The notes under the pieces are model-generated. The model saw only the letters and a list, made by a program, of their open reading frames with translations. It did no database searches and was not told the DNA's origin. From NCBI GenBank assembly GCA_049513715.1, contig JBEKVV010000005.1, positions 158,048-222,047 on the forward strand: a stretch of 64,000 bases of DNA, in the 5' to 3' direction. Below are positions 1 to 64,000 of this stretch, piece after piece (position 1 is the stretch's first letter; each line of letters starts with the position of its first letter). Source of the stretch: Candidatus Bathyarchaeia archaeon. Lineage in GTDB: Archaea > Thermoproteota > Bathyarchaeia > 40CM-2-53-6. The position numbers were made by a program, and so were the translations under genes.

Positions 1-166
1 TTCCTGTCCTGAGGGCGGCCATTCCAGCCAAGGCGGGAGCACCAGAGTAAACGTCACTGCCCCCAACAATCAGGAGCCAGCCAAAATCACCTTTGTGGGA
101 GTATACCGACCTTGCTTTCACTACTTGTTTGACATCTGCTGGGCCGGAAAATGTTGGATTTGTCAT
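1..166 (-). CDS. nnrD: NAD(P)H-hydrate dehydratase (YjeF C-terminal/NnrD family), 5' part; runs off the window edge
   Basis: Manual translation from ATG at 166: MTNPTFSGPADVKQVVKARSVYSHKGDFGWLLIVGGSDVYSGAPALAGMAALRTG; HKG..G..LIVGGS..YSGAP.LA..AALR.G is the NnrD N-terminal motif. Confidence 0.85.
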   Translation of the reverse strand, partial: MTNPTFSGPADVKQVVKARSVYSHKGDFGWLLIVGGSDVYSGAPALAGMAALRTG

Positions 167-285
167 GGGGCTACACAGATTCATTTGTGCGTATTAGAAA
201 CAGCGCTTCCTCCACCATGGTACAGCAGGCTCTCTACAAATGAACTAGGTGAAGAGCCATCACGATTCCTCGATAAGCCCTTCTT

Positions 286-1431
286 CTAACTGAACCAAGC
301 TGACATTCTTTCTGTCAGGAACCGATGCTTCTCCAGATATCCTTCAGCGGAAGGAGGTGTGAACTCCCATGTTGGTGCCGGTTGCTCGTAGAAGTTTGCG
401 CGAACTGGTGCGGCTTTTCCGTCCCCAACCTCCATGATGCACACTCCTGCCCCATCAAACTTGGCAGAAGGTTGTTTGCCCTGAATCTCACTGATTATGT
501 TCTCAGCTGCCACCTTGCCTTGCTCCTCTGCTAGGTTGCCCGCTCTAGGAAGCATTAGCCCCTTCGGCACTTTTGTGCCGGCGCAGTCTCCCACCGCGAA
601 AACACCCGGTGCAGCCGTACTCATGGTAGCGGAGTCGACAGGAACCCAACCTGACTGATCAACAAGGCCGGAATCCTTCAAGACCCGTGGAGCTACATGA
701 ACGGGAATCGCAAAAACCAAATCGTGCTCAATCTCCGCCGATTCAGTCAGAACACTCTTGCCGCGAATTTCCATAATTTTCTGAGCAGGGTGATATTCTA
801 TTCCACGTTCTGCCAAGAGACTAGTGACCTTCTTCCCCGCTTCCGGGCCGAGTATCGTTAGCGGATGTTGTTCAGGCGTGATGACTTGAAGCTTGACGTT
901 TTTCCTTACATTTCTCTTGCGGAGGACATCATCGATGATCATCGCAGCCTCGTACGGTGCGGGCGGACATTTGAAAGGAAGCCCGCAGATTAGGATGGTC
1001 AAGGTTCCATTGTCGAATGACCGCAACTTATCCCTGATCTGAGAGCACCCACTTTCTGTGTAGAGGTTAGTGGCATATTTCTGAAATCCTGGAGTGGACT
1101 CTGGAGAATAATCAGCTCCAAGAGCAATTATCAGGTAGTCGTATGAGAGTTTGTGTTTTCCAACGTTCACTTGTTTATCGTTGGGCCTTATTGCGGTGAT
1201 CTCACCCTCGATGAAATCGATGCCGCGTTTGACCATGGCGTTACGATCGCCAGCGTTTTCACCCACCCGCCGTCTGCCATCAAGAATCCACAGTTTCGTT
1301 AAGCCCATGAAGAAAAGTGTCTGCCTGTCAACCAAGGTCACCTTGCTATCTGACCCAAGGCTTCTGCGAAATGTGTTCGCTGCCGCAAGCCCTCCGAACC
1401 CTCCGCCGAGTATCAGTATGTGCTTAGTCAC
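286..1431 (-). CDS. FAD-dependent oxidoreductase, sulfide:quinone oxidoreductase/flavocytochrome c sulfide dehydrogenase-like
   Basis: 381 aa; N-terminal GGGFGG Rossmann motif, KCPPAPYE motif, VFAVGDC FAD motif. Confidence 0.8.
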   Translation of the reverse strand: MTKHILILGGGFGGLAAANTFRRSLGSDSKVTLVDRQTLFFMGLTKLWILDGRRRVGENAGDRNAMVKRGIDFIEGEITAIRPNDKQVNVGKHKLSYDYLIIALGADYSPESTPGFQKYATNLYTESGCSQIRDKLRSFDNGTLTILICGLPFKCPPAPYEAAMIIDDVLRKRNVRKNVKLQVITPEQHPLTILGPEAGKKVTSLLAERGIEYHPAQKIMEIRGKSVLTESAEIEHDLVFAIPVHVAPRVLKDSGLVDQSGWVPVDSATMSTAAPGVFAVGDCAGTKVPKGLMLPRAGNLAEEQGKVAAENIISEIQGKQPSAKFDGAGVCIMEVGDGKAAPVRANFYEQPAPTWEFTPPSAEGYLEKHRFLTERMSAWFS

Positions 1432-1752
1432 GATCGTTCAAGGACAGTATAGCTCAAGCATTTAGAAAGCTTTCTTGAAGCGGTGAAATTTCAGGCACGG
1501 CCTGTGCGCAAGACCATTCCGTTCTTAGTGCCGCAATCAAAGTGATAATTGGACCGGGAAGTGAATATCGCCCGCGATTCGCCACTCAATCCTGTACCTG
1601 TACAGTCAGGAACGATAACTTTGATTTAGCCCCAATTCAGCCATTTTAGGGGTTATGAACCACTAGGTGGAATAGTGGAGCTTGTTCCACCCTGCTTTAA
1701 GTATAAAGTACCCCAAGCTGTCTGTTGAAAGCGAAAGGGTGGTGAATTGAAG

Positions 1753-1836
1753 ATGGCGAAGAAACGCAAGGTCAAGATGCGAGTTAACGCAGACGCTCCA
1801 AGATCCGAGAAGGGCAGCAGCGAATACGTAGCATAA
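1753..1836 (+). CDS. 27-aa basic peptide MAKKRKVKMRVNADAPRSEKGSSEYVA (not in ORF track)
   Basis: GGTGA ribosome-binding site upstream, TTTAAGTATAAA TATA-like box near 1697; copy at 53062 differs mostly at synonymous sites. Confidence 0.75.
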   Translation: MAKKRKVKMRVNADAPRSEKGSSEYVA

Positions 1837-1865
1837 GCCCAACGAGGCTAATGCTGCTTGGACGA

Positions 1866-1881
1866 GGTTCCTTCGGGAACC
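1866..1881 (+). terminator. Hairpin GGTTCC-TTCG-GGAACC followed by a pyrimidine/T-rich tract
   Basis: Perfect 6-bp stem with UUCG loop downstream of the peptide ORF; a hairpin (GGACGG...CCGTCC) sits at the same place in copy 2. Confidence 0.5.
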
Positions 1882-1985
1882 TTCCCGATTTACCCTTTTT
1901 CCGGTAAACCCATGAGTTTCTAGCGTGCAGGTTTCATGTTGCCTGCAACTAAGTTGAGGCGTTTAAGTTCAGAGACGTGGGATTT

Positions 1986-2032
1986 TGGTGCGGGGGAGGG
2001 GATTTTGACCCCACTTTACCGGTACATATAAA
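1986..2032 (+). repeat. R1 site 1 (tRNA-Leu 3'-end left arm; att-like duplicate of tRNA end)
   Basis: TGGTGCGGGGGA-GGGG-ATTTTGA-CCCC-ACTTTACCGGTACATATAAA. Confidence 0.92.
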
Positions 2033-2128
2033 CAGGCTTCGTGGGTCCCGTGGTTCCCACATGGATTTGCCAGTGGGACGCATTTCAAATCATCATGAAA
2101 TAAGTCGATTCAAGTTCCGTTGTTTTTT

Positions 2129-2468
2129 TACGGTGGGTCGGATTCGAACCCCCCGTAGTACCCGTGCTTGGCTGGATGAACACCGGACCGTTCTCGGTTT
2201 GGCAGGGTTTGTCGTCGGACAATTCGCTCACAATCTCACTAAATGTGCATCTAACTCTAAACCATTTGGCTGATGCCGAACAGTCGTGGGGTCGATGGGA
2301 TACGAACCCACCAAGATCGGACTTCGAATTCAAAATCAAAGCCAGTAAACAGCCGTAGATGAGAATTGTAATTTGCAGTGGAAATGAGTGTACAGGGTCC
2401 GTCAAATAGTACGCAGGGCCGGATTCGAACCCCCCGTAGCTGTTGTGCTTGGCTCCGCGAACACCGGA
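2129..2468 (-). repeat. Stack of tRNA T-arm/3'-end remnants, including an imperfect ~60-bp direct repeat
   Basis: CGGATTCGAACCCCCCGTAG identical at 2139-2158 and 2420-2439, each followed by GTGCTTGGCT...GAACACCGGA; GTGGGGTCGATGGGATACGAACCCACC at 2286-2312. Confidence 0.75.
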
Positions 2469-2559
2469 TGCTTGCTTTGGGAGAGAAGAATCTAGTAACA
2501 AGACTGAAGCTCTCGTATCTTCTCCCGTGGTGAAAAAGCCGCCACTCAAACAGCACCAG

Positions 2560-2608
2560 TCGGAGATGGGCAGGGGATTTCAACCCCAATTTGCCGGTAC
2601 ATGTAAGC
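2560..2608 (+). repeat. R1 site 2
   Basis: TCGGAGATGGGCA-GGGG-ATTTCAA-CCCC-AATTTGCCGGTACATGTAAGC. Confidence 0.9.
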
Positions 2609-2735
2609 CGTTGAAACTTGTCACGAAATAATGGAGGGCACAACGTAAGATCCGACTGCAGAACATTGACGAAAACATACGCTGAGAGGGGAATCAGGGG
2701 ATAGGTTAAAAACAAACTTGCAACTCAGCCCAATT

Positions 2736-3689
2736 ATGCCTTTAACGCGTATTTTCTTTACGTCAGATGTTCATGGATCTGATGTGTGCTTCATGAAGTT
2801 TCTCAATGCCGCCAAGTTCTACGAAGCGAGCATCCTCATCTTGGGCGGAGACCTTACTGGGAAGATGATAGTCCCAGTCATAGAACAGTCCGACGGAGAA
2901 TACACTACCGAGTTTCTTGGCATGCATCAAACACTGAAGACTCGGCAGGCTAAGGATGAGGTAGTGAAACAGATCCGAGACAGCGGGTACTACCCATACG
3001 AAAGCACTCCGAGTGAGGCAGAGAAACTCCGGGAGAACAAGAAACTGGTGGACGAGCTTTTTACGAAAGTAATGGTTGATGGAGTTAAGCGATGGGTCTC
3101 GATTGCCGAAGAACGATTGAAGGGAACCGGCGTAGAGTGCTACATAAGTCCTGGAAACGATGACCGATTTGAAGTCGATCCGATTCTAAAAGGATCGCAG
3201 AAGATTCATTGCCCTGAGGATGAGGTTGTCTGGTTGGATAAGAACCACGAAATGATAACGAGTAGCTGGACGAACCAGACACCCTGGCATAGCCCGCGTG
3301 AGACAACAGAGGACAAACTTACTGAGATTTTCGGTAGAATGATCTCAAGAGTTCAGCGAATGGAAAACTGCATCTTCAACTTACACGTTCCGCCCTACAA
3401 CACGCCCATGGATTTGGCTCCCGAGCTGGATGAGACGCTGAAACCAGTGGTGAAGGGTGGGGGGATGAGCATGATTCATGTTGGAAGTACCGCGGTTAGG
3501 AGTGCAATTGAGAAGCACCAGCCATTGTTGGGTATCCACGGACACATTCATGAATCCCGGGGTTTCGAAAACATCGGAAGAACGCTGGTCCTGAACCCTG
3601 GCAGTGAGTACGGGGAAGGAATTCTGCGTGGTGCAATCATTAACCTTGATGAGAAGAAAGTCAAGAGTTATCTTCTTACCCAAGGATGA
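2736..3689 (+). CDS. Metallophosphoesterase (Icc-related, calcineurin-like)
   Basis: SDVHGS, GGDLTG, PGNDD and HGHIHE motifs; ATG at 2736 preferred over upstream TTG. Confidence 0.85.
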   Translation: MPLTRIFFTSDVHGSDVCFMKFLNAAKFYEASILILGGDLTGKMIVPVIEQSDGEYTTEFLGMHQTLKTRQAKDEVVKQIRDSGYYPYESTPSEAEKLRENKKLVDELFTKVMVDGVKRWVSIAEERLKGTGVECYISPGNDDRFEVDPILKGSQKIHCPEDEVVWLDKNHEMITSSWTNQTPWHSPRETTEDKLTEIFGRMISRVQRMENCIFNLHVPPYNTPMDLAPELDETLKPVVKGGGMSMIHVGSTAVRSAIEKHQPLLGIHGHIHESRGFENIGRTLVLNPGSEYGEGILRGAIINLDEKKVKSYLLTQG

Positions 3690-3964
3690 CGGTTGCCAAT
3701 TTGTCCCTGGATGAAGCACTTTACAGGGTGTGGTTCGTCGTTCGTCCTTAGGTGGTTTGATCGCTCTCAGGGTAGTAGCTTTCGGACAGAGCTTGGAGGC
3801 AAAAGCCGGGATCAGCCAGACTTGAGCCTATTAGTTTTGGTATGCGGGCGACATAAGTTGAGCAACCGTAGAATATGATTCAAACCCCCAGGAACATGAG
3901 AATCTAGAGATTACAGAAACGAATAAAAGACGGGTTTCGTGAGATCCATATCGAGTTTTTCTGA

Positions 3965-5176
3965 ATGGAAGTCGACATCCCTAAGCAGGTTTACTACGGG
4001 CGAGTCAAGAGAATACGGGAATATTTGCAGGAACACGAACTGAAAGCGCTTCTGGTCTTCGAAAGTCAAAATCTCATGTACATCTCGGGGTTCATTGATG
4101 ATTCCGGAAATCCCGTCGAGAGACCGATCGTTTGCGTGGTTCCCCTCGAAGAAGAACCTTTCATGATACTATGTGAATTGTCCAGGAACCGCGCTCTTTT
4201 CGAGATTGAGAGTAAAACGTGCCCAATTGAGGATATACGTTTCTACGCGGAACACCCGCAACAAGTGAATAGGACGTACTACACCACGCAATGGGCAGAT
4301 ATGGTCGTGGATATTCTTGCTGAGAAGAAATGCCTAGGTGGAAGACTCGGCCTTGATGTTCCACCCGCGAGTGTGGACTCAGTCTTGGCCGTGAAGCTTT
4401 CGAAGATGATGGATGCATCAGACCTCCTTCGAGAGATGCGACTCATAAAATGCAAAGAAGAACTTGATCTAATCAGAGTATGCGGTCCATTTAGCGACTT
4501 GGGTCAGGAGGTCTTGAGGCAAGAAATCCATGTTGGAAAGTCGCAACTAGAAATCGGTGTGGAAGCCACCACTGCTATGCGACGAGAAGGCGCCAAGAAA
4601 TATCCAGACGCCTGCATCCGCGCCACAGCCGCAGTATTTGGATCAGGCCCAGTATACAGCGTAATGCCTGACGCTGTGCGAGGAGTGGGTAGGAAGCTTG
4701 AGCGAGGTGACAACTTGATAGATATCACCGATTTTCGGTTGAACATGTACGGCGTTGAGAACGAGAGGACCTTCATTATTGGACCCGCCTCTGAAAAACA
4801 GGTGAGAGCGTTCAACGTAATGGTTGAAGCACAGGAAAGAGCTTTCGAGGCAGAAAGACCCGGAAACAAGATGTCAGACGTGGATGCAGCCGCACGAAAA
4901 GTCTTTGAAGATGCAGGCTACGGCGACTGTATCTCCCATAGAACATATCACGGAATGGGGCTTCACATGGGTCAGTATAATCATGAATATCCCTATCTCA
5001 CATCGTTCATGGAACGCAAAATCATGTCTGGAATGGTGTTTTCCTGCGAGCCGGGAATCTACGTTCCGGGGGTGGGCGGTTTCAGACATTCTGATACTGT
5101 CATCATAACTGATAGTGGACCAGAGAGAGTCACTAACTTTCCGAGAGATCTAGAATCTTTGACTGTGAAAACATAA
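3965..5176 (+). CDS. Xaa-Pro peptidase family protein (M24/creatinase fold)
   Basis: Creatinase-like N-domain; HRTYHGMGL, HEYP and SCEPGIY..G.GGFRHSD motifs. Confidence 0.85.
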   Translation: MEVDIPKQVYYGRVKRIREYLQEHELKALLVFESQNLMYISGFIDDSGNPVERPIVCVVPLEEEPFMILCELSRNRALFEIESKTCPIEDIRFYAEHPQQVNRTYYTTQWADMVVDILAEKKCLGGRLGLDVPPASVDSVLAVKLSKMMDASDLLREMRLIKCKEELDLIRVCGPFSDLGQEVLRQEIHVGKSQLEIGVEATTAMRREGAKKYPDACIRATAAVFGSGPVYSVMPDAVRGVGRKLERGDNLIDITDFRLNMYGVENERTFIIGPASEKQVRAFNVMVEAQERAFEAERPGNKMSDVDAAARKVFEDAGYGDCISHRTYHGMGLHMGQYNHEYPYLTSFMERKIMSGMVFSCEPGIYVPGVGGFRHSDTVIITDSGPERVTNFPRDLESLTVKT

Positions 5177-5438
5177 ACGGTTTCCGAAAGGCTTCCTCCC
5201 GCAGCTTTCCAATGACGTCCTCGGACATTTAGAGAATATCTTGAGTTTTTCCACCGTGGTTTCGTTAAACGTATACGAGCGATATTCGAACCACGATGTG
5301 ATTAGTTTCTGATGCAGTTGAAAGTTAGATTGTTGTTGATTTGTTGACTTTTGTAAACAATGACACACGTTCGGTCGTAGCCAACGGAAGCGTTAAATAC
5401 AATGATCCCAGGAGCTAACCTTTCCGAGAAGATATTTT

Positions 5439-7031
5439 ATGTCGAAGGCGAAGCCGATCGACACACAAGTATACGTTCGTGAAGCGACTGGCCTTGTTCG
5501 AGAACTTGGGGCTAAAGATATTTTCATTTGGACAATTGTTTGGTATCCGTTATTTGCTTCTTATGTTAACTATTTCTGGTATACGCCTGCGCTTGTTCAT
5601 AATGTAAACTACTACCTTGCGTTTGGTCTTTGGTTTATTCTCTTCTGCATTTTTCCGCCTGCATTATGGTGGATGATGATTTCTATCATGCCCAAGACGG
5701 GCGGTGACTACGTCTTCACTTCAAGAGCCCTTCATCCAGCGATAGGATTTTCCGCGAGTTTTTGTGTGACCTTTGCATTGGCTTTGACCGCGATCTCTGG
5801 TGGAACTTATTATGGTTTGGCTGAGACAGCCGTACAATTGGAAACGGCTGGTCAGATATCAGGTAATCAAGCTGTCACAGCAGCTGGTTTACTCATAGAT
5901 CCTTTTGCGGGCGGCAGCTTGCCTCTGATCTTCGCCTTAGGGGTGATTGTACTCGTCATTGGAGCTGCATTCGCGTACTTTGGCAGTGGTGTCTTTAACA
6001 AGGTAATTTGGGTAATTTTCGGAATAGGTCTCGTCGGTCTCGTAATTGAAGTTCCCATCCTACTCATGACTTCAAGATCTACGTTCGCTGCTGCCTATGC
6101 TCAATACTATTCGGGTGGCGTTCAAGGTGTATTTGCAGCAGCGCAGAAGGGAGGGTATGTGCCGGGGTATTCGATGGCTGCCACTCTCCTAGCGGTTCCA
6201 GTGATTGCGGGAAGCCTGGGGCCCTACCTCGTCCTAGGGAACGTTGCAGGTGAAGTAAAGAACGTTAAGAGAAGTTATCTGCTCGGACTTTGGGGAGCAA
6301 TCGTATTGTCGGCTGTTGTTTGGGTAGTTCTAACATTCCTGACGGATCGAGTTATTGGCCTAGACTTCATAGAGGCTTGGACCGTTGGCCCGGGAGGCGG
6401 CTTTCCGCCGGTCGTGAGTGCGCTATTAACTGTCGTCGCACCTAATCTCACATTGAACATCGCTGTGGCACTAATACTCCTGATCTCGAACATTGGTTTC
6501 TCGTACCTGGGATTCGCATTCGCAAGTAGGGCGATGCTCGCTTGGGCATTCGACCGGGTCGCCCCTGCGAGGCTTGCATATGTAAATGAGAAGTATCATT
6601 CGCCGGGTGTGGCCATCCTCGTAACGCTCCTAATTTCATTGTCGGGATGGACTCTCATCGAGTTTACAAGATTCACCTCCATCGTCTTGAATAGCGACGT
6701 GCTGAAGTACGTGGCGTGGGGTGTCGTCAGCCTTTCCGCAGTCATAATGCCCTTCAGAAAGAAGGAACTCTTTGATAGGTCTCCAGTGAAATACAGAATT
6801 GCAGGCGTCCCCGTCATTTCCATATTGGGATTGGTGTCCTTCTTCCTCTACGCATACTACATCATATTGTTTACAACAACGAACCTCTTCTTCTCGCCGT
6901 CAGTAACACAAGTCTATTTTCTGGCATTTATGTTCGTAATTGCGATTGCGGGATACTTTGTCGCATATGCGTACCGGAAATCGAAAGGAATCGACATTAC
7001 GAAAGCGTTTGAAGAGCTACCGCCAGACTAA
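5439..7031 (+). CDS. APC-family amino acid permease
   Basis: Many hydrophobic TM segments; YVREATGLVRE, MPKTGGDYVF and SRAMLAWAFDR motifs. Confidence 0.85.
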   Translation: MSKAKPIDTQVYVREATGLVRELGAKDIFIWTIVWYPLFASYVNYFWYTPALVHNVNYYLAFGLWFILFCIFPPALWWMMISIMPKTGGDYVFTSRALHPAIGFSASFCVTFALALTAISGGTYYGLAETAVQLETAGQISGNQAVTAAGLLIDPFAGGSLPLIFALGVIVLVIGAAFAYFGSGVFNKVIWVIFGIGLVGLVIEVPILLMTSRSTFAAAYAQYYSGGVQGVFAAAQKGGYVPGYSMAATLLAVPVIAGSLGPYLVLGNVAGEVKNVKRSYLLGLWGAIVLSAVVWVVLTFLTDRVIGLDFIEAWTVGPGGGFPPVVSALLTVVAPNLTLNIAVALILLISNIGFSYLGFAFASRAMLAWAFDRVAPARLAYVNEKYHSPGVAILVTLLISLSGWTLIEFTRFTSIVLNSDVLKYVAWGVVSLSAVIMPFRKKELFDRSPVKYRIAGVPVISILGLVSFFLYAYYIILFTTTNLFFSPSVTQVYFLAFMFVIAIAGYFVAYAYRKSKGIDITKAFEELPPD

Positions 7032-7163
7032 GCGGCCGCGCATTCCCGGGCTAAGCGGGTCCCAGTCCTCGGACCCGAAAAAGTAATCGCTAGAGTTGTG
7101 GGTTTGCGACCGGTGTGTGGCCGATTTGTTCGGGGTTTGTTCGTGGGTTTGAGGTTGAGAAAC

Positions 7164-7210
7164 TTCAGGGATGGAGCAGGGGATTTCAACCCCAATTTAC
7201 CAGTACAAGC
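7164..7210 (+). repeat. R1 site 3
   Basis: TTCAGGGATGGAGCA-GGGG-ATTTCAA-CCCC-AATTTACCAGTACA. Confidence 0.9.
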
Positions 7211-7294
7211 AAGAAATGAGTCCGCCTATTTTCTTGCCTTTTAGTGAGAGATGAGCCCGAATGGATACCCTGGAACTCCAAATCTGGGTACTGT

Positions 7295-8827
7295 TCATTT
7301 GCGCCTTTGGTGCGAACGCTTCATCACCAGCAGTGTCAAAGCAGCACCTGTTGAAACGACAAGAACGATGACAATTATAGTTAGTTGCTCAAGCGAAAGA
7401 TCAAGGGTTGGCCCTGCTGAGGATAGCGTCCCGATGTTCTGCTGACTCGTAGTCTGCGTAACGGATACAGTGGGATTCTTTGAGGCTGCGTTTGCCATCT
7501 CTGATGCTGATTTCGCAGCCTGCATGGCATCTACGAATCCACCTTCACTGAATGACGATTGGGCCTTGGTGAGCTGATTCTTTGCCGCTTCGAGACCGTT
7601 GTCTCTAGATTCGATTTGCGCTTTGGAGATGGCGTCTTGTGCGCTTGCGATTATGTTGTTTGCTTCATTCGCTTGATTCCCCGTCAAAGCATTTGCTATC
7701 ATAACCCTGTAAGCGTAACCCGTTCTGTCAACCACGATGATAGAGAAATCTTTGGCTTGATTGACTAAGGCCGGAATGTTGCTTCGGCCGATGTTGAATG
7801 GGGCATCGAACAAGTCCTTTTCTGGATCTGGATTGCTGTTGGGATGAGAGTCTACGACTTTGACTTGCCCTTCATCAGATTGGCTGCAACATTCAAGAGT
7901 CCATGTTCCATCAACGGTGTAGATGAGGACGCCAAATTGTGGGTCCGGGTAGTTGGAAGATGAATACAAAGAGAGAGATTGGTCTTCACCAAGCTTCTCT
8001 CGGACCTCGACGTAGTATGTCAAAGTAGAGCCCGGCAAGTGAATCCTAGCCAGATACGTTTTGCCTGTGGCATTTTCTAGGGCATCGATGGTGATTGTCC
8101 TCTGAACACTGTCGCTAACGTCTACTATCTGATTTTTCTGGAGCCACCCGAGTCTTATCAGAGACCATGAAGTGAACCCGCCGAGGCTCCAAGACATGAG
8201 GTCCCATGGTCCAAGCCAAACAGCAGATGGTTTGCTCTGCTCAGCAAGCCCGTAGCTGTACAAATCTGGAAGGTGGCCTAGTGCGTGACCAAGCTCATGG
8301 CAGTAAGTGAAGGAATCCGTATTTTCGTTTTCGAAAGAAACGCCGATGCTTGGGAACGCATGAGGCCAGACTTCACCCGCATAGACAATGAACGTAATCG
8401 CATATTTGCCAGCGCCTATTCCCAACTGCCCCAGACGACCCCGTGCTGTTGCGTCGACCGTTTGCATCTGGCCATCATCGTAGTTCCATTCAAACAGCTT
8501 CATCTCCTTCACCTTAACCGGCAACGTAATCCAATTCGGTAGTACCTCAGCTGTTAGCTTCAACTTCCCATAAGAAACCGTGGTGTAGTATTCCTGAACT
8601 TGCGTCACTGTGATCTCCCGCAATTCATCAATTGACTTTGTGTGAGGCAAATCTGTGAAATCAAAGAAAGCCACCAAATACTTTGCTTCGTTGGGAACCG
8701 TATACGCTTGTGCACTCATCGACTTGTTGAGCCATGGTAAGTAGCTTGTAAAGACCAATAAGAGAATAATCAAGCAAGCTAACTTGCTCGCAGCTGACTT
8801 ACTACGGAAACAAGATTCGGCAGACAT
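7295..8827 (-). CDS. Membrane-anchored secreted zinc metalloprotease (M6/immune inhibitor A-like domain)
   Basis: Signal peptide, HELGHALGHLPDLY zincin motif, WDLMS, YYVEVR, C-terminal TM; only gene between R1 sites 3 and 4. Confidence 0.75.
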   Translation of the reverse strand: MSAESCFRSKSAASKLACLIILLLVFTSYLPWLNKSMSAQAYTVPNEAKYLVAFFDFTDLPHTKSIDELREITVTQVQEYYTTVSYGKLKLTAEVLPNWITLPVKVKEMKLFEWNYDDGQMQTVDATARGRLGQLGIGAGKYAITFIVYAGEVWPHAFPSIGVSFENENTDSFTYCHELGHALGHLPDLYSYGLAEQSKPSAVWLGPWDLMSWSLGGFTSWSLIRLGWLQKNQIVDVSDSVQRTITIDALENATGKTYLARIHLPGSTLTYYVEVREKLGEDQSLSLYSSSNYPDPQFGVLIYTVDGTWTLECCSQSDEGQVKVVDSHPNSNPDPEKDLFDAPFNIGRSNIPALVNQAKDFSIIVVDRTGYAYRVMIANALTGNQANEANNIIASAQDAISKAQIESRDNGLEAAKNQLTKAQSSFSEGGFVDAMQAAKSASEMANAASKNPTVSVTQTTSQQNIGTLSSAGPTLDLSLEQLTIIVIVLVVSTGAALTLLVMKRSHQRRK

Positions 8828-8888
8828 GTTCCGAATTACCGTCTTCTAGCGTGTTAAATGCAATCTATATAGCACATGTAGGTTCACG

Positions 8889-8939
8889 TTCAGAGATGGA
8901 GAAGGGGATTTTGACCCCAATTTATCGGTACATATAAGC
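8889..8939 (+). repeat. R1 site 4
   Basis: TTCAGAGATGGAGAA-GGGG-ATTTTGA-CCCC-AATTTATCGGTACATATAAGC. Confidence 0.92.
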
Positions 8940-8940
8940 C

Positions 8941-8980
8941 GGTTCAAATTGCGTTGCCCGCACCAGCTGACCCACACACA
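8941..8980 (+). repeat. R2 site (T-loop form)
   Basis: GGTTCAAATTGCGTTGCC-CGCACCA-GCTGACCCACACACA; last 22 bp identical to 10000-10021. Confidence 0.8.
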
Positions 8981-8995
8981 GCCAAGATCGTTTCG

Positions 8996-9889
8996 CTAGC
9001 TGGTTCCTTTCTCAAATCCTCTTGCTATTGAATCTACAAGTTCTTCTGCGATGGAACCGTCTGGGTCTAGTTCGGGGTTGAAAATAGCGATGTCCATCCC
9101 TACTGCTCTTTTGCTGCCAAGAGCACAGGTCAGAAGATTCGACAGGTCACGGAAGCTCAGTCCGCCGGGTGTGCGATAGTCCACAGCAGGCATTATGGCG
9201 TCATCCAGTACATCCACATCCAAGTGGATCCAGAATCCGTCAATGCCTGTCTCGATTAGCTTGTCAATAGCTTCTGACGATTTGTTCGTAATTCCACTTT
9301 TCCGAATATCTTCCCATTCAACAGTGAGGACGCCTGTGGTCTTGACGTCTTGGCTACCGTTACGTTGTTGTTCTTCAACATCACGATAACCAAATGCGAC
9401 AGTATGCTCATCCCTAACGAGTGGTTTGAGTCCATCGATGTTCGTAAGAATCTCTGGTCCTCTGCCGGTTACAATTGCAAGGTCCATGTCTGCCACTTCG
9501 CCAGTTGGCGAAGCTGATGGTTGGTAGAAATCAGCGTGTCCGTCGATAAAGAAGAGTCCATAGTTGCCAAGTTGCCGCAGTGCAAGCATACAACCAATCA
9601 AGATACTGCAATCGCCCCCCAAAACTAGGGGAAAGAAACCGTCCGTTATCTCCTGTCGTATTTTATTCGATAGGGAAATGGAAAATTCACGTATCCCTTT
9701 CGAGTTAAGTACGTTCGTTTCACTGTCTCTTTGGTAGCTGTATGAAGAGATGGGCACTACTCTTCCATGATACTCCGCGCCGACCCTCTGGATTAATCCT
9801 TTAGCCTTCAACGCTTCAGGCAATCTCTCGACCCCCTGAGGTTTCAGGCCTAGGATAGAGGGACCATCAACGACGGCTATGGGCTTCAT
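8996..9889 (-). CDS. Arginase family protein
   Basis: LGGDCS, FIDGHADF and HLDVDVLD ureohydrolase motifs. Confidence 0.88.
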   Translation of the reverse strand: MKPIAVVDGPSILGLKPQGVERLPEALKAKGLIQRVGAEYHGRVVPISSYSYQRDSETNVLNSKGIREFSISLSNKIRQEITDGFFPLVLGGDCSILIGCMLALRQLGNYGLFFIDGHADFYQPSASPTGEVADMDLAIVTGRGPEILTNIDGLKPLVRDEHTVAFGYRDVEEQQRNGSQDVKTTGVLTVEWEDIRKSGITNKSSEAIDKLIETGIDGFWIHLDVDVLDDAIMPAVDYRTPGGLSFRDLSNLLTCALGSKRAVGMDIAIFNPELDPDGSIAEELVDSIARGFEKGTS

Positions 9890-9992
9890 TACACTTCTGA
9901 GAATACCCGCTCCGACTTTAGGAGTTATTCTTGTAAGGCGTCTTTCATTTCATGCGCAAGACTGAAGACTCTCCAAGGGCGCGCCGTTTCTA

Positions 9993-10021
9993 GTGTGTGC
10001 GCACCAGCTGACCCACACACA
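9993..10021 (+). repeat. R2 site (symmetric form)
   Basis: GTGTGTG-CGCACCAGCTGACC-CACACACA. Confidence 0.8.
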
Positions 10022-10039
10022 AAGGACTAGATGTCTAAG

Positions 10040-10071
10040 TCAGAGATGGGTCAGGGGATTTTGACCCCACT
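10040..10071 (+). repeat. R1 site 5 (right arm lost)
   Basis: TCAGAGATGGGTCA-GGGG-ATTTTGA-CCCC-ACT. Confidence 0.85.
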
Positions 10072-10175
10072 AGCCTGGTCTTGAGTACGTTTAACAGTAA
10101 CAGTGTAACAGTAATCTATCACGTCAAATGTCTCATTTTGAGATTATTGCGATGGGTTAGTCGGTGGTTCATGTT

Positions 10176-10217
10176 GGTTCAAATTCTGATGCTCGCACCA
10201 TTAGACCCCACACACAC
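10176..10217 (+). repeat. R2 site (T-loop form)
   Basis: GGTTCAAATTCTGATGCT-CGCACCA-TTAGACCCCACACACAC; 10177-10198 is the exact reverse complement of 56384-56405. Confidence 0.8.
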
Positions 10218-10318
10218 TGAACCCCACGATTCATTCCAAAGTTCAGGCATGATACCCAGACACATCGGCTAAAGCAACCTACATGAACAGAACCCGATGA
10301 GCTGGTCGTAGTGTAGAC

Positions 10319-10909
10319 TTGGACCAGCACATTGCCTTTGGGCCCGAAGAAACCGTAATCTTGATTGTGTGTCTTGTATGGGCGTTCAGTGAATTTGTGG
10401 GAGGTTACATTATCCCTCGTTTGCGAGGAAGAGGGACGGTCAAAGCGAGAAGTGATAAGGGTTCTAGCATGGTTATCTGGTTGAGTCTCTTTGTTTCGAT
10501 AACTATTGTCTTCTTTTTCGGGAAGAATGGTATCACGCTGCTGCCCGATTGGTTCTTCTATCTTGGGATACCGTTGATGGTGGCGGGAATTGCGTTTCGT
10601 CAGTGGGCGATCCTCGTATTGGGCCGGTTCTTCTCGACTACGGTTAAGATCATTAGCGACCACAGAATAATCAGTAATGGACCATACCGGCTTATTCGTC
10701 ACCCTACCTACGCCGGGTCACTCCTCACCCTCGTGGGCCTCGGTCTCGCCTCGAGAACATGGGGAGGCACACTGGTTATTGCGGCTCTGTTTGGGTTAGT
10801 CTACAACTACCGCATCAGTGTCGAAGAAAAAGCATTGAAAGCAGAGTTTGGACAGGAGTACGTTGACTACGCCGGAAAAACAAAGCGGTTAATCCCATTT
10901 CTGTTGTGA
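10319..10909 (+). CDS. Isoprenylcysteine carboxyl methyltransferase (ICMT/PEMT) family membrane protein
   Basis: GPYRLIRHPTY, RISVEEKAL..EFG.EY..Y and RLIPF motifs. Confidence 0.88.
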   Translation: MDQHIAFGPEETVILIVCLVWAFSEFVGGYIIPRLRGRGTVKARSDKGSSMVIWLSLFVSITIVFFFGKNGITLLPDWFFYLGIPLMVAGIAFRQWAILVLGRFFSTTVKIISDHRIISNGPYRLIRHPTYAGSLLTLVGLGLASRTWGGTLVIAALFGLVYNYRISVEEKALKAEFGQEYVDYAGKTKRLIPFLL

Positions 10910-11046
10910 ACGGGGATATCAACGCGGAGTGGGCATTCGCCCATCCTTTTCGGATTCGAACATCGTGGTTTTGGTCAAGCTCGTATTTGCAGCGGTGAAG
11001 GGCTTAGCTTGCGTTTCACTCAGCGTTCCGACAGCGGTAGCCATTT

Positions 11047-11463
11047 CTACTTTTCAAGTAGGCTTGTGAAGAAGTCGTGGTGTTCTTCTTCCTCAGCCTC
11101 TATTTCTTCGAACATCTCCTTCGTGGCTACGTCTCCTTCCTTGTGGGCTTGTTCCATGATTTCCTTGTACATTTTGATGGCGCCCTCTTCCGCCTTCACG
11201 TCTAGTGTCAACATTTCCGTCAGGTTTTCGCCGACTTTTATCGGGCTTGGTTGTATTGTCGGTTTTCCTCCGAGGTACCAGAGGCGTTCAGCCACCTTCT
11301 CGGCGTGCTTCATCTCATCAACAGCGATTTTCTTGATTCCCACAGTAACGGCGTAATGTTCAACGCCTTTCCATTGAACGTGTTGCCACATGTACTGAAT
11401 TGCTGCCTGCATCTCATCAGCGATCGCATTGTTCAACATTCCCAGCAGCTTCTCTGAAGCCAT
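11047..11463 (-). CDS. Ferritin-like (bacterioferritin-type) protein
   Basis: E..A..QY, DEMKHAE and EEEHH di-iron ligand motifs. Confidence 0.88.
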   Translation of the reverse strand: MASEKLLGMLNNAIADEMQAAIQYMWQHVQWKGVEHYAVTVGIKKIAVDEMKHAEKVAERLWYLGGKPTIQPSPIKVGENLTEMLTLDVKAEEGAIKMYKEIMEQAHKEGDVATKEMFEEIEAEEEEHHDFFTSLLEK

Positions 11464-11600
11464 TCAACACATCTCGACTACCACTCCTCAGAAGCCTCGA
11501 AATATACGACTTTTTTTCAGTAGTGAAAACTCCTCAGGACAGTGAATTACGTAGGGTAATTTATGTGACCTCTAGAAACACGTACTCAGCTTAGAGGCGG

Positions 11601-12393
11601 TTGTACTACGAAAGTTGTTGTCACGTCCGATCATCACTTGGGTTACGCAAATGCTGACAAGACAGCGTTCAACGCATTCCTCGACAACCTTAGTCAAGAA
11701 AGCGATGTTACGCACATGGTTCTTCTTGGAGATGTGGTGGATATGTGGAGGAGGGATGCTGCAGGGGTATTCCTGGAACACCACGACACAGTTGCTAAGC
11801 TTCTTGCTCTCAAATCCAAAGGGGTCCAGGTATTTTACGTGGCGGGAAATCATGATTATCATGTCGTGGATCTTGTCAACCCAGCATATCCCCTTGAGTT
11901 CAGGAAGGAATTGAGCCTGACTGATGGACAGTTCAATTATCGTTTCGTTCACGGCTACCAGTTCGATCCTGAACAGAAGATGCCTTTGATGGCATTCTTG
12001 TGTCGAGTAATGTCCGACCAAGGCGGTGCCCTAGAGAGTAACTTATGGGTAGATTTCAATAGCGTGAACAATATTTTCTCGAAGATAGAACCCTCTTTCG
12101 TAAAAGCAGATCTAGCAGCGATGGCTGAGCGGCTTCACCGGCGCCCTGAGGATAGACTAAAGGAGTCTCTCAATAAAATCAATATGACTGCTTGTAATGA
12201 AGTCAAGCCTGGGGAAGTTCTCATATTTGGTCACACCCACGTTCCATTCGTCAACAAAGCGGAAAACGTAGTGAACACCGGTTCTTGGGTTAAAGACGCT
12301 GTCATCCACAACACCTACGTGGAGCTTAGCGGTGGAAAGCCCAGACTCTTCGTGTACGGTGGACATGAAATAACTGAACGCACAGAACCTTGA
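11601..12393 (+). CDS. Metallophosphoesterase (LpxH-like); 5' end possibly frameshifted
   Basis: VVTSDHHLG motif lies upstream of the listed start (11638); GDVVD, GNHD, HG, FGHTH and NTGSW motifs; no in-frame start codon before the first motif. Confidence 0.75.
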
Positions 12394-12592
12394 CATCCTT
12401 CTTGTTCTCAAACTTTTCTTGCATAACAGCGTATCTCCAAGTGTGATTTTCCGCTTTTGTTTTGTTTCTGTGCTTTCACTCCTGACAAGCATGACTCGTG
12501 CGAGGAACTGAAACATGTTTTGCGTTCAACTGTTAACAAGAAAGAAGAAGAGAGAAACCACGGTCTGCTGTCTCCCTCTGCGGCGGATTGGG

Positions 12593-12760
12593 CTAGGTTT
12601 GTTTGATGGCGCCCTGTAATTTCGACATCAAATCCGGAGAGAGGGCACTCATTCCATGAGTCTTAGCATGGTCCATTCCTTTCTTCAATAGATCGTCTTT
12701 GTTCTCTGCCTCTAGCTCCATAGTGCATCCAGACATGGGGCACTTCAATTTGAAACCCAT
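12593..12760 (-). CDS. Small metal-binding protein, DUF1059-like (55 aa, not in ORF track)
   Basis: Manual translation MGFKLKCPMSGCTMELEAENKDDLLKKGMDHAKTHGMSALSPDLMSKLQGAIKQT; GAGGTGA ribosome-binding site upstream. Confidence 0.75.
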   Translation of the reverse strand: MGFKLKCPMSGCTMELEAENKDDLLKKGMDHAKTHGMSALSPDLMSKLQGAIKQT

Positions 12761-12928
12761 AAGATATTCACCTCTACGGGACGAGAGTTTGTAGTCCTAG
12801 AACATAAAAAATCTTCTAATACTGTCGTAATCACCAAAATGTGCACGTTCTCATACGAACGGCTTCTAAACGTCTAGCAAGCAACGGTAAGGAAAAAAAG
12901 TGGAACGAACTTCTGGGTGGCGGAAGTC

Positions 12929-13123
12929 CTATTTGGTCATGTCGACTATCTTGGCCTTAGAAGCATTGGTCTTGACTGATTCAACGCCTTTCATGCAGCC
13001 TTCTTTCGATTCGTAGCCCTGACCAGACGCTATCTCTTCGTCGTTCGAAGCTTTCAATCTCCACCTAAACTTGTCGGCATGGTCTTTGTAGACCTCGAAT
13101 TTTGGTTCCGCTGGCATATACAT
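12929..13123 (-). CDS. YegP/DUF1508 family protein
   Basis: FEVYKD...FRWRLKA.N.E.IA.G.GY.SK..C..G.ESVK signature. Confidence 0.85.
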   Translation of the reverse strand: MYMPAEPKFEVYKDHADKFRWRLKASNDEEIASGQGYESKEGCMKGVESVKTNASKAKIVDMTK

Positions 13124-13244
13124 TCACCTCCATTCTTCTTCCTTCATCTGCCTCGTGCCCAATGACCCGTTAACATTCAGAGCCCTAATCTGTTTTGCGA
13201 ACCTGTCAAATGGATGTTAAGAGAGAGGCATCCTGCGAATGTAC

Positions 13245-13272
13245 TTCAGGGATGGGGCAGGGATTTTGACCC
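13245..13272 (+). repeat. R1 site 6 (right arm lost)
   Basis: TTCAGGGATGGGGCA-GGG-ATTTTGA-CCC. Confidence 0.82.
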
Positions 13273-13339
13273 GAACTAAGTCGGAGTTAGACTATTACTG
13301 TTCGCTACAATAATCACTGGTTGTGGAGACGTCGACGGA

Positions 13340-13765
13340 ATGAAGCTTCTGTTTGTCTGTTCTGGCAATACGTGTCGAAGCCCTATGGCTGAAGGAATTG
13401 CTCGCAAGATGTTTGAAGCCAATGTTCACGTCGAAAGCGCTGGAACCCACGCCCATGTTAGGGACCCCCCGGCCACCAATGCTGTGAAAACCATGCGTGA
13501 CAAATTCGGAGTGGACATTTCGTCACATCGATCCCGGAGCGTAAATGACGTGCACATCGAGGAGTTCGATTACATTGTTCCAATGGCTGATGTTGTTCAA
13601 GACGATCTGAAGGAAAGTTTTCCAAGTTTAGGCGAAAAACTGATGCCCTCATGGAGAATAGATGATCCCTACCGTGGCGACCTCCGCACATATGAAGAAA
13701 CAGCCGCCAAAATTCAGAAACATATGGAAGAGCTTTCCATTTTCCTCAAGAAAACAAAGAGATGA
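13340..13765 (+). CDS. Low molecular weight phosphatase (LMW-PTP/ArsC family)
   Basis: FVCSGNTCRSPMAE P-loop, SAGT, DDPY; only gene between R1 sites 6 and 7 (~540 bp unit). Confidence 0.9.
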   Translation: MKLLFVCSGNTCRSPMAEGIARKMFEANVHVESAGTHAHVRDPPATNAVKTMRDKFGVDISSHRSRSVNDVHIEEFDYIVPMADVVQDDLKESFPSLGEKLMPSWRIDDPYRGDLRTYEETAAKIQKHMEELSIFLKKTKR

Positions 13766-13789
13766 TTCGGAGAACTATGCGTGCACAGT

Positions 13790-13834
13790 GAGTGAGTAGG
13801 GGATTTGAGCCCCAATTTACCGGTACATATAAGC
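13790..13834 (+). repeat. R1 site 7 (left arm degenerate)
   Basis: GAGTA-GGGG-ATTTGAG-CCCC-AATTTACCGGTACATATAAGC. Confidence 0.88.
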
Positions 13835-13864
13835 GCTTAAGCGAGAATTCGCAAAGGCGGTTCC

Positions 13865-14050
13865 TCACGCCTGACGCATTATTTGTAATTGTTCAGCTTG
13901 TTGTTTGAGCGCTAAACTCATCTTGTCAAATTCCTTCTGTGTGTCCTTTATTGTCTTTGAGAGAAATGGTAGAAAGAGGCATGTTTGCCATTGAATGGCC
14001 CGGGAATCCACAAGTGCTCCTTCCAAAGCAACTGCGGGGCGAGTTATCAG
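13865..14050 (-). pseudogene. Remnant resembling the C-terminus of an SRPBCC-family protein
   Basis: Fragments QLLWKEHLWIPGPFNGKH and LFLPFLSKTIKDTQKEFDKMSLALKQQAE lie in different frames. Confidence 0.4.
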
Positions 14051-14331
14051 GAGGATTCTGGTGAGTCTAACCACGGGTCTCACCAAGCGGTACTGTTATT
14101 CCACGAAATGAGAAGAGACTCCTGCAATTCACAAGGTAATTTGATACTTTGCGTATATGCAATACATACATGTGGAACCAAAATTGTTGAGCTGACAAGC
14201 ATATTCGGCGATGTCACCGGCCTCAAGATTGTGGCACTCAACAAGTTGGTTGTTTCAAGTTCGAGAAAGAATCGCCTTGAGGTAGACATAGATAATTAGT
14301 GTGACATTATCATGCGTCGAAGGATAGGCCT

Positions 14332-15237
14332 TTGACCAAGGTCCTAGATGTCATTGGGGGTCTGATTTTTGGTGGAGTTGTCTGGATTATCCTCAATGTA
14401 CTTCTTACATTCATTCCCATTATCGGATGGATATTTGCGGCCTTCATCGGTGGCTACCTTGCCGGCCGGTTTGGAGGAACAATCGCCGCAGTAATACTTG
14501 CTGTCATCGCGCCGATAGTAATAGGGATGCTTGGAGCTTCCCTAATTGCCCTCTTGTCAGCGATAATTCCCGTTCCGATTCTTTGGAGGCTCGCGAGCGG
14601 GATTTTGGGAACCGTAATAGCACTTTGGGCGTTGGTCAACCTGACGTTTGTAGGTCTCGGCGGATATGTGGGAAACAAGGCTTACAGATCCTCAAGATGT
14701 CCCAAATGTGGAGAGAAGATTACGAAAGGAGTCTCGGTATGTCCGAACTGTGGCAGGGATCTCAACTTGAAAGTTCCGACTGAAGAAAAAACAGAGAGCA
14801 GATCGCCTGAGAACCAGAAGGTTGCCAGACATGAAGCTTCAGAGCCGCAACAAGGAGACGTATCAAGAGTCGCTCAAATCGATCATGTGATGGACGATTT
14901 GAAACGAAAGTTTGCTGACGGCAAGATTAACGAGGACACCTACAAGTACTTGAAGAACAAAGCGGAGGAAGAACTGCGAAACGAATTTGAGAAAATGATT
15001 AGACCGGTGGAAGAGCCTCCCCAGCAAGCGAATGTTTTGAGCTCGACGAAGTCAGACGCTGCCGGAGAGGCCTCCGGAGACGGAATGACGCATGTGAGTG
15101 CCCCTGAACCCGGTACCGAGAAGCCGGAACCAGTACGCGTGATCGGCATACGTCAGAAGCCGCAAATCTTCAGCGCCAAAGTAGTGGGCGTAAGAAAGAC
15201 CGAGAAGGAGAAAACGCTTAACCAGCCAGAACATTGA
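14332..15237 (+). CDS. Membrane protein with zinc ribbon and short SHOCT-like segment
   Basis: N-terminal TM helices, CPKCG...CPNCG, LKRKFADGKINEDTY. Confidence 0.7.
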   Translation: MTKVLDVIGGLIFGGVVWIILNVLLTFIPIIGWIFAAFIGGYLAGRFGGTIAAVILAVIAPIVIGMLGASLIALLSAIIPVPILWRLASGILGTVIALWALVNLTFVGLGGYVGNKAYRSSRCPKCGEKITKGVSVCPNCGRDLNLKVPTEEKTESRSPENQKVARHEASEPQQGDVSRVAQIDHVMDDLKRKFADGKINEDTYKYLKNKAEEELRNEFEKMIRPVEEPPQQANVLSSTKSDAAGEASGDGMTHVSAPEPGTEKPEPVRVIGIRQKPQIFSAKVVGVRKTEKEKTLNQPEH

Positions 15238-16010
15238 GAAACAGGAATGAGCTAATCCGGGTGAGCGTTGACATGATACGCATAAGCGTTCTGGAACCTG
15301 TCACAAGCCAGATCGTCGACCTCGATGCAAACCCTAGCGCGACCGTCGGAGAGATCACCAACATTGTCGCCAATCAACTAGGACTGCCCAAAAGGAATTA
15401 CACACTTGACATACACGGAAGGCGATTGAGTTCACATGTCACTTTGGCTCAAGCAGGTATTGTCGACAAAGATGAATTGACGCTCGCACAGCCTGCGGTT
15501 ACAGAGTGGGGCCTCAAGAGACCGTCACTTAAACTGTTTTCATCTAGGAAGGCTCTATTCGCCTTGTCGATGCTAATTATAGTCGTCCTCTCTTTGGCAA
15601 GCGTGTATTTTGTAAGTCAGCTTCCTGGCTCGCCTTCTACCACATCCAATGGCCAACCGTTTGATTTCTCAGTAATAGCGAGTCATACCGATGGAACCCC
15701 CGTGACTACAATTGTCCTCTGTGGAGCGGGTTACTCGGAGCTTGCCATTTCGATTTTGCCAATTTCCGGGAATCCACGATCAGTGAACCTAGTCGTGCGT
15801 GATGTTGAGTCACACCCGTTGTTTATAGATGGCATTTCTCTCTCTCAAACCTCAGGAATACCTCCATTCACCTCCACTCTGCTCATCCGAGCCAATTACA
15901 ACTATGCCCACGAGGGCGACACTTATGTTCTGACGCTAGTAGGGGACGACTTAGTCGGTCAACTTCACACGCTTTCAATCACTGTAGTCTATCAATGCCG
16001 GGCTTTATGA
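15234..16010 (+). CDS. Membrane protein with N-terminal ubiquitin-like (EsaB/YukD-type) domain and external beta-rich domain
   Basis: IRISV...TVGEI...LGL....YTL...G.RL....TLAQAGIVDKDELTL beta-grasp pattern, then one TM helix. Confidence 0.6.
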   Translation: MRNRNELIRVSVDMIRISVLEPVTSQIVDLDANPSATVGEITNIVANQLGLPKRNYTLDIHGRRLSSHVTLAQAGIVDKDELTLAQPAVTEWGLKRPSLKLFSSRKALFALSMLIIVVLSLASVYFVSQLPGSPSTTSNGQPFDFSVIASHTDGTPVTTIVLCGAGYSELAISILPISGNPRSVNLVVRDVESHPLFIDGISLSQTSGIPPFTSTLLIRANYNYAHEGDTYVLTLVGDDLVGQLHTLSITVVYQCRAL

Positions 16011-16167
16011 CAACACGCAATCAGCTTGCCACTCAAAATTGAGCTGAGTACATCTAGAACGATCGGTAAACGAGTTGACATTAAGAAGACTTAGTCGAGG
16101 ATGCCGCTGGATCTATTGACCGTAGGAAGCCGAAACATCCGACCGATTAGAATCCTCTGGTGCTTTC

Positions 16168-16962
16168 TTATTTGAGGTTGGAGGATCTGAGGTCTAGCGA
16201 GGTCGAATAGTGGATTCCTTGTTCTGAAAGTGACTTGGAAGGTTCCAATAACCTATCACTGTTCCAGAGCTCAAATCTCTCTCCTCCACGCTGTTGAGGC
16301 GTGTGATCTTTGAGAAGTTCATGCACTACGTTGCCTACCCGTGTGGTTGTGGGCATTCGGAAATGACGGATAGCTCCAAGCTGCGGTGCCCGCACAGTCA
16401 CATACGCTGTTTCGTCTTCGACCACTGATATTCCTCTATGCCACGGAAGGTCAGGTGCCGTTACTTCCCAGTGCCACCCGCAACTCGAACAGCAATAACG
16501 CTGAACGACAGCATCAAATGCAGGCACATCTTTGACTGGTTCATTGGTTTTCAGGCACACAGGACAGGTCTTCGCAAGCCCAGGCGTTAGGTACAAAAAC
16601 AACCGATCGTTGTTCTGTATATCGTTGTTTTTGAACGACAAGGCGGGGTCGACGGTCCATCGCATGCGTTTGCCAAACTGTTCGGAGGCTCGAATAATCG
16701 TTGTTATACGCGGGTTCAAATCTAGCTTCTCGCAAGCTTCCACCTTGAGTCTCCCGACAATCTGCTCAAGCTCGACATCGAAGGCCTCGTCTAGCATTTC
16801 TCTCGTCTTCACGGCACAGAAGTATACTTTCAATTCAATCATCCCAGCTGCCATCGATTCATGCCTCTTCAGGAATTCACAGAATTTCACGCCAATCATT
16901 GAGGCGTAATAAGGCTGAATGGCAAGATTCATGCGAAATTGACGTGGTGATTCCGCGAACAT
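16168..16962 (-). CDS. Protein with two ubiquitin-like domains flanking a zinc ribbon (start uncertain, maybe ~16854)
   Basis: SFKNNDIQNNDRLFL and LLEPSKSLSEQGIHYSTSLDL Ubl-type C-terminal patterns; CPVC...CSSC. Confidence 0.55.
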   Translation of the reverse strand: MFAESPRQFRMNLAIQPYYASMIGVKFCEFLKRHESMAAGMIELKVYFCAVKTREMLDEAFDVELEQIVGRLKVEACEKLDLNPRITTIIRASEQFGKRMRWTVDPALSFKNNDIQNNDRLFLYLTPGLAKTCPVCLKTNEPVKDVPAFDAVVQRYCCSSCGWHWEVTAPDLPWHRGISVVEDETAYVTVRAPQLGAIRHFRMPTTTRVGNVVHELLKDHTPQQRGGERFELWNSDRLLEPSKSLSEQGIHYSTSLDLRSSNLK

Positions 16963-16964
16963 GC

Positions 16965-17015
16965 TTCAGGGATGGGTCAGGGGATTTTGACTCCAATTTA
17001 CCGGTACATATAAGC
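16965..17015 (+). repeat. R1 site 8
   Basis: TTCAGGGATGGGTCA-GGGG-ATTTTGA-CTCC-AATTTACCGGTACATATAAGC. Confidence 0.92.
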
Positions 17016-17038
17016 TAGCAATGCAACGAGCAACGTCA

Positions 17039-17132
17039 GTTCAAATTACGTTGTCCGCACCGTCACTGCCACACACACTCAAAATGACGGTTCAAATTCC
17101 ACCGCTCACACCAGTAGACCCCCACACACACA
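17039..17132 (+). repeat. Two tandem R2 sites
   Basis: GTTCAAATTACGTTGTCCGCACCGTCACTGCCACACACAC and GGTTCAAATTCCACCGCTCACACCAGTAGACCCCCACACACACA. Confidence 0.75.
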
Positions 17133-17184
17133 GGAACAAGTCCCGCTCAAACGACGATAAGACGCCACTAGTTCACAATAGTGA

Positions 17185-17679
17185 TTGATGTCATTCTTAT
17201 ATGACATGAATGTGGTGCAGGAAATTACTATCCCACCAACTGAGGAGAAATGTATAATGGGAAAACGAAATCAGGTTCAGCACGTTATTGAGTGGACTAT
17301 CTCTGGCGGAAAAGCCGATGCCTTCAAACATAGTGTCCCAGTGGTTTCAATTGTGATCTTGGTCATTATTTTTTCCACTTTTCTAGCAAGTCAATTAGGC
17401 AGAAATGTCTGGACGAGTACAATTCTGATGGTTCTGTTTGGGGTCATCGGAATAGCTGGACTTGTTAAACTTAGAAATCCTGTAATCTTAGAACTTGGTG
17501 CTATTGGTTTCGTGGCAGATATCGTGTGGGAGCTTTATGGAACTGGAAATCGATTGTGGAGTTATTATCATTCGCCGTTTTACATGATAGGTGGAACTTT
17601 GCCAATAGAAATAGCAGTGTTATACTTTTTCTTAGGGATGACTGCAGCGGTTTATGCACTATACAGATTGGAAAAATAG
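17185..17679 (+). CDS. Hypothetical membrane protein (start uncertain)
   Basis: About 4 hydrophobic segments in the C-terminal two-thirds. Confidence 0.5.
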   Translation: MMSFLYDMNVVQEITIPPTEEKCIMGKRNQVQHVIEWTISGGKADAFKHSVPVVSIVILVIIFSTFLASQLGRNVWTSTILMVLFGVIGIAGLVKLRNPVILELGAIGFVADIVWELYGTGNRLWSYYHSPFYMIGGTLPIEIAVLYFFLGMTAAVYALYRLEK

Positions 17680-17725
17680 TGAAGCATCGCTTTCAATCTG
17701 TTCCTCTCAGTCACATGATCCGGTG

Positions 17726-17810
17726 GTGTGTGGGTCTGGTGGTGCCCACACACACTAAAACGACGTGGGAACGACGTACGACGACGGTTCAAATCCCTCT
17801 CCCGGCGCCA
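17726..17810. repeat. Inverted R2 site plus tRNA-Ser-like 3'-end remnant
   Basis: GTGTGTGGGTCTGGTGGTGC at 17726; GGTTCAAATCCCTCTCCCGGCGCCA at 17786-17810 (T-loop, acceptor strand, G discriminator, CCA). Confidence 0.7.
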
Positions 17811-18040
17811 ATTTGTTGGTACGTGTAAATAGCTGATTATGGCAATAATGATGAGCATTCTAGTAACGAAACTCATCATATGTCCTCTTCACCAAGGAGC
17901 CTATTTGTGTATGTCACTTCTCACAATCATGATGAGTCATGTGAAGGGATTGAATGTGAGCCCGTTTAGGTGGCAGCATGATTCTACCCATGCCGAGGTC
18001 TTAAGTACTTAGCATAAGCATGTAGCTGTTAGAAACTTTC

Positions 18041-20812
18041 TTGAAGCCTATTACTCGGGCTTTGTTGGTTCTGCTTATTTTGACGTTGGCAGCCGGCGGC
18101 ATAGTTTACTACTGGATGTTCGCCCGGCAAACTATTCCCGTGATTACCACGGGCCAGCCGGCAGCGCAATTCACTTTCTTTCTTAACCCCCCATTTTTCC
18201 ACGTTGCCGCCGGTGAAGGAAAAAACATTACCACGTTCGTACAGCGAACGAGCGGTTTTTCGGGTGCTGTTAAGATTGAAATTGTGAATCCGCCGAGTTG
18301 GATAACCTACAACGCTATGACGGTCGACACAACCGTTTCAAACGCCACTTTCGCGATTATTGCTTCGCAGGATGCTCCTAAGACTGAATTGAATCTGACA
18401 GTGAGGGCGTCATCGGCGGGTGCCGCCGACCAAGTCGCAACATTGGACATGAAGGTTGTCGGTGTCTCCACTGTAACGTCAGACCATGGCTCAGCGGTTC
18501 TGTATGATACGACAAAGTTTCTCGATACCGACACGTTGAAGTCGCTCACCGCCTACTCAAATGGGACATTTGTTTTCTCCGCTGTCACTCCGCAACTGCA
18601 AAGTCTTGCTCGCGGCGACGTAATGGTGGTTCAGCCATCAAGCACACCTCTCGCAAAATTCGGTTTGGTACGCCTCGTTCTGTCGGTAACTCGGGAAGGA
18701 GGAGGTGTGATTGTGCAGACTATTCAGGCGACGCTGTTCGATGAATTGCAGCAGCTCCATGTTGGCTTTGGCAATGCTACATCGGTGCAGGCAGCACCCG
18801 GATCACTTGCTCCCGCCGCGATCCCGGACAATCCGAATCTCCCTACCGGCACAACGCCAAACGTTGTTTTCGAGGACTGGTTTACCCTTTACAGTGGCCA
18901 TTTTGGGACAGGTGGAGAGCGGTCTATTCCGGGCGGTGACGTTACCTTCTCAGCGGACGCGGGTATTGGAGTTGAGCTGGGACCTATGATCGACATTGCA
19001 TGGTCAGTAGGACATCCGATTCCATCACTGGACCAGGCTAGATTGAATGTTATTTATTGGGAAGATTTGACGCTTGCAGTGAAAGGAAGCGCAGGATCCC
19101 AACTGAACTATGAAGACGATAATCTACAACAGCTCTACTACGGCTCGATCCCGCTTGTTCCGGGCGTTTGGCTCGTCATATCAGCTACCCTGGAAGGTAA
19201 GGCCTCGGGAACGCTGCAACAGAACATCAACGGATACTTCCACCAAGGTATGAATTATGAAATGGGCCCAACTTACAGCTCCGACGAGGGGTGGTTCTTT
19301 TACTACCGCTGTAACTCAGAAACTCGGGGGGAATGCGACCCACCGACATTCGACAACCCACAGTTCTCGATCTCGGCAGGTTCTGGTTCTGATGCTACGA
19401 TTGAGTTGGGCCCCATGGTGAAGGTCAGTGTGGACGCGGACATAGGCGTAGCTGATGCGGCTGGCTTTGCGTCGCTGTCAGGGCTCTTGTTCGTGACATT
19501 GAAATCACAGATTCCCAGACCCTCAGACAGACCGCACTCCTGGTGGCTTGAGTGGGGGCTTGACGGAGATTTCGAACTAGGACTCTCCTTGTCCGTTGGC
19601 ATCTCGGTAGCAGGATACGAGATTGGGTTCTCGACGTGTCTGTGTTCCCCGCCTGCCCAAGGCAGATTGATTGGACCTGGTACACTATTCAACGGATTCG
19701 CCATTCCACCATTGGTTACTATCACATCCCCAAAGGACGGCTCAAACCTCGACTACAACTCGCTCACGATATTCCCTTCCTTCACTGCAACTGCCACTGG
19801 AGAAGACGGTGATCTCTGCAGTGGACCTCCGCAGAACCTCATATGGTCTGATGAGTATGGTCAAATTGGTACTGGCTGCACTCTTCCCAGCGTGACGTTC
19901 AATCAGGATGGTGTTCACCATATCCAATTTACTGCAACAGACAGTGCTGGCTCAAGTTCAAGCGCTACGGTAACCGTATCAGTAATCCTAGCCAAGCCTG
20001 ACGTGTACATAACCAAACCCCTTGACAATGAACAGTTCATGGTGGATGAACCCGTGACGCTTGAAGGCTACGCAATGCTGAAACTGACCAATCTTCCGTG
20101 CAACGGTGCTTCAGGGAAATTGGTTTTCAATATCTGGTTGTACGCCAATATCCCGTCCCAACCGGAATCCGGAACACAGTACTGCACCGCCACAACGACC
20201 TTCGACAAGCCAGGAACTTACTCCATCTTCCTAGTCGCCCAAGACAGTTCCGGAAAAACAACGGGCTTTTCGAAGCACGTAGAAATCAACATAATCGAGC
20301 CTTCGCAAGGTACAAACTACCCACCCAGCGTTCAGATTATTTCACCAAACGATCAACAATCCTTCCTCTACTTGAATTGGAAGATCACTCTGGATGGAAC
20401 CGTATTCGACTGGGAGGGAGACCCGCTCGGAACCTATACTTGGTCCTACGTTCCTCTATCCCTATCACAATCACCCGTAACGATAGCGACGGGCCCCCTT
20501 CCACCCTCCTCACAATGCACTAAAGATACACCATGCCACGTGACCGCCTCCCTAAACACGAATGACTATTGCAAGGACAATCCGACGGGCGGAGATCTGG
20601 CAATAGTGCTTGAGGCAACAGAAACAGGACCCGTCGAACAAACGGGTAAGAGTCAACCGGTCACGATTCATCTGTCCTGTGAAAAGCAAGTAGCGATCAT
20701 CACACCAATCATTAACCAACCGCCTCCAGCAGCACATCCGAATGTCAGCGTTTCCGCAAACGGGCCTCAACGACGAATTCTCGAAAACCATTCGTGCAAG
20801 GTATGCCCATGA
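18041..20812 (+). CDS. Large exported protein with Ig-like/PKD-type repeats
   Basis: N-terminal TM; three P.V.I..P.D repeats; Thr/Ser-rich beta composition; paired cysteines. Confidence 0.7.
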   Translation: MKPITRALLVLLILTLAAGGIVYYWMFARQTIPVITTGQPAAQFTFFLNPPFFHVAAGEGKNITTFVQRTSGFSGAVKIEIVNPPSWITYNAMTVDTTVSNATFAIIASQDAPKTELNLTVRASSAGAADQVATLDMKVVGVSTVTSDHGSAVLYDTTKFLDTDTLKSLTAYSNGTFVFSAVTPQLQSLARGDVMVVQPSSTPLAKFGLVRLVLSVTREGGGVIVQTIQATLFDELQQLHVGFGNATSVQAAPGSLAPAAIPDNPNLPTGTTPNVVFEDWFTLYSGHFGTGGERSIPGGDVTFSADAGIGVELGPMIDIAWSVGHPIPSLDQARLNVIYWEDLTLAVKGSAGSQLNYEDDNLQQLYYGSIPLVPGVWLVISATLEGKASGTLQQNINGYFHQGMNYEMGPTYSSDEGWFFYYRCNSETRGECDPPTFDNPQFSISAGSGSDATIELGPMVKVSVDADIGVADAAGFASLSGLLFVTLKSQIPRPSDRPHSWWLEWGLDGDFELGLSLSVGISVAGYEIGFSTCLCSPPAQGRLIGPGTLFNGFAIPPLVTITSPKDGSNLDYNSLTIFPSFTATATGEDGDLCSGPPQNLIWSDEYGQIGTGCTLPSVTFNQDGVHHIQFTATDSAGSSSSATVTVSVILAKPDVYITKPLDNEQFMVDEPVTLEGYAMLKLTNLPCNGASGKLVFNIWLYANIPSQPESGTQYCTATTTFDKPGTYSIFLVAQDSSGKTTGFSKHVEINIIEPSQGTNYPPSVQIISPNDQQSFLYLNWKITLDGTVFDWEGDPLGTYTWSYVPLSLSQSPVTIATGPLPPSSQCTKDTPCHVTASLNTNDYCKDNPTGGDLAIVLEATETGPVEQTGKSQPVTIHLSCEKQVAIITPIINQPPPAAHPNVSVSANGPQRRILENHSCKVCP

Positions 20813-22074
20813 CTAGGCCAACCGTACTTGGTCGCCGCACCCTGCACCTCGTAGCAATCATCGGGCTGCTCATCGTATTGGTTCAAGTGCCAGCGACACA
20901 TGCGGCAACGCTCACACTCACCTCAGACCCTGACTGCGTCTCCCGTGGTCCAGACCAGGTGGATTGTTTCGCTAGAGGACAGGACAACGCGCTCTGGCAC
21001 TTATACCGCAAGGCAGGAACATGGTCCAGTTGGGAGTCCCTTGGAGGCAACCTAACCTCAGGGCCGTCGGCAACCTCATGGGGACCAGACCGTCTAGACA
21101 TGTTTGCTAGAGGACCCGACAATGGGTTGTGGCACGTGTGGTGGGATGGATCACTTCATCCATGGGAGTCTTTGGGCGGCGCAATTACAAGCAACCCAGA
21201 TTGCACTTCCATCCCAACTACCCAGGAGATTTTCTGCTTCGCCAGAGGTCCCCAAAAGGCTCTCTGGTACACTGGCTTTTCCGGCGGAACCTGGACCACA
21301 TGGAAGTCCTTAGGTGGGATCCTAGCCTCAGGCCCAGGGGTTTCATCCTGGAAGGATGACGTGGAAATCTTCGTGAAAAGCACGGATAACGCGATGTGGC
21401 AGATATCCATGGGAGCGGGAGGGAGCTTAAGCCAGTGGCAGAAAAGGGGTGGCGCACTTACCTCGGACCCTGACGCTGTCTCATGGGGGCCGAACCGTAT
21501 TGATATTGTTGTGAGAGGTCCTGACAATGGGATCTGGTACAAGTGGATGAACGGAGGAACATGGAGCAATGGCTGCCAGGGCTGTGACGGATATTATAAT
21601 CTAGGCGGTAAATCAATTTCAGGACCCACAATCGCGTCCAGAGATGTGAATAGCCTTGATGTCTTTACTGTAAGCACGGACAATCACCTCTATCACAAAG
21701 GATGGAACGGAGCCGTTTGGAGTCCCTGGGAAGCCATCCCGATGACAATGGCGCCCACAGGCATGACAACGACGACGAGCCAGCCAACATCTGTCAGTAG
21801 CGGCTCCACGACGATTTCTCCAATATCGATCGCCAGTAGTAGCTCTACCTCTCCGGTAGTAACTCCATCCGTCACAGTCACCTCGACACCTACGTCATTG
21901 TTCACTCAATCACCGAGCACACAAACTCCTAACCAGACTGGAATAGGGGAGATTTTGGCTACGCTGCAGCCGACTGACCTGATCGTAATCGGCGGCATTG
22001 TTGTCATTGCGGGTGTCTTGATTGCGCTCGTGTTGAGAGTACGCGGAAAACCAGCATCAGACACTAGTTCATGA
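20809..22074 (+). CDS. Surface protein with Trp-rich beta-propeller repeats (PLL/fucose-lectin-like) and C-terminal TM anchor
   Basis: Repeats of SWGP.RLD.FARG.DN.LWH..W.G..W..WESLGG; Ser/Thr linker; TM followed by basic residues. Confidence 0.75.
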   Translation: MTRPTVLGRRTLHLVAIIGLLIVLVQVPATHAATLTLTSDPDCVSRGPDQVDCFARGQDNALWHLYRKAGTWSSWESLGGNLTSGPSATSWGPDRLDMFARGPDNGLWHVWWDGSLHPWESLGGAITSNPDCTSIPTTQEIFCFARGPQKALWYTGFSGGTWTTWKSLGGILASGPGVSSWKDDVEIFVKSTDNAMWQISMGAGGSLSQWQKRGGALTSDPDAVSWGPNRIDIVVRGPDNGIWYKWMNGGTWSNGCQGCDGYYNLGGKSISGPTIASRDVNSLDVFTVSTDNHLYHKGWNGAVWSPWEAIPMTMAPTGMTTTTSQPTSVSSGSTTISPISIASSSSTSPVVTPSVTVTSTPTSLFTQSPSTQTPNQTGIGEILATLQPTDLIVIGGIVVIAGVLIALVLRVRGKPASDTSS

Positions 22075-22553
22075 GGGAAGGGCATAGTCTACAGCATCCA
22101 ATGCGGATCCCAAAATCCCAATGGCAATGAGTTCTGTGGAAAATGTGGCACTGAAGTTCAAGACTAGTGCCCGGTTCGTCCCTAGTATGTTGGTGCGCAC
22201 ACCCACTTTTTCACGCTCCTCGCTTCGCTTTGTGTGATATGACTGGTGCGCGACGACGACGAAAAGACGGATGGTCTGTGGGTTGGGGTTTGTTGTTAGG
22301 TGGTTTGTGGTTGAGTGGTTAGTGGCGTGTGCGCACCACTATACCCACACACATTCATCGCGGAGGATGGGAAGAGGTTGCTGAAGGAGTGGCTCACAGA
22401 ACGAGAATCGATGCTGGAAAAAGCAGGGCTAGAGGATTCAGACTATTTCTTCCTTAACTGGCGTCGGAAATCGAGATGCAGGTAACAGCCGCGGAACACG
22501 GGCATGATGCACAGGCTTAAGTTGCCTATGATAGAGCTATCGGTGATAGGCCA

Positions 22554-24368
22554 TTGTTCTTCCGTGTCTTGAGTTCAAACCGAGCTTTGGCTTTGGTCGT
22601 TGCCTCGATGGTGATATTGTCTGTTATTTCCCCTACCGTGAGAGTTGGTGCTATAACCACGATACTTGATCAGCAGTGTTCAACTGTTGGTGGATTTTAC
22701 CTAAACGGCATCGGTGCATCTGAGCCCGCAGGGCAGACGTTCACGCCGACCCAAACATCTGTGGTAGCCTTCTCAATTAACATCTATTCGACAAGCCCCT
22801 TTCCCACACCTATGACGGCGAAGATACTAGCGGGAGGAATCGGTGGAGCGGTACAGGGGTCCGTTAACTTCAACGTTCCGGCCGTTTTCGGTTTGCCAAG
22901 TGGCGACTGGTTCAAAGTGCAGTTTACCAGTGGAGTTCCGGTGATCCCTGGTTCGATTTATGCGCTTGATCTCACCGACAATCTCGCCTCTTCTGGCATT
23001 AAGTGGAATGGCTGTAAGGATAGCTATCCCGGGGGAAAGGCGTACTCCAGCGGGAGCTATAACACATATAACACAGTCGGAGCCTCTTACAGTTTCAAGG
23101 AGTATGCGTTCGGCCTGACGGTGACACCGGTCGCGACGCCGGATTTCTCAATCTCATCCTCTCTTGCCGCCATACCGGTAACACAGGGAGGAAGCAATAC
23201 AGCTACAATTACGGTGACTTCGATTAACGGACTCAATTCGGCAGTTGACCTGTCTGCTTCTTGGGTTGGGTCCGCACCGACTGGCGTGACATTCACGCTA
23301 CCGACCCCGATAACGCCACCGTCAGGAAGCACTGCGACATCACCATTGATAATTGTGGCTACCGGAAGCGCCTCCACAGGAAGTTTCACCCTTCGTGTGA
23401 CTGGGACGAGCGGATTGCTCAGTCACGATGTCATACCTGACATAACAATACAAGTGGCGGCAGTCACAACAAGCACAACAACACCACCAACACCAGCTAC
23501 GGATTGGGCAGTTCTCTCCGTTTCGCTAAGCCCTTCTGCTCCACATGTCGGTGACCCGGTCACATTCAGTATGGTAGTGACCGCGCTCTCGTCTCCGGGA
23601 CCATTTCCGCAGAGCTTTGCTGCTGTTTGCCAGATCGACGGAGTATCCTGTGGTGGTGGCTCTCATACCTACCCTGGACCACTGGATACTCCTTTCACTG
23701 TAAGCGCGCAAACACCTTGGATTGCGACGGTTGGTACGCATACTCTGACCTGGGGAGTCGCCACGATCCCAGTGGGTCTCGACCCGGACAAGAGTAACAA
23801 TATGAAGAGCACTACTTTCACGGTGGCACAAGCATCCTCACAGCAAACGACGACAGCCTCTTCGACCGCGTCTCAGGCTCCTGATTTTCAGGTTAATGTG
23901 AGTCCGCCATCCCAAACCGTGCTTCAAGGCGAGACGACTTCATATGCGGTTGATGTTGCTGGTTTGAACGGGTTCAATTCGCAGGTTTCATTGTCTGTCT
24001 CAGGATTGCCTCCGGGCGCGAATGGAGTCTTCAGTAACCCCTCGGGAACTCCAAACTTTGCTTCAACCCTCACGGTCATATTATCGGGGGATGTTGCAAC
24101 TGGTTCGTATACGTTGGTGGTGACCGGGAGTGGAGGAGGATTAAGCCACGTGGCCAACCTAGTTCTAACAGTTAACGCAGCCGTAGTAACGCAAACCTCA
24201 GCCTCCTCAACTGAAACCGTAGCGTCTTCAACTCAAACATCAAGCGACCTGACGAGCATGATCCAACAAAACCAACTCCTCATACTCGCAGCCGTAGTCT
24301 TGTTGGCAGCCGTCATAATTGCGGTAGCGTTGCGTGGCCGACGAAAACCAACCTCAACCACCAACTAA
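22554..24368 (+). CDS. Surface protein with Ig-like/CARDB-like domains and C-terminal TM anchor
   Basis: Signal peptide; two PDF....P....V.QG repeats; D.....SNN motif; Thr/Ser linker; TM. Confidence 0.7.
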   Translation: MFFRVLSSNRALALVVASMVILSVISPTVRVGAITTILDQQCSTVGGFYLNGIGASEPAGQTFTPTQTSVVAFSINIYSTSPFPTPMTAKILAGGIGGAVQGSVNFNVPAVFGLPSGDWFKVQFTSGVPVIPGSIYALDLTDNLASSGIKWNGCKDSYPGGKAYSSGSYNTYNTVGASYSFKEYAFGLTVTPVATPDFSISSSLAAIPVTQGGSNTATITVTSINGLNSAVDLSASWVGSAPTGVTFTLPTPITPPSGSTATSPLIIVATGSASTGSFTLRVTGTSGLLSHDVIPDITIQVAAVTTSTTTPPTPATDWAVLSVSLSPSAPHVGDPVTFSMVVTALSSPGPFPQSFAAVCQIDGVSCGGGSHTYPGPLDTPFTVSAQTPWIATVGTHTLTWGVATIPVGLDPDKSNNMKSTTFTVAQASSQQTTTASSTASQAPDFQVNVSPPSQTVLQGETTSYAVDVAGLNGFNSQVSLSVSGLPPGANGVFSNPSGTPNFASTLTVILSGDVATGSYTLVVTGSGGGLSHVANLVLTVNAAVVTQTSASSTETVASSTQTSSDLTSMIQQNQLLILAAVVLLAAVIIAVALRGRRKPTSTTN

Positions 24369-24467
24369 ACCCTAACTGATCCATCAATTCGAACCCTCGC
24401 TGAGCATAGTGTGCATATCTATCGGTGCGGTCGCCTTGAGTCGGCCGGCCGTCGTTCACGTAATTTC

Positions 24468-24510
24468 GTGTGTGTGTGGGTCCAGTGGTGCGGCCGCCGG
24501 AACTCGAACC
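24468..24510 (-). repeat. R2 site (inverted)
   Basis: GTGTGTGTGTGGGTCCAG-TGGTGCG-GCCGCCGGAACTCGAACC on +. Confidence 0.78.
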
Positions 24511-24552
24511 TACCTACGTGAATCCTTGGGACGCAGGGAAATCATCTAACTC

Positions 24553-24598
24553 GTGCGGGGGAGGGGATTTCAGCCCCACTTTACCGGTACATATAAGC
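24553..24598 (+). repeat. R1 site 9 (tRNA-Leu 3'-end left arm)
   Basis: GTGCGGGGGA-GGGG-ATTTCAG-CCCC-ACTTTACCGGTACATATAAGC. Confidence 0.92.
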
Positions 24599-24655
24599 CG
24601 CCTAAGTTCAGTGTGCCCTTTGACGACTAGGTCAAGCCAACGCTAAGGGCTTAGC

Positions 24656-24982
24656 ATGAAGAAAGTACCCTTTGTTTGCACTGCCAATCTGCAGCGCAGC
24701 CCAACAGCTGAGAACCTCTTTCAAGGCTGGAATGGGGCTTGGAAAGCAAAGTCCGCTGGAATAATGCCGCATCCAAAAGGCAAATCGTTGACTCAGGAGC
24801 TCATTGATCAAACAGACCTTATCATAGTCATGGAACGAATCCACAGTCAATACATACACTCGCATTTCAAGTGTAGTCCAGACAAGTTACGAATCCTGAA
24901 CATAGCTGACATTTACTACCGGGACGACCCGGAACTCATAAGCATACTTCGGAAGAAAGTCCCACCAATTCTACAGGAATAG
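24656..24982 (+). CDS. Small LMW phosphotyrosine phosphatase-like protein
   Basis: FVCTANLQRSPTAE, SAGI, DLIIVME, LNIADIY...DPEL. Confidence 0.82.
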   Translation: MKKVPFVCTANLQRSPTAENLFQGWNGAWKAKSAGIMPHPKGKSLTQELIDQTDLIIVMERIHSQYIHSHFKCSPDKLRILNIADIYYRDDPELISILRKKVPPILQE

Positions 24983-25170
24983 TTCCAAGTTCCTCCCAAC
25001 TCCTCAGAAACTGTAAAGTCGAAGGGAGAGAATTGCCTGGGCCGGGAGCATAAGGAATCAATTAGGACGAAAAGGGAAACATTTCTACGTGTGATTTACG
25101 AATCTCTAGTCATAGTGGGAACTCTAAGCTTCAAAGAATAACGGGTCACACGGCTCGGGGAATAGCGTAC

Positions 25171-25764
25171 ATGGTCAACACTCACACTGTGAGAGGCAGG
25201 ATCCGAGAAAGCGGAATGCCTCCAGAAGAGGTTTGGAGTGGCTTCTTCGATGCCGAGAAAATTCTTGATGCCATGAAGATTGACTCGGCGGTCAGGGATG
25301 CGGCAGACTTCGCATGCGGCTATGGAACATTCACTATTCCAGCTGCCCGAAGAATACAAGGAATCATGTTTGCCTTAGATATTGACCCACGGATGGTCCG
25401 TAGTGTCGATGAGAAGTCGAGCAGCCTAGGATTGGCTAACGTAAAGTCGCTCATCAGGGATTTACTACATGATGGTTCAGGCTTAAGGAGCGACAGTGTG
25501 GATTATGTGATGGTCTTTAACATACTCCACTTGGAAGACCCTCTGATTATTCTTCAGGAGTGCCTTAGGGTTCTCAGGCCGAAAGGGCGAGTTGGTATCA
25601 TTCACTGGATACGTGATCCCAATACGCCTAGGGGACCGCCCTTGGAGATGCGCCCTACAGTGGAACGGTGCGTAAACTGGTGTCTTCAAGCGGGCTTCGT
25701 TACGGGGTCAGACATCCACGTGGACCTGAAACCGTATCATTTCGGATTGTTGATGAGAAAGTAA
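25171..25764 (+). CDS. Class I SAM-dependent methyltransferase
   Basis: DFACGYGTF motif I, ALDID, RVLRPKG. Confidence 0.85.
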   Translation: MVNTHTVRGRIRESGMPPEEVWSGFFDAEKILDAMKIDSAVRDAADFACGYGTFTIPAARRIQGIMFALDIDPRMVRSVDEKSSSLGLANVKSLIRDLLHDGSGLRSDSVDYVMVFNILHLEDPLIILQECLRVLRPKGRVGIIHWIRDPNTPRGPPLEMRPTVERCVNWCLQAGFVTGSDIHVDLKPYHFGLLMRK

Positions 25765-25876
25765 GTGTCGATTATGTATGAAGTCACGTTACTCCTGCAA
25801 TAATGTTTTGGGGCGGCTGGTTCGATTTGTTGGGCGTATCGAGAAACCAAAACCTGTGGGGAGAGCTGTATATCGT

Positions 25877-26400
25877 CTAGGTCTCTGAGTACGTCTTTCC
25901 TCTGGCAGCGATCGTCAGCATCAAAATTGCGAAGAATGATGCGCTTATGAAGCTCCACTTAACATCCGAAACAGTTGCTACAACTCCAGCAAGGACTGGC
26001 CCAATTGCGTTACCGATTCCAATGACGCTCTCGTACGATCCGACCGCCGCACCCGCTTGTTCGTCCGGAAAATGGCGTGAAATGAGGCTTATGCTCAATG
26101 GGAAAACTATAGCAAAGCATCCTCCCAGGATAGCGATAGCCGGTAGGAAAGCGTTGAAGGTTGGGTGGAGGGCTATGACCAGACAGCCTGCGCAAATCGA
26201 TAGGGACACTAACATTAGCGCCTTCCTCTCGCCGAAATGCAGGAAACGTTCGGACATGGCATAGGCAGAGACTCTTACGATGCCAAATGCGGTGAATAAG
26301 CCGCCAATCAAGACCGCACTTATCCCAACCGAGTTCGCGTAACCGGGAAAGATTGAGGTTATGATGCCGAAAACTATTCACCGAGGTGCGGTGAATGTGA
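25877..26400 (-). pseudogene. C-terminal half of an MFS transporter (5'-truncated)
   Basis: SERF..FGERK, GAAVGSY..IG..IGPVLAG pattern; only ~5-6 TM; no room for the N-half before the cysteine synthase gene. Confidence 0.65.
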
Positions 26401-26437
26401 ACTTGCTTCTGTGATCCGACTACAGGATTTCATCGAC

Positions 26438-27433
26438 TCAAGTAGTGTACCGTTCGTCGCTGAAGTATCTGTCGCCTCTGTCGACGCATATGGTGACTAC
26501 GTTTCCTGTGGGCAACTTCTTGGCTTCTTTCAATGCTACGTAAACATTCGCGCCTGTTGACATCCCACAGAAAATTCCTTCCTCCCTAGAGAGTTTGTAT
26601 GCCGTTTCTCTTGCCTCTTCGTTTCCGACTTGGACGATCTCATCTGCGATATCTTCGTCTACTATTTGTTTTTGAATTCCGCCGGTTACTCCAGGTATTT
26701 CTTGTTTTACTCCACTTTTCCAACCTGAAAGAACTGCTTCTTCGCCAGCCCATCCGGTTGGTTCTACAGCTACGCACCTGGTACGTGGGTTTGACTCTTT
26801 CAGAATGTGCGAGACACCCATGAAGTTTCCTCCGGTACCGATGGACGAAACGAAAACGTCAACTTTCCTGTTAAGTTGCTTTAGGATCTCTCTGCCCATG
26901 TCAGCGTGAGCGAGGAAATTGCTGGGGTTGCTGAACTGGCGTGCCCACCATAGAGAGGAATCTTTTTCCTCAGCAGCCATGCACAATGCTCTACCCGGTT
27001 CTTCAAGCATTTCTCCCGGAAGGCCCGCCTTTCTGGCTTCCTCTCGCTGGGCGAGAGGAACGGGGGAGGGTGTCGTTACGAATTGGGCTCCATAACGAGT
27101 TAGAATCTTCTTCTTCTCATCTGTCAGAGAGGCTTCTGATATGAATACCTTAACTTTGTATCGCTTCATGCCTCCCACATATGCGAGCGCGATGGCAGTG
27201 TTTCCAGAACTTGATTCGATAATCGTACGACCGGGTTTTAGCAAACCAGCTCTCTCAGCGTCCTCGATGATTCTCAAAGCCATTCTATCCTTGTAACTCC
27301 CGCTGGGGTTGAGATTTTCCAACTTGACGAATACATTGCCATCGGCCGTACTTTTTGTCAGGCTCTTCAACTTCACAATTGGTGTATTACCAATTAGATC
27401 AAGCGTGCTTTCTACGACATTCATGCTACTCAA
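26438..27433 (-). CDS. PLP-dependent cysteine synthase family protein
   Basis: IGNTP, KLENLNPSGSYKDR, ESSSGNT, QFSNPSN, IGTGG, DRGDRY. Confidence 0.9.
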   Translation of the reverse strand: MSSMNVVESTLDLIGNTPIVKLKSLTKSTADGNVFVKLENLNPSGSYKDRMALRIIEDAERAGLLKPGRTIIESSSGNTAIALAYVGGMKRYKVKVFISEASLTDEKKKILTRYGAQFVTTPSPVPLAQREEARKAGLPGEMLEEPGRALCMAAEEKDSSLWWARQFSNPSNFLAHADMGREILKQLNRKVDVFVSSIGTGGNFMGVSHILKESNPRTRCVAVEPTGWAGEEAVLSGWKSGVKQEIPGVTGGIQKQIVDEDIADEIVQVGNEEARETAYKLSREEGIFCGMSTGANVYVALKEAKKLPTGNVVTICVDRGDRYFSDERYTT

Positions 27434-27583
27434 TGCACCCCGACTTGACTTCTTGTCGAGTTTAAGGATTTAGAACAGCTTACAAAGCGATGGGGCAACG
27501 TTAAGTGTGAAGATGAGCCGCAACCAATAAACGTGGACGGAGAGCACACGGTTGTCGTCTAATCAAAAATTGAAGGAAGAATA

Positions 27584-28678
27584 ATGATGAGCTTTGCAGA
27601 ATTTGACAAACAAACCTATGAACAAAGGTGGGAAAAGGTACAAAGAAGGCTAAGGGAGACTGGGAACGAAGCTTTCTTAATTAACCAACCTGGGAATGTC
27701 AAGTACCTTTCGTGTGCTCACATCCCAAGATTCCTGCCTGTCAGCAGCCTCATAATTCCGAAGACCGGTGACATCGTCGCTCTTGCTTATCCTCTAGAGA
27801 AACCACGTGTAAGATCACTCTCAACTATACACGAGTACCTTCTCCTTCCGAATCGCGTGCCTAGTGAGTCTCTTGTGAGAGCTGGAATATGCAGAGTACT
27901 TAGGAAACTGAGAGTCCGAAGATTGCTGAGCGATACACCCGAGCATCTTCCGGGACTTGCCTTGAAACTCGACGACTTCATCTTCAAGTTGAGGGAACAG
28001 AAGAATGATGAAGAGATTCAATGTATCGCTAAGGCTTGCGAGATCGTTGTCGGCGTAATTTCCTACGCCGAACGTGAACTGTTGAAGCCTGGTTATACTG
28101 AAGTCGAGATAGCCGCAGAAATTGACCGTGAAGCAAGAAGGTCTGGGGCTCAGATGATGACCTTTGATACTATGGTTGCTTCTGGAGAAAACTCTGCCCA
28201 CCCACATCACTTTGTTTCAGATAGACGTGTGAAGGATCATGATTGGGTAGTTTTGGACTGTGGGGCATTCTATCGAGGTTACTGTTCTGACGTAACTAGA
28301 ACATATCAAGTAGGAGGGCACAGCGCTGAGTTCGAGAACATTCACAATATCGTTACAGAAGCGCAACGAAAGGCAATAGAGCTGTCACGGGCAGGTGTAA
28401 AACTGAGTGTCATCGACAGCGCTGCACGTAACGTAATAAAGGAATCCGGCTACTATGGTAATTTCACAACTGTCACAGGACACGGATTAGGCGTTACGAT
28501 GGGAGGGAGCGGGGGTGAGCGGCCCACTATAGCCCCCGGCGCTGCGGGCAGGGCTAAGAACGGCAACGTTTTCACTGTCGAGCCGGGGATTTATCTCGAG
28601 GGGAGGGGAGGCGTGCGAATCGAAGACGATGTGGTCTCCTTTGAAGACGCTCGCGTACTTTCACGATCGGAATTGTGA
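27584..28678 (+). CDS. Xaa-Pro aminopeptidase/prolidase (M24B)
   Basis: HPHH, LDCG....GYCSD.TRT, GHGLG, TVEPGIY...GGVRIEDD. Confidence 0.88.
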   Translation: MMSFAEFDKQTYEQRWEKVQRRLRETGNEAFLINQPGNVKYLSCAHIPRFLPVSSLIIPKTGDIVALAYPLEKPRVRSLSTIHEYLLLPNRVPSESLVRAGICRVLRKLRVRRLLSDTPEHLPGLALKLDDFIFKLREQKNDEEIQCIAKACEIVVGVISYAERELLKPGYTEVEIAAEIDREARRSGAQMMTFDTMVASGENSAHPHHFVSDRRVKDHDWVVLDCGAFYRGYCSDVTRTYQVGGHSAEFENIHNIVTEAQRKAIELSRAGVKLSVIDSAARNVIKESGYYGNFTTVTGHGLGVTMGGSGGERPTIAPGAAGRAKNGNVFTVEPGIYLEGRGGVRIEDDVVSFEDARVLSRSEL

Positions 28679-28688
28679 AGTGAGACAA

Positions 28689-29783
28689 TTGGTTGATCGA
28701 AATCAAGAACTAAGAGAAGATTGTTTGGCACTCCTCAAGCGACTCCTAGAGGCGAGGGGTGTCTCTGGTTATGAAAACTCGATCAGAGATCTCGCTATGA
28801 ATGAACTGAAGAATTACGTGGACAATGTCGATGTTGACAACCTTGGCAGTGTAATAGGGGTGAAAAAAGGACTGGCCGACAAGCCGGCTATCCTAATGAT
28901 AGCAGCCCACATGGATGAGATAGGACTCCTAGTGAAACATATCGACGAGAAAGGCTTCCTATATTTCGAAAAGGTAGGAAGCGTTCATGAGAGATTTCTC
29001 TTCGCACAAGCTGCAACAGTACACACTGAGAAAGGACAACTAGAGGGAATCATCTTCTCCGAACCATTTGACACCCCGGAGGAACAGGAAAGGAAAGTCC
29101 CGGACTTGAAGTCATTCTATATGGACCTTGGAGCAAAAAGTAGGGCTGAAGTCGAACACCTAGGCGTGAGAATTGGGGACCCCATTACTATCGAGAGGCC
29201 TTTCAGAACCCTAGCGGGAAAGAACACGATAGCCAGCAGAGCATTCGACGATCGCGTTGGAATGTGCGTCCTCATCGAAGCCATGAAGCAGCTTAAAAAT
29301 GAACAACTGCCGCTCTCAATCTACGTTGTCTTCACTACCCAAGAGGAAGTTGGATTACGAGGAAGCCACGTTGCAGCATCCAAAATTGCCCCCCAAATGG
29401 CGATAGCCGTGGACGTAATGCCTGCTCGAGATACACCCGGCTTCAAAGAGAAAGAGTACATAACAAGGCTGGGCAGAGGACCAACAATCACGATAATGGA
29501 ATCAATACCTGATACACCCATAGGTCTGCTAACTCATCCAAAAGTCAGGAGGATGCTAGTCGAAACGGCTGAAGCCGAGGGGATTCCTTACCAAAGGGAG
29601 GTGTCCGCCGCGGGAACTAACGATGCCGCAGCTATTCAGCTAACGGGTGAAGGTGTTCCAAGTGGCGCAATTACCATTCCAACAAGGTACACACACGCGT
29701 ATGAACTGTTGGATACAAGTGACGTTGTGGACTCTGTTCGGTTGCTCGTTGCGTCCCTCCGTCGTGCGCATAACTACCTCTAA
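28689..29783 (+). CDS. M42 family aminopeptidase (TET-like)
   Basis: GVSGYE, AAHMDEIG, AFDDRVG, QEEVGLRG, AVDV, GTNDA, PTRYTH. Confidence 0.9.
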   Translation: MVDRNQELREDCLALLKRLLEARGVSGYENSIRDLAMNELKNYVDNVDVDNLGSVIGVKKGLADKPAILMIAAHMDEIGLLVKHIDEKGFLYFEKVGSVHERFLFAQAATVHTEKGQLEGIIFSEPFDTPEEQERKVPDLKSFYMDLGAKSRAEVEHLGVRIGDPITIERPFRTLAGKNTIASRAFDDRVGMCVLIEAMKQLKNEQLPLSIYVVFTTQEEVGLRGSHVAASKIAPQMAIAVDVMPARDTPGFKEKEYITRLGRGPTITIMESIPDTPIGLLTHPKVRRMLVETAEAEGIPYQREVSAAGTNDAAAIQLTGEGVPSGAITIPTRYTHAYELLDTSDVVDSVRLLVASLRRAHNYL

Positions 29784-29913
29784 GTGAATGAAACGCAGAT
29801 CGCGTTACTGCCTTGAGAACCCCCTCTGATCTACTGTATCGAGAAGTGTTAGGCGCCGAACCGCCGATGCACATCCGTCAGACCGTCAATTAGCAAATTA
29901 GCCAAAATGGCAT

Positions 29914-30882
29914 CTAGAGAGGAGGCAAAGAACTAAAGACTGAAGGAATCCCACCTGTGTGAAGAAATACAACTCGCTCGTCAACCCATTCTCCTTGTCG
30001 TGCTAAGTCAATAACGCCAGCCATCGCTTTTGCAGTATAAACCGGGTCCAGAAGAATGCCCTCGCATTGCCATAATTCCTTCAAGGTGGATTTCCCCTCC
30101 TTTGACGGCACACCATAACCTTCTCCGATATAGTCCGAATTCAGATGGACCTCCCCTCTGTGAAACTCTCTGTTGAGGCCAATCTTCTTGGACAGAGCGT
30201 TGGCGACGCCGCAAATGTATTCCTCGAACATTGGATCGTCATCATTTCGGATACCGAGAATTTTCATTTGCGAATTAGTCATCGCCTTTCCTACCAGGAT
30301 GCCAGCGTGAGTGCCGCCACTTGATGAACAAAACACAAGAACCGTTGGCTTCGGCGGTAAGTTCTGTAGTTGCTTTTCAAGCTCTTCAAAACCGGCCACA
30401 TAACCTTGGGCGCCGACCTCATTTGATCCTCCCACCGGGATTATGTAGGGGTTACGGCCTTCCTTTCGCAGCCGTTGGGCAAACGCGCCCATGGCGGAGA
30501 GGCGTTCTTGCTTGGAAGACACAATGTGGATTTTCGCATCAGCGAGGACATCAAGTAGGACATTTGCTGTGGGCGGGTCAGGTTTCTCACCTGCTAAGAA
30601 AAGGTGGCATTCTATTGAGATTTTCCGAGCAGCAGCAGCGATTATGCGAGCATGATTTGATTGCATTTGTCCTGCTGTTAAGATCACGTCGGACCTGTTC
30701 CGCAACACGTCAGCCATAAGAAATTCGGCCTTACGCGCCTTGTTTCCACCCATCGCAAAACCGGTCAAGTCATCGCGCTTGATCCAAACATCTCTGTTTA
30801 TTCTACGCGAAAACTCTTCGAGCCTATGCAGCGGAGTTGGTAAGGTGCACAGCGAAATACGTTCGTCCAAGAGTTCGTTCAA
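29914..30882 (-). CDS. D-cysteine desulfhydrase / ACC deaminase family PLP enzyme
   Basis: IKRDDLTG..GGNK.RK, QSNHAR, SSSGGT, LLDPVYT.K, FLHTGG. Confidence 0.9.
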   Translation of the reverse strand: MNELLDERISLCTLPTPLHRLEEFSRRINRDVWIKRDDLTGFAMGGNKARKAEFLMADVLRNRSDVILTAGQMQSNHARIIAAAARKISIECHLFLAGEKPDPPTANVLLDVLADAKIHIVSSKQERLSAMGAFAQRLRKEGRNPYIIPVGGSNEVGAQGYVAGFEELEKQLQNLPPKPTVLVFCSSSGGTHAGILVGKAMTNSQMKILGIRNDDDPMFEEYICGVANALSKKIGLNREFHRGEVHLNSDYIGEGYGVPSKEGKSTLKELWQCEGILLDPVYTAKAMAGVIDLARQGEWVDERVVFLHTGGIPSVFSSLPPL

Positions 30883-31039
30883 TTCCTAATTGCTCAGATC
30901 CGCAAATCTGCAATCTCGCATTTATCAACATCGCTCAATGACGTCGTCGTATTGAGGTCATTCATTAAGACTGGTTAGCCAGTGAACAGCTTCTTTAGTT
31001 GACATTGGGAGTTCAAAGCAATCGGACTGGGTCGATGTA

Positions 31040-32007
31040 ATGTTTCCTAGATTGAATCTTGCTACTGTACCAACTCCACTTCACAAATTAGAAGTCTTGT
31101 CACAGAGCCTAGGCATAGATCTGTGGATCAAACGTGATGACTTGACCGGTTTCGGAATGGGAGGGAACAAGGTTCGAGAAGCGGAATTTTTGCTAGCAGA
31201 TGCTGTGCAGCAAGAGGCAGATGTGGTGTTGACGGCTGGAACATACAATCCAACCATGTTAGAGTAATCGCTGCTGCTTCCCAGCGAGTTGGGTTGGAGT
31301 GTCATCTCTTTCTATCCGGACAGGAACCTGATCCTCCAACAGGCAATTTCCTGCTGGACCGCCTACTAGACGCGAAGATTCATTCTACTAGTTCAAGGGC
31401 AGAGCGTCACCCAGCCATGGAGGTTTTCGCGAGCCGCCTCAGGAACGAGGGGCATAGACCTTACGTCATTCCGGTAGGTGGCGCAAACGCGATCGGAGCG
31501 TACGGATACGTTTTAGGTTTCGAGGAGTTGGAAGGTCAAGTGCGTGGATTGCCCAAGAAACCGACGATTCTCATATTCGCTTCGTCTTCTGGGACGACAT
31601 ACGCGGGTCTCTTGATTGGAAAATTGCAGATAAAATCAGAAGTTCAGATTGTTGGAATAAGAACAGACTTGGATCCGAATCCTGAGAACGTAATTTGCGG
31701 GATAGCCAATGCTCTCGTTGAACGACTCGGAATTCAGGAGCGAGTTAGACGAGAAGAGGTTCATCTCAACAGGGATTATGTTGGAGAAGAATTCCGTGTG
31801 CCAACGAAAGAAGGAATCGACGCTCTAAGACTGCTATGGCGTCTGGAGGGCATTCTGCTTGAACCCGTTTACACAGGAAAAGGAATGGCAGGCCTGATTG
31901 ATCTTGCTCGAAAGGGCCTCGGGAAGACTGAGCGCGTTGTTTTTCTTCACACAGGAGGTGTTCCAGCGACCTTCAGCTTCCCAGAGATCCTCTCGCAATC
32001 AGTGTAA
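31040..32007 (+). pseudogene. Second D-cysteine desulfhydrase family gene, frameshifted near 31240
   Basis: N-terminal ORF ends TAG-T-YNPTMLE; IQSNHVRVIAAA continues in another frame (one base missing); remainder intact. Confidence 0.8.
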
Positions 32008-32204
32008 TGATGCAGGGAACTCATTTCTTCCCATAAATGCGAACTGGAGGAACCTTTTATGGACGCACCACACCGCAAACTTGTCGGCAATTTGTGATCC
32101 CTGCGGGACCTCGGACACCGAATCGCTAATAGCGCAAATCACAAGTTAGATTATTTGAGCTGCCTCCGAGCGGCATCGGTTTCAGGTATTAGATTCTTCT
32201 TGTT

Positions 32205-33047
32205 TCATTCACCATTCCGAATGAGGTCTTTGTTCGCAGCTTCTTCCACTCTGTCAAGCCAATCGTTAACTAACAGGTTGAACAGTTCCTCTTGTTCTCC
32301 CGGTCCTCCCAGAAAGTGGCCCGCCCGATCCAGCACGGCGAAAGTGGCTCTTGGATAGTTTTCCAAGATTCGCCACTGGTCGGAATATCCAACAACTGAA
32401 TCTTGTCTGCCACAAACAATGAGTGTTGGTTTGTCGAGATGTTCTGTGAATCCGTCTCGGTCAAAGGAGAAATTGTTGATTGTCTTAGACATAATGAACT
32501 TATGATCTGCGTCCGTATACGACGGGAGAGCGTAAGCTCTGAGGTAGTCCAGTGCTCTTTGACTCTGAACAACGAGGAAATTTCCCCTTAGAAAATCTTT
32601 TTCACGCTCAGTTAACTGCGAAGTGAACGTCGAATCTTCGACAAGCGTAGCATGAGAAGGCAGGTTCCGCTTCCCGTAGGTAATGACAGGGACCCAGAGA
32701 AATAACCCGTCAATAAGGGAGCCTCTTCCATGAACAACTCCACGTGCAAGATAACCACCATACGATTCACCTGCAAGCACAAAACGTTCCCCCCGCGTAA
32801 CGTTATCGATGAAGTCTAAGGTCACTCGAAGCATCTCGTCGTTACCAGTAATCCAATCTAGCCCGCGCGTTTTTCCATGGCCTGGCAAGTCAGGGTAGAG
32901 ACGCTTCCACCCTGAACGGTGGTTGAAAATCGGTTCCAAGCCGGCAACCATACAACGATGGTCTTCTTCCTTGCCATGAATTATAACGATTGGCCGACCT
33001 TCACCGAACGCCTCGTAGTTGACAGTTATCTTTCCCAGATGACATTC
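32205..33047 (-). CDS. Alpha/beta fold hydrolase
   Basis: YPDLPGHG, GESYGG nucleophile elbow, GRQD, AGH. Confidence 0.88.
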   Translation of the reverse strand, partial: ECHLGKITVNYEAFGEGRPIVIIHGKEEDHRCMVAGLEPIFNHRSGWKRLYPDLPGHGKTRGLDWITGNDEMLRVTLDFIDNVTRGERFVLAGESYGGYLARGVVHGRGSLIDGLFLWVPVITYGKRNLPSHATLVEDSTFTSQLTEREKDFLRGNFLVVQSQRALDYLRAYALPSYTDADHKFIMSKTINNFSFDRDGFTEHLDKPTLIVCGRQDSVVGYSDQWRILENYPRATFAVLDRAGHFLGGPGEQEELFNLLVNDWLDRVEEAANKDLIRNGE

Positions 33048-33256
33048 CATGAGAAAGGTCTCCAAGCGTGCAATGATGAGTCAACTTGCTCGAAACTATT
33101 GCTGGATCTGGAGAAAATGGATTCGGCCCAATAAAGGAAATAGGTATTTGTGTATGCGGGAAGTTGTGCCTAGTATATACAAATAGTAACTAATGAAAGC
33201 GTAAGTGCATAAACGTATTAGTTCACCTACGCCTTGATGAATATCGGGTCGGAGTT

Positions 33257-35080
33257 ATGTCTCCTAAATGGAAATATGCAATCGTAGGTGTAGTAATCAT
33301 CATCGTCTTGCTTGGCATTGTGGCATGGCAGTTCATCACGCCCAGTGTTCCGACCCCTCAGGTGACTCAGACAACTCAGGCAAGTGCCGTGCCGAACGCT
33401 GACACTTTGATTTGGGACACAACAGGCGAACCGAGGACCCTTGACCCAATGGATGCTTATGACGGACCTTCAATCCGTGAAATAGCTTCCGTCTATGATC
33501 GGTTGGTGAGTGAGGATTTCATTAATGGAACCTTACAGATCGTGCCGAGCTTGGCCACAAGTTGGGAGGTTGATTCATCAGGCAGAGTCTGGACGTTTCA
33601 TCTGCGTCAAGGTGTGAATTTCTCCAACGGCGATCCGTTCGATGCTAATGCTGTCAAGTACTCTTTCGATCGTTTGCTTAAGATGAATTCGCCATCAAGC
33701 GGCCTCGTATGGATGTTCAGTCAAGATATGAATCTGAACAGCACGAAAGTCATTGACAAGTATACTGTTCAAATCACGACGACGCAGCCTTCCGGTTTCT
33801 TTCTCTCTACTATAGCCACTTGGGCAGCGTCGATCGTTGACCCTGCGGTCGTTGAAGCTCATGGAGGCGTAGTGGCCAACCAGGACAATCAGTGGATGTA
33901 CGACCACGAGGTCGGTACAGGTCCTTACATGCTCGTGGAGTGGCAGCACAATCAATACATAAAATTGACCGCGAATCCGAACTATTGGGGTGGATGGGAC
34001 GGAAAGCACGTCAAGAACGTAGTCATCAACCTCGTAAACGACCAGGTAACGAGGGAACTTCACTTGCAGAAAGGTGACGCTGACGTTGCTGATGTCTCGC
34101 CCGCTCACTATTCAGACCTACAGAACTCCACAGGTGTTACCATATCCTCAGGCGTGGCCTTCAGGACACAGTTCGTGACCATCAATGTTCGACCTACTTA
34201 TCATGGTCAGCCTAACCCACTCAACAGCACGTTGGTCCGACAAGCGATTTCATACGCAACAGACTACGACACTATCATTCAGCAAGTGTATAGAGGCTAT
34301 GCTATCAGGCTTCAAGGCGCCATTCCGAAAGGAATGTTCGGTCATGATAATGACTTGTTCATGTACAACTTCGACGTGACTAAAGCGAAGGATTTGATGA
34401 AGCAGGCAGGATATAATGTGGACAGCCCGAACTTCAAGTACATTCCTCTAGACCTCATTTATCCCATCGGAATGGATGACCAACGCCAGATTTCGTCAAT
34501 TGTGCAAGGGAACTTGGCAAGTATTGGGTTCGAAGTTACGATAACACCGCTGACAATGCCGGTGTTGCTTGGGAAGATGTCTGCGGGCGATTATCAGCTG
34601 CTTGTCCTGTACTGGGGAGCAGACTACAATGACCCTGACGATTTTGCTTTTGCATTTCTTTCATCCGCCAACGTAGGAGCACAGTTCGGCCAATCCGCCG
34701 TAACCGGCGATACGTGGGGAACAGGTTGGGTGAACACACAGGTGGATCAACTCCTATGGAAGGCGAAATTGAGCACCAATATGAATGATCGGTTCCAGCT
34801 CTATAAGCAGGCTCAGGAAATAGCGATTAATGATCCCAACATGGTTTACGTGGCACAACCTGGATGGACTATGCCCATGAGAACTTGGGTGCACGGTTTT
34901 GAATACATTCCAGCAGGTCTCTTTGACTATCTCTACTACAAGGTTTACAAGGAGATTTCGACTCAACCAGCGTCGCTTATCACTCCACTCTCACCTTTCT
35001 CAACTGCAAGCTATGCTGCTGAAAGTATTCTGCAAATGAAGGAAAATGTGCCTAATTCACACGAATTAACCACGAACTGA
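33257..35080 (+). CDS. dppA: ABC peptide transporter substrate-binding protein (family 5)
   Basis: PSLATSWE, WTFHLRQGV.F..GDPF.A..VKYSFDR, GTGPY, VRQAI.YA.D. Confidence 0.9.
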   Translation: MSPKWKYAIVGVVIIIVLLGIVAWQFITPSVPTPQVTQTTQASAVPNADTLIWDTTGEPRTLDPMDAYDGPSIREIASVYDRLVSEDFINGTLQIVPSLATSWEVDSSGRVWTFHLRQGVNFSNGDPFDANAVKYSFDRLLKMNSPSSGLVWMFSQDMNLNSTKVIDKYTVQITTTQPSGFFLSTIATWAASIVDPAVVEAHGGVVANQDNQWMYDHEVGTGPYMLVEWQHNQYIKLTANPNYWGGWDGKHVKNVVINLVNDQVTRELHLQKGDADVADVSPAHYSDLQNSTGVTISSGVAFRTQFVTINVRPTYHGQPNPLNSTLVRQAISYATDYDTIIQQVYRGYAIRLQGAIPKGMFGHDNDLFMYNFDVTKAKDLMKQAGYNVDSPNFKYIPLDLIYPIGMDDQRQISSIVQGNLASIGFEVTITPLTMPVLLGKMSAGDYQLLVLYWGADYNDPDDFAFAFLSSANVGAQFGQSAVTGDTWGTGWVNTQVDQLLWKAKLSTNMNDRFQLYKQAQEIAINDPNMVYVAQPGWTMPMRTWVHGFEYIPAGLFDYLYYKVYKEISTQPASLITPLSPFSTASYAAESILQMKENVPNSHELTTN

Positions 35081-35158
35081 CCGCTTCTTGCGCGGGCAAG
35101 AGGCGGGCTGGCTTTTCTTTAGACAAAGGCTGCGTTTTCGTCAAGAGTGCATTAAACA

Positions 35159-36166
35159 ATGCCTGTCAAAGCCTGGCAGTACATAGCGAGAAGGATGTTA
35201 CTGCTTGCTTTTGTGCTCTTGGGCCTTACCGCTCTGACTTTCGCTATTTCCCACGTGATTCCAGCAGACCCTGCAAGAGCGTGGGCGGGGATGAAGGCGC
35301 AATCCTCAACAATTCAAGAAATACGAGAACGTTATCACCTTAATGAGCCCCTCCCCGTACAGTACTATCTATACTTGAGCGATTTGCTTCATGGCAATCT
35401 CGGGTATTCACTGGTTCTAAACACTTTAGTTGCTGATGTAATCGTCGAGGCGTTTCCAGCGACATTTGAGCTAACATTTGTCAGCATGATTATAGCGGTC
35501 ACAGTGGGGGTAGTGCTTGGCATTTTATCGGCCATAAAGCGCAACAGGATTATCGATCATGTCACCAGGATATTTGCACTGACAGGAATATCGATGCCTG
35601 TATTTTGGCTTGGTCTACTGTTACAGATATTATTCTATTACAGGTTGGGTTTGTTGCCCTCTGGGGGACGCGGCGCGACGCCAACCCACTATACAGGCCT
35701 CTATTTACTGGACAGTATAGTGAGCGGAAACCTCGACACGTTCATCGATGACCTGAGGCACATCATCCTTCCCTCAATTGTTCTGTCATATGCCACGATT
35801 GGCATTATAACGCGGATAACGCGATCGAGTATGCTCGAGGTCCTGAGGCAAGACTATCTGACGACTGCTAGAGCAAAGGGTCTTCCTGAGAGGATCGTCG
35901 TCTACAAACACGCGTTGCGCAATGCCTTGATACCGACTGTTACAGTTGCTGGTCTCTCATTTGCAAGCCTTTTAGGAGGTGCCGTCCTAACCGAAACCAT
36001 ATTCAGTTGGCCTGGGGTAGGTCAGTTAGCTTATCAGTCGATAGTTTCGCTTGATTTCCCGCTTCTGATGGGGCTAACATTGCTATTTGGTGTCATTATG
36101 GTCTTTTCCAATTTGATTGTCGATCTGATTTATGTGGTTCTCGATCCGCGAATTAGGCTAGAATGA
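35159..36166 (+). CDS. dppB: ABC peptide transporter permease
   Basis: PADPA, TARAKGL, HALRNA, ETIFSWPG.G, LDPRI. Confidence 0.92.
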   Translation: MPVKAWQYIARRMLLLAFVLLGLTALTFAISHVIPADPARAWAGMKAQSSTIQEIRERYHLNEPLPVQYYLYLSDLLHGNLGYSLVLNTLVADVIVEAFPATFELTFVSMIIAVTVGVVLGILSAIKRNRIIDHVTRIFALTGISMPVFWLGLLLQILFYYRLGLLPSGGRGATPTHYTGLYLLDSIVSGNLDTFIDDLRHIILPSIVLSYATIGIITRITRSSMLEVLRQDYLTTARAKGLPERIVVYKHALRNALIPTVTVAGLSFASLLGGAVLTETIFSWPGVGQLAYQSIVSLDFPLLMGLTLLFGVIMVFSNLIVDLIYVVLDPRIRLE

Positions 36167-36167
36167 T

Positions 36168-37073
36168 ATGAGAACGCAAAGGTTACGGCTGGAACTCGGT
36201 TCGTCTGTCGACAGACTGGAGCCACTAATTCGTTTCCTGCGAAGCAATCTCTTAGCGGCGGTCGGCCTTACCATAATCACCGCGCTTATTGTTTTGGCTA
36301 TTGGTGCGCCCTACATTTCGGTTCAGCACCCCGTCAGTCACGGTGGAGGAGAGCGTTGGGTAATGAGTTTCACTGATGTGCTTCAGCCGCCAAGCTGGGT
36401 GCACCCATTTGGAACTGACGATCTGGGGCACGATATCTTCAGCATGGTACTGTACGGAGGGCAGAAATCACTCAGAGTAGGCCTAATCGTAGTCGCCATT
36501 TCCTCTATCATTGGTGGCCTGCTGGGGGCCTTCTCAGGCTATCGCGGTGGAACTTGGGACGAATTGCTAATGAGAGTTACGGACATCTTCTTCGCGATCC
36601 CAGCGTTCATCCTTGCAATGGCCGTGGGCGCCGCATTAGGCCCGAGTCTCGATCATGTAATGCTCTCTCTTGTTGTTGTGTGGTGGCCGACCTATGCCAG
36701 AATAATGCGCGGTCTGGCGTTATCCGTTAGAGAGAATCTATATGTTGAGGCCGCGAGAGCCGCAGGGGCCAGCCCCAGTCGAGTAGTGCTGGTGCATATT
36801 ATACCCAATTCAGTCGCCCCGATTCTTGTGCAGGCAACCATGGACATCGGGAATGTGATTTTGGTAGCTGCAGGGTTGGGTTTCTTAGGCTTAGGATCAC
36901 CACCGGGGACAGCGGAGTGGGGCATAATGATAAGCCAAGGCGCCGCTTACATCGTTCACGACTGGTGGTGGGTCACTTTCCCCGGCCTATTCATTCTCCT
37001 CACCGTACTGGCGTTCAACCTTCTGGGTGATGGACTGCGTGATTTTCTGGATCCAAGACTGAGAAGGGGGTAA
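36168..37073 (+). CDS. dppC: ABC peptide transporter permease
   Basis: HPFGTDDLG.D, YVEAARA.GA, HI.PN, FNLLGDGLRD.LDP. Confidence 0.92.
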   Translation: MRTQRLRLELGSSVDRLEPLIRFLRSNLLAAVGLTIITALIVLAIGAPYISVQHPVSHGGGERWVMSFTDVLQPPSWVHPFGTDDLGHDIFSMVLYGGQKSLRVGLIVVAISSIIGGLLGAFSGYRGGTWDELLMRVTDIFFAIPAFILAMAVGAALGPSLDHVMLSLVVVWWPTYARIMRGLALSVRENLYVEAARAAGASPSRVVLVHIIPNSVAPILVQATMDIGNVILVAAGLGFLGLGSPPGTAEWGIMISQGAAYIVHDWWWVTFPGLFILLTVLAFNLLGDGLRDFLDPRLRRG

Positions 37074-37094
37074 CTGGGTATCACCAACACTGTC

Positions 37095-38255
37095 TTGGCG
37101 GTTGAGGAGCTTAGAACTTACTTCTATACTCATGCCGGTGTTGTGCGCGCGTTAGAGGGAGTAAACATCTCAATTCCCAAAGGAGAAACCGTAGGCATCG
37201 TGGGAGAAACCGGATGCGGAAAATCCGTAACCGCCCTATCGATCCTACGGCTTGTCCCATATCCTCCTGGGAAGATCGTGAGCGGTCATGTGTGGTTTAA
37301 AGGAAAGGACTTGCTGTCGTTACGTGAGGATCAACTTCAAAGAATCAGAGGCGCAGAGATTGCGATGGTATTCCAGGACCCAGCAACTTATCTGAATCCC
37401 GCATTCAAGATAGGCGAACAAATCGCAGAAGCGGTTCTCTTGCACCAGGACCTTGGCCAAGCCGCATTGCAGATTAAGATAGCTGATCGGGAGGCGGAGA
37501 TACAGCGCCTTTTGAGTGGGAAAACGCTCCAGGCGGTGATTGCCCGCAAGCTCTTTCCAGGCTCTGTAAAGCGACTTTCAGCCCAGATTGCACGTTCGAA
37601 GCATCTTCTGAACGATCCCCCTAAGCCTTCACGGAGGGAAGCGAAGAATGCTGCGTGGCATATTGCCGTCCAAACTCTAAAGCAAGTTCAAATTCCTGAT
37701 GCCGAACGAGTAGCCGACAGTTATCCACATGAATTGAGCGGCGGAATGAAGCAGCGGTGCATGATTGCGATGGCAATGTGCTGCAACCCTCTCCTGCTGA
37801 TAGCTGACGAACCGACCACTGGACTTGACGTAACAGTCCAAGCGCAGATACTCCAGTTGCTGCGCGAGCTCAGGCAGCGATTGGAATCGTCGATTGCGAT
37901 AATCACCCACGACTTGGGAGTAGTTGCCGAAATATGTGACCGGGTGGCAATAATGTATGCTGGTGCCGTAGTGGAGTTTGCTCCAGTCGTTGAGATCTTT
38001 GACAGGCCATTGCATCCCTACACCCAAGGTCTTCTCAAATCGATTCCCCGGATCGGGTCGAGAAAAGAGCTTACTGCTATTCCTGGTACAGTTCCGGACA
38101 TGCTAAACGTCCCGAGAGGATGCGCTTTCCATCCACGATGCCCCTATGTGATGGAGACTTGTAGGATTCAAACTCCAAGCCTAGTTGAAGTCGAATCTGA
38201 ACATTTCGTGAGTTGCTACCTCCACCAAACTAAGACAGCTGAGCGCGCAAATTGA
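37095..38255 (+). CDS. dppD: ABC peptide transporter ATP-binding protein (with ~60-aa helical insertion)
   Basis: GETGCGKS, YPHELSGGMKQR, ADEPTT, C-terminal C.FHPRC. Confidence 0.92.
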   Translation: MAVEELRTYFYTHAGVVRALEGVNISIPKGETVGIVGETGCGKSVTALSILRLVPYPPGKIVSGHVWFKGKDLLSLREDQLQRIRGAEIAMVFQDPATYLNPAFKIGEQIAEAVLLHQDLGQAALQIKIADREAEIQRLLSGKTLQAVIARKLFPGSVKRLSAQIARSKHLLNDPPKPSRREAKNAAWHIAVQTLKQVQIPDAERVADSYPHELSGGMKQRCMIAMAMCCNPLLLIADEPTTGLDVTVQAQILQLLRELRQRLESSIAIITHDLGVVAEICDRVAIMYAGAVVEFAPVVEIFDRPLHPYTQGLLKSIPRIGSRKELTAIPGTVPDMLNVPRGCAFHPRCPYVMETCRIQTPSLVEVESEHFVSCYLHQTKTAERAN

Positions 38256-39223
38256 CTAACGCGTTAATCGAAGTCAATGACCTCGTGAAGTTCTTCCCCG
38301 TACGGGGTGGAATTATCAACCGCGTTGTCGATGTGGTTCGCGCAGTGGATCGAATAAGCTTTGAGATAAACAGAGCAGAGACCTTCGGCCTCGTTGGTGA
38401 ATCCGGCTGCGGAAAGACTACCACAGCAAGATGCGTCCTACGACTGATTGAGCCCACCTCCGGCCGCGTATCATTCGATGGGGAGGATATTACTCACCTT
38501 TCTCAGAACAAGTTCAGAAAGCTACGATCAAATATGCAGATAGTATTCCAGGATCCTCAGTCATCCCTTGATCCTCGAATGAAAATCGAATCGATTATTG
38601 AAGAACCATTGAAATACGCAGGCGCTTTAACAGCCACAGAGAGACGCGTGCGGGTTGCCGAACTAATCGAGAAAGTTGGATTGACCCGCGAACACCTTGG
38701 TCGTTATCCGCACGAGCTTAGCGGTGGGCAAAGGCAGCGAATCGGAGTTGCTAGGGCATTGGCGACCAATCCGAGATTAGTAATTTTGGATGAACCAACA
38801 TCTTCCTTAGACGTGTCAGTGCAAGCACAGATACTGAATCTGTTGAAGCAGCTTCAGGCAGACTATGATCTCACTTACCTTCTCATCTCACATCACCTAA
38901 GCCTAGTGGACTACATGAGCCAGCGAATTGCCGTGATGTACATGGGGAAGATTGTCGAGATAGGAATAAGTGATGACATATTCGTGAAGCCGCTTCATCC
39001 TTACACACAGATCTTGCTGTCTTCTCTGCCGAAAGATCACCCAAAGGATTCCCGCCAACGGATTATTCTGAAAGGGGACGTCCCAAGTCTGCTTAATCCT
39101 CCGTCAGGTTGCAGGTTTAGAACGAGATGCCCCTCCGCCATGTCAGTCTGCGCGGAGAAAGAGCCGCAACTTATTAGCGTGGGCGGGAAGCACCTTGTTG
39201 CTTGTCACCTAATTATCGACTGA
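38252..39223 (+). CDS. dppF: ABC peptide transporter ATP-binding protein
   Basis: GESGCGKT, YPHELSGGQRQR, LDEPTS, GCRFRTRC. Confidence 0.92.
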   Translation: MTNALIEVNDLVKFFPVRGGIINRVVDVVRAVDRISFEINRAETFGLVGESGCGKTTTARCVLRLIEPTSGRVSFDGEDITHLSQNKFRKLRSNMQIVFQDPQSSLDPRMKIESIIEEPLKYAGALTATERRVRVAELIEKVGLTREHLGRYPHELSGGQRQRIGVARALATNPRLVILDEPTSSLDVSVQAQILNLLKQLQADYDLTYLLISHHLSLVDYMSQRIAVMYMGKIVEIGISDDIFVKPLHPYTQILLSSLPKDHPKDSRQRIILKGDVPSLLNPPSGCRFRTRCPSAMSVCAEKEPQLISVGGKHLVACHLIID

Positions 39224-40187
39224 AGATGATTTTTGAATCTTCCGTGTCAGAATGGAGCGTCCGTCCAGAGTCGAACCCGTGGGTTTGCCTATCCTGCTCT
39301 TAACAGCGCCTGGCAGAGATGAGAGAGTTGAGCAAGCTACAATTCTCCATCAGAGCAATTGACAACGGGTTTCTAGTTGAATCCAACTACAAAGAGCAGA
39401 TTCTGAGCGGGGGCGCCGCCGGCAGGATACGTACCTGGGTGGGTGAATTTCTGGGACTCGGGAAATCCAGCCATAATTCCAGGTGATGGGTCAACAAGGG
39501 AAGCTTCGGGCATGCACTAGTTGAAACAGACTGCTGTAACACTCGTGCTCTATGACGGCTCCTATCTAAATTGCCTTCCCAACAGCTCACGTTTCCTTAT
39601 GCCTGTTGCCCTCTTCATTGAAAACTCCTTTAACCAATCACTTATGTTGGAAATACCTGCCCCCAGCAAGAGACTGCCCAAAATCACGCTGCCGTCAAAT
39701 GTCGATTGCTCAGCTTCATCATCATAGGAGAGTATCACCTGACCTTTCTGTGTCATTTGCCATTGGGCCGAGTACATTGTCCTGTTGTCAAAGCGGTTAA
39801 AGTAAACGTATCCAACTAGTTGAGTATTCGCCAGAGAAATAGGGATAGTATGCAGAGATTATCCATTCGGTTATCATCTGAACAGAGCCGATGCTATATC
39901 GATTCTTCCACAATTCACTAATCTGAGGTTCCTGCGATATACACATCAACTTGTTCTGGTCAAGAATTTCGTATATCTGACGCGTCCGGCTTATGACCTT
40001 CTTGATAGCCATCAGATATGCCCAGTCTTCACATTGCCCCAAATGCTCTACATTCTCAAAATCCTATTTGATCATTCAATAAACGTAATGGACGTATCCG
40101 TGCAAACAAATTCCAACGTTGTACACCCAGTGACTACAGGTGACTCCAAGGTGACTGTAAGTGACTTGATATGGGGGACCTATTGAA

Positions 40188-42092
40188 ATGATTACTGACG
40201 CACCAAAGGTGTCTTTTCCCAAAGAATTCCACACCAACAAAACAAAACTTCTCCTTTTGTCCGAGGAGGAAGCAGCTCACGATGCCGGACCATACGACCT
40301 TACTGAAAGCTACGCACTGCATGCAATATACCTGCCCTGCAACGTCACTGCTCTTTCCAAACAAGCCAGAAGTCTGGACGTTCCTGATGAGGGGGAGAAC
40401 AACGGCAAACAACTAGATATGCCGTTTCTACTCTACGTCCACGGTACGGACAGAGGGTTGGTGCTGATAGATTCTGGTATGGCAGATATTGGAGAGTTCA
40501 GATTCAAGTTTCGGTCTCTCTGTCCATATCGGTACGGCCTCGGTCCATCGACAGTGAACCAGTTTGAGAGAGGGAGCACGATATCACCCTCCGAAGTCTT
40601 CGGACATGTTCTGCAGTACATCCGTTCACGTGTAGACTTCGATGATGAAGTTACTTACCGAATTCTAGCTATCTGGAGTATCGGAACACATTTCCATCAA
40701 GCGTTCATGACGTACCCATTTCTGAAGTTTGAAGGCCCTCCAAGGTGTGGCAAGACTACAGCGAACTACACTGCAGGATCAATCAGCTTCCATCCAATCT
40801 TTACACCCGATCTATCGGATGCTTCTTTCTACCGTCTCCGTGAAGGACTCTCGGCCACCGTAATCATGGATGAACGTGATTTCAGTAAAAGGGAAACAAG
40901 TAGATTCGATGAATTCTTGAATAATTCATTCACTCGGGGCGGGTGTGTTGTCCGTAGTGATAAGGACAGTAATGGCAACATAGTGCCCACTCTGTTTCGA
41001 GTCTTTGGTCCATTCTCGTTTTCTGGTGTACAACAACTGCCCTACATGACTGAGACACGGACACTCATCATCAATATGCGAAGGACATTGCTGGCTCAAT
41101 ATTCAGGAACTACACCACTACTGGATTGTGATGAGGTAGCACAACTTCGGGACCAACTCTACCTCTTGCGACTACAGGTTGGACAACAAGTTGCGAAAAT
41201 CTATCGGGAGCTAAAACCTGAATCATTCGGGCTTGACACGAGAATCTGGGACATAGCTCGACCTCTAATAACCGTTGCTCGGATGGTTACTCCTGAATCA
41301 ATCAGCGATATTGTAACCTTCGTCAAGGCCCAAGGCCGAGAGAGAGAAGATGATGCAACAGACAGGGAAGAGATTCAATGTATCGCTAAGGCTTGCGAGA
41401 TCGTTGTCGGCGTAATTTCCTACGCCGAACGTGAACTGTTGAAGCCTGGTTATACTGAAGTCGAACACCTAGGCGTGAGAATTGGGGACCCCATTACTAT
41501 CGAGAGGCCTTTCAGAACCCTAGCGGGAAAGAACACGATAGCCAGCAGAGCATTCGACGATCGCGTTGGAATGTGCGTCCTCATCGAAGCCATGAAGCAG
41601 CTTAAAAATGAACAACTGCCGCTCTCAATCTACGTTGTCTTCACTACCCAAGAGGAAGTTGGATTACGAGGAAGCCACGTTGCAGCATCCAAAATTGCCC
41701 CACAAATGGCGATAGCCGTGGACGTAACCGTAGCTCGGGATACACCGGGCTTCAAAGAGAAAGAATACGTAACAAGGCTGGGCAGAGGACCAACAATCAC
41801 GATAATGGACGCAATACCTGGGACATCTACGGGTCTGCTAATTCACCCGAAAGTAAGGAGGATGCTAGTGGAAACTGCTGAGGCCGAAGGAATTCCTTAC
41901 CAAAGGGAAGTGTTCGTCGGAGGCGCTAACGATGCCGCAGCTGTTCAGCTAACGGGTGATGGTGTTCCAAGTGGCGCAATTACCATTCCAACAAGGTACG
42001 TACACGCGTATGAACTGCTCGACATAGGTGACCTTGTGAACTCTGTTCGGTTGCTCGTCGCGTCCCTACGTCGTGCGCATGACTATATCTAA
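40188..42092 (+). other. Chimeric ORF: mobile-element P-loop (DUF3631/primase-helicase-associated-like) N-part + 98 bp of the M24 gene + C-terminal part of an M42 peptidase
   Basis: GPPRCGKT and IMDE in the N-part; 41367-41464 identical to 28010-28107; 41455-42092 collinear with 29146-29783. Confidence 0.8.
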
Positions 42093-42183
42093 GTGGCTGC
42101 AACGGAGATCGCGTTGCTGCCTTGAGAGCCCTTCAAGAGGCCGCATGCTGACTTGGAATAAGAGGATAGTAACATCTGGATGA

Positions 42184-43266
42184 GTGACCATGGACCGCAT
42201 AGCGAACCCGATTCGGAAATCACCTAAATCGCTAATTGTTGACTCTCATGAGGACATCGCCTTCAATGCGATTAATCTTAGGCGGAATTTCTTGGCGTCA
42301 GCTCAGGAGAAGCGAGTGAATGAAGGCGATGATCATAAGCATGGAATCGCCACGCTTGGACTTCCTGACCTTCTGAAAGGCAATGTGAGAGTTGTCTTCG
42401 CCACAATTTGGGCGCCTCCGTGCAATGGTCCTGGCCCCATTGTGCAACCTTGTTACACCACTCAGGAAGAGGCTTGCGTACTAGCAAAGCAGCAATTGAA
42501 TTATTACCTAGCACTCGCGAGAAGCGAACAAGTCACGCTGGTGACTAAACGCGCGGACCTAGATCGTGTGCTCAGCGACGACCGGAAGGTTGGGCTTGTC
42601 CTATTAATGGAGGGAGCTGACCCGTTAGTGATGCCTAGTGATGTGCGTGAATGGTATGAGGCTGGCTTGCGCATTCTTGGTCCGGCTTGGAGGAAGACAT
42701 CCTACGCTGGTGGCACGGGTATGCCTGGACCGCTTACGGACGCAGGACGCGAATTAATCGCGGAAATGGAGCGGCTCGGAATAATCCTTGATGTTTCGCA
42801 TCTCGCAGAAGCGAGTTTCTTCGAAGCTCTGGAGCTCTTTAGCGGTCCGGTGATCGCTAGCCATTCGAACTGCCAAAAGTATGTTCCCACAGACCGACAG
42901 TTAAGCGACGAAATGATCCGAACTCTAATTCAACACGATGGCGTCATGGGGATAGTCTTGTACAACTCGTTCCTGAAGAATGCTTGGGAGAATGAAGGGA
43001 AGATAAAATCTCAGGTGACTTTGCACCATGTCATTGAGCAGATTCAGCACGTGTGTGAGATCGCAGGTAACGCAAAACATGTGGCCATAGGCACAGATTT
43101 CGACGGTGGCTTTGGCGCGGAGAGCATACCTGCCGAATTGGACACAATCGCAGATCTGTGGAAAGTTCGCGAAGCGCTGGCAGCCGACCAGTTTCCCGAG
43201 GAGGACATCGATGGAATCATGAGTGGAAATTGGCTAAGAATTCTAAGGAATAGTTTACCTGCATGA
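42184..43266 (+). CDS. Membrane/renal dipeptidase family (M19)
   Basis: DSHED, LMEGAD, DVSHL, ASHSN, IGTDFDGG, GNWLR. Confidence 0.9.
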   Translation: MTMDRIANPIRKSPKSLIVDSHEDIAFNAINLRRNFLASAQEKRVNEGDDHKHGIATLGLPDLLKGNVRVVFATIWAPPCNGPGPIVQPCYTTQEEACVLAKQQLNYYLALARSEQVTLVTKRADLDRVLSDDRKVGLVLLMEGADPLVMPSDVREWYEAGLRILGPAWRKTSYAGGTGMPGPLTDAGRELIAEMERLGIILDVSHLAEASFFEALELFSGPVIASHSNCQKYVPTDRQLSDEMIRTLIQHDGVMGIVLYNSFLKNAWENEGKIKSQVTLHHVIEQIQHVCEIAGNAKHVAIGTDFDGGFGAESIPAELDTIADLWKVREALAADQFPEEDIDGIMSGNWLRILRNSLPA

Positions 43267-43396
43267 TGAGCGCCCAGTTCGATCAAAGTCATCGAAACTA
43301 CGAAGCCCAAATCACGTAGATGGAGAGCTGGGTCTCAAAGGATGCGGCTTCTTCCATCGAATTCGTAATCTATCGCAAGTTCAGTTCCAAAGCAGC

Positions 43397-44911
43397 TCAC
43401 GGATTTGCATCCATCGATAAAGCCACTGTCGCTAGTGTGCGCACGCCCACTCCCGTTGGACCAACTCCTACATATTCGAGCGTTCTGGAATTCCACGCAG
43501 TACCGGCTATGTCTAAGTGGACCCAAGGAGTATCTTCAGCAAATTCCCTTAGGAACATAGCGCCGACTATTGCGCCTGCAGGCCTCACGTTGCTGTGGGC
43601 GACTTTTCTGTTGGCGATATTTGTTATATCCGCAATTTCGCTCTGAATCAGCTCTCGATACTCTTGGAACGTCGGCAGCAGCCACATCTTCTCTCCTGCG
43701 TGTGTTGCAGCTTTCAGGACTTGCGTCGCCCAATTCTCGTCATTCGTCATGACACCAGTAGTAATCTCGCCGAGGGCAATGACACAGGATCCGGTCAATG
43801 TTGCGACGTCAATAAGATGTGTTGCGCCTAGATGTCGAGCGTAGGATATGGCGTCGGCTAAGACAAGTCTTCCTTCAGCATCAGTATCGAGAACCTCAAT
43901 GGTCTTACCGTTGAATGCCCTGACAACATCACCTGGTTTCTGTGCTCCTCCCCCAGGCATATTCTCCGCGGCGGCAACAATTCCGAGGACGTTGATCTTG
44001 GGTTTGAGTTCGCCAATTATCTTCATCGCTCCTAAGACGGCTGCCCCACCTGCCATGTCGTTTTTCATGTAGTGCATTCCGTCTGGTTCCTTCAGGCTTA
44101 TTCCACCAGCATCGAAGGTCAATCCCTTGCCGACTAATGCTAAGGTTGTTGAATGCGAATCGCTCTCGTGATATCTTAAAACACACAGCTGTGGAGGCTC
44201 ATTGCTACCTTTCCCGACACCTAGGAGCGCGTTCATTCCGATCTCTTTCATGCGGTCGGGACCGAGAACATCAGCCTGCATGCCATATTCTTTCGCGAGC
44301 GCCACAGCTTCCTCGGCAAGACGCCTGGGAGTGAGGATATTGGACGGCTCGTTCACGAGGCCCCTCGCATAATTCGTGGCCTCAGCGTAAAAGCGTCCGC
44401 CCTCCGCACCTTTCCCAAGCTCATTCTCTTCACCTGGTTTGCTTGGGAGGAGTACAATTGAATCAAGAGCCGACTTTGTTGGGTCTCGGGTCTTGTATTT
44501 TCCCATGTCCAGAGCCCCCAGTAGTGCTCCCTCAACACAGGCCTGTCCTCGCCGTTCTGCTGACAACTCTCCCCGCATAAGGAACGCAATCTCTCGCGCG
44601 CCAGTCAGACGGACATTGCGGGCAGCAGTACCCGCGAGCTGACATGCAACCTCAAAGTTGAAGTCGTGTTTGGTTCCAGAACCAACGAGCAACAACCGTG
44701 TGACTAGGAGACCTTTCGGCCGATAGAAGCTGGCCACCTCAAACAAGGTTCCAGAACAAGCCCTATCTCTAATGGCACCAGTGATGACTCCGTTAATCGT
44801 TCCATCGAGGTCTGCGAGGTCCGCAGGAAGCAGGCTTTCATCTTGAAAAACATTGATCACGAGTGCGTCAGATTTGATTTCATGAAACGGCTTCGATTCA
44901 ATTCTAAACAT
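43397..44911 (-). CDS. pepA: Leucyl aminopeptidase (M17)
   Basis: VGKGLTFDAGG, MKNDMAG, DTDAEGRLVLAD, ATLTG, WVHLDIAG. Confidence 0.93.
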   Translation of the reverse strand: MFRIESKPFHEIKSDALVINVFQDESLLPADLADLDGTINGVITGAIRDRACSGTLFEVASFYRPKGLLVTRLLLVGSGTKHDFNFEVACQLAGTAARNVRLTGAREIAFLMRGELSAERRGQACVEGALLGALDMGKYKTRDPTKSALDSIVLLPSKPGEENELGKGAEGGRFYAEATNYARGLVNEPSNILTPRRLAEEAVALAKEYGMQADVLGPDRMKEIGMNALLGVGKGSNEPPQLCVLRYHESDSHSTTLALVGKGLTFDAGGISLKEPDGMHYMKNDMAGGAAVLGAMKIIGELKPKINVLGIVAAAENMPGGGAQKPGDVVRAFNGKTIEVLDTDAEGRLVLADAISYARHLGATHLIDVATLTGSCVIALGEITTGVMTNDENWATQVLKAATHAGEKMWLLPTFQEYRELIQSEIADITNIANRKVAHSNVRPAGAIVGAMFLREFAEDTPWVHLDIAGTAWNSRTLEYVGVGPTGVGVRTLATVALSMDANP

Positions 44912-45649
44912 GTTTCTTACATCTCGACAACGAATGAGATAGGCGACAACGCCTGATAAACACTGTCGATTCGTTGCCACAAGCTTCCGCGGAGAATCTG
45001 CGTGGTGTACCGCTTTTGAATAACAATACACTACTTACACTACTTCAAATCCCACCGGCCCCACCAATATCGTGGGTTCATATCCAAATCTTCTACAGTA
45101 TGGACACTGCAAAACAAATCACCTTGACGAGAAAAGAACGAGCGAAAACGCGAAGCGTATCATAGCTGAACAGCGGCACTGGGCGGCGGCCAATGTGTCA
45201 AATGGCAGAAGAAGATGTAGACGAAGAGGAAGAGGACGAGGAAGCGTGGCAGCGAGGACAGAATTTAGTGTCGGTCGGAAGTGTTAAACCGCAATAGCGA
45301 CATTAGATCTACACGTGATGTCTGTGCCGAAAGCGAAGAAGAAAACAAAGAAGAAAAAGTAACCAAAGAACAAAAGATTTCCTTTACAGAGACGACGGAG
45401 TTAAAGTAAAACCCGCTAAGCTTCCACTGAACCATCGCTGCCCCTAGTAACCTGCCAATGTTTTTTAGGCGATGAGTGTCGCATTCGCGTGGTGCGGTGC
45501 CCTCGGGCTTGTGGCTCGGAGCCACATTAGGATCTGAATGGGCTCACGTCTATCAGATTCTGTAGTAGACGTCTTCGCTTCTTGGTTCTCTGGTGAGGCA
45601 GATTAAAATGGAGAGTTGAGCTGTCACCTTGTAGGATAGGCAGTGTTGA

Positions 45650-45952
45650 ATGGGAAAGAGAAAGGTCCTTTCAGAGGGAGACATTAATCAACTCGTTCTT
45701 CCAGGAACGGGCCAGCTGCTTGGGATTGTAACCCAAATGTTCGGGTACGATCGGTTAATGGTGAAGTGTTCAGACGGAGCCGACCGAGTCTGCCGCATAC
45801 GAGGCAAGATGAAGAGGCGGACCTGGATCAAGAACGGCGATGTTGTCTTAGTTGCCCCTTGGGACTTTCAAACCAGTCGCGCGGATGTGCTGTGGCGTTA
45901 CACACAGAATCAAGTTCAGGTGCTTCACAGCAAGGGCATCCTCACGATGTAA
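45650..45952 (+). CDS. eif1a: Translation initiation factor aIF-1A
   Basis: CRIRGKMKRR.WI..GD.V.V.PWDFQ...D..WRY. Confidence 0.93.
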   Translation: MGKRKVLSEGDINQLVLPGTGQLLGIVTQMFGYDRLMVKCSDGADRVCRIRGKMKRRTWIKNGDVVLVAPWDFQTSRADVLWRYTQNQVQVLHSKGILTM

Positions 45953-46441
45953 CACCATAGGCCCAATGGTGCTACACACAAAAGCCAGACGCTTCAAGCA
46001 GTTCACCAAGTGTGCTCGCAGTTGCAATAGCTTTTACCAAAGTCATGTTTGCCTACCCTGCGAGTATCGCTTTTGAATTTGAAATTCGTGACCCTTGCAT
46101 GGTACTCGCTGTAGAACATTCCGTGCCAAATCGGTCCATCGGGGGTTGCGATATGTTCCAGCAGCAGCGGCCTACGGCAAGAAGGCGAAATTCCTGGAAG
46201 AGTGATCAACATAACAGAATCAGCGCTGCTATGTAACGTATAGCAGAACCAACATCAACTTGGTGAATTGCGGTCTTTCACTTCTTCATGCATTAGCTGA
46301 AAATTCGACGCAAGCCTTAAACGTATTTAAGACTTCCTCATTATAGCCTTCGACCGAATGACGTGTTCTGAAGCGGAACGAAGTTCGTTGTTCTACTGAG
46401 GAGATGGCTCAAGCGTATAGCATGGAGAAGGTTGAAAGAAA

Positions 46442-47374
46442 ATGAGTATGAGCACAGCAACAAGGAAAGTTGGCAAGATCACTAACTGCCCTGAATGTGG
46501 TGGAGCTAATTTCGTAGAGGATTATGACCTCGGGGAAATAACCTGCCATGATTGCGGTTTGGTTCTCAGTGAGCATTCCCTAAACCAAGGACCTGAATGG
46601 CGCGCCTTCACCAAGGAAGAGAAAGATGAACGTGGACGAGTGGGGCTCCCGACATCATTCTCAATCCACGATAAGGGGCTGTCAACCGTTATCGACCAAG
46701 TAAACAGGGACGCATACGGCCGGCAACTGCCTCTGGCTACAAGATTAGAAATGCTGCGGCTAAGAAAATGGCAAATCAGAATGAGAGTACATTCCTCTGC
46801 GGACAGGAACCTCGCGCAAGCAATGGCTGAACTCGATCGGCTGACGGATATGCTCCACATCCCTGCCTCAATAAAAGAACGCGCTGCAATAGTCTACAGG
46901 AAGGCCCTCGATAATGGTCTTGTAAGAGGTCGTTCGATAGCCGCCATATCAGCTGCTTCGTTGTACGCGGCCTGCAGAATGTCTGAGACCCCACGAACTC
47001 TAAAGGATGTCTCAGCTGCCAGCCGGATACGCAAGAAAGACGTGGCCAGGTGTTACAGACTACTCGTCAGAGAGCTTAGCCTCAGGATGCCAGTCGAAGA
47101 CCCCGTGAAGCGCATTTCAAAGATCGCGACCAAGGTGGAGATTACAATGCCAACACAGCAACGCGCAATCAAAATCATAAACGAAGCTAAGAAGCAAGGA
47201 ATCGTTGCAGGTAAGGATCCGATGGGCATGGCTGCTGCGGCTCTCTACATTGCATGCGTCCTGGAAGGTGAAAAGAAAACTCAGAAAGAGATAGCTGAGG
47301 TAGCTAACGTAACCGAAGTCACGGTGCGAAATAGATACAAGGGCCTCAAAGAAGCCTTCAAACTCGACATCTAG
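46442..47374 (+). CDS. tfb: Transcription initiation factor IIB (TFB)
   Basis: CPECG..C..CG zinc ribbon, GPEWRAF, HDKGLST, RLRKWQ, two cyclin repeats, TEVTVRNRYK. Confidence 0.96.
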   Translation: MSMSTATRKVGKITNCPECGGANFVEDYDLGEITCHDCGLVLSEHSLNQGPEWRAFTKEEKDERGRVGLPTSFSIHDKGLSTVIDQVNRDAYGRQLPLATRLEMLRLRKWQIRMRVHSSADRNLAQAMAELDRLTDMLHIPASIKERAAIVYRKALDNGLVRGRSIAAISAASLYAACRMSETPRTLKDVSAASRIRKKDVARCYRLLVRELSLRMPVEDPVKRISKIATKVEITMPTQQRAIKIINEAKKQGIVAGKDPMGMAAAALYIACVLEGEKKTQKEIAEVANVTEVTVRNRYKGLKEAFKLDI

Positions 47375-47431
47375 ATTTATCGGCAACGTGCTTATCGGAT
47401 CCAAATGTAAATGTACTATTGCGTATGGAAA

Positions 47432-47620
47432 ATGGTGAATGAGGTCAGGTGGAGGGGGCGGACAATCTATGAGTGTGAGACCTGTGGATTCGGCTACTTG
47501 GAGCTAGAAATCGCCGAGCACTGCGAACAGTATTGTCATTCACACAAGAAACCATTGTTCAAAATAACAGAGAAACCTATTCGGAAGCCCCCTGCTCGAG
47601 TCGATCCCATTGCGCCATAG
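47432..47620 (+). CDS. Small zinc-finger protein
   Basis: YECETCGFGY...AE.CE..C..H. Confidence 0.6.
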   Translation: MVNEVRWRGRTIYECETCGFGYLELEIAEHCEQYCHSHKKPLFKITEKPIRKPPARVDPIAP

Positions 47621-48210
47621 GCAAACGTGAAACCAAAGCAGTTTCGATAGTAGACATTAGAGTGTGACGCAGTAGCGATTTCTTACACGCTAACTCCCTT
47701 ATTACCATCAGTTGAAGAGACGTTCAAACGATGCCCGATGGGGAAATGTGATCCTACCGCCGTGCAGGGATGGCTCAAGAACCGGTATGTGCTTCTTTAT
47801 CTGAGAATCAACGAGAGGACAGACCACGCATTTGCAATCGTGGATTTACCAGATCTCCCTCCCAATCCGCCCGAACAGTCTTTTGGTTGTAAGATTTCAC
47901 TGAGCACTCCCCGTCAAGCCGAAAGCAATTTCCTTCGAATGTCAGACTTCGACCAAGGTACAACCTTCTTTGACAGCAAAGGCTGGAAAAAACGTTTACT
48001 GGAAATTTCTCACTAGTCGTCATGTGTTAGAGTTGTCCATTTGTTCTCCGATTCAGACTAAAGTATCTGTGTGGCTCATGAGTAGCTTGTTGAACCATTT
48101 TGGATGATGCAATGCCGTGTTCTCCTTTTCTGTGGCAGGGAAGGTCTGGAAAAGAGACTGGATTCGGTCTGATCGGCGCGAATCCTAATGTATTCTGAGA
48201 GAATGAGAGA

Positions 48211-48395
48211 ATGAGCAGTACAGAAATCTCTTTGAAGGTTGCTGACGCCAGGCAGCGAGATGTTGGGCAGGGCAAAGTCCGCATTGTCAACGACACGATG
48301 CAGAAGCTCGGAATCACTGCGGGAGATTTTGTTGAAATTCATGGGAAAAAGATGACTGTAGCTGTAGCATGGCCCGCGTACGCTGAAGATCAGGG
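48211..48395 (+). pseudogene. cdc48: 5' fragment of a CDC48/VAT AAA ATPase, cut at R1 site 10
   Basis: SLKVADARQRDVGQGKVRI...MQKLGITAGDFVEIHGKK.TVAVAWPAYAEDQG matches the Cdc48 N-domain start; reading frame runs into the repeat and stops. Confidence 0.85.
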
Positions 48396-48438
48396 ATGGG
48401 GTAGGGGATTTTGACCCCAATTTACCGGTACATATAAA
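48390..48438 (+). repeat. R1 site 10
   Basis: TCAGGGATGGGGTA-GGGG-ATTTTGA-CCCC-AATTTACCGGTACATATAAA. Confidence 0.92.
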
Positions 48439-48446
48439 CTGGCTTT

Positions 48447-48526
48447 GTGGGGCCGGTGGGATTTGAACCCACGATTCGTGGGACTAATGACCATTTTAGG
48501 AGCCCGAAGGGATTCGAACCCTTCGA
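48447..48526 (-). repeat. Two tRNA 3'-end remnants
   Basis: GTGGGGCCGGTGGGATTTGAACCCACG and GGAGCCCGAAGGGATTCGAACCCTTCG on + are reverse-complement T-arm plus acceptor strands. Confidence 0.75.
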
Positions 48527-48592
48527 AGTGAACTTCAATCATTGGAGTGCCCAACCGTTCTGGCACGTTCTGTCGCAGCATTATCGTTGGAG

Positions 48593-49078
48593 TTAGTCTT
48601 TCTTCGTCGCCTTTGGGGTGTCGAGTTCTTCTGTTTGTAGTTCTTTGATTCGTGTTTCCACGAATTGAGCTATCCTTTGCTGGCCATATTCCTTCATTTC
48701 GCTTTGTTTTTTCATGTGCTGTTTGATTGTTCGAAGGAGTTCGTCCATGTTGATTGGTTTGACCAAATAGCCGTGGGCGCCCTTGTTTACTGCGTCTATG
48801 GTATTCTGTAATGCAGGGTATCCTGTGAGAATGATCTTGATCATCTCTGGGGTTGTTTCCTTCATGGCGGTGAGAAGTTTTGTGCCTTCCATGTCTGGTA
48901 AGCGAATGTCTACGAGCGCGAGGTTGTAGAAGTTGGTTTGGGATTTCTCAATGGCTTCCTTGCCATTGCTCGCTGTGTCTACTACGTAGCCTTCGCTCTT
49001 TAACGCTTCAGCGACGACTTTGCGTGTTCCTTCATCGTCGTCTATGACGAGTATTCTGCCTTTTTCGTCTTCACTCAT
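48593..49078 (-). CDS. Response regulator (receiver domain)
   Basis: ILVIDDD, LVDIRLPDMEG, ILTG, YLVKP. Confidence 0.92.
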   Translation of the reverse strand: MSEDEKGRILVIDDDEGTRKVVAEALKSEGYVVDTASNGKEAIEKSQTNFYNLALVDIRLPDMEGTKLLTAMKETTPEMIKIILTGYPALQNTIDAVNKGAHGYLVKPINMDELLRTIKQHMKKQSEMKEYGQQRIAQFVETRIKELQTEELDTPKATKKD

Positions 49079-51996
49079 AATGGTTCACCTCCCGTCTGGA
49101 CGTGTTGGATTGGGAGTTTCAGCGTGAAGGTTGTTCCCTTTCCAACGGTGCTCTCAACGGATATAGAGCCACCATGGGCTTCTATAATGCGTCTGCAGAT
49201 TGGCAGTCCCAGCCCAATTCCCTTCGCCTTGGTCGTGTATAGTGGTGTCCAAATTTTCTCCACCATGTCTTGCGGGATTCCAACTCCTGTGTCCCTGATG
49301 GATATAGACACCTCTTGCTGTGTATTCATACTCGAGATCGACAATTTTCCGCCTTCCGGCATTGCGTCGATAGCGTTCTGAATAAGGTTGGTAAGTACAC
49401 GTTTGATCTTGGGTTCATCTGCGAGAATTTCTGGTGCATCAGCTGTCGTATCCTCTACTGTGATGTTGTTTGGAATCTTAACATCCGTAAGCGTCTGTCT
49501 TACGATCGATTTTGGTGTGGTAGGCACGAGTTGGAGCTGCATTTCTCTTGAAAACTCCAACAGGTCGTTGATGATTCCATTCGCGTGTTGAACTCCGTTG
49601 TCTATGACTGCCAGCATCTCTTTCGTGGAGGGGTCGGGTGCGTTTCGGAGATTTCTTCGTATGTTGTAGGTGGCTCCGGCTATTCCTTGCAGAGGGTTAC
49701 GTAGGTCATGGCCCACCATCGCAGCAGTTTCTCCAATCGCGGCGAGCCGCTGCGATTTGACAAGCTGTGCCTCCAACTTTTTCTGGGGAGTCAAATCGAC
49801 TATGCAGATCAGAACCTTTGCGAGTGATTGCTCGTAGCCAGGAACTACAGCGCATATCACGTTGCATTGCTTCGTTTCGCCGCCCAGAGTTCTGTTTTCG
49901 AGTTCTCCTTCATAGTACTTCTTGCCTTGAGCCAACGCAACGAGTTCACCCACAAATGCACGATTCGATTCTTCTGTTAAGACCCCGCTTAAACCTCCGA
50001 TAATCTCAACCTTTGACTTCGCGTTGTAGAGATCTAAGGTGGCTTCGTTCACGTTGAGGACTTTCACCAGTGCAGCGCATTTGGCAATGTCCTTGGGGTG
50101 GTTGGCGAAGTAGGCGCCAAAATCTGAAACCCCCTTTTGTCGCAATTCATCTAGGAATTGTTTCACTACGGAGAAGTCTTCCTCCCAGAGCGATACTGGG
50201 CAGGCTTCAAACAGCTCACGATACTTCTCCTCGCTTTCCCGTAGGTCCCTGGTTCTCTCAGCCACCAACTCCTCCAAGTGCAGCGAATGCTGCCTCAATT
50301 CCTCTTGCAACCGTTTACGTTCGGTGACGTCGCGGAGTATTCCTTCATGGTAAATGATGTGTCCCTGTTCGCCGTGAACGTAACGACCATGGTCTTCTAC
50401 CCAGACCTCGGACCCATCGTTTCGACGCATCCTGTATACTTCCACTTCTTCTTGGCCCGTGTCCAGAATGTGACTTCCGCGTTCTTCGGGTGAGAAATAC
50501 AGTTCCTTCTTGATGTCCGTAATGTCCAAGACTTCCTGCTTGCTCGAATACCTGAACATCTTTACAAAAGCAGAATTGACGTCGACAAATCGGCCCCCGT
50601 GCGTGCTACGGTATACTCCATCCAGCATCTGATTGAAGAGAGAACGGTATCGCTCTTCCGACTCACGAAGGTTCTCTTCCGCCCTCTTGCGTTCGGTGAT
50701 ATCTTGATGGGTTCCGATCATTCGGAGCGCTCGACCATTGGCGTCTCGGGCGCTTGCTCTTCCTCGGCCTAGAATCCATTTCCACCCGCCGCTCTTGGTC
50801 CTCATCCGAAATTCTATCTTGAAATTTGGGATCCGATTCTCAATGCAGTCTTGGTTGCTTCGCAAAACCCCGTCCCGTTCGTCAGGATGAATGAGATCCA
50901 TCCAAGACTGTGCAAGACCTGGGAACTCATCAGATTCATAGCCGAGCATCTGATAGTAGGCTGGACTGTAATAGATCGTACCAGTTTCCACGTTCCAGTC
51001 CCACAACCCATCATTGGTTGCTTCCATCGCCTGGCGGAAGCGTTCCTCGCTCACCCTCAACGCCTCCACCGATCTCATGCGTCCAAGCGCTGAGCCCACG
51101 TGAATCGCCAATGTCTCCAGAAGTTTCTGGTCTTCATCGCTAAAGGCGTCGAGACGTACGCTATCCACGCATAGGACTGCAACGGCTTCAGCGTCGATGA
51201 GCACGGGCACGACCAGTTCCGAAAGTACGGTGGGAGGGCCCGTCCAATCGTACCCTTTGGGGTCGACAAAGGCGGGTTCTTTTCGGGTATCGGATATTCT
51301 GAGTGTCGTCTTGGTGTTTGCAGCTTTGACTGTCGTGCCACGTCCCTCTAATGGCTGCGCTGAGAAGGCTACGGGTCTACCTCTGCTTCCCTTGATTTGT
51401 AGAGAGTCGTTTTCAACTAACAGGAAGTAGGCGTGTTCGAATCCAAGCGTAAACTCCAATGCATCAAGAGTGTACTTGACTATAGTGTCAATTTCCTCCG
51501 CTGAGCTGAGTTGCGATGCGTGCGTGTGTAGCGCTAGCAGCCTAGTTTCGTACTTGGCGCGTTCAGTGATGTCGACCCCCATGACAAGAAAACTCCGTTG
51601 TCCTTCTTCATCGAGTGCAAGTTGTTTTGGTGGAAGCAATAGGGTGCGGGTCGAGCCGTCTTTGCTTCGGAACGCCACCTCAAACTCTGAGGCTGCTCCG
51701 TCAATCAATGCCGCCTGTATTTGTGCAGCTGCTTTTTTCCTATGCTCAGGGACAACGAAGTCCAGAACATTCTTGCCGAGGATTTCATCCCTTGAGGCGC
51801 CCGACATTTCGAGAAGCGCGTTGTTTGCATCTATTATCTTTCCGTCTGGACCGAGCATCAGCATGACCGCTGAGCCGTCTTCACAAAGATACTTGTATTT
51901 CCGTTCAGAATTCAACAGCAGCGGTCGCGACTTAATCGACCTGCCCTTGGTTAGGTTTCTTTTCGTCATTTTTCTCGTCGTTTTCTCAATCAACAC
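49075..51996 (-). CDS. PAS/GAF sensor histidine kinase
   Basis: Multiple PAS/PAC domains, GAF, H-box VGHDLRNPL, N/G boxes (NLIQNA, DTGVGI, GIGLGL). Confidence 0.93.
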   Translation of the reverse strand: MLIEKTTRKMTKRNLTKGRSIKSRPLLLNSERKYKYLCEDGSAVMLMLGPDGKIIDANNALLEMSGASRDEILGKNVLDFVVPEHRKKAAAQIQAALIDGAASEFEVAFRSKDGSTRTLLLPPKQLALDEEGQRSFLVMGVDITERAKYETRLLALHTHASQLSSAEEIDTIVKYTLDALEFTLGFEHAYFLLVENDSLQIKGSRGRPVAFSAQPLEGRGTTVKAANTKTTLRISDTRKEPAFVDPKGYDWTGPPTVLSELVVPVLIDAEAVAVLCVDSVRLDAFSDEDQKLLETLAIHVGSALGRMRSVEALRVSEERFRQAMEATNDGLWDWNVETGTIYYSPAYYQMLGYESDEFPGLAQSWMDLIHPDERDGVLRSNQDCIENRIPNFKIEFRMRTKSGGWKWILGRGRASARDANGRALRMIGTHQDITERKRAEENLRESEERYRSLFNQMLDGVYRSTHGGRFVDVNSAFVKMFRYSSKQEVLDITDIKKELYFSPEERGSHILDTGQEEVEVYRMRRNDGSEVWVEDHGRYVHGEQGHIIYHEGILRDVTERKRLQEELRQHSLHLEELVAERTRDLRESEEKYRELFEACPVSLWEEDFSVVKQFLDELRQKGVSDFGAYFANHPKDIAKCAALVKVLNVNEATLDLYNAKSKVEIIGGLSGVLTEESNRAFVGELVALAQGKKYYEGELENRTLGGETKQCNVICAVVPGYEQSLAKVLICIVDLTPQKKLEAQLVKSQRLAAIGETAAMVGHDLRNPLQGIAGATYNIRRNLRNAPDPSTKEMLAVIDNGVQHANGIINDLLEFSREMQLQLVPTTPKSIVRQTLTDVKIPNNITVEDTTADAPEILADEPKIKRVLTNLIQNAIDAMPEGGKLSISSMNTQQEVSISIRDTGVGIPQDMVEKIWTPLYTTKAKGIGLGLPICRRIIEAHGGSISVESTVGKGTTFTLKLPIQHVQTGGEPL

Positions 51997-52381
51997 ATGT
52001 ACCCAGCCACTTGGATGATGAGTTCTGCAGCTTCATCTTCGCCTCGTCAACATATTCGAGCAGAGTGCGACTCGGATTGTCTGTGAACTCGAGCCCCAAT
52101 TTGAGGTAGAATCTTCTGGCGATGGCCTTTGTTATGGTCTGCGAACTGCGAACGCCAAAAATCTTCTCCAGAGTAGTGAGTAGAGTGTCAAGTCTGTAAG
52201 GGACCTCATCCCTCGAAATGGAGTAAATTGTTTGTAGATGGGCATATAGCGCATCAACCACGGCTTGGCTAAGTAGATCAGTTATGGTCTCGTCTATGGA
52301 TTCGACCAAGACATCGTTGAACTCTCTGCCGAGTTGTGGTTGTCGCAATTCAATCAGCGGATCTTGAAGGCCTCTATGCAT
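51986..52381 (-). CDS. Conserved archaeal hypothetical protein upstream of the kinase
   Basis: 131-aa helical ORF overlapping the kinase start. Confidence 0.6.
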   Translation of the reverse strand: MHRGLQDPLIELRQPQLGREFNDVLVESIDETITDLLSQAVVDALYAHLQTIYSISRDEVPYRLDTLLTTLEKIFGVRSSQTITKAIARRFYLKLGLEFTDNPSRTLLEYVDEAKMKLQNSSSKWLGTCVD

Positions 52382-52396
52382 CAGCGCCTGAGAGGT

Positions 52397-52558
52397 TTAT
52401 TCCTCGATCTTCACCGTGCCTCGTTTTACCAGAATCTTATCGTGGTCTTTGATGAACACTATTAGGTCGCCGTTGTTGGCCCTGAGGAATTCTCTTACAA
52501 ATTTCGGGAGCGTCAACTGATATTTTCCCGTAATCGTAGACTTACCTACAACTTCCAT
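52397..52558 (-). CDS. AbrB/MazE/SpoVT family DNA-binding protein
   Basis: STITGKYQLTLPK.VRE.L....GD.IVF. Confidence 0.85.
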   Translation of the reverse strand: MEVVGKSTITGKYQLTLPKFVREFLRANNGDLIVFIKDHDKILVKRGTVKIEE

Positions 52559-52775
52559 GGAATCACGCCTACATGGAAACATGGAATACGTGGTCATACG
52601 TATTCTGTCACTATCAATAGGACCGTTTGGTAACAACCCAAGCAAACGTGGAAAAGCCTTCGAAAACGGCTCAAAAATGAGGAGAGCAGGATCAAAATCG
52701 GGCTATCAAACCCATGATATGGTGGGGTCGGTGGGATATCAGCCACGAATTTCGATACAGGGTGTGGAGCTGAAA

Positions 52776-52820
52776 GCGCCGGGGGTGGGATTTTGACCCC
52801 ACTTTACCGGTACTTATAGG
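52776..52820 (+). repeat. R1 site 11 (tRNA-Ser-like 3'-end left arm)
   Basis: GCGCCGGGGG-TGGG-ATTTTGA-CCCC-ACTTTACCGGTACTTATAGG; a further tRNA-end-like remnant at ~52719-52747. Confidence 0.88.
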
Positions 52821-52922
52821 CCATTAAGATTCGTGAAGCGAATTACTGGCTTATTGTCTACTGAGAGAGAAACTTCTTCTAAGTCTTACTATGCACTCCT
52901 GTACTTGGTTTGGAGCGTTGGC

Positions 52923-53284
52923 TTTGGTTCGGTCCTAATTCAGCCACTTTTTGGGTGCTGTGAGCCACTGGGTGGAATAGTGGAACTTGCGCCACGCTAC
53001 CTTAAGTATAACTTGGGCCCTTGTAAGGTTAGGAAAGATATCCGTAGAGGTGAAATGAAAAATGGCAACAAAACGCAAGGTCAAGATGCGAGTTAACGCA
53101 GACGCTCCAAGATCCGAAAAGGGTTCTAGTGAATACGTAGCATAAGCCCATCGTGGCTTGATGATTGGACGGGTTTTTTTCGGAACCGTCCCGACGACCC
53201 TTTTTCCGGTAAACTCACAATTTTCAAGCGTGCGTGCGGGTCTAATGTTGCAGGCAACTATGTTGAGACGTCTAAGTTCAGAGA
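52923..53284 (+). repeat. Micro-cassette copy 2
   Basis: Homologous to 1620-1976; lies between R1 sites 11 and 12. Confidence 0.9.
53062..53145 (+). CDS. 27-aa basic peptide MATKRKVKMRVNADAPRSEKGSSEYVA (not in ORF track)
   Basis: GAGGTGA ribosome-binding site, CTTAAGTATAA TATA-like box; 26/27 aa identical to 1753-1836. Confidence 0.75.
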   Translation: MATKRKVKMRVNADAPRSEKGSSEYVA

Positions 53285-53327
53285 TGATTCAGGGGATTTC
53301 AACCCCAATTTACCGGTACATATAGGC
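53277..53327 (+). repeat. R1 site 12
   Basis: TTCAGAGATGATTCA-GGGG-ATTTCAA-CCCC-AATTTACCGGTACATATAGGC. Confidence 0.92.
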
Positions 53328-53403
53328 GAACTAGTGAGTCCGATGAGACATCACCCGGCCAATTGGTGGGGTTACGGCATTTTCTCCTTCCCAGCTTGTT
53401 GTA

Positions 53404-54720
53404 TCACGCAACGAGAATCAGGAAGAAGTACAGTACTGTAACAGTGACGACTGTGATGGGAATTCCGATTTTCAGAAAATCGAAGAACCTCACGGTCTGT
53501 CCTTGCTTTTCAGCTTCCTCTACGATGATGAGGGTACTCACTGCCCCAAGCAACGTAAGATTACCCGCCAGTGTACTTCCCGCCCCAAGGGCTATCCAAG
53601 CGTAAATGCTCTGTGAACCGAAACTCAAGGATTTCATCAACGGAATGTACAGCGCAACCATCGGTACATTACTCAAGACCTGACTAAGCAAGACACTGGA
53701 AACCAGAATTGCCGCGATAGTCGAATGAGGGCTCCCAACGCTAATCGCAGGAAGGTAACCAGCCATGGCAGCGATGATGCCGTTATCCCACACAGCCTGA
53801 GTAAGCACGAACAATGAAGCGAACAGGACGAGAATGCCCCAATCAATCGATTGGATAACTTCCCTACTACGACCGCAGAAAGCCAATAACAGCACCGCTC
53901 CGAACAGTGATACTTCAGCAATTCCAAATGGCGTTCCTACTCCTACCTCTTCAAGGAAGTTCACAAGAAATATCGCAGCAATGGTCAGGGTGGTGATTGA
54001 GATAGAGAGCTTTGCGAACCGGCCGTCTTTCAAGACATCTTTCTGCACTGCGGCTTCAAAATCAATCAAGTCCCGGAAACCCTTTCGTGCCCTCGCAAAC
54101 TCATGACGGAGTAGATGCCTCAGAAGATAATAGGTCAGAATGAGGTTGATTATTGTTGGGATCAGCAGGTATTTTGCAAAGGTAAGCACGGGTGCCCGCA
54201 TTCCACTGGCCAAGGCAACGAGTAAGTTCTGCGGATTTCCCATTGGTGTTACGACGCTGCCGATAGTAACAGCGAATGCTAATGTAAGAAGGAGAGGTCG
54301 TGAGGGGATCTTCATTTTCTTGGCGAGCGAAATCATGACTGGAGTGCCCATGAGGGCGAGGGTGTCGTTCATTAGAACGGCGCTGGCTGCTGCAAACCCG
54401 AAGAATGTTAGATACAAGACGTCCTCAGGTTTCTTCGCCTTAAGCAAGAGCCAAGTTGTGAATGTGTCCAGGACTCCTGCAATGTCAAGTGCTGTGACTA
54501 GCGTAAACATGCTGAAGAGAAAGAGTAAGACATGAAGATCAACTGCCTTGTAAGCGTCGGTTACGCTGATCGACCCTGACACAACCATGGCTGCTGCACC
54601 AATCAGCAGAATCAACCAAATTGGAAACTTCCACCCTTTCACGTTTCGGAAAGCTAGGACAGCGTAGGTTGCAGCGAAAATACCTAGTGCGACAAGAGGC
54701 TTAGGATCGGGAAGAGACAA
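53404..54720 (-). CDS. ArsB/NhaD (SLC13/CitMHS-like) anion permease
   Basis: SA.LMND, GS..TPMGNPQN, SQ.LSNVP, STLAGNLTLLG; only gene between R1 sites 12 and 13. Confidence 0.88.
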   Translation of the reverse strand: MSLPDPKPLVALGIFAATYAVLAFRNVKGWKFPIWLILLIGAAAMVVSGSISVTDAYKAVDLHVLLFLFSMFTLVTALDIAGVLDTFTTWLLLKAKKPEDVLYLTFFGFAAASAVLMNDTLALMGTPVMISLAKKMKIPSRPLLLTLAFAVTIGSVVTPMGNPQNLLVALASGMRAPVLTFAKYLLIPTIINLILTYYLLRHLLRHEFARARKGFRDLIDFEAAVQKDVLKDGRFAKLSISITTLTIAAIFLVNFLEEVGVGTPFGIAEVSLFGAVLLLAFCGRSREVIQSIDWGILVLFASLFVLTQAVWDNGIIAAMAGYLPAISVGSPHSTIAAILVSSVLLSQVLSNVPMVALYIPLMKSLSFGSQSIYAWIALGAGSTLAGNLTLLGAVSTLIIVEEAEKQGQTVRFFDFLKIGIPITVVTVTVLYFFLILVA

Positions 54721-54832
54721 ATTTCCAACTCAAATGCTCAACGAAACAGTTCAGTGGACATTCTCGGGCCAACCTTGAGACGACGTGTCTGGCATTGATT
54801 TGTGTGTCATTAAAGGAAGCTTCTGAACTAGC

Positions 54833-54882
54833 TCACGGATAGTTCAGCGGATTCGAACACCAATCTACTTGTACATATAAGC
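54833..54882 (+). repeat. R1 site 13 (degenerate)
   Basis: TCACGGATAGTTCA-GCGG-ATTCGAA-CACC-AATCTACTTGTACATATAAGC; same spacing as consensus; followed by a tRNA-end remnant and an R2 site (54924-54959). Confidence 0.7.
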
Positions 54883-55000
54883 ACAGACTTGTGAGGCCGG
54901 TTGAATTTGAACCCTAGTTTTCAGTGTGTGTGTGCACGCACCAGCCTATCCACACACACGAGAGGACTGGCTGCTTGTAACTGCGGCTAATGCATGATGT

Positions 55001-56344
55001 TTAGCTTTGGACTTTGCCAGAAATCATGGCGCCACCGCTTTCCTGTTTCCGGTTGTGGTGGAATATGATGAAGAGCAAGCAACCTATCACCAGAAACACG
55101 CTTCCCATCAACAGTATTTGCAGATCCATATAGGCCAGTAAAGCCACTGAGGAGATCACCGCCAAGAATGGGATGTATCGGGTGTGTAATACGTGAGTTT
55201 TCCAATTCGCTCTGGCGAGTAGTCTGATGGTCGAAAGACAGCTGAAGAGATATGGAATAATTGTGAAGAGAATTGTTAGAGAAGCCAAGCTTTTGAAATC
55301 TGAAACGGCGAAGACTAACGAAATGGCGAGAACAGTCTGAATCATCATGGCGCGATCAGGAGTATTGAATCGGCTGTGCAAATGGTCTAAGAAGCTGGGG
55401 AACAAGCCGTCCTTTGCCATCGCATAAGATATTCGTGAAGCTCCGAGGATTACGGCATTCAATGAACCTAGGATAGCGATCAATCCACCCAACGCTACTA
55501 GAATTCCTCCAGCATTTCCGACGTATGACTGGGTTGCCGCTTGGAACAGGTCAGCAAGGGGTGATTGTGAGGTCAGGTATGATTCCCAACGTCCTAATCC
55601 CAACGCTGCGCCAGCGACGAGTAGATAGATCGCCATGACAGTGAAGACGGAGATGATTATGGCTCGGGGGACGGTTTTCTTGGCGTTATGGATTTCTTCT
55701 CCAGGCACGGTTATTATTTCGACACCCAAGTATGCCCACAAAGCGAAGACGGTGGCGGATCCGATTGCTGGTAGGAGATTTGCTTTTGGAGGAAGTAGTG
55801 GGTAGTAGTTCTTGAAGTTCAACAATGAAAACCCGACAATTGCGAAGACGATGAGTGGAACTATTTTGCCCACCGTGAATACGTCTTCTGTCCTCCCCCC
55901 TGATTTTACGCCTCTATAGTTCACCGCAGTTAGAAGAAGAGCGATTGCTGTGGAAATGAGTATTCTCTGGAAGTTCGAAAGGTACGGCAGGAAGAATCTC
56001 AAATAGAGTGACGCTGCGACTGTCTCAGTCGCTATCGTCATCCAATATCCAGTTCAGAACGACCAACCGGTCAAAAACCCAACGCCATTTCCGAATGACT
56101 TGTGAGCGTAAGCGTAGAGTCCTCCTACCTGAGGCACTTTCTGCGCATTCTCCGCAAAGCAAAGACCGGTTATTATTGAGTAGACTCCTGCTATGATCCA
56201 CGAGACAAGCGAATATGTACCTGCCACGCTTGCCATGAGTATTGGAAAGAGGAATATTCCGGAACCTATTATGAAACCAATCCCGAGAAGCACTGAGTCG
56301 AAGAGACTCAGATCTTTAGTGAACCGCGTCTGGACTTTTCGCAA
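55001..56344 (-). pseudogene. APC amino acid permease interrupted by an in-frame TGA (56054-56056)
   Basis: ORFs 56054-56344 and 55001-56041 share a frame: GFLTGWSF*TGYWMTIA; IIGSGIF, GGLYAY, WAYLGVE, SRISYAMAKDG. Confidence 0.82.
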
Positions 56345-56383
56345 CTTGGGCTGTGATGACTAAGAGGGGATTAATACGTTTCC

Positions 56384-56527
56384 GTGCGAGCATCAGAATT
56401 TGAACTTGTTCAATTTCGTGTGTGTGTGGGTCTGATGGTGCGGGCACCAGAAATTGAACTGTCAGTCCCGCCGTAATTTTGTGTGTGTGCGCGCACAAGC
56501 ATACCCACACACAGGTCTGGTGGTGCG
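56384..56527. repeat. Cluster of R2 sites
   Basis: GTGCGAGCATCAGAATTTGAAC; GTGTGTGTGTGGGTCTGATGGTGCGGGCACCAGAAATTGAAC; GTGTGTGTGCGCGCACAAGCATACCCACACACA; GGTCTGGTGGTGCG. Confidence 0.78.
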
Positions 56528-56575
56528 TCTCTCATTCCTACCATGACGAGGTGGCTATTGTCGTGTTCAGACAAG

Positions 56576-57514
56576 CTAGCTTTCTCCTGACACTGTCAAG
56601 TGCAGTCCAGTGAATGGGATTGCCCCCTTTTCACGGAAGGACTCGTGCACTTTTCGTATATTAGTTGAGAGCGAGAATTTGTGATAGAGGACCGTAAGAA
56701 ATAACGACGCCGGAAACAAGAAGAGAAGCAAAGTAGCTAAACCAATCAAGGCCGAGGTAAACGTCCCACCCGCCGTGAAGAGACGCACCAGAACTGAGTA
56801 GAATGCGCCTAACCCCCATAGATTCGCGAGAAACGGGCTCCACCTGAAGTCTTGAACTATGAACCTCCTCCTGTCGAAGAATCTCAATTCGAGTCCCTCG
56901 ACGACGAATTTCACCGGTACAATAAAGGCTGAGAATGGTAGAAGCCAGATACTCGTCCAAAGCAGGTTGTAGGCTAAGCTGAGGGCGGGATCAGCCGCGT
57001 GGTTTCCCAAGATACCGATCTGTACGAGTGAATCTGCCAGAGGAGGACTTGCCTTTGCGAGATAACTCAGAATCTGCAGTGTGATGTTTGAGAATCCAAA
57101 GAAGAAGAGAAGTGGGAAGATGGATCTCGTAACGATTTGGAATTCACTGAAACCTCGCTGGGCAGATCCTGCGCCCAGCAACGTGTATTTACCGAGATCC
57201 GGATGAAATCTGGACTTGCCAAATCCATGAATCATAACGCACGCCATCCTCGGCGAGACAAAATGCCATAGGACCTCAGCAAGGCAGGCGAATCCTAAAG
57301 AGTACATGGCCAGAGAGGGACTCCACCACAGAGAGATGACTATCGCAACTGCAACTAATGCGCCAGTCATGATAGTGCCGCGTTTCCGATTGCCCCTCTC
57401 AAGCGAACGTTTTCGCGGCGGCTTGATGGTTGCCTTGAAGTAGAATGGCCGGCGGCAGTTCTTGCAAGACTCTTGGTCCGGTTCCGAATTAGTCCCACAT
57501 TGCAGGCATTTCAA
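56576..57514 (-). CDS. Hypothetical membrane protein with N-terminal zinc ribbon
   Basis: CLQCG...CKNC followed by about 6 TM segments. Confidence 0.65.
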   Translation of the reverse strand: MKCLQCGTNSEPDQESCKNCRRPFYFKATIKPPRKRSLERGNRKRGTIMTGALVAVAIVISLWWSPSLAMYSLGFACLAEVLWHFVSPRMACVMIHGFGKSRFHPDLGKYTLLGAGSAQRGFSEFQIVTRSIFPLLFFFGFSNITLQILSYLAKASPPLADSLVQIGILGNHAADPALSLAYNLLWTSIWLLPFSAFIVPVKFVVEGLELRFFDRRRFIVQDFRWSPFLANLWGLGAFYSVLVRLFTAGGTFTSALIGLATLLLFLFPASLFLTVLYHKFSLSTNIRKVHESFREKGAIPFTGLHLTVSGES

Positions 57515-57645
57515 GCCTATCGCTTCATCTCATCGCTGGGCAGTACGAAATCGAACTCGCAGGTCAACTAAATCATTTCGAAAGTGAATGGTGGACTCAT
57601 CCGCCTAGTTTCAATCGTCGACTAGCCTCACAGTATTTTCTCTCT

Positions 57646-57686
57646 GTGCGTGTGATACCAATGGTGCGAGCATCGCAATTTGAACC
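57646..57686 (-). repeat. R2 site (inverted, degenerate)
   Basis: GTGCGTGTGATACCAA-TGGTGCG-AGCATCGCAATTTGAACC on +. Confidence 0.7.
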
Positions 57687-57828
57687 GTCAGTCTGGTGGT
57701 GGGCCTCATACGTGATACTGTTTCGCATGCAAGCTGTCTTCCGAATCCTATCACTAGGGCAGACGACAATAAGACTTGCGAGTAGACACCTGTATCACAC
57801 TGAACTTGGTTGCTGAACTTGGTTATGC

Positions 57829-57879
57829 TTCAGAGATGGGGCAGGGGATTTCAGCCCCAATTTACCCGTACATATAAGC
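57829..57879 (+). repeat. R1 site 14 (closest to the integrase)
   Basis: TTCAGAGATGGGGCA-GGGG-ATTTCAG-CCCC-AATTTACCCGTACATATAAGC. Confidence 0.92.
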
Positions 57880-58007
57880 CAGCAGTGCACGGAACAACGT
57901 AAGTTCAAACTCCGTTCCTCGGAATAGTAGCGGAATAGCAGACCCATACACAAAATCAGAGTTCAACACACCAGAGAAGGAAGTTGTAAGGGAAGGATGA
58001 AGGAGGC

Positions 58008-58577
58008 ATGTCTATCTTCCGGATCGGGAGGCGACTTCGAAGCCAGCGAGGATTAGCATCCCTTATCGCTTTGTACGCAATTTCCGTTCTCCTGGATTGG
58101 GGAACATCTGCGCTTTTCACTCTAATGAGGTTCGGTGAATGTGAAGGGAACAGCATCGTTCGTGCCTTCTTCGAGAAGCCTACACTGGAAAACTTCTGGT
58201 TACTTGCAGGGAACCAACTGTACTTGCCCGTAGCTAATACGTGGCAAGATTGGATTAGCTTCGCGTTTCTCACCATGCTGCCGTTTGGAGCAAGCGTTGC
58301 CCTAATTGCAATCCGGCTAAGACCATCCTTTGCGCAATGGTCAAAGGTCAGCTTGGGCTTTGTATCGAGATTCCTTCAACAGATATTCTTGGTTGTTATT
58401 GTCATTCTGATTTCGATCCGCTTCCTGCTGGGAGCTGCTTCCAATATTGCAACGATCATATCTGTCAGTCTCTGGGCGCAATGTCTCACAGGAAACGGCG
58501 CCTTACTTCTATTCACCATATGTGGAATTGCGCTCGCCATCTTCTGCCTTCTCTTCCTTGAACAACTTAACAGGTAA
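58008..58577 (+). CDS. Hypothetical membrane protein
   Basis: GAAGGAGG ribosome-binding site; 4 hydrophobic segments; LD...T......E.N pattern. Confidence 0.6.
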   Translation: MSIFRIGRRLRSQRGLASLIALYAISVLLDWGTSALFTLMRFGECEGNSIVRAFFEKPTLENFWLLAGNQLYLPVANTWQDWISFAFLTMLPFGASVALIAIRLRPSFAQWSKVSLGFVSRFLQQIFLVVIVILISIRFLLGAASNIATIISVSLWAQCLTGNGALLLFTICGIALAIFCLLFLEQLNR

Positions 58578-58592
58578 CACAGGCCTCAGACA

Positions 58593-59060
58593 ATGACACA
58601 CCACAGGAAAGACGAGACGAGTGAATGGGAGAAGATTGCACCTCAGTGGGTCATAGCAGATAACGAGAAGTTGAAAGAGGAAGGCTTCAAGGTCCAAGCA
58701 GCTGCACGTTCTCTGATACGAAGACTCGGATATGATATTCTGAAAGCTGAAGAGGAAATGTTTTCTCCAGCAAAGATGCAGATTCTGGAAAGGAAGCTGG
58801 GACGTCACTTAGCCAGATATTCTGACTACATTGTCAGGAGCGGAAGGCACCTATACGTTGTTGATGTTAAGGCCAAAGAATTCGGGATTCTAATCGTCGG
58901 TGGACAGCGACACCTTCTGTTTAACGAATCGATATTTCTTCACAGAGACTACGTCGACACCATGGTTCCTGTCCTTGTCTTGGCTGTTCTGTACCCAAGA
59001 GGTCTATTTGGTCCCTCAGGAATGCGAAACAAGAAGGTGTACTATATTATGTGCGACTCG
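58593..59060 (+). pseudogene. Probable PD-(D/E)XK nuclease-like protein, 3' end replaced by an antisense methyltransferase fragment
   Basis: E..G, YSDYIV...LYVVDVKAK pattern; after ~59050 the ORF is the shadow of the minus-strand MTase. Confidence 0.45.
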
Positions 59061-59341
59061 ATTCCGAAACAGGTTCGGCAGAGCTTCTCGGCTGCAATCA
59101 AAGTAGGCCCGGAACCTAGGAATGGATCCAGAATTGTCTTTGAGGGAAAGAGGCCCAACAGGTCAACAATCAGCTCCACCGGTTTCTCGGTTGGATGCTC
59201 TGGTCGACCACTAACGCGTCTTTCACGAAACACGTTACCTCTGAACCAGTCCAGTTTCGGGGTGCCATTGTAGAATGCGTGGATCTGCTCATACTGCGCG
59301 CAAAGCTGGCTTTGCTGCGTGTGTTCTGAGACCTTCGACAT
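59042..59341 (-). pseudogene. Fragment of an N4/N6 DNA methyltransferase (beta-class C-terminal part)
   Basis: HPTEKPVELI and ILDPFLGSG.T.IAAE.L.R.C.GIE; catalytic xPPY part absent. Confidence 0.75.
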
Positions 59342-59347
59342 GGCCTT

Positions 59348-59611
59348 TCACCGAGTACTGAAGGACAAACGCTTGACGGGTTGTTCGACGTGGCGGACTC
59401 CTAGTAACGTCGGAGATTGATCATCGGTTCCGAGTGAGTATGCAATGGTGATTTCCTTGCCTATCAAGTGTCGCAGGTGCCGTTCGCTTACGCCCCTTGG
59501 TCGCGTTGAGAGCTTCAGCGTTATACTGCCTAGGTCGAGTTCAAGTATAACCCCGGATTTTGTTTTATGTAGCTTCTTTAGCGAACCTTTTGCTTCGCAA
59601 ATGCTGGCCAT
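59348..59611 (-). CDS. Hypothetical protein
   Basis: 87-aa ORF co-oriented with the MTase fragment. Confidence 0.4.
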   Translation of the reverse strand: MASICEAKGSLKKLHKTKSGVILELDLGSITLKLSTRPRGVSERHLRHLIGKEITIAYSLGTDDQSPTLLGVRHVEQPVKRLSFSTR

Positions 59612-59743
59612 GCTGTATTATTATATGCTGAGAAATGGTTAGATGCTTTCAGATCTCACCTATGTGCCAATCGCAGTTAGATGAGAAATGGATATACCTC
59701 TGACGTAGTTTTTCTCAAAAATTGAGAAATCCGGGAAAGTTCT

Positions 59744-60541
59744 ATGCCAAGAAAACGGGTGGAAATGAAAGGGAGAAAGAAGGATCCCAGTCTTGATGCC
59801 GTTATCGTTTGGTTGCTGCATAAGAACGCCCCGTTGCGGTATGATTGTCTGGAGAAGGGTGTGGCTGAGAAAGCCCGGCTAATGGACCAAATGAACAGGC
59901 CGTCATTCAAGAAGAAAATAAAGTACGACTATCTCCGAATGCTGCTAGATGAGAAAATTGTTCGCAAGCTGATCCATGATCATCAAGACTACTACGCACT
60001 GTTTGACTACGCCCCTAAAGACGCAGAGGTTGTCTGGATCATCGAGGAATTCCTTCGAAAACATGGAAGCTGGCCCAGCATTGAACAGATAGGCGGAAAG
60101 ATGGGTATCACTCCAAAAGAGGCAGAGCGGATTGCCTACAAACTTGCACCGCTGACAGGTTGGAGCACGGCTGCGCCTGACGACACCGATTACCAAGACT
60201 TCGTAGGTCGCTTGGAATTAGCGGCTTGGATAAGGATTGGTTGTAGAGAGACGAAATTCGTCAGGGAACATTGGACGCCTAATGACATCAAATGCGCTGA
60301 AAGTCTTCTATCTCGTTATCCGGATCTCCTGCCGATCATAAACGCCTATGAAGGCGAGAGCGAAAAGATATTCCACTACACCTTTAGATGGCCAGACTCA
60401 CCGATTCAAACAAACCTCGATGCGATGCGTGTTCACAAGGCCAATCGGAGCGACTTCAGAGGATCTACCGGACTAAGAATTCAGAAACGAGACAAAACTG
60501 CCCGCTCGTCAACGCCGGAGGCAGGCGATATCGTTACTTAG
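59744..60541 (+). CDS. Hypothetical protein, possible HTH domains
   Basis: 265 aa; WPSIEQIGGKMGITPKEA HTH-like segment; converges on the integrase. Confidence 0.55.
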   Translation: MPRKRVEMKGRKKDPSLDAVIVWLLHKNAPLRYDCLEKGVAEKARLMDQMNRPSFKKKIKYDYLRMLLDEKIVRKLIHDHQDYYALFDYAPKDAEVVWIIEEFLRKHGSWPSIEQIGGKMGITPKEAERIAYKLAPLTGWSTAAPDDTDYQDFVGRLELAAWIRIGCRETKFVREHWTPNDIKCAESLLSRYPDLLPIINAYEGESEKIFHYTFRWPDSPIQTNLDAMRVHKANRSDFRGSTGLRIQKRDKTARSSTPEAGDIVT

Positions 60542-61497
60542 ACTCCAAGTTGCGGTATGAAGGCCAAGTAAGCACGCCTCAGTTCCTGCCTATCGACGCG
60601 GTCGTAAATGTCGATCGCTTCTCGCCTCCGATCACCTCTCAGAATTTTGATAAATTCACGGTCCATTCCCGCACGTCGTAGATGCGTAGTGAAAAAGTGT
60701 CGAAAGCAATGTGGTGTGAGATGGTCTTCAGGTCTCGTCGATTCCGGATTGTGCAGTCCAACGGCCGTCGCGTATTTGACTGTCAGTTGGTATATGCCAT
60801 GGCGCTTCAGTCTGCCGCCTCGCTCACCCACAAATAGCGCAGGTGTTTCTGGGTGAAGATTCTCCCTTTGCGTCAGCCAACGTTTCAGTAAACGTGCTGC
60901 TTCATCGTCAAAAAAAACTGTTCGACCACTCCGTTTCTTGAATTGCTTTCGCTGCAGTGTCATCGACTGCTCAGTCCAATCGATATCGGTAATGTTCAAT
61001 GAAATCAGTTCCCCCCGCCTCAGGCCAGTCTTCGCAAGCAGCGTCAATATGGCCTTGTCACGGCTATCAACAATTGAGTTGATCAGCATGCTCATCTGTT
61101 CCACTGAAATTAGCTTGCGCGGTGATTCAACGTCACCTTCCATCTCTTTCTTGTATGGGGTCAAGTAGCGTTTCCGCACTTCCGGGACAGGATTCTTCCC
61201 AACATAATCTTCGAAAGCCAAAAACCTATAGAAGCTAGAGATGCCGGACACTTCGTTTTCAATAGTCTTCTGATCAGTCCCATTAGACCTCCTCACCCTA
61301 ATGTAATCTTGCAGGACGTGTTTGTCAACATCAACAGGTCGAACATTCCCCTGCTCAATGAACTTCAAGAATTGCTGGGTAATGGATTTGTAGCGTCTGA
61401 TAGTCTCATTGGTGAGTCCCCTAATTCGACAGTCCTCCACGAACAAGTAAAGAAGCTTCTCTGGGCTGGGAGCCTGAACGATGATTTGTTGGCTCAT
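60538..61497 (-). CDS. Tyrosine recombinase/integrase (Xer-like architecture)
   Basis: N-terminal SAM-like domain (RGLT.ETI.RY; SFYRFL...KNP), TGLRRGEL, FKKRS, PHCFRHFFTT, LRGD...AIDIY. Confidence 0.95.
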   Translation of the reverse strand: MSQQIIVQAPSPEKLLYLFVEDCRIRGLTNETIRRYKSITQQFLKFIEQGNVRPVDVDKHVLQDYIRVRRSNGTDQKTIENEVSGISSFYRFLAFEDYVGKNPVPEVRKRYLTPYKKEMEGDVESPRKLISVEQMSMLINSIVDSRDKAILTLLAKTGLRRGELISLNITDIDWTEQSMTLQRKQFKKRSGRTVFFDDEAARLLKRWLTQRENLHPETPALFVGERGGRLKRHGIYQLTVKYATAVGLHNPESTRPEDHLTPHCFRHFFTTHLRRAGMDREFIKILRGDRRREAIDIYDRVDRQELRRAYLAFIPQLGV

Positions 61498-62018
61498 TCA
61501 GATACCCACCTCCAACCGTGATGCGTTTTTCGAACCAGCCCATAGGCTTCCAAGTTCTCCAGCTGATTACTCACCGCCTTTACAAGATCACTTTCTTTTG
61601 GACTAATGCGGAGCAGGTGCAGCAGATGGTCGGAGTCTATTGCCTCACCTTTCTTTAGAAGGTCAATCAGCTTCCGATCATACTTGCGAACCCCTTGGAA
61701 TCCATCATCTAGAAATGGTGCGGCCCTATACCTACGAAGTTCAGCCTCAACTCGCTCCAAGGCCAGTTTAACGATTTCATTCTCACGGGTCAGCTTCTGA
61801 ATTTCCTCATCCTTCTTTCGGAGGTGTTCAATCATCTTGGCTCTTGGTTCGTAACGTTCTTCACCCGCTTCTTGGCGTAGGGAGTTGGTTGCATGTTCGT
61901 GGATAAATTTTGAAAGTGTAACGTGGTTTTTCTTCGCTTTCGTCTTCCAGTCTTCCATTTCCTTCTCTGATTTCAGGTAGATGTAGACGGTGCGGTTCTG
62001 CAGTTGAGATCTTGGCAT
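61494..62018 (-). CDS. Predicted DNA-binding accessory protein (RHH-like N-terminus, coiled coil, winged-helix-like C-terminus), coupled to the integrase
   Basis: TVYIYL...WK.KA....TLSKFI; coiled coil; LENLEAYGLVRKT..GWRW; stop overlaps integrase ATG (ATGA). Confidence 0.7.
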   Translation of the reverse strand: MPRSQLQNRTVYIYLKSEKEMEDWKTKAKKNHVTLSKFIHEHATNSLRQEAGEERYEPRAKMIEHLRKKDEEIQKLTRENEIVKLALERVEAELRRYRAAPFLDDGFQGVRKYDRKLIDLLKKGEAIDSDHLLHLLRISPKESDLVKAVSNQLENLEAYGLVRKTHHGWRWVSE

Positions 62019-62052
62019 GCTGAACGGAGAAAACGTACTCAAAATGGGCTAT

Positions 62053-62096
62053 TATGTGTACCGGTAAAATGGTGCGGGGGAGGGGATTTGAACCCC
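62053..62096. promoter_or_regulatory. tRNA-proximal att site: inverted arm + tRNA 3' end + T-arm core
   Basis: TATGTGTACCGGTAAAA (reverse complement of the R1 right arm, one mismatch over 16 bp)-TGGTGCGGGGGA-GGGG-ATTTGAA-CCCC. Confidence 0.85.
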
Positions 62097-62274
62097 TGAA
62101 CCCCTGCGGGACGAGGTCTCTTAACATTCCTCGGTTTCGAATGTTCCTGAGCTTCGCGTACACATGGTTCCTTGATGCGTCTCGCGCCTTTGACCTGGCC
62201 TCGCCCTCCCATCTTTTCATTTGAGAGTTGGGCGCTGGGGGGCAAAGCCACCTCTTTGCGGTGCCTACCCCCGC
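62070..62274 (-). tRNA. tRNA-Leu(CAG) with multiple introns
   Basis: Acceptor GCGGGGG/CCCCCGC-A-CCA; T-loop TTCAAAT; Leu variable arm TCCCGCAGGGGT; anticodon arm CGAGG-CT-CAG-GA-CCTCG restored by removing 62118-62145 (37/38) and 62153-62180 (30/31); extra hairpin inserts in the D-arm region. Confidence 0.85.
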
Positions 62275-62557
62275 TTAAGCCAGGGTCCTACCCCGCACAC
62301 AAATCCCGTACGCTAGGCCGGTTCAATTAAAGCTAACGCGCACACCCGTCACAAAGCCATCGAGTGCTTCTTCGCCGACATAAAAGTGACCCCTCCCATC
62401 GTTAGTGAGTTTTCACGTCATAGTTCTAGACGAGGGAGAAATGGAAGACCTTCTCGCCCAAGCGCACGCAAGTGATTTTCGTTTACGTTTTCAGGATTCG
62501 CGAGAACGAAAATTCTGGTGGAAGCTCCGCTGACTCAGAAAAAAAGGCTTGCTCGGT

Positions 62558-62830
62558 CTAGTAGGTGTAGTACATGCGTGGCGTCGGTGCAAAGTAAGGC
62601 GAGAAGTACGGTGCGTAGAAGCCGCCAAAGTATGGGGCAGGGAACGGATATGGATACCACCAGTACCCAGGCCTCGTCAAGGCGTACGCGGTTGCTCCCA
62701 CACCGAGCCCAGCAAGAGCTCCTACTCCTAAGCCCAAACCGGCACCAGTCAAGCCAGCTGCTGCGTAACCGAGGGACCCACCTGCTGCTGCTCCCAAGAG
62801 AGCACCAGCTGCAAGAAGAAAGATTGGCAT
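62558..62830 (-). CDS. Small Gly/Ala-rich membrane protein with Tyr/Pro-rich tail
   Basis: Glycine-zipper-like hydrophobic N-terminus; repeated APYF units. Confidence 0.65.
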   Translation of the reverse strand: MPIFLLAAGALLGAAAGGSLGYAAAGLTGAGLGLGVGALAGLGVGATAYALTRPGYWWYPYPFPAPYFGGFYAPYFSPYFAPTPRMYYTY

Positions 62831-63053
62831 CTCAGATTCTCCACAGACCCTGTTCGCCTACGCCAATATAGCGTTTTGTCGCGGGGTACGGAAGCCATTG
62901 CACAGTTGGCTGCAATAATCTCTGTTGAGTTTATTGGTTATTGAGGCAACATAGCAACTCGAGTACGTATCATCCAACACAGGCCCCGCTGCGTAGAAGC
63001 GGTAGAAGGAAAAATTCCGGTTAAAGGGGAAATTGAGAAATGGTTAGGGGAGG

Positions 63054-63449
63054 TTACGCGAAGGGCCCGACGCCTTCGGTAATCTTGATGGCTTGCACGG
63101 GGCATTGGATTTCGCATGCCCTGCAGAATATGCAATCCCTTTCTCTCATCGGGTCGGCTTTCCATCGGTCGAGCAGCGTCTTGCCGCTGTCGTTGGGAAC
63201 CTTCTTGTCGATCTTCTCCTGTTCAGCTGGGAAGTCCATCTTGTCGAATACGTTTGTTGGGCAGACTGAGATGCAGATCCCGTCAGCGATGCATATGTCG
63301 AAGTCTACTGCGACCGCGACACCGTGGACGCCGTACTCCTTGCTGACACCATCCTTCCACCTTACCTCGTGGCCTTCATGGTCTTCCTTCTTGGGCCATT
63401 CGTTGGGGAAGCTTGCGTCGTCAATAATCCGTCTTTCCGTCATTTTCAA
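63054..63449 (-). CDS. 4Fe-4S dicluster ferredoxin family protein
   Basis: CIADGICISVCP and CIFCRACEIQCP. Confidence 0.9.
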   Translation of the reverse strand: MKMTERRIIDDASFPNEWPKKEDHEGHEVRWKDGVSKEYGVHGVAVAVDFDICIADGICISVCPTNVFDKMDFPAEQEKIDKKVPNDSGKTLLDRWKADPMRERDCIFCRACEIQCPVQAIKITEGVGPFA

Positions 63450-63627
63450 ACACCTAGCAAGAGCGGGGAATGCAGGGACACATTAAGAAGATTTGCGTGT
63501 CACATCTGAACCCGACAATTAGACGAATCCCGTTGAACCCTTGCAAGTTTGGGTTCTGTTAACTTGTCGGCTCATTGCTTTCACCGACCTCTCCTGCCTA
63601 AAAGTGCCGGAAGGTAGAGGCTAACTC

Positions 63628-64000
63628 ATGCGGGCGGTCAAAGCCGTTCAACAGCACTACACGCCCGGGCCCGAGATTCTCCAGATGCTTGAGCAGTTCC
63701 GCCAAATGCTTAACGACTGCGTACGGATTGGGCTTGCGGAGAATGTGACCAGCCTCAAGTCACTCTCCCTCAAAGCATACGATCAACTTGCAACCTACGA
63801 TGCCATGAGTTACTACAAACTCTGCGCAATCAGCAAAGCCACCGGTATCCTGCGAAACTATCGCAAAGCCAGAAGGAAGAATCCGGAAATAAAGGACCCT
63901 TACGCACGGCGGCCGCAGTTAACAACATGCTATGGCTTCAAAATCAAAACGTTAGAAGGGGCGCTCTTGCTGCCATTCAAGCCCAAGCAACCGTTATCCA
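63628..64000 (+). mobile_element. 5' part of an IS200/IS605-family TnpB-like gene (runs off the window edge)
   Basis: Manual translation MRAVKAVQQHY...LEQFRQMLNDCVRIGL...SLKSLS..AY..L......YKLCAISKATGIL.NYRK resembles archaeal TnpB N-termini; RuvC/Zn domains not in window. Confidence 0.6.

Follow-up and report, generated by a model that had tools for sequence, protein, structure and literature searches.

In the RRNPP/Rgg-SHP, ComR-ComS and Phr systems of Gram-positive bacteria, a regulator gene stands head-to-head with a short peptide gene that is preceded by an operator. Signalling of the RRNPP type combines a TPR/HTH receptor with lineage-specific peptide types and with a hydrophobic signal core or a GG/GA leader. 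Dispersed RiPP precursors of the prochlorosin (ProcA) type are encoded by many scattered short genes that share a constant N-terminal motif and carry diversified cores. In archaea, the small protein sP36 of Methanosarcina mazei is described as a 61-residue cytoplasmic protein that binds and inhibits AmtB1 and works with GlnK1 (PMC10714827).

The microprotein family reported here recalls each of these systems in part. It shares with the Gram-positive systems a head-to-head regulator-like gene, an operator-like motif, lineage-specific types and a candidate membrane uptake system nearby; unlike them, its peptides have no hydrophobic core, its genes are dispersed and multicopy, and the adjacent regulator-like protein (c1) is nearly invariant and looks ribbon-helix-helix (RHH)-like rather than TPR/HTH. 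No adjacent TPR-containing receptor was found at the home locus, where c1 comprises 77 residues with two helices and a hairpin. As in the ProcA type, the genes are short and scattered with a constant N-terminal motif, but the cores are homogenised within each lineage and no modifying enzyme is linked to them among the neighbours scanned. The family would resemble sP36, as portrayed in that source, in being an archaeal small protein that acts in a regulated manner from the cytoplasm on a membrane transporter. Unlike sP36, its members are multicopy, only 24–29 residues long and evolve in concert, and their proposed target is uncharacterised; comparison with sP36, short of an alignment, gave no sign of sequence kinship. 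We conclude that the family is genuine and has not been described before, and that it comes with a defined, predicted regulon and a candidate target.

The DNA analysed (the window) is a stretch of 64 000 nucleotides from a Candidatus Bathyarchaeia archaeon (G000:C5:158048-222047, where G000 is the genome under study). A preliminary description of the window had proposed a duplicated unit of about 360 bp encoding an unannotated 27-residue peptide. The unit is present twice, with copies that are 77% identical across 369 bp (E = 4e-68), and both contain the 27-residue reading frame with the sequence claimed. The codon differences had also been given exactly: five are synonymous (codons 2, 19, 21, 22 and 23) and one is a replacement, K3T. 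Contigs of all four DNA runs cover the stretch around copy 2. The features of the two units are as follows.

1660–1681, + strand: operator-like motif of copy 1 (half-palindrome CCAC-N3-GTGGAA and second GTGGA box; PWM score 17.3)
1697–1706, + strand: TATA-like box of copy 1, TTAAGTATAA
1739–1745, + strand: ribosome-binding site of copy 1, GGTGA-type
1753–1836, + strand: microprotein ORF, copy 1 (P0001), a complete 27-residue reading frame
1837–1910, + strand: GC hairpin and T-run after copy 1, terminator-like (fold z −2.23)
1968–2033, + strand: R1 repeat after copy 1 (TTCAGAGA head 1968–1975, core 1984–2033), the first R1 found on the contig
52772–52821, + strand: R1 repeat before copy 2
52965–52986, + strand: operator-like motif of copy 2 (PWM score 21.5)
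53002–53011, + strand: TATA-like box of copy 2, TTAAGTATAA
53047–53053, + strand: ribosome-binding site of copy 2, GGTGA-type
53062–53145, + strand: microprotein ORF, copy 2 (P0002), a complete 27-residue reading frame
53146–53215, + strand: 3′ region of copy 2 with weak hairpin and T-run (fold z +0.07)
53277–53327, + strand: R1 repeat after copy 2, which with the upstream R1 bounds a unit of about 500 bp
60538–61497, − strand: tyrosine integrase (PF00589, E = 2e-27), close to where the R1 array ends

The TATA-like boxes and ribosome-binding sites agree with those first described; the operator-like motif before both copies had been missed, as had the other five paralogues of this genome. The common end reported for the two copies, AAGTTCAGAGA, exists, but it is mostly the head of the R1 repeat, TTCAGAGA, and no part of the peptide unit. 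Of the two downstream hairpins that had been proposed, the first is supported in copy 1; the corresponding region of copy 2 resembles it in sequence, yet is no more structured than shuffled sequences, and the distal regions have fold z values of −0.44 (copy 1) and +0.58 (copy 2), which leaves this element weak. No Rfam family matched within the window.

The two copies belong to a set of seven paralogues in this genome. Relatives were sought in GTDB genomes and two contig collections. A profile of 16 peptides detected the family in 14 of the 23 genomes of one Bathyarchaeia genus and in none of 82 other genomes of the order, and the named records that encode relatives are from Bathyarchaeia. We collected 80 distinct loci (one to 13 per genome), and a metagenome scan added at least 59, some of them identical to this genome and perhaps the source of it. 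Complete ORFs of 24–29 residues account for 71 of the 80 loci, a count obtained with a search that favours intact ORFs; the other nine comprise three cut by contig ends, three that are intact but low-scoring and three of odd length (20, 42 and 45 residues). The consensus is M-A-K-K-R-K-V-K-M-(K/R)-(L/V) followed by a hydrophilic linker and an E-x-V-A end, with a clade-specific middle part between the fixed ends. Six of the first ten residues are Lys or Arg and the remainder is net-acidic. No hydrophobic stretch was found in the 71 peptides (the highest mean hydropathy over eight residues is 0.76), which makes Sec export unlikely; a GG/GA cleavage motif and a signal-peptide core are likewise missing from all 71, and cysteine occurs in one. 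The copy 1 peptide has no Pfam match, and neither NCBIfam nor the solved structures yielded a match to the peptide (best structural E = 0.29). A Pfam match to NuA4 occurred in only one of 16 members (E = 0.016) and was not taken as the family, and a hit in a viral contig (L208) is a chance match inside an ORF of 156 residues. Nothing on the family was found in the open-access literature searched. The peptide represents an undescribed microprotein family that one peat/soil archaeal group keeps in many near-identical copies. In genome G015, divergent small ORFs of the KRKVK type also occur in tandem, two to three per cluster (L080:9760-10085 and L082:2920-3100), and a canonical copy faces them head-to-head on the other side of a single operator.

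The purifying selection suggested for the peptide is borne out by the whole set. Within genomes, pS is 0.52 and pN is 0.12 (pN/pS 0.23, 207 pairs), and the ratio falls to 0.07 for the 103 close pairs (≥85% identical); between genomes it is 0.47. Flanking DNA in within-genome pairs is ∼55% identical, against 49% for random DNA. Insertions and deletions comprise whole codons, as reflected in the range of 24–29 residues, and the start, stop and ribosome-binding site are fixed. Among the 78 loci with enough upstream DNA, 71 have a Shine–Dalgarno motif and 68 a TATA-like box; 63 of the 71 ORFs terminate in TAA and 62 are followed by a T/pyrimidine run. The copies are stand-alone units with strong ribosome-binding sites. 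Conservation through RNA structure alone, which had been named as a finding that would undo the proposal, is not the reason: no ORF has a fold z below −2 (0/71, median +0.51). By these sequence measures the peptide ORFs are clearly real genes under coding selection.

The operator-like motif has the form TTCYAC-N3-GTRGAA followed by a second GTRGAA-like box and lies 80–125 nt before the start codon (64 sites); GTRGAA is found upstream of 72 of 78 peptide loci. A PWM trained on the 64 sites from relatives, with this genome excluded, gave 17 matches in this genome against three in shuffled DNA, and five of the best seven sites precede peptide genes. The strict palindrome gave 71 strand hits in five genomes against three control hits. 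It occurs at 4–19 sites in 15 of the 23 genus genomes and at three or fewer in each of the 82 others; this genome, in which the operator-like sites are degenerate, and G001 have none, and G007 and G020 have one each. The motif upstream of peptide genes, comprising candidate c1 sites, is confined to the genus that has c1. Further palindrome sites, among the matches listed, lie before recurring membrane-anchored and small membrane proteins and, in G002 and G017, adjoin glycosyltransferase and HAD-like genes (all labels assigned by eye). One recurrent regulon member among the matches listed is an N-terminally anchored S/T-rich protein (L159, L170, L171, L189, L190, L196, L201 and L205), and two families of small membrane proteins also follow the palindrome in several genomes among these matches. 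In this genome, operator-plus-promoter sites at G000:C1:149955 (+) and C2:84799 (−) have no peptide gene after them; the former is divergent from an ETF-like gene and has a small C2H2-like ORF after it.

The gene for c1 is head-to-head with the home peptide copy, and the motif overlaps its start, including in genomes without the peptide. It was detected in 19 of the 23 genus genomes (one hit is partial) and in none of the 82 other genomes of the order, and its identity is 83–89% between hosts with peptides that differ at half of their residues. The monomer model (pLDDT 67) predicts helices at residues 21–38 and 44–54 and a hairpin at residues 58–69, with the N-terminal strand unformed. Fold searches returned no structural match, and no Pfam or NCBIfam match exceeded the cut-off; rows for the Taf14 ET domain (E = 1.6) were at noise level and were rejected. 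The neighbour proposed by a language model is MetJ (0.92), which we treat as a lead only; with this lead and by eye, c1 looks RHH-like. It is similar to MetJ, Arc and CopG in its strand–helix–helix pattern, in the operator over its own start and in boxes spaced by 8 bp, but differs in an extra acidic C-terminal hairpin and in having no family or structural match. This hairpin is equally conserved in genomes without the peptide. The RHH-like c1 may bind the operator-like motif. Profile comparison of the peptide with c1 revealed no similarity, and the idea that the peptide is a truncated RHH strand was therefore dropped.

The home locus has the order CysRS, c1, peptide and four membrane genes led by a DUF6754 gene (PF20539, E = 3e-66). 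The module corresponds to the four-gene module of Pfam DUF6754 (PF20539), with a true DUF6754 gene and the three usual partner genes. It differs from DUF6754 modules in the other lineages examined in that a multicopy peptide gene precedes it and in lacking the GlmL-like ATPase and its partner, for which tblastn gave no hit in this genome at E ≤ 1e-3; the module may consequently be repurposed here. Judged by sequence, peptide and operon are not one transcript, because a T-run lies between them and the operon carries a promoter and a palindrome that belong to it alone. This second palindrome, GAACAC-N3-5-GTGTTC, lies between the TATA box and the operon start in seven of 12 home loci scanned (in this genome at L117, about 2720–2740; G000:C7:41221). 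DUF6754 is modelled as a Rossmann-like domain between two transmembrane helices, and the basic residues that follow the first helix hint at a cytoplasmic position of this domain. A fold search with the domain gave generic Rossmann-like hits (best Z 10.0, with many ties), and no sequence relative was found in the PDB. A complex prediction with three module subunits of G015 and a natural 32-residue paralogue from the same genome, which left out the fourth subunit, c1 and the window's own 27-residue peptide, scored 0.00 twice, with an uncertain partner fold, and speaks neither for nor against binding. A search of open-access literature gave no match for the name 'DUF6754'. At L229:3280-5262, an extracellular GH32/GH130-like propeller and an S/T-rich linker precede DUF6754 in the same protein, a layout that suggests a receptor. 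In the distant families f54/f68 (L318, L322–L324 and L326), DUF6754 operons likewise lie near CysRS, as they do at the home locus.

A close DUF6754 orthologue is present in 12 of the 23 genus genomes, in ten of which the peptide gene immediately precedes the operon. In G005 and G009, its place is taken by a small C2H2 protein of 55 residues, itself multicopy (five copies in G005, two in G009); in each of the 12 genomes, then, the gene before the close operon encodes a multicopy small protein. The C2H2 protein and the peptide share a weak KMKV.E.SP-like stretch (hhalign probability 26%, E = 7e-4, 16 columns) when a nine-row alignment picked for closeness to this genome's type is used; with all 46 rows, the probability is 5%. 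The C2H2 family (L282:1304-1471 (−), L286:2-127, L288 and L294–L299) has an internal HAKM/FAKM repeat, one unit of which is lost in one copy, and TTGCA boxes upstream; in G009 the gene is head-to-head with an RHH-like gene of 199 residues.

Operon and peptides appear to have been gained and lost together. G022 (95% complete), which is nested among carriers in the ribosomal-protein tree (96% support), is without operon and without peptide copies and keeps c1 beside CysRS. In G013 (100% complete), the operon is deleted and the home copy is fused to its remnant; the genome has one clearly intact copy, the fused remnant and one hit at E = 0.29, compared with six copies in its sister G014. G002 (99% complete) has neither operon nor peptides, and its relatives G005 and G009 have operon and small protein. 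Both are missing from G002/G003, G006/G010, G017 and G008, among which G003 (78%), G008 (76%) and G017 (73%) are incomplete. The peptide without a found operon occurs in G013 and in the incomplete G004 (75%) and G007 (67%); in G007 the home gene is cut by the end of the contig, and the operon is present at L229, a similar locus from a metagenome. These counts are to be read with 34–40% support for the deep branches of the tree and with related genomes not being independent. Since c1 is retained in the losses of G022, G013 and G002, the peptide tracks the operon and not the regulator. Neighbouring genes are easily deleted together; it is the dispersed copies alone whose loss points to a function. 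An RBS-anchored scan found no peptide upstream of the DUF6754 operons of genus g11, of families f54/f68 or of four distant copies in G011; these operons occur with the GlmL-like ATPase, peptidases and amidohydrolases. The module therefore needs no peptide in general.

Within each lineage the copies evolve in concert. In 10 of 10 genomes, the home copy is identical to a paralogue at another place in the same genome; compared with the home copies of other genomes, its median identity is 48–59%. Sequence types track clades, with G012, G015, G016 and G019 sharing one type and G004, G018 and G021 another. A weakly resolved DNA tree built from 65 ORFs (84 columns; six of the 71 were omitted by score) clusters the copies by host lineage and not by locus, and a single clade of the ten home copies is rejected (p-AU = 4e-51 on the same 65 rows and 84 columns). 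Synteny between clades is seen for the loci beside the formiminotransferase and ammonium-transporter genes, and even there the peptide is of the local sequence type. The copies may have been homogenised by gene conversion, by selection for one sequence or by both. It is rare in prokaryotes for dispersed paralogues to change their sequence type jointly, lineage by lineage, and such behaviour points to a lineage-specific partner.

R1 occurs in 47 copies in this genome, clustered and co-oriented near contig ends, and has a core resembling a tRNA 3′ end. Three of the seven peptide copies sit in R1 arrays. R1 lies on both sides of copy 2, of the copy on contig C6 and of locus L213, but only downstream of copy 1. 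Homologues are not always R1-flanked, a point raised with the original proposal: R1 lies within 1.5 kb at five of the 80 loci and is absent from the other 75. The suggested cassette mobility holds in part. The peptide–R1 unit stands next to other genes in close relatives (L213, L219, L222 and L223), which makes shuffling in this lineage likely; on the other side are the scarcity of R1 near the 80 loci and several dispersed peptide loci that are old and syntenic across species. On this distribution, R1 is a recent vehicle for extra copies and not the nature of the peptide gene. Joints in contigs of four DNA runs have sides of 21–42 letters that lie inside repeats; they are all repeat-induced and give no indication either way of an excised circle or an empty site. 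The R1 arrays (window 1968–62100; contigs C1–C11), the integrase and a tRNA-end-like stretch at 62067–62096 make up an integron-like gene-capture array, with the integrase as a candidate for shuffling R1 units. Other repeat families with tRNA-end-like cores and TG/CA runs, some inverted, lie between genes of the window (8945–9021, 22318, 54923, 56412–56513 and 57638). Two recent duplications lie inside ORFs, of 300 bp (29146–29445 and 41455–41754, 97% identical) and of 98 bp (28010–28107 and 41367–41464, 100%). Elsewhere in the genome, ARAGORN predicts a tRNA-Pyl (CUA) gene (G000:C2:419817-419913).

Gene structure, selection, linkage and co-loss are established by the sequences; how the peptide might be regulated, what it might bind and what it might do is inferred. 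Tentatively, and short of calling it probable, we favour the view that the peptide, switchable and present at high dose, acts from the cytoplasm as a ligand or substrate of the DUF6754 membrane module with its four subunits. The RHH-like c1 would bind the palindrome TTCYAC-N3-GTRGAA and thereby control itself, a set of surface and membrane genes and all peptide copies together, so that the many copies would supply dose and be switched on jointly. The unstructured peptide would dock on the module by its fixed ends, the basic KRKVKM strand and the C-terminal E-x-V-A, and would gate the module or serve as its cargo from the cytoplasm. The lineage-specific middle part would co-adapt with the partner, and for this reason all copies of a lineage would be held to one sequence.

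Nucleic-acid binding, one of the three functions first proposed, stays in contention as part of a different account, in which an abundant, unstructured basic/acidic peptide of general stress or dormancy would bind to nucleic acid or to the ribosome and be amplified for dose, the DUF6754 link being mere neighbourhood. The basic start and net-acidic remainder would suit such a peptide, as would stand-alone units in scattered housekeeping contexts and the palindromes before surface proteins and beside glycosyltransferase and HAD-like genes among the matches listed. We nevertheless regard it as unlikely, as it leaves unexplained why dispersed copies are lost with the operon, why another multicopy small protein replaces the peptide at that place, and why lineage-specific types exist when ribosome and DNA are conserved targets. 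A lineage-specific signal (pherotype) that exits and re-enters through the DUF6754 module, or is sensed by it, and feeds back on the c1 regulon would fit the head-to-head regulator, the operator on nearly all copies, the clade-specific middle between fixed ends, the occurrence of the adjoining module with peptidases elsewhere and the propeller fusion in one relative. It seems quite unlikely, however, because none of the 71 peptides has a signal-peptide core or GG/GA motif, c1 persists in genomes without the peptide, and a regulator that is so similar where peptides differ by half cannot read the variable part. A wholly new type of archaeal signalling circuit, with a leaderless lineage-specific peptide, concertedly evolving copies, an ATPase-less DUF6754 complex and an RHH-wired surface regulon, is an equally doubtful prospect; if true, it would mean kin-specific communication in Bathyarchaeia.

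The peptide could instead act as a feedback co-factor of c1, its basic strand pairing with the acidic C-terminal hairpin to tune DNA binding. The alternating patterns are charge-complementary by eye, a hairpin is predicted at c1 residues 58–69 and the operator is shared; against this, the hairpin is as conserved where the peptide is lacking, peptide loss follows the operon and not c1, and G005 has the sister small protein with no c1 found, and we consider this role improbable. The idea of a modified-peptide precursor, with KRKVKM(K/R)(L/V) as leader and the rest as core, draws on the fixed N-terminal motif, variable remainder and many dispersed genes. It is highly improbable, and the earlier suggestion of a precursor found no support: scanning 120 of 129 neighbour families revealed no linked LanM, YcaO, ATP-grasp, rSAM-SPASM or lasso cyclase and no recurrent modifying enzyme (a single radical SAM protein stands beside one locus), each lineage has uniform and not diversified cores, and cysteine is nearly absent. 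The toxin function proposed alongside it fares no better. A type I toxin, or a selfish mini-element that spreads through R1 recombination, would account for the three copies in arrays, the nearby integrase and the units shuffled in close relatives; but the 71 peptides are hydrophilic, without the hydrophobic membrane helix that is a trait of type I toxins, the window has no Rfam match, only five of the 80 loci have R1 nearby, other species keep old syntenic loci, and flanks diverge while the ORF is conserved, so that we give this reading very little credence. That the ORF is incidental to a conserved non-coding element is scarcely credible in view of the pN/pS of the close within-genome pairs, the whole-codon indels, the fixed start, stop and ribosome-binding site, and the median fold z above zero.

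With this analysis, an uncultured and abundant peat/soil archaeal lineage gains an unannotated microprotein family for which the evolutionary evidence is unusually strong and which comes with a predicted operator and a predicted regulator. For the widespread and unstudied DUF6754 membrane module, the peptide is the first candidate ligand or cargo; should it prove to be a signal, it would bear on whether archaea communicate by peptides.

Follow-up and report, generated by a model that had tools for sequence, protein, structure and literature searches.

Integrase-less elements flanked by att sites, known as CIMEs, accrete beside ICEs and IMEs at the 3' ends of tRNA or other genes, and 'gene capture' in Sulfolobus provides a case among archaeal integrated elements. 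Bathyarchaeia are abundant, uncultured archaea of sediment and peat, and to our knowledge almost nothing is known of gene exchange among them. Tycheposon islands of Prochlorococcus are presented as stacked elements split by partial tRNA copies and containing decayed remnants (10.1101/2020.12.28.424599). Clusters of attC sites without an integrase (CALIN; PMC7923331) and integrons in archaea (10.1101/2022.02.06.479319) have also been described. A review of archaeal integrated elements nowhere uses the word Bathyarchaeota, and in the portion of it drawn on here no multi-copy composite junction like the one described below appears (PMC8371274). Gene-exchange hotspots linked to tRNAs are of a known kind, hardly described in Bathyarchaeia.

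The stretch of DNA analysed, referred to as the window, comprises 64,000 nt from Candidatus Bathyarchaeia archaeon, an archaeon from peat (GCA_049513715.1, contig JBEKVV010000005.1, positions 158,048-222,047, forward strand; GTDB lineage Archaea; Thermoproteota; Bathyarchaeia; 40CM-2-53-6). It contains a repeat of ~50 bp with sharp boundaries, R1, a composite built from three parts, namely an arm (AATTTACCGGTACATATAAGC), a GGGG-N7-CCCC hairpin resembling a T-arm and a tail that is either a genuine tRNA end (…CCCCGCACCA, class B) or TNCCCCATCTCTGA (class A). Fourteen co-oriented cores had been listed in a preliminary description; all 14 were present, and all 14 lie on the plus strand of the window. 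A 30-nt pattern allowing up to three mismatches matched 11 of the 14 copies, and a repeat search of the window returned a family, D1, with 13 copies of 50 nt that included the weaker ones at 10040 and 54833. The copy at 13246-13274 was picked up by repeat family D10 and a scan for the left arm. The copies are as follows.

1984-2033, plus strand: R1, class B; right arm preceded by the tRNA 3' end in reverse complement (TGGTGCGGGGGA plus hairpin); no junction in the array lies further out
2559-2608, plus strand: R1 with left arm GTCGGAGATGGGCA and loop ATTTCAA
7165-7214, plus strand: R1, class A; pattern match and repeat family D1
8890-8939, plus strand: R1, class A; R2 repeat (8940-8987) directly after it
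10040-10070, plus strand: truncated R1 (core 10054); left arm and hairpin without the right arm; homology stops after CCCCA
13246-13274, plus strand: truncated R1 (core 13260); left arm and hairpin without the right arm
13785-13834, plus strand: R1 with the unusual left arm GAGTGAGTA; the same arm ends the homologous block in genome G012
16966-17015, plus strand: R1, class A; repeat family D1
24549-24598, plus strand: R1, class B; tRNA acceptor GTGCGGGGGA without CCA
48390-48439, plus strand: R1, class A; on the minus strand it follows a tRNA 3' end (…GGGTTCAAATCCCACCGGCCCCA) at a distance of 9 nt
52772-52821, plus strand: R1, class B; acceptor end GCGCCGGGGGTGGG from a different tRNA
53278-53327, plus strand: R1, class A-like; pattern match and repeat family D1
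54833-54882, plus strand: degenerate R1 (core 54847)
57830-57879, plus strand: R1, class A; distal border of a 4.2-kb integrase-bearing element

It was considered whether the array could be the product of a mixed-strain assembly, or its T-arm similarity a matter of chance. The genome is metagenome-assembled with an estimated contamination of 8.79%, and R1 clusters are located at contig ends. Against this, contigs from two independent runs span 57837-63580 with no difference, R1 is found in many genomes and contigs, and the 30-nt pattern had a match in none of 100 shuffles. We regard either origin as very improbable indeed.

The array is anchored by a tRNA gene, next to which lies an integrase element with the following features.

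62069-62274, minus strand: class-II tRNA gene with an intron (Leu according to the preliminary description), anchor of the array; not called by ARAGORN
62050-62068, minus strand: inverted R1 arm motif, element-side attL arm; CCA-TTTTACCGGTACACATAA on the minus strand, abutting the tRNA CCA
61494-62042, minus strand: accessory protein, 182 aa; long central helix and C-terminal winged-helix-like domain
60538-61497, minus strand: Xer-like tyrosine recombinase, 319 aa; family models and structure comparison
57880-60537, no strand assigned: five ORFs inside the integrase element; no Pfam, PHROG or NCBIfam family

The proposed match between the R1 core and the tRNA T-arm was borne out, GGGGATTTGAACCCC at 62082-62096 corresponding, in reverse complement, to the T-arm of the minus-strand tRNA. 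In class B copies the left arm and hairpin together are the reverse complement of a tRNA 3' end; for the outermost copy, 25 of 27 bases are identical between 1986-2012 and 62070-62096, and the sites at 24551 and 52772 are additional tRNA-end copies. At most three of the 14 junctions in the window carry a genuine tRNA tail. When 176 distinct R1 50-mers were sorted by tail, 39 had a tRNA end, 77 had ATCTCTGA and 60 had some other sequence. A class A tail joined to a tRNA body was not found. The class A left half had 30 matches, every one an R1 copy. The proposal of a tRNA-derived R1 that acts as a recombination junction bounding gene blocks is supported.

A different view places R1 among dispersed intergenic repeats such as REPs or MITEs, or makes it a regulatory element, for example a portable promoter (the arm includes a TATA-like TTATAT/ATATAA), in either case unrelated to present-day site-specific recombination. 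The hairpin stem GGGG/CCCC is kept in 135 of the 176 distinct copies, the variants disrupt pairing and no compensatory changes were found among them; this would suit such a repeat, as would its location between ordinary metabolic genes and its genome- and genus-wide occurrence with no recombinase family recurring nearby. No protein cluster near R1 is present in more than 7 of 86 sources. Those recurrent clusters that were examined consist of ordinary metabolic or transport genes, some without a Pfam family, with no recombinase among them. Against it, R1 flanks inspected by eye had no terminal inverted repeats or target duplications, its placement relative to gene starts and ends in the window is inconsistent, and copies are co-oriented within arrays regardless of gene orientation. 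Hybrid copies with exact tRNA ends, and an arm motif shared with the attL of seven integrase loci (see below), also argue against a dispersed repeat, which we consider improbable.

The blocks between R1 copies are varied, holding from none to more than 20 genes in the window, with genes on both strands; certain blocks carry housekeeping-type genes (ArgG/ArgH, eIF-1A, TFB). Intervals with exactly one gene, as previously reported, could be upheld for arginase, LMW-PTP, a CitMHS permease and a 510-aa ORF (7295-8827), and these occur in either orientation; the identity 'M6 protease' could not, and ORF 7295-8827 matched no Pfam family at E ≤ 0.001. Of the earlier statement that 13 copies are intergenic and one truncates a gene, the truncated gene was not identified: ORFs of at least 80 aa overlapping or abutting R1 (1977-2273, 2085-2549 and 2257-2715 scanned) had no Pfam family.

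Comparison with other genomes places borders of shared blocks at R1 more often than chance would. Of 259 internal homology endpoints, 53 fall within R1 ± 12 bp, R1 being 2.0% of bases (~10 times chance). Pieces of block size are 84-96% identical between species, and the most widely matched flanking genes, which have hits in many of these genomes, 64-70%. G013 and a metagenome contig share a 4.3-kb block with ACT, ArgG and ArgH at 95% identity, with unrelated flanks beyond; homology stops at R1 or within ~150 bp of it at both ends, and on the metagenome contig ~135 unshared bases precede the second R1. The LMW-PTP block begins inside the R1 hairpin in two species, the hairpin of the copy at 13246-13274 forming the left border of a block 92% identical in G012. 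At position 4999 of contig C6, the right flank of an R1 copy agrees with that of the 16966 copy at 99.75% identity across 400 bp, and its left flank matches that of the 24549 copy. This is a recombinant copy, with flanks from two different window copies.

For the integrase, the earlier statements of a single recombinase and of its non-IntI nature both held. The window has one tyrosine recombinase (60538-61497) to its 14 junctions, and a search for fragments of further integrases in it found none. Against the integron-integrase models of NCBIfam the protein reached 42.5 bits (cut-off 265) and 24.2 bits (cut-off 435); its highest-scoring family, archaeal XerA, gave 181.6 bits, under the cut-off of 220, and the nearest solved structures were XerA and XerD. 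The proposed accessory partner also found support, in that the 182-aa protein is colinear with the integrase in six of six related loci; it is supported as a conserved, predicted DNA-binding accessory encoded upstream of the integrase. The pair is present in seven loci (the window, five in four genomes of the genus and one in a Hadesarchaeon), and in each the recombinase gene lies beside a tRNA 3' end. In all seven, (A/T)TTTACYRGTA, the R1 arm motif inverted, stands directly after the tRNA CCA, which supports an arm motif common to R1 and the attachment site of the integrase element. The tRNAs differ between loci, and the pair resides in a mobile element rather than at a fixed platform; the tRNA type represented in the copy at 52772-52821 is its target in G002 and G003. 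The five ORFs at 57880-60537 are not conserved across the other integrase loci.

In a Xer/dif-type site, two inverted arms that bind the recombinase surround a centre of 6-8 bp. The R1 arm has ACCGGT between AT-rich flanks that are partly symmetric, with a complete palindrome, TATGTACCGGTACAT, in two copies. No motif of this kind is present in the unoccupied tRNA flank of G013. The attL-type arm occurs once in the entire genome, versus 46-47 copies of R1.

R1 is widespread. The genome has 47 copies (46 from a genome scan plus the 13260 copy), and among 22 other genomes of the genus 19 have the repeat, as do more than 127 metagenome contigs. Copies are mostly co-oriented elsewhere as well, with five of six on contig C4 and five of six on C7 among the matches listed, four of four on C10 and, in G013, seven of seven on its contig C4 among the matches listed. 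Three isolated copies are found near tRNAs, each beginning 9-150 nt past the 3' end, and in G013 the orthologous tRNA has an unoccupied 3' flank, with an R1 array of the same polarity ~11 kb downstream. The preliminary description had held that one recombinase captures and stacks the cassettes, and that scatter of R1 independent of the integrase would speak against this. Such scatter is largely what was observed: R1 occupies at least 10 contig regions, of which one adjoins the integrase; integrase orthologues are found in four of the 22 genomes; and homologues of the integrase or its partner occur in none of 80 R1-bearing metagenome loci. Nor was an integrase found in the examined arrays of G013 and G004. 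The claim is therefore unsupported.

A reading as active integron-like exchange was weighed on the same data. Here cassettes with one R1 would circularise, and a trans-acting Xer-like integrase with its accessory would recombine R1 with R1, or R1 with a tRNA end, to insert, excise and reshuffle them; R1 arrays without an integrase would be the counterpart of attC clusters without an integron integrase. Such exchange gains from class A sites, which cannot originate at tRNAs and must spread from site to site, and from a 50-bp site that is intact and conserved in the 19 genomes, where the flanking genes shared most widely are ~65-70% identical to those of the window. Loop alleles are genome-specific (ATTTTGA, ATTTCAG and ATTTCAA in G000, mainly ATTCTGA in other genomes), suggesting homogenisation within a genome, and each of the four main alleles is seen with tail classes A, B and 'other'. 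The enrichment of breakpoints at R1, the recombinant copy on C6, the one-gene blocks in either orientation and the ratio of two clear tyrosine recombinases in the whole genome (that of the window and one other) to 47 sites point the same way. On the other side, no clean joint of an R1 x R1 circle or deletion was found in assembled contigs of four public runs, from which rare forms drop out; the only joints had sides of 20-35 nt and were accounted for by other R1 copies. R1 and integrase do not co-occur across genomes, the mobile integrase pair offers no fixed platform, there is no common promoter or cassette orientation, and R1 has just one arm repeat, whereas the full site as reconstructed would have two. 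Active exchange of this form is possible, though unlikely. A related scheme, in which the mobile integrase and winged-helix partner would act in trans on dozens of R1 sites, and class A sites, no longer able to rebuild a tRNA, would form a self-contained pool of cassette sites through which single accessory genes pass without any role for tRNAs, both inside a species and from one to another, is rather doubtful.

With moderate confidence, we favour R1 as an att-type junction of tRNA-targeting integrative elements and the 60-kb stretch as an accretion island at the class-II tRNA (Leu). The attP of the free element would be a copy of the last ~27 tRNA bases (T-arm, acceptor strand and CCA) set between the halves of an inverted repeat, TACCGGTAAAtt … (a/t)TTTACCGGTA, to which the Xer-like integrase and its winged-helix partner are predicted to bind. 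Cross-over within the tRNA-identical block would place incoming DNA directly behind an intact tRNA and move the older junction, consisting of the element arm and the displaced tRNA tail (R1), outward. With repeated insertion, R1 copies of a single orientation would thus accumulate, the newest block being closest to the tRNA. In the integrase-less majority of blocks the integrase would have been lost or never present, and these blocks may have been mobilised in trans or carried along by a neighbour that has an integrase. The make-up of R1, the tie between its arm and the integrase loci, the mosaic borders and the spread through the genus are shown by the data; binding sites, position of strand exchange, sequence of events and any activity today are inferred. 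Class B copies fit this scheme directly. Simple insertion at a tRNA does not explain most copies, because the tail of class A, the commonest class, would break the tRNA; unable to rebuild one, it can only have spread by exchange at R1 sites or within moved blocks.

Some observations run against the island reading. There is a single attL-type arm; the R1 at 57844 (loop ATTTCAG, class A tail) and the tRNA end (loop ATTTGAA) do not form a clean direct repeat; the distributions of R1 and integrase differ; and some blocks hold the ordinary housekeeping-type genes named above. In G002, G003 and G008, no R1 was found where the integrase element ends on its distal side.

The locus provides a defined 50-bp junction and a candidate integrase/accessory pair with a recognisable putative binding motif, together with accessory-gene blocks by the dozen (transporters, peptidases, oxidoreductases), shared among species at identities well above those of surrounding genes. 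Sites that remain active could account for the movement of flexible genes in Bathyarchaeia and would represent a simple archaeal recombination system of two proteins and a short site; as mere scars, they would nonetheless chart the main gene-turnover hotspot of the genus and account for where assemblies of these genomes break.

The preliminary description had regarded the system as distinct from known kinds, but its layout is that of tRNA-anchored accretion islands, already described. Features of such islands seen here are 14 stacked junctions of one polarity and a displaced tRNA 3' end at the far border; an integrase for each unit is not among them. In tycheposons, tyrosine-recombinase elements likewise enter tRNA 3' ends, newer elements displace older ones into the island, and remnants and integrase-less cargo of transport and metabolic genes accumulate (10.1101/2020.12.28.424599). 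R1 differs in being a 50-bp, genus-conserved composite, mostly with a non-tRNA tail, with 47 copies to two clear integrases in this genome, an archaeal host and a Xer-like integrase with a dedicated winged-helix partner; mobility has been demonstrated experimentally for tycheposons, whereas that of the R1 blocks is putative. CIMEs share integrase-less, att-bounded blocks in tandem with one integrase-bearing element, which could mobilise the blocks in cis via a more distant att site, but known cases are bacterial, conjugation-linked and of one or few blocks, compared with 14 junctions in 60 kb. Archaeal integrated elements also enter tRNA genes, sometimes in tandem, and may lose their integrase genes afterwards (PMC8371274 and PMC6563490); they differ in being whole multi-kb elements with plain tRNA-fragment repeats. 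Integrons and attC clusters resemble the array in their short gene blocks, each closed by a conserved recombination-type site, in CALIN arrays without an adjoining integrase and in sites more similar within a genome than between genomes. They differ in that the integrase here is not IntI; the R1 consensus has one 4-bp stem, a 7-nt loop and no GTT, with no long imperfect palindrome of the attC type (RYYYAAC … GTTRRRY); genes are in both orientations with many multi-gene blocks; and the anchor is a tRNA gene, with no attI/Pc platform. On our best reading, the locus is a tRNA-anchored accretion island, akin to tycheposon islands or to integrase-less satellites, whose likeness to integrons is one of layout only.

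For detection of the repeat R1, a 30-nt pattern was derived from its first two copies and applied with up to three mismatches. Eleven places in the window matched, all on the + strand, and 100 shuffles gave 0 matches. A repeat search grouped 13 copies of 50 nt, and a fourteenth (13246-13274) was found in repeat family D10 and by a left-arm scan. Alignment of the flanks gave sharp limits to the unit, TCAGAGATGGGGCA followed by GGGG-ATTTyrr-CCCC and AATTTACCGGTACATATAAGC, the arm sequence being TTTACCGGTACATATAA. The right arm carries ACCGGT between AT-rich, partly symmetric flanks, and the hairpin is a degenerate T-arm. The stem reads GGGG/CCCC in 135 of 176 distinct copies, with no compensated variants; the main loop alleles were ATTCTGA (51), ATTTTGA (31), ATTTCAG (25), and ATTTCAA (21), and the canonical T-loop form ATTCGAA was seen in just 6.

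The hairpin at 62082-62096 is part of a minus-strand class-II tRNA of ~205 nt that contains an intron, stands beside the recombinase gene, and ends in GGGGTTCAAATCCCCTCCCCCGCACCA; we take it to be a putative tRNA-Leu, and its gene is not called by ARAGORN. The preliminary description had put forward both the repeat and the tRNA origin of its core, and both were borne out. In class B copies (39 of the 176) the left arm is the exact tRNA end T-N-CCCCGC-A-CCA, and in class A copies (77) it is T-N-CCCC-ATCTCTGA; left arms of other kinds account for 60. The class A and class B tails have the first six bases past the stem in common and diverge thereafter. Matches to the left half of class A were found at 30 places in the genome, all within R1 copies and none (0/30) joined to a tRNA body.

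R1 copies in the window with tRNA tails
1984-2033, + strand, class B: tail of the anchor tRNA with CCA, 25 of 27 bases the same as the anchor tRNA end
24549-24598, + strand, class B: tail of the anchor tRNA without CCA, by sequence comparison
52772-52821, + strand: tail of another tRNA, by sequence comparison

Other identities for R1 were considered and dropped: a C/D-box RNA on sequence, as the C box is absent; a split-tRNA half, as the fragments begin at the T-arm rather than at position 38; and a terminator or promoter, as there is no consistent relation to the orientation of neighbouring genes. No Rfam family matched R1, and the sole match in its surroundings was a weak one, to a tRNA-like end at 48445-48521.

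The window also contains a second repeat family, R2. Its copies comprise a T-loop, a variable T-stem strand, an acceptor-like GCCCGCACCA, and a conserved trailer, nnnGACCCACACACA; some are 34-bp palindrome-like forms, TGTGTGTG…CACACACA. R2 copies point either way and, in the window and at many metagenome loci, frequently lie immediately against the right arm of R1. R2 may represent the junction formed by another family of elements. Between two R1 copies, the interval 2085-2480 has no protein gene and holds three T-arm-like tRNA fragments on the minus strand (2129-2187, ~2290-2310, and 2410-2468).

Copies of R2 in the window
8940-8987, R2
9988-10021, R2
10171-10209, R2
17037-17135, R2
22320-22353, R2
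54925-54958, R2
56384-56513, R2
17726-17745, minus strand, R2
24462-24509, minus strand, R2
57638-57685, minus strand, R2

The recombinase (60538-61497, 319 aa) scored 181.6 bits against archaeal XerA (cut-off 220), with XerD and XerC next, and 42.5 bits against the integron integrase profile (cut-off 265); its nearest solved structures were XerA and XerD. It is a simple Xer-like tyrosine recombinase, and the earlier statement that it is not an IntI stands. The gene for its 182-aa partner (61494-62042) lies 5' of the integrase gene and overlaps it, an arrangement that is colinear in 6 of 6 related loci (five in four genomes of the genus and one in a Hadesarchaeon), with 50-70% identity across the four full-length homologues aligned. 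A structural model built on 5 sequences (mean pLDDT 71.6, moderate confidence) predicts a winged-helix-like domain at the C terminus and, in the centre, a long helix. The fold search gave weak, generic winged-helix matches (MarR, ArsR, and RuvB-type; E 0.02-0.1), and an ArgR-like nature is not claimed. The weak hints of ArgR (20 bits in NCBIfam; three ArgR chains in the PDB, E 0.4-1) are of interest in that ArgR serves Xer recombination at plasmid cer sites in bacteria.

The integrase pair was found directly 3' of a tRNA in 7 of 7 loci, the tRNA being either Leu-type or of a second type ending …CCCACCCCCGGCGCCA. At all seven, CCA is followed by (A/T)TTTAC(C/T)(G/A)GTA. Judged by its sequence, this motif is the R1 arm motif in opposite orientation, and the inverted copy at the integrase-side tRNA end is the sole such copy in the genome. 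One metagenome contig carries a near-identical tRNA followed by CCAATTTACCGGTACGTATAACC, without an integrase. From the inverted arm behind the tRNA CCA, we therefore infer a full free-element site of the form arm (inverted)-27-nt tRNA end-arm, of which R1 would be the left arm and core. The distal ends of the integrase elements in three relatives (G002, G003, and G008) were searched for R1 or repeats, and neither R1 nor a clear repeat was found. In the other integrase region of the window's own genome, at 526-538 kb of contig C1, the R1 arm and a 16-mer direct repeat were both absent.

Under a relaxed definition, the 2.79-Mb genome (11 contigs, C1-C11), in which the window forms the final 64 kb of C5, contains 46 R1 copies in addition to that at 13260, with 43 of the 46 in stretches at contig ends. 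Such stretches lie at both ends of C1, at the start of C2, C6, and C7, at the end of C3, C4, and C5, and within C9-C11. Orientation is nearly always uniform within one contig, and the three internal copies each lie 9-150 nt 3' of a tRNA 3' end. Of 22 other genomes of the genus, 13 contained R1 by the strict pattern; among 18 genomes from other genera of the order, none did. A covariance model detected it in 19 of the 22, again as co-oriented local arrays, with 45 matches in the present genome and 21 each in G004 and G017. Exact R1 matches were present in more than 127 metagenome contigs; no exact match to arm plus stem was found among viral contigs.

It had been proposed that the one recombinase and an accessory protein capture and stack cassettes at these sites. 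Several observations argue against such a dedicated capture machine. R1 is more widespread than the integrase, orthologues of which (63-66% identity) were found in 4 of the 22 other genomes, plus one fragment. In G013, which is 100% complete, the orthologous tRNA has an unoccupied flank (CCATTTCTGCTAACG…) and is followed downstream by R1 copies arrayed with the same polarity. No integrase was found among the 27 ORFs of ≥100 aa scanned in that array region or among the 46 scanned in the R1 array on contig 45 of G004. Neither integrase nor partner homologues (E≤1e-5) were detected at any of 80 metagenome loci (435 kb, 12 loci identical to the present genome). Across 86 sources, no recombinase family recurring near R1 was found and no protein family recurs, the commonest cluster being present in 7; the recurrent clusters examined were ABC ATPases, lipases, flavin oxidoreductases, MFS transporters, and KaiC-like ATPases, with a few lacking a Pfam family and not one of them a recombinase. 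Other tyrosine recombinases are present in 17 of the 22 other genomes, and no consistent pairing with R1 was seen at the three loci inspected.

Pieces of the window about as long as one or several genes recur in other species, in unrelated contexts, at 84-96% identity; the flanking genes with the widest spread of matches, found in many of these genomes, show 64-70%.

Example blocks shared across species
10996-11513, shared block
11514-12395, shared block
13261-13768, shared block
17104-17745, shared block
45595-46166, shared block
46300-46929, shared block
53396-54733, shared block

In the window and in G012 alike, the LMW-PTP block has its start within the R1 hairpin, and its other end is marked in both by an R1 with the same unusual left arm. 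Within the genome, R1 flanks assort independently: the copy C6:4999 shares its left flank with the 24549 copy (92% over 79 bp) and its right flank with the 16966 copy (99.75% over 400 bp), the switch falling between loop and right arm. For a breakpoint test, 93 sources (R1-bearing metagenome and relatives' loci and the whole genome) were compared mutually, after exclusion of 45 alignments that were near-identical and 37 endpoints that coincided with sequence ends. Of 259 internal homology endpoints, 53 fell within R1 ±12 bp, zones that make up 2.0% of bases. A 4.3-kb block encoding an ACT-domain protein, ArgG, and ArgH is shared by G013 and a metagenome contig at 95% identity, with no similarity past its ends; homology starts inside R1 in both contigs, and at the second end it abuts R1 in G013 and stops ~135 bases short of R1 in the metagenome contig. 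Blocks hold from 0 to >20 genes in both orientations. The genus genomes are too diverged for synteny, with just single genes aligning. Public data comprised 24 runs, all kept as assembled contigs, in which rare forms would not show, and no product of excision was detected in them; joints listed in the contigs of four runs have sides of 20-35 nt that fit other R1 copies, and in two of the four a single contig spans 57837-63580 in the integrated state.

Several further features of the array and its surroundings were recorded. The 287 bp at 48110-48396, which extend to the left arm of R1 48390, are 91-96% identical in four further species of the genus (G004, G014, G008, and G003), far above the widely shared flanking genes; they overlap a 96-aa ORF without a Pfam family and match no Rfam family. 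Extra copies of eIF-1A (45650-45952) and TFB (46442-47374) lie inside the array, the former region with a 95% identical copy at C2:374169-374606 and the latter 96% identical in another species over its first 630 bases (46300-46929). A duplication (28010-28107/41367-41464, 100%; 29146-29445/41455-41754, 97%) fuses part of an M24 peptidase gene with one encoding an M42 peptidase, giving a 634-aa ORF (40188-42092). The response-regulator and histidine-kinase block at 48399-52640, 3' of R1 48404, recurs at C1:888639-892385 (96%) and C5:98130-101268 (90-93%). The amino-acid permease at 55001-56344 is probably a broken gene, being read as two ORFs of 346 and 96 aa. To the left of the array, the pyridine-nucleotide-disulphide oxidoreductase (286-1431) has neighbours in G014 and G004 that correspond to C1:316-319 kb, and in G001 to C4:80-81 kb and C1:311-314 kb; with its neighbours in three relatives thus located elsewhere in this genome, the gene has itself been displaced. 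The final 450 bases of the contig (63551-64000) recur at the starts of C4, C6, and C8 (88-96%), a repeat that probably breaks the assembly. On G004 contig 45, which bears an R1 array, a solitary Cas1 gene (L027:4094-5308, 405 aa) may represent a casposon.

In the mechanism we consider most likely, the site of the free element would be the last ~27 bases of the tRNA between inverted arm motifs, and the Xer-like integrase and winged-helix protein would exchange strands inside the tRNA-identical block. The tRNA would be rebuilt, and the displaced junction (arm plus old tail, that is, R1) would then mark the insert's distal border. Further insertions at the same tRNA would stack blocks with a single polarity, each internal junction then resembling a class B R1 joined to the start of an older block. 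Such stacking would explain co-orientation, tRNA anchoring in two species, class B, and the isolated copies. It does not alone cover class A, because that tail cannot rebuild the tRNA and yet is so widely shared; class A copies must have multiplied within moved blocks or by exchange between R1 sites. The main loop alleles were each seen with all three tail classes, and loop alleles are genome-specific; together with the recombinant copy C6:4999, these observations fit exchange among R1 sites. That the array is an active, tRNA-independent cassette-exchange system is considered rather unlikely.

Integrons have their layout in common with the R1 arrays, but three of their defining features (an IntI-type integrase, attC sites, and co-oriented cassettes mostly of one ORF read from a common promoter) are lacking here. 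The R1 array is documented together with a candidate enzyme pair and a predicted arm, or binding, motif. For archaea, tandem integration and integrase loss have been noted (PMC8371274). The closest described system is that of the tycheposon islands of Prochlorococcus, in which elements are stacked behind tRNAs with partial tRNA copies between them and remnants accumulate (10.1101/2020.12.28.424599).

Follow-up and report, generated by a model that had tools for sequence, protein, structure and literature searches.

The window analysed here, a stretch of 64,000 nucleotides from a Candidatus Bathyarchaeia archaeon (contig JBEKVV010000005.1, positions 158,048 to 222,047), contains two interleaved families of short sites, R1 and R2, and the question it raises is what made the second one. 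The initial annotation read R2 as the att sites of a second recombinase, encoded outside the window, or as a component of cassette ends. Our analysis upholds the notion that R2 sites are the ends of mobile units and that the enzyme responsible is encoded outside the window, and points to a different enzyme: with a probability of about 0.8, they are the insertion junctions of a casposon lineage akin to family 2 and devoid of PolB.

Anatomy and genomic distribution of R2 sites

All 13 places first listed hold the R2 motif, with deviations that the original description had smoothed over. The site at 17039 has CACCG and TGCC, the one at 17089 reads CACACCA, the leader at 24468 is tRNA-Gly-like (GGTTCGAGTT), the one at 56384 comprises leader and CGCAC but no CA arm, that at 56481 has CACAAG, and the arm at 57646 is degenerate. 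Two sites, at 22197 and 22250 (both minus strand), had been missed, and the 22-mers at 10177-10198 and 56384-56405 are indeed exact inverted copies. Two motif patterns match the window 8 and 11 times; 60 Markov resamples average 0.0 and 0.23 matches. A genome-wide scan, which permitted only offsets of 13-16 and resolved ties toward 14, returned 104 raw sites, or 99 after removal of four non-Gly tRNA ends and one doubtful site, well above the background of zero in both the reversed and the complemented genome. The exact core recurs in 19 of 22 same-genus genomes (reversed pattern, 0).

The sites parse into a tRNA-Gly-type leader with TCAAAT 8 bp upstream of a 14-bp block starting CGCA, followed by CACACAC. 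In this anatomy, CGCACCA-N7 is the target duplication, 14 bp long, and the CA arm forms a terminal inverted repeat (TIR). The geometry is that published for casposases, since the Methanosarcina mazei duplication is also 14 bp long and starts with CGCA (PMC6977970, PMC4779613) and TCAAATC lies 8 bp upstream of the duplication in Aciduliprofundum boonei (PMC6614799). The duplication begins with CGCA in 468 of 491 sites, a figure partly built in by the scan, and its 3' end is kept as ACC or TAC in 365 of the 491, even though the A. boonei enzyme gauges that end by distance. In this genome, a TIR starts 32-52 bp upstream of 23 of 50 leader sites (background 1.2%). A tRNA locus with an R2 flank, which the initial annotation had proposed to look for, exists: two tRNA-Gly-type genes bear the R2 arm directly, and occupied tRNA-Gly ends are present. 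The Gly and Leu identities of intron-split tRNAs were read from stems and anticodon loops, because ARAGORN missed or misnamed these genes; Rfam had no match in the window.

The suggested proximity of R1 and R2 also holds. An R1 core is found no more than 150 bp from seven of the 13 listed R2 sites (two R1 positions having been added by hand) and from 17 of the 99 sites genome-wide; 2000 local jitters gave 2.9 such sites on average and 9 at most. Part of this proximity is one inherited junction: in 9 of 228 leader sites, from several genomes, the distance from the R1 arm to the duplication downstream of it is exactly 38 bp.

Junctions and units in the window

The R2 features of the window, and the integrase locus given as context, are the following.

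8939..8980, plus strand: left junction, with leader at 8939-8958, duplication CGCACCAGCTGACC at 8959-8972 and TIR from 8973; adjoins an R1 arm
8973..9999, no strand: enzyme-less cargo unit, bounded on each side by a TIR and by identical duplications; arginase-family gene at 8996-9889 (minus)
9993..10022, plus strand: TIR-duplication-TIR junction; duplication at 10000-10013, the same as 8959-8972
10174..10218, plus strand: leader, duplication (from 10194) and TIR; an ICMT-family gene comes after
17036..17132, plus strand: two junctions 51 bp apart, reading leader, duplication (17056), TIR, linker, leader, duplication (17107), TIR
17123..17732, no strand: one-gene unit (ORF 17185-17679); both ends inward-facing, from oppositely oriented duplications
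17726..17755, minus strand: TIR-duplication-TIR junction; duplication at 17733-17746
22184..22260, minus strand: two further junctions, duplications ending at 22197 and 22250; the second with a CGA-repeat TIR variant
22325..22353, plus strand: TIR-duplication-TIR junction; duplication at 22332-22345
24468..24512, minus strand: junction; its leader and duplication are a copy of the tRNA-Gly 3' end at C3:86169, with the same 14-mer CGCACCACTGGACC
54922..54960, plus strand: TIR-duplication-TIR junction; duplication at 54937-54950
56375..56513, no strand: cluster of a decayed empty target at 56388 (minus), an occupied target at 56442 (minus) and a junction at 56492 (plus)
57646..57688, minus strand: leader, duplication at 57655-57668 and degenerate TIR
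60538..62274, minus strand: tyrosine integrase (60538-61497) and 182-aa ORF; context, outside R2

The arginase unit is the only one in the window with a matching target-site duplication. Read mapping revealed no joint removing it among the 15 joints listed out of 26, and contigs cannot show absence. The paired junctions at 17036..17132 represent a target inside an element end. The one-gene unit next to them has a second copy on contig C6, 97.6% identical over 784 bp, with a different flank past the right junction. Within the cluster of three, the junction at 56492 is a back-to-back TIR-duplication-TIR arrangement. The integrase and the 182-aa ORF stand behind an intron-split tRNA (read as Leu, 62070-62274), the 3' flank of which is an R1 arm.

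Complete elements in related genomes

Related genomes contain 21 complete elements, 3.6-17.5 kb in length, in which matching TIRs and identical 14-bp duplications enclose an intact Cas1-solo gene. Both ends of an element share the same TIR type (CA, C, CCG or CGA repeats), the TIRs are short (mostly a 9-26 bp ungapped match), and the 14-mers include rare ones and real tRNA targets. Cas1 is also the only integrase-type family that recurs in 130 R2-flank loci (10 loci). Conversely, an R2 site is present in 62 of 70 cas1 metagenome loci of at least 4 kb, as against 1 of 70 in the reversed control, and a search of these loci revealed no CRISPR array near cas1. The best PDB match of the protein is the M. 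mazei casposase (6OPM, E 4.3e-69; next match 4.5e-21), in an alignment that covers the C-terminal HTH and reaches residue 403 of 404, and E167, H236, D250 and E253 are invariant in all 12 Cas1-solo sequences. The enzyme bracketed by R2 sites is a Cas1-solo protein, with complete catalytic residues and outside any CRISPR locus, and a predicted casposase; its similarity to 6OPM, the closest among solved structures, suggests kinship with family 2. Its clade is large (no fewer than 120 proteins, with identities of 67% and above) and patchily distributed in the Bathyarchaeia, where it occurs in 24 of 301 genomes and in 8 of 107 genera.

PolB is absent from the complete elements. A motif scan of 1397 ORFs matched only a polymerase outside any element, and Pfam scans of large ORFs (66 of 118 in one scan, further ORFs in others) found PolB only in that control. 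A single HNH domain turned up among 49 element proteins scanned, with no HNH cluster among recurring families. Thirteen of the 21 elements carry instead an MCM-like ATPase and a small, possibly primase-like gene. The ATPase model (pLDDT 87) matches MCM proteins in all Foldseek rows listed (best E 1.2e-7, TM 0.64), which makes the protein an MCM-fold AAA+ ATPase and putative helicase; its profile lacked a sequence match in the PDB, and searching with one ATPase alone brought up few relatives. In the small protein, D10, D12, H52 and D76 are invariant in 36 sequences, seven of which match Pfam AEP-TOTE with a best E of only 0.006. Foldseek returned nothing for it at E 0.001, the top rows being a Y1 transposase and then LigD polymerase, and comparison with PrimPols gave Z scores of 5.3 and 5.0 (105-107 of 121 residues aligned, rmsd 3.8-4.2), values that unrelated folds tie. 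The ATPase and the small protein, putatively of palm fold, probably form the replication module in place of PolB; this is the weakest step of our reading.

Many element ends contain, 32-52 bp inside, an inward-facing target copy, and insertions can therefore nest; an intact internal target is present at only 7 of 44 ends of complete elements. Another TIR comes after 18 of 22 complete elements, an apparent preference for sites already occupied. Flanks switch exactly at the sites: homology between copies ends there on one side in almost all cases (28 upstream-only and 32 downstream-only, against one on both).

No intact cas1 exists in the assembly studied here. A Pfam Cas1 search of this genome returned 0 matches, and fragments surfaced only with the casposase as query; four of the five fragment loci lie within 2.5 kb of an R2 site, as compared with 7.7% of the genome. 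Six other R2-positive genomes, two of them near-complete long-contig assemblies, likewise yielded no cas1 match. The window sites bound enzyme-less cargo, such as the arginase unit and, given that the casposase is present only as fragments, they would be either relics or awaiting a visiting element.

Alternative explanations

The att-site reading in its original form, with a tyrosine or serine recombinase encoded elsewhere, draws on the position of tyrosine integrases of this group, which likewise lie behind tRNA 3' ends and keep to the same register, and on a viral contig (L121) in which roughly 250 bp separate an R2 site from a tyrosine integrase; searches of viral contigs returned 5 and 1 matches, and only two of the five carry full sites. 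Nonetheless, not one tyrosine recombinase was detected in 1.04 Mb of R2-flanking DNA from the 130 loci, where a custom tyrosine-recombinase HMM found nothing, and of 11 tyrosine-recombinase-like ORFs beyond the window, not one lies within 2.5 kb of a full site. The serine recombinase families PF00239 and PF07508 have no match in this genome, and what the sites bracket is cas1. The window integrase was rejected as the R2 enzyme because it is unmatched in four R2-rich, near-complete genomes (G014, G016, G018, G034). Another candidate, a divergent 470-aa integrase (L004), has matches in 7 of the 22 same-genus genomes and is located at a different tRNA. We regard the att-site reading as largely refuted already, and as very improbable. 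A microsatellite or assembly artefact might be suspected from the low-complexity arms and from several contigs ending near sites, but its probability is negligible: besides the empty control genomes and the same-genus cores, contigs from four public runs, possibly the source of this DNA, span window positions 6000-10022 with zero differences, and the R2 sites there are therefore not an assembly artefact. Together, these observations refute it.

A subtler alternative accepts that a casposase made the sites and proposes that a second process, either homologous recombination or a tyrosine recombinase, assembled most small cargo units at TIR-duplication-TIR junctions, which resemble 13-8-13 sites. 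Part of its support comes from duplication pairing. Among 203 correctly oriented pairs in relatives, the variable 7 bp are common to both members in 29, in favour of the casposon reading (shuffle mean 4.7; 0 of 2000 shuffles reach 29); in this genome only 2 of 46 pairs share the duplication (shuffle mean 1.0; 499 of 2000 reach 2). Mismatches affect 63 of 73 adjacent direct pairs in all data, and among units of 400-5000 bp inverted end pairs (56 + 21) are commoner than the standard pair (60). Twelve tyrosine-recombinase-like ORFs are present, and an M. mazei casposon has been reported to replace a target in vivo with its own reversed duplication (PMC10359463). Yet exchange inside the duplication would carry the 3' half along with the downstream end, and the variable half tracks the leader (mean of 1.8 mismatches, n=15; the pairs are non-independent, 9 of the 15 coming from one five-site cluster) and not the element (3.9, n=29; random, 3.7); the 13-8-13, loxP-like reading was dropped after this flank test. 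Identical 14-mers, some of them rare, occur in 12 of 253 inverted pairs (shuffle mean 5.8; 41 of 2000 shuffles reach 12) and fit casposase-made inversions equally well, and no recombinase is tied to R2 sites. A dominant second process thus seems rather unlikely. Most small units have mismatched or inverted duplications, which weighs against the casposon reading, as does the number of distal-only junctions, 24 versus 201 leader junctions, where simple stacking predicts equal numbers.

Comparison with known systems

Family 2 casposons, as described for M. mazei and A. boonei (PMC4046053, PMC4779613, PMC6977970, PMC6614799), share with the Bathyarchaeia elements a Cas1-solo with C-terminal HTH and intact catalytic residues, TIRs, the 14-bp CGCA duplication, the TCAAAT leader 8 bp upstream, a tRNA 3'-end target, and tandem insertion at one target with solo ends left behind. 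The family 2 core, however, consists of PolB, an HNH nuclease and two HTH proteins, whereas the elements analysed here lack PolB and a conserved HNH, carry in 13 of 21 cases the MCM-fold ATPase and the small, putatively palm-fold protein, and display short simple-repeat TIRs of four types, a tRNA-Gly target and target copies inside their ends. Casposons in print are rare, PolB-carrying and present as one to three elements per genome, as opposed to about 100 junctions and many natural enzyme-less cargo units here; beyond solo ends, a search of article texts found no natural enzyme-less casposon derivatives. Lacking PolB, this lineage would work like a casposon, yet it is not one as first defined (self-synthesising). 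The proposed family 5 casposases from hot springs (PMC9755687) are likewise Cas1-solo proteins with an intact active site, mostly without PolB and with some TIRs. By that description they lack the C-terminal HTH and group near type I-A Cas1, which sets them apart from the HTH-bearing clade studied here, and the passages on family 5 in PMC9755687 describe no target duplication, primase or Bathyarchaeia.

CRISPR adaptation also relies on Cas1 insertion at a leader-repeat boundary with repeat duplication, but the inserts here are kilobase units with TIRs and no CRISPR array lies near cas1. Integrons and tyrosine-recombinase tRNA accretion islands line up enzyme-less units of one or two genes between short sites, on which an enzyme acts in trans. 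The units described here resemble them in being enzyme-less, in gene number, in their short sites and in an enzyme that would act in trans, and differ in that the enzyme is Cas1, the sites consist of duplication and TIR, and they occur in both orientations at many loci per genome.

A model for island growth

By analogy with casposase biochemistry, a Cas1 tetramer would read TCAAAT at -15 to -9, G at -3, and CGCA; TIR 3' ends would be joined to the two strands 14 bp apart, and gap repair would then duplicate the target. The founding target was probably a tRNA-Gly 3' end, with new elements entering at the leader side of an occupied target and giving rise to tandem stacks. As many ends bear an inward-facing target, each insertion would offer targets in both orientations, so that elements nest and islands grow. 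Any two TIRs could serve as ends, and enzyme-less units with ordinary genes might therefore be moved in trans, while deletion, inversion and re-use of composite ends would scramble the duplications of small units.

Under the casposon reading, a large casposase clade with a probably different replication module is the source of about 100 junctions that surround accessory genes in a single genome, and casposon junctions explain island growth in this lineage. Several hundred natural targets and four TIR types also constitute a test set for casposase specificity, which bears on the idea that CRISPR repeats derive from a casposase target and would serve work on a compact site-specific integrase moving kilobase cargo. 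We further put forward, tentatively and as a rather doubtful extension, a Cas1-driven, self-seeding gene-capture system in which PolB-less casposons carry a built-in, selected tRNA-Gly target copy in their ends, each insertion makes new landing sites, and ordinary genes in many islands become stacked and reshuffled through the work of a trans-acting casposase, much as in integrons. If true, this would be a living case of leader, short repeat and polarised Cas1 insertion, free of both tRNA gene and autonomous element, matching the state proposed between casposons and CRISPR arrays.

The genomes also contain tandem units of 45-78 bp, which unlike CRISPR spacers are element ends; duplications match in 1 of 50, and a proto-CRISPR reading of these units was dropped for that reason. 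Stacks of three identical 14-mers behind one leader occur as well.

Sites and their distribution

The R2 sites are in all probability (about 0.9) the traces of a system that works like a family 2 casposon, a transposon inserted by a solo Cas1 (casposase). Every site is centred on a 14-mer of the form CGCACCA-N7. Upstream lies either a leader, with GGTTCAAATT at -18 to -9 and G at -3 in 49/50, or an inverted arm ending GTGTG, and downstream there is usually an arm starting CACAC. The distance from the C to the arm start is 14 bp in 68 of the 90 two-feature sites of the genome under study (2.79 Mb, 11 contigs, cited as C1, C2 etc.) and in 346 of 415 overall, in a scan that allowed only offsets of 13-16 and gave ties to 14.

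The observation made in the initial annotation is confirmed. Its 13 listed sites are all present in the window, several in a more degenerate form than written there, and the 22-bp inverted pair is exact. Two patterns gave 8 and 11 matches in the window against 0.0 and 0.23 in 60 resamples, and the whole genome yielded 104 sites, compared with none in either the reversed or the complemented control. Removal of four non-Gly tRNA ends and one doubtful site left a final set of 99, of which 88 have another site within 5 kb. The proposed proximity to R1, the site family with which R2 is interleaved, also holds (17 of 99 sites within 150 bp of an R1 core; jitter mean 2.9), but in 9 of 228 leader sites the spacing is always 38 bp, which shows that part of the proximity represents one inherited junction.

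Two of the three tRNA-Gly-type 3' ends in this genome carry a directly attached arm and the third is empty, whereas four Ser/Leu-type ends also finish CGCACCA but have C at -3 and no arm (tRNA identities are our own reading, since ARAGORN misnamed or missed these tRNAs). In R2 sites the T-stem of the tRNA is without its 3' strand and the positions read by casposases are kept, a pattern of conservation that points to selection for enzyme recognition, and not for tRNA function. Related loci are nearly all from Candidatus Bathyarchaeia; the exact core is present in 19 of 22 genomes of the same genus versus 1 of 18 others, and the form with a duplication between terminal inverted repeats (TIRs) in 24 of 301 genomes and 8 of 107 genera of the class.

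Candidate enzymes

The window (C5:158048-222047) is a mosaic of accessory genes. At its end, a tyrosine integrase lies behind a tRNA gene split by an intron, and the R1 arm forms the 3' flank of this tRNA:
62070-62274: intron-split tRNA, read as Leu; missed by ARAGORN and Rfam

R2 had been interpreted as the att sites of a recombinase not encoded in the window, and this interpretation is partly supported. The window integrase indeed has no match in four R2-rich genomes (G014, G016, G018 and G034). Yet a custom HMM detected no tyrosine recombinase in the R2 flanks of 130 loci (1.04 Mb) and, although it found 12 tyrosine-recombinase-like ORFs in the genome under study, the 11 that lie outside the window all lack a full R2 site within 2.5 kb. 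One viral contig has an R2 site near a tyrosine integrase. Divergent ORFs of this type were also noted:
C1:94777, 383627, 409579, 518410, 637796; C2:26828, 114871; C5:85673: eight tyrosine-recombinase-like ORFs missed by Pfam, mostly without a nearby tRNA end

What recurs instead is Cas1, found in 10 loci after clustering of R2-flank ORFs. Among solved structures it is closest to the M. mazei casposase (PDB 6OPM; E 4.3e-69), with an alignment running through the C-terminal HTH, and the catalytic residues do not vary across the 12 copies compared. Matches occur in 15 of 22 same-genus genomes (some weak) and in G034, and are absent from six R2-positive genomes. The genome under study retains six cas1 fragments in five loci; at four of these loci an R2 site lies no more than 2.5 kb away.

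Complete elements in relatives

Larger regions of relatives contain six cas1 elements between identical 14-mers. A metagenome scan added 80 cas1 loci; among the 70 of at least 4 kb, 62 have an R2 site (control, 1 of 70) and none has a CRISPR array. In 18 loci, cas1 lies between the members of a repeat pair (20 pairs in all). Subtracting four (one duplicate of locus L287, three without matching TIRs) and adding five from the relatives' larger regions resulted in 21 complete elements of 3.6-17.5 kb. Their TIR type is equal at both ends (repeats of CA, C, CCG or CGA; in one case a longer TIR of unique sequence), and two are located at intact tRNA-type ends. None of the 21 encodes PolB. A small conserved protein and an ATPase with a predicted MCM-like fold are each present in 14 and occur together in 13; in the former, DxD, H and D are invariant and AEP signals are weak, and fold searches did not discriminate between AEP, HUH and other palm folds. 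The remaining genes are variable cargo, often defence-type. The commonest cargo family next to R2 sites (17 ORFs, 11 loci; e.g. L127:10527-11465), which we read as a KaiC/RecA-like ATPase, often lies near adenylate-cyclase/TPR genes.

More distant casposases (39-44% identity) have no adjoining R2 sites, and elements with a different TIR are found at another tRNA end (CCCACCA); together these cases (L298:9351-10586, L299:9277-10479, L365 and L386) indicate further sub-lineages with other targets.

Target duplications and scrambled units

Among 491 unique sites, pairs with flank homology show it upstream only (28), downstream only (32) or on both sides (1). The variable 7 bp differ on average by 1.8 when two sites have the same leader flank (n=15), against 3.9 for a shared element end (n=29, with two tyrosine-integrase tRNA pairs and one duplicated locus dropped) and 3.7 at random, a contrast overstated by its P=1.5e-4 because 9 of the 15 leader pairs come from one five-site cluster. 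Duplications match in 29 of 203 correctly oriented pairs in relatives (a few repeated via overlapping loci; shuffle mean 4.7) and, in the genome under study, in 2 of 46, which is chance level; one of these two is the enzyme-less arginase unit of the window (8973-9999).

A TIR starts shortly upstream in 23 of 50 leader sites in this genome and in 95 of 228 overall (background 1.2%). Such sites form junctions in tandem 45-78 bp apart (50 cases, e.g. window 17056/17107) or back to back 50-72 bp apart (25 cases, e.g. 56442/56492), and since duplications match in just 1 of the 50 tandem cases, these are element ends with a built-in target and not short inserts. Intact internal targets are enriched at the ends of complete elements, if not universal (7 of 44 ends versus 7 of 2988 windows in the interior); at other ends, decayed copies can be seen. 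A duplication-like 14-mer also lies against or inside an oppositely oriented TIR at window 56514-56527 (minus strand), L292:2948-2983 and L321:1272-1292, suggesting insertion into an end.

Several observations do not fit this picture. Units of 400-5000 bp comprise 60 standard and 77 inverted end pairs, 63 of 73 adjacent direct pairs mismatch, and distal-only junctions are scarce (24, versus 201 leader junctions). This pattern could result from nested insertions, from composite ends being used again, or from insertion and deletion within one molecule, and a second shuffling process may operate besides the casposase. Inverted pairs with identical 14-mers, some of them rare variants, show a modest enrichment (12 of 253; mean 5.8).

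Comparison with known casposons

M. mazei casposons generate 14-bp duplications starting CGCA and need upstream tRNA sequence, and changes at target positions 12-17 or in CGCA abolish or nearly abolish integration (PMC6977970; PMC4779613), while the A. boonei casposase reads TCAAATC 8 bp upstream of the duplication, its second cut being set by distance (PMC6614799). The same enzyme-read positions are conserved in R2. Family 2 is defined by PolB and core genes that R2 elements lack (PMC4046053; PMC9939771), and thaumarchaeal casposons are described with PolB (PMC6563490); family 5 casposases are mostly PolB-less, like R2 elements, but have no HTH, unlike R2 Cas1 (PMC9755687). An engineered enzyme-less mini-casposon in M. 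mazei, reported as mobile in trans and forming a tandem (PMC10359463), supports the R2 cargo model. A term search of the main text of a Bathyarchaeia genome paper (PMC11697101) returned no repeats or recombinases, and a literature search, for most hits at listing level, found no paper on casposons in Bathyarchaeia, on non-autonomous casposons in nature or on targets within element ends.

Neighbouring features

The R1 arm (window 1984-57879 for the R1 copies, and 62050-62095) is identical to the sequence 3' of the tRNA next to the window integrase, and homologous integrases of relatives lie behind tRNA ends carrying the same arm. In R1 it is joined to a reversed tRNA T-arm, and R1 hence likely belongs to this integrase. 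The window also contains a fused gene:
40188-42092: chimeric 634-aa ORF, N-terminal 393 aa without Pfam match plus an M42 peptidase copy

The fusion runs via an exact 98-bp copy of 28010-28107, and the C-terminal part copies, at 92%, the M42 peptidase encoded at 29146-29822. A tRNA-Phe and sensor-kinase region (48398-52681) recurs at C1:889-892 kb and C5:98-101 kb (90-96%), which may reflect real duplication or strain mixing (assembly contamination 8.8%). The contig-end sequence (63551-64000), whose partial ORF has no Pfam match, is repeated at the ends of C4, C6 and C8 (88-96%); it is probably an insertion sequence at which the assembly breaks. At 17786-17822 and 48445-48470, among the R1 and R2 sites, lie further displaced 3' ends, from tRNAs of other types.
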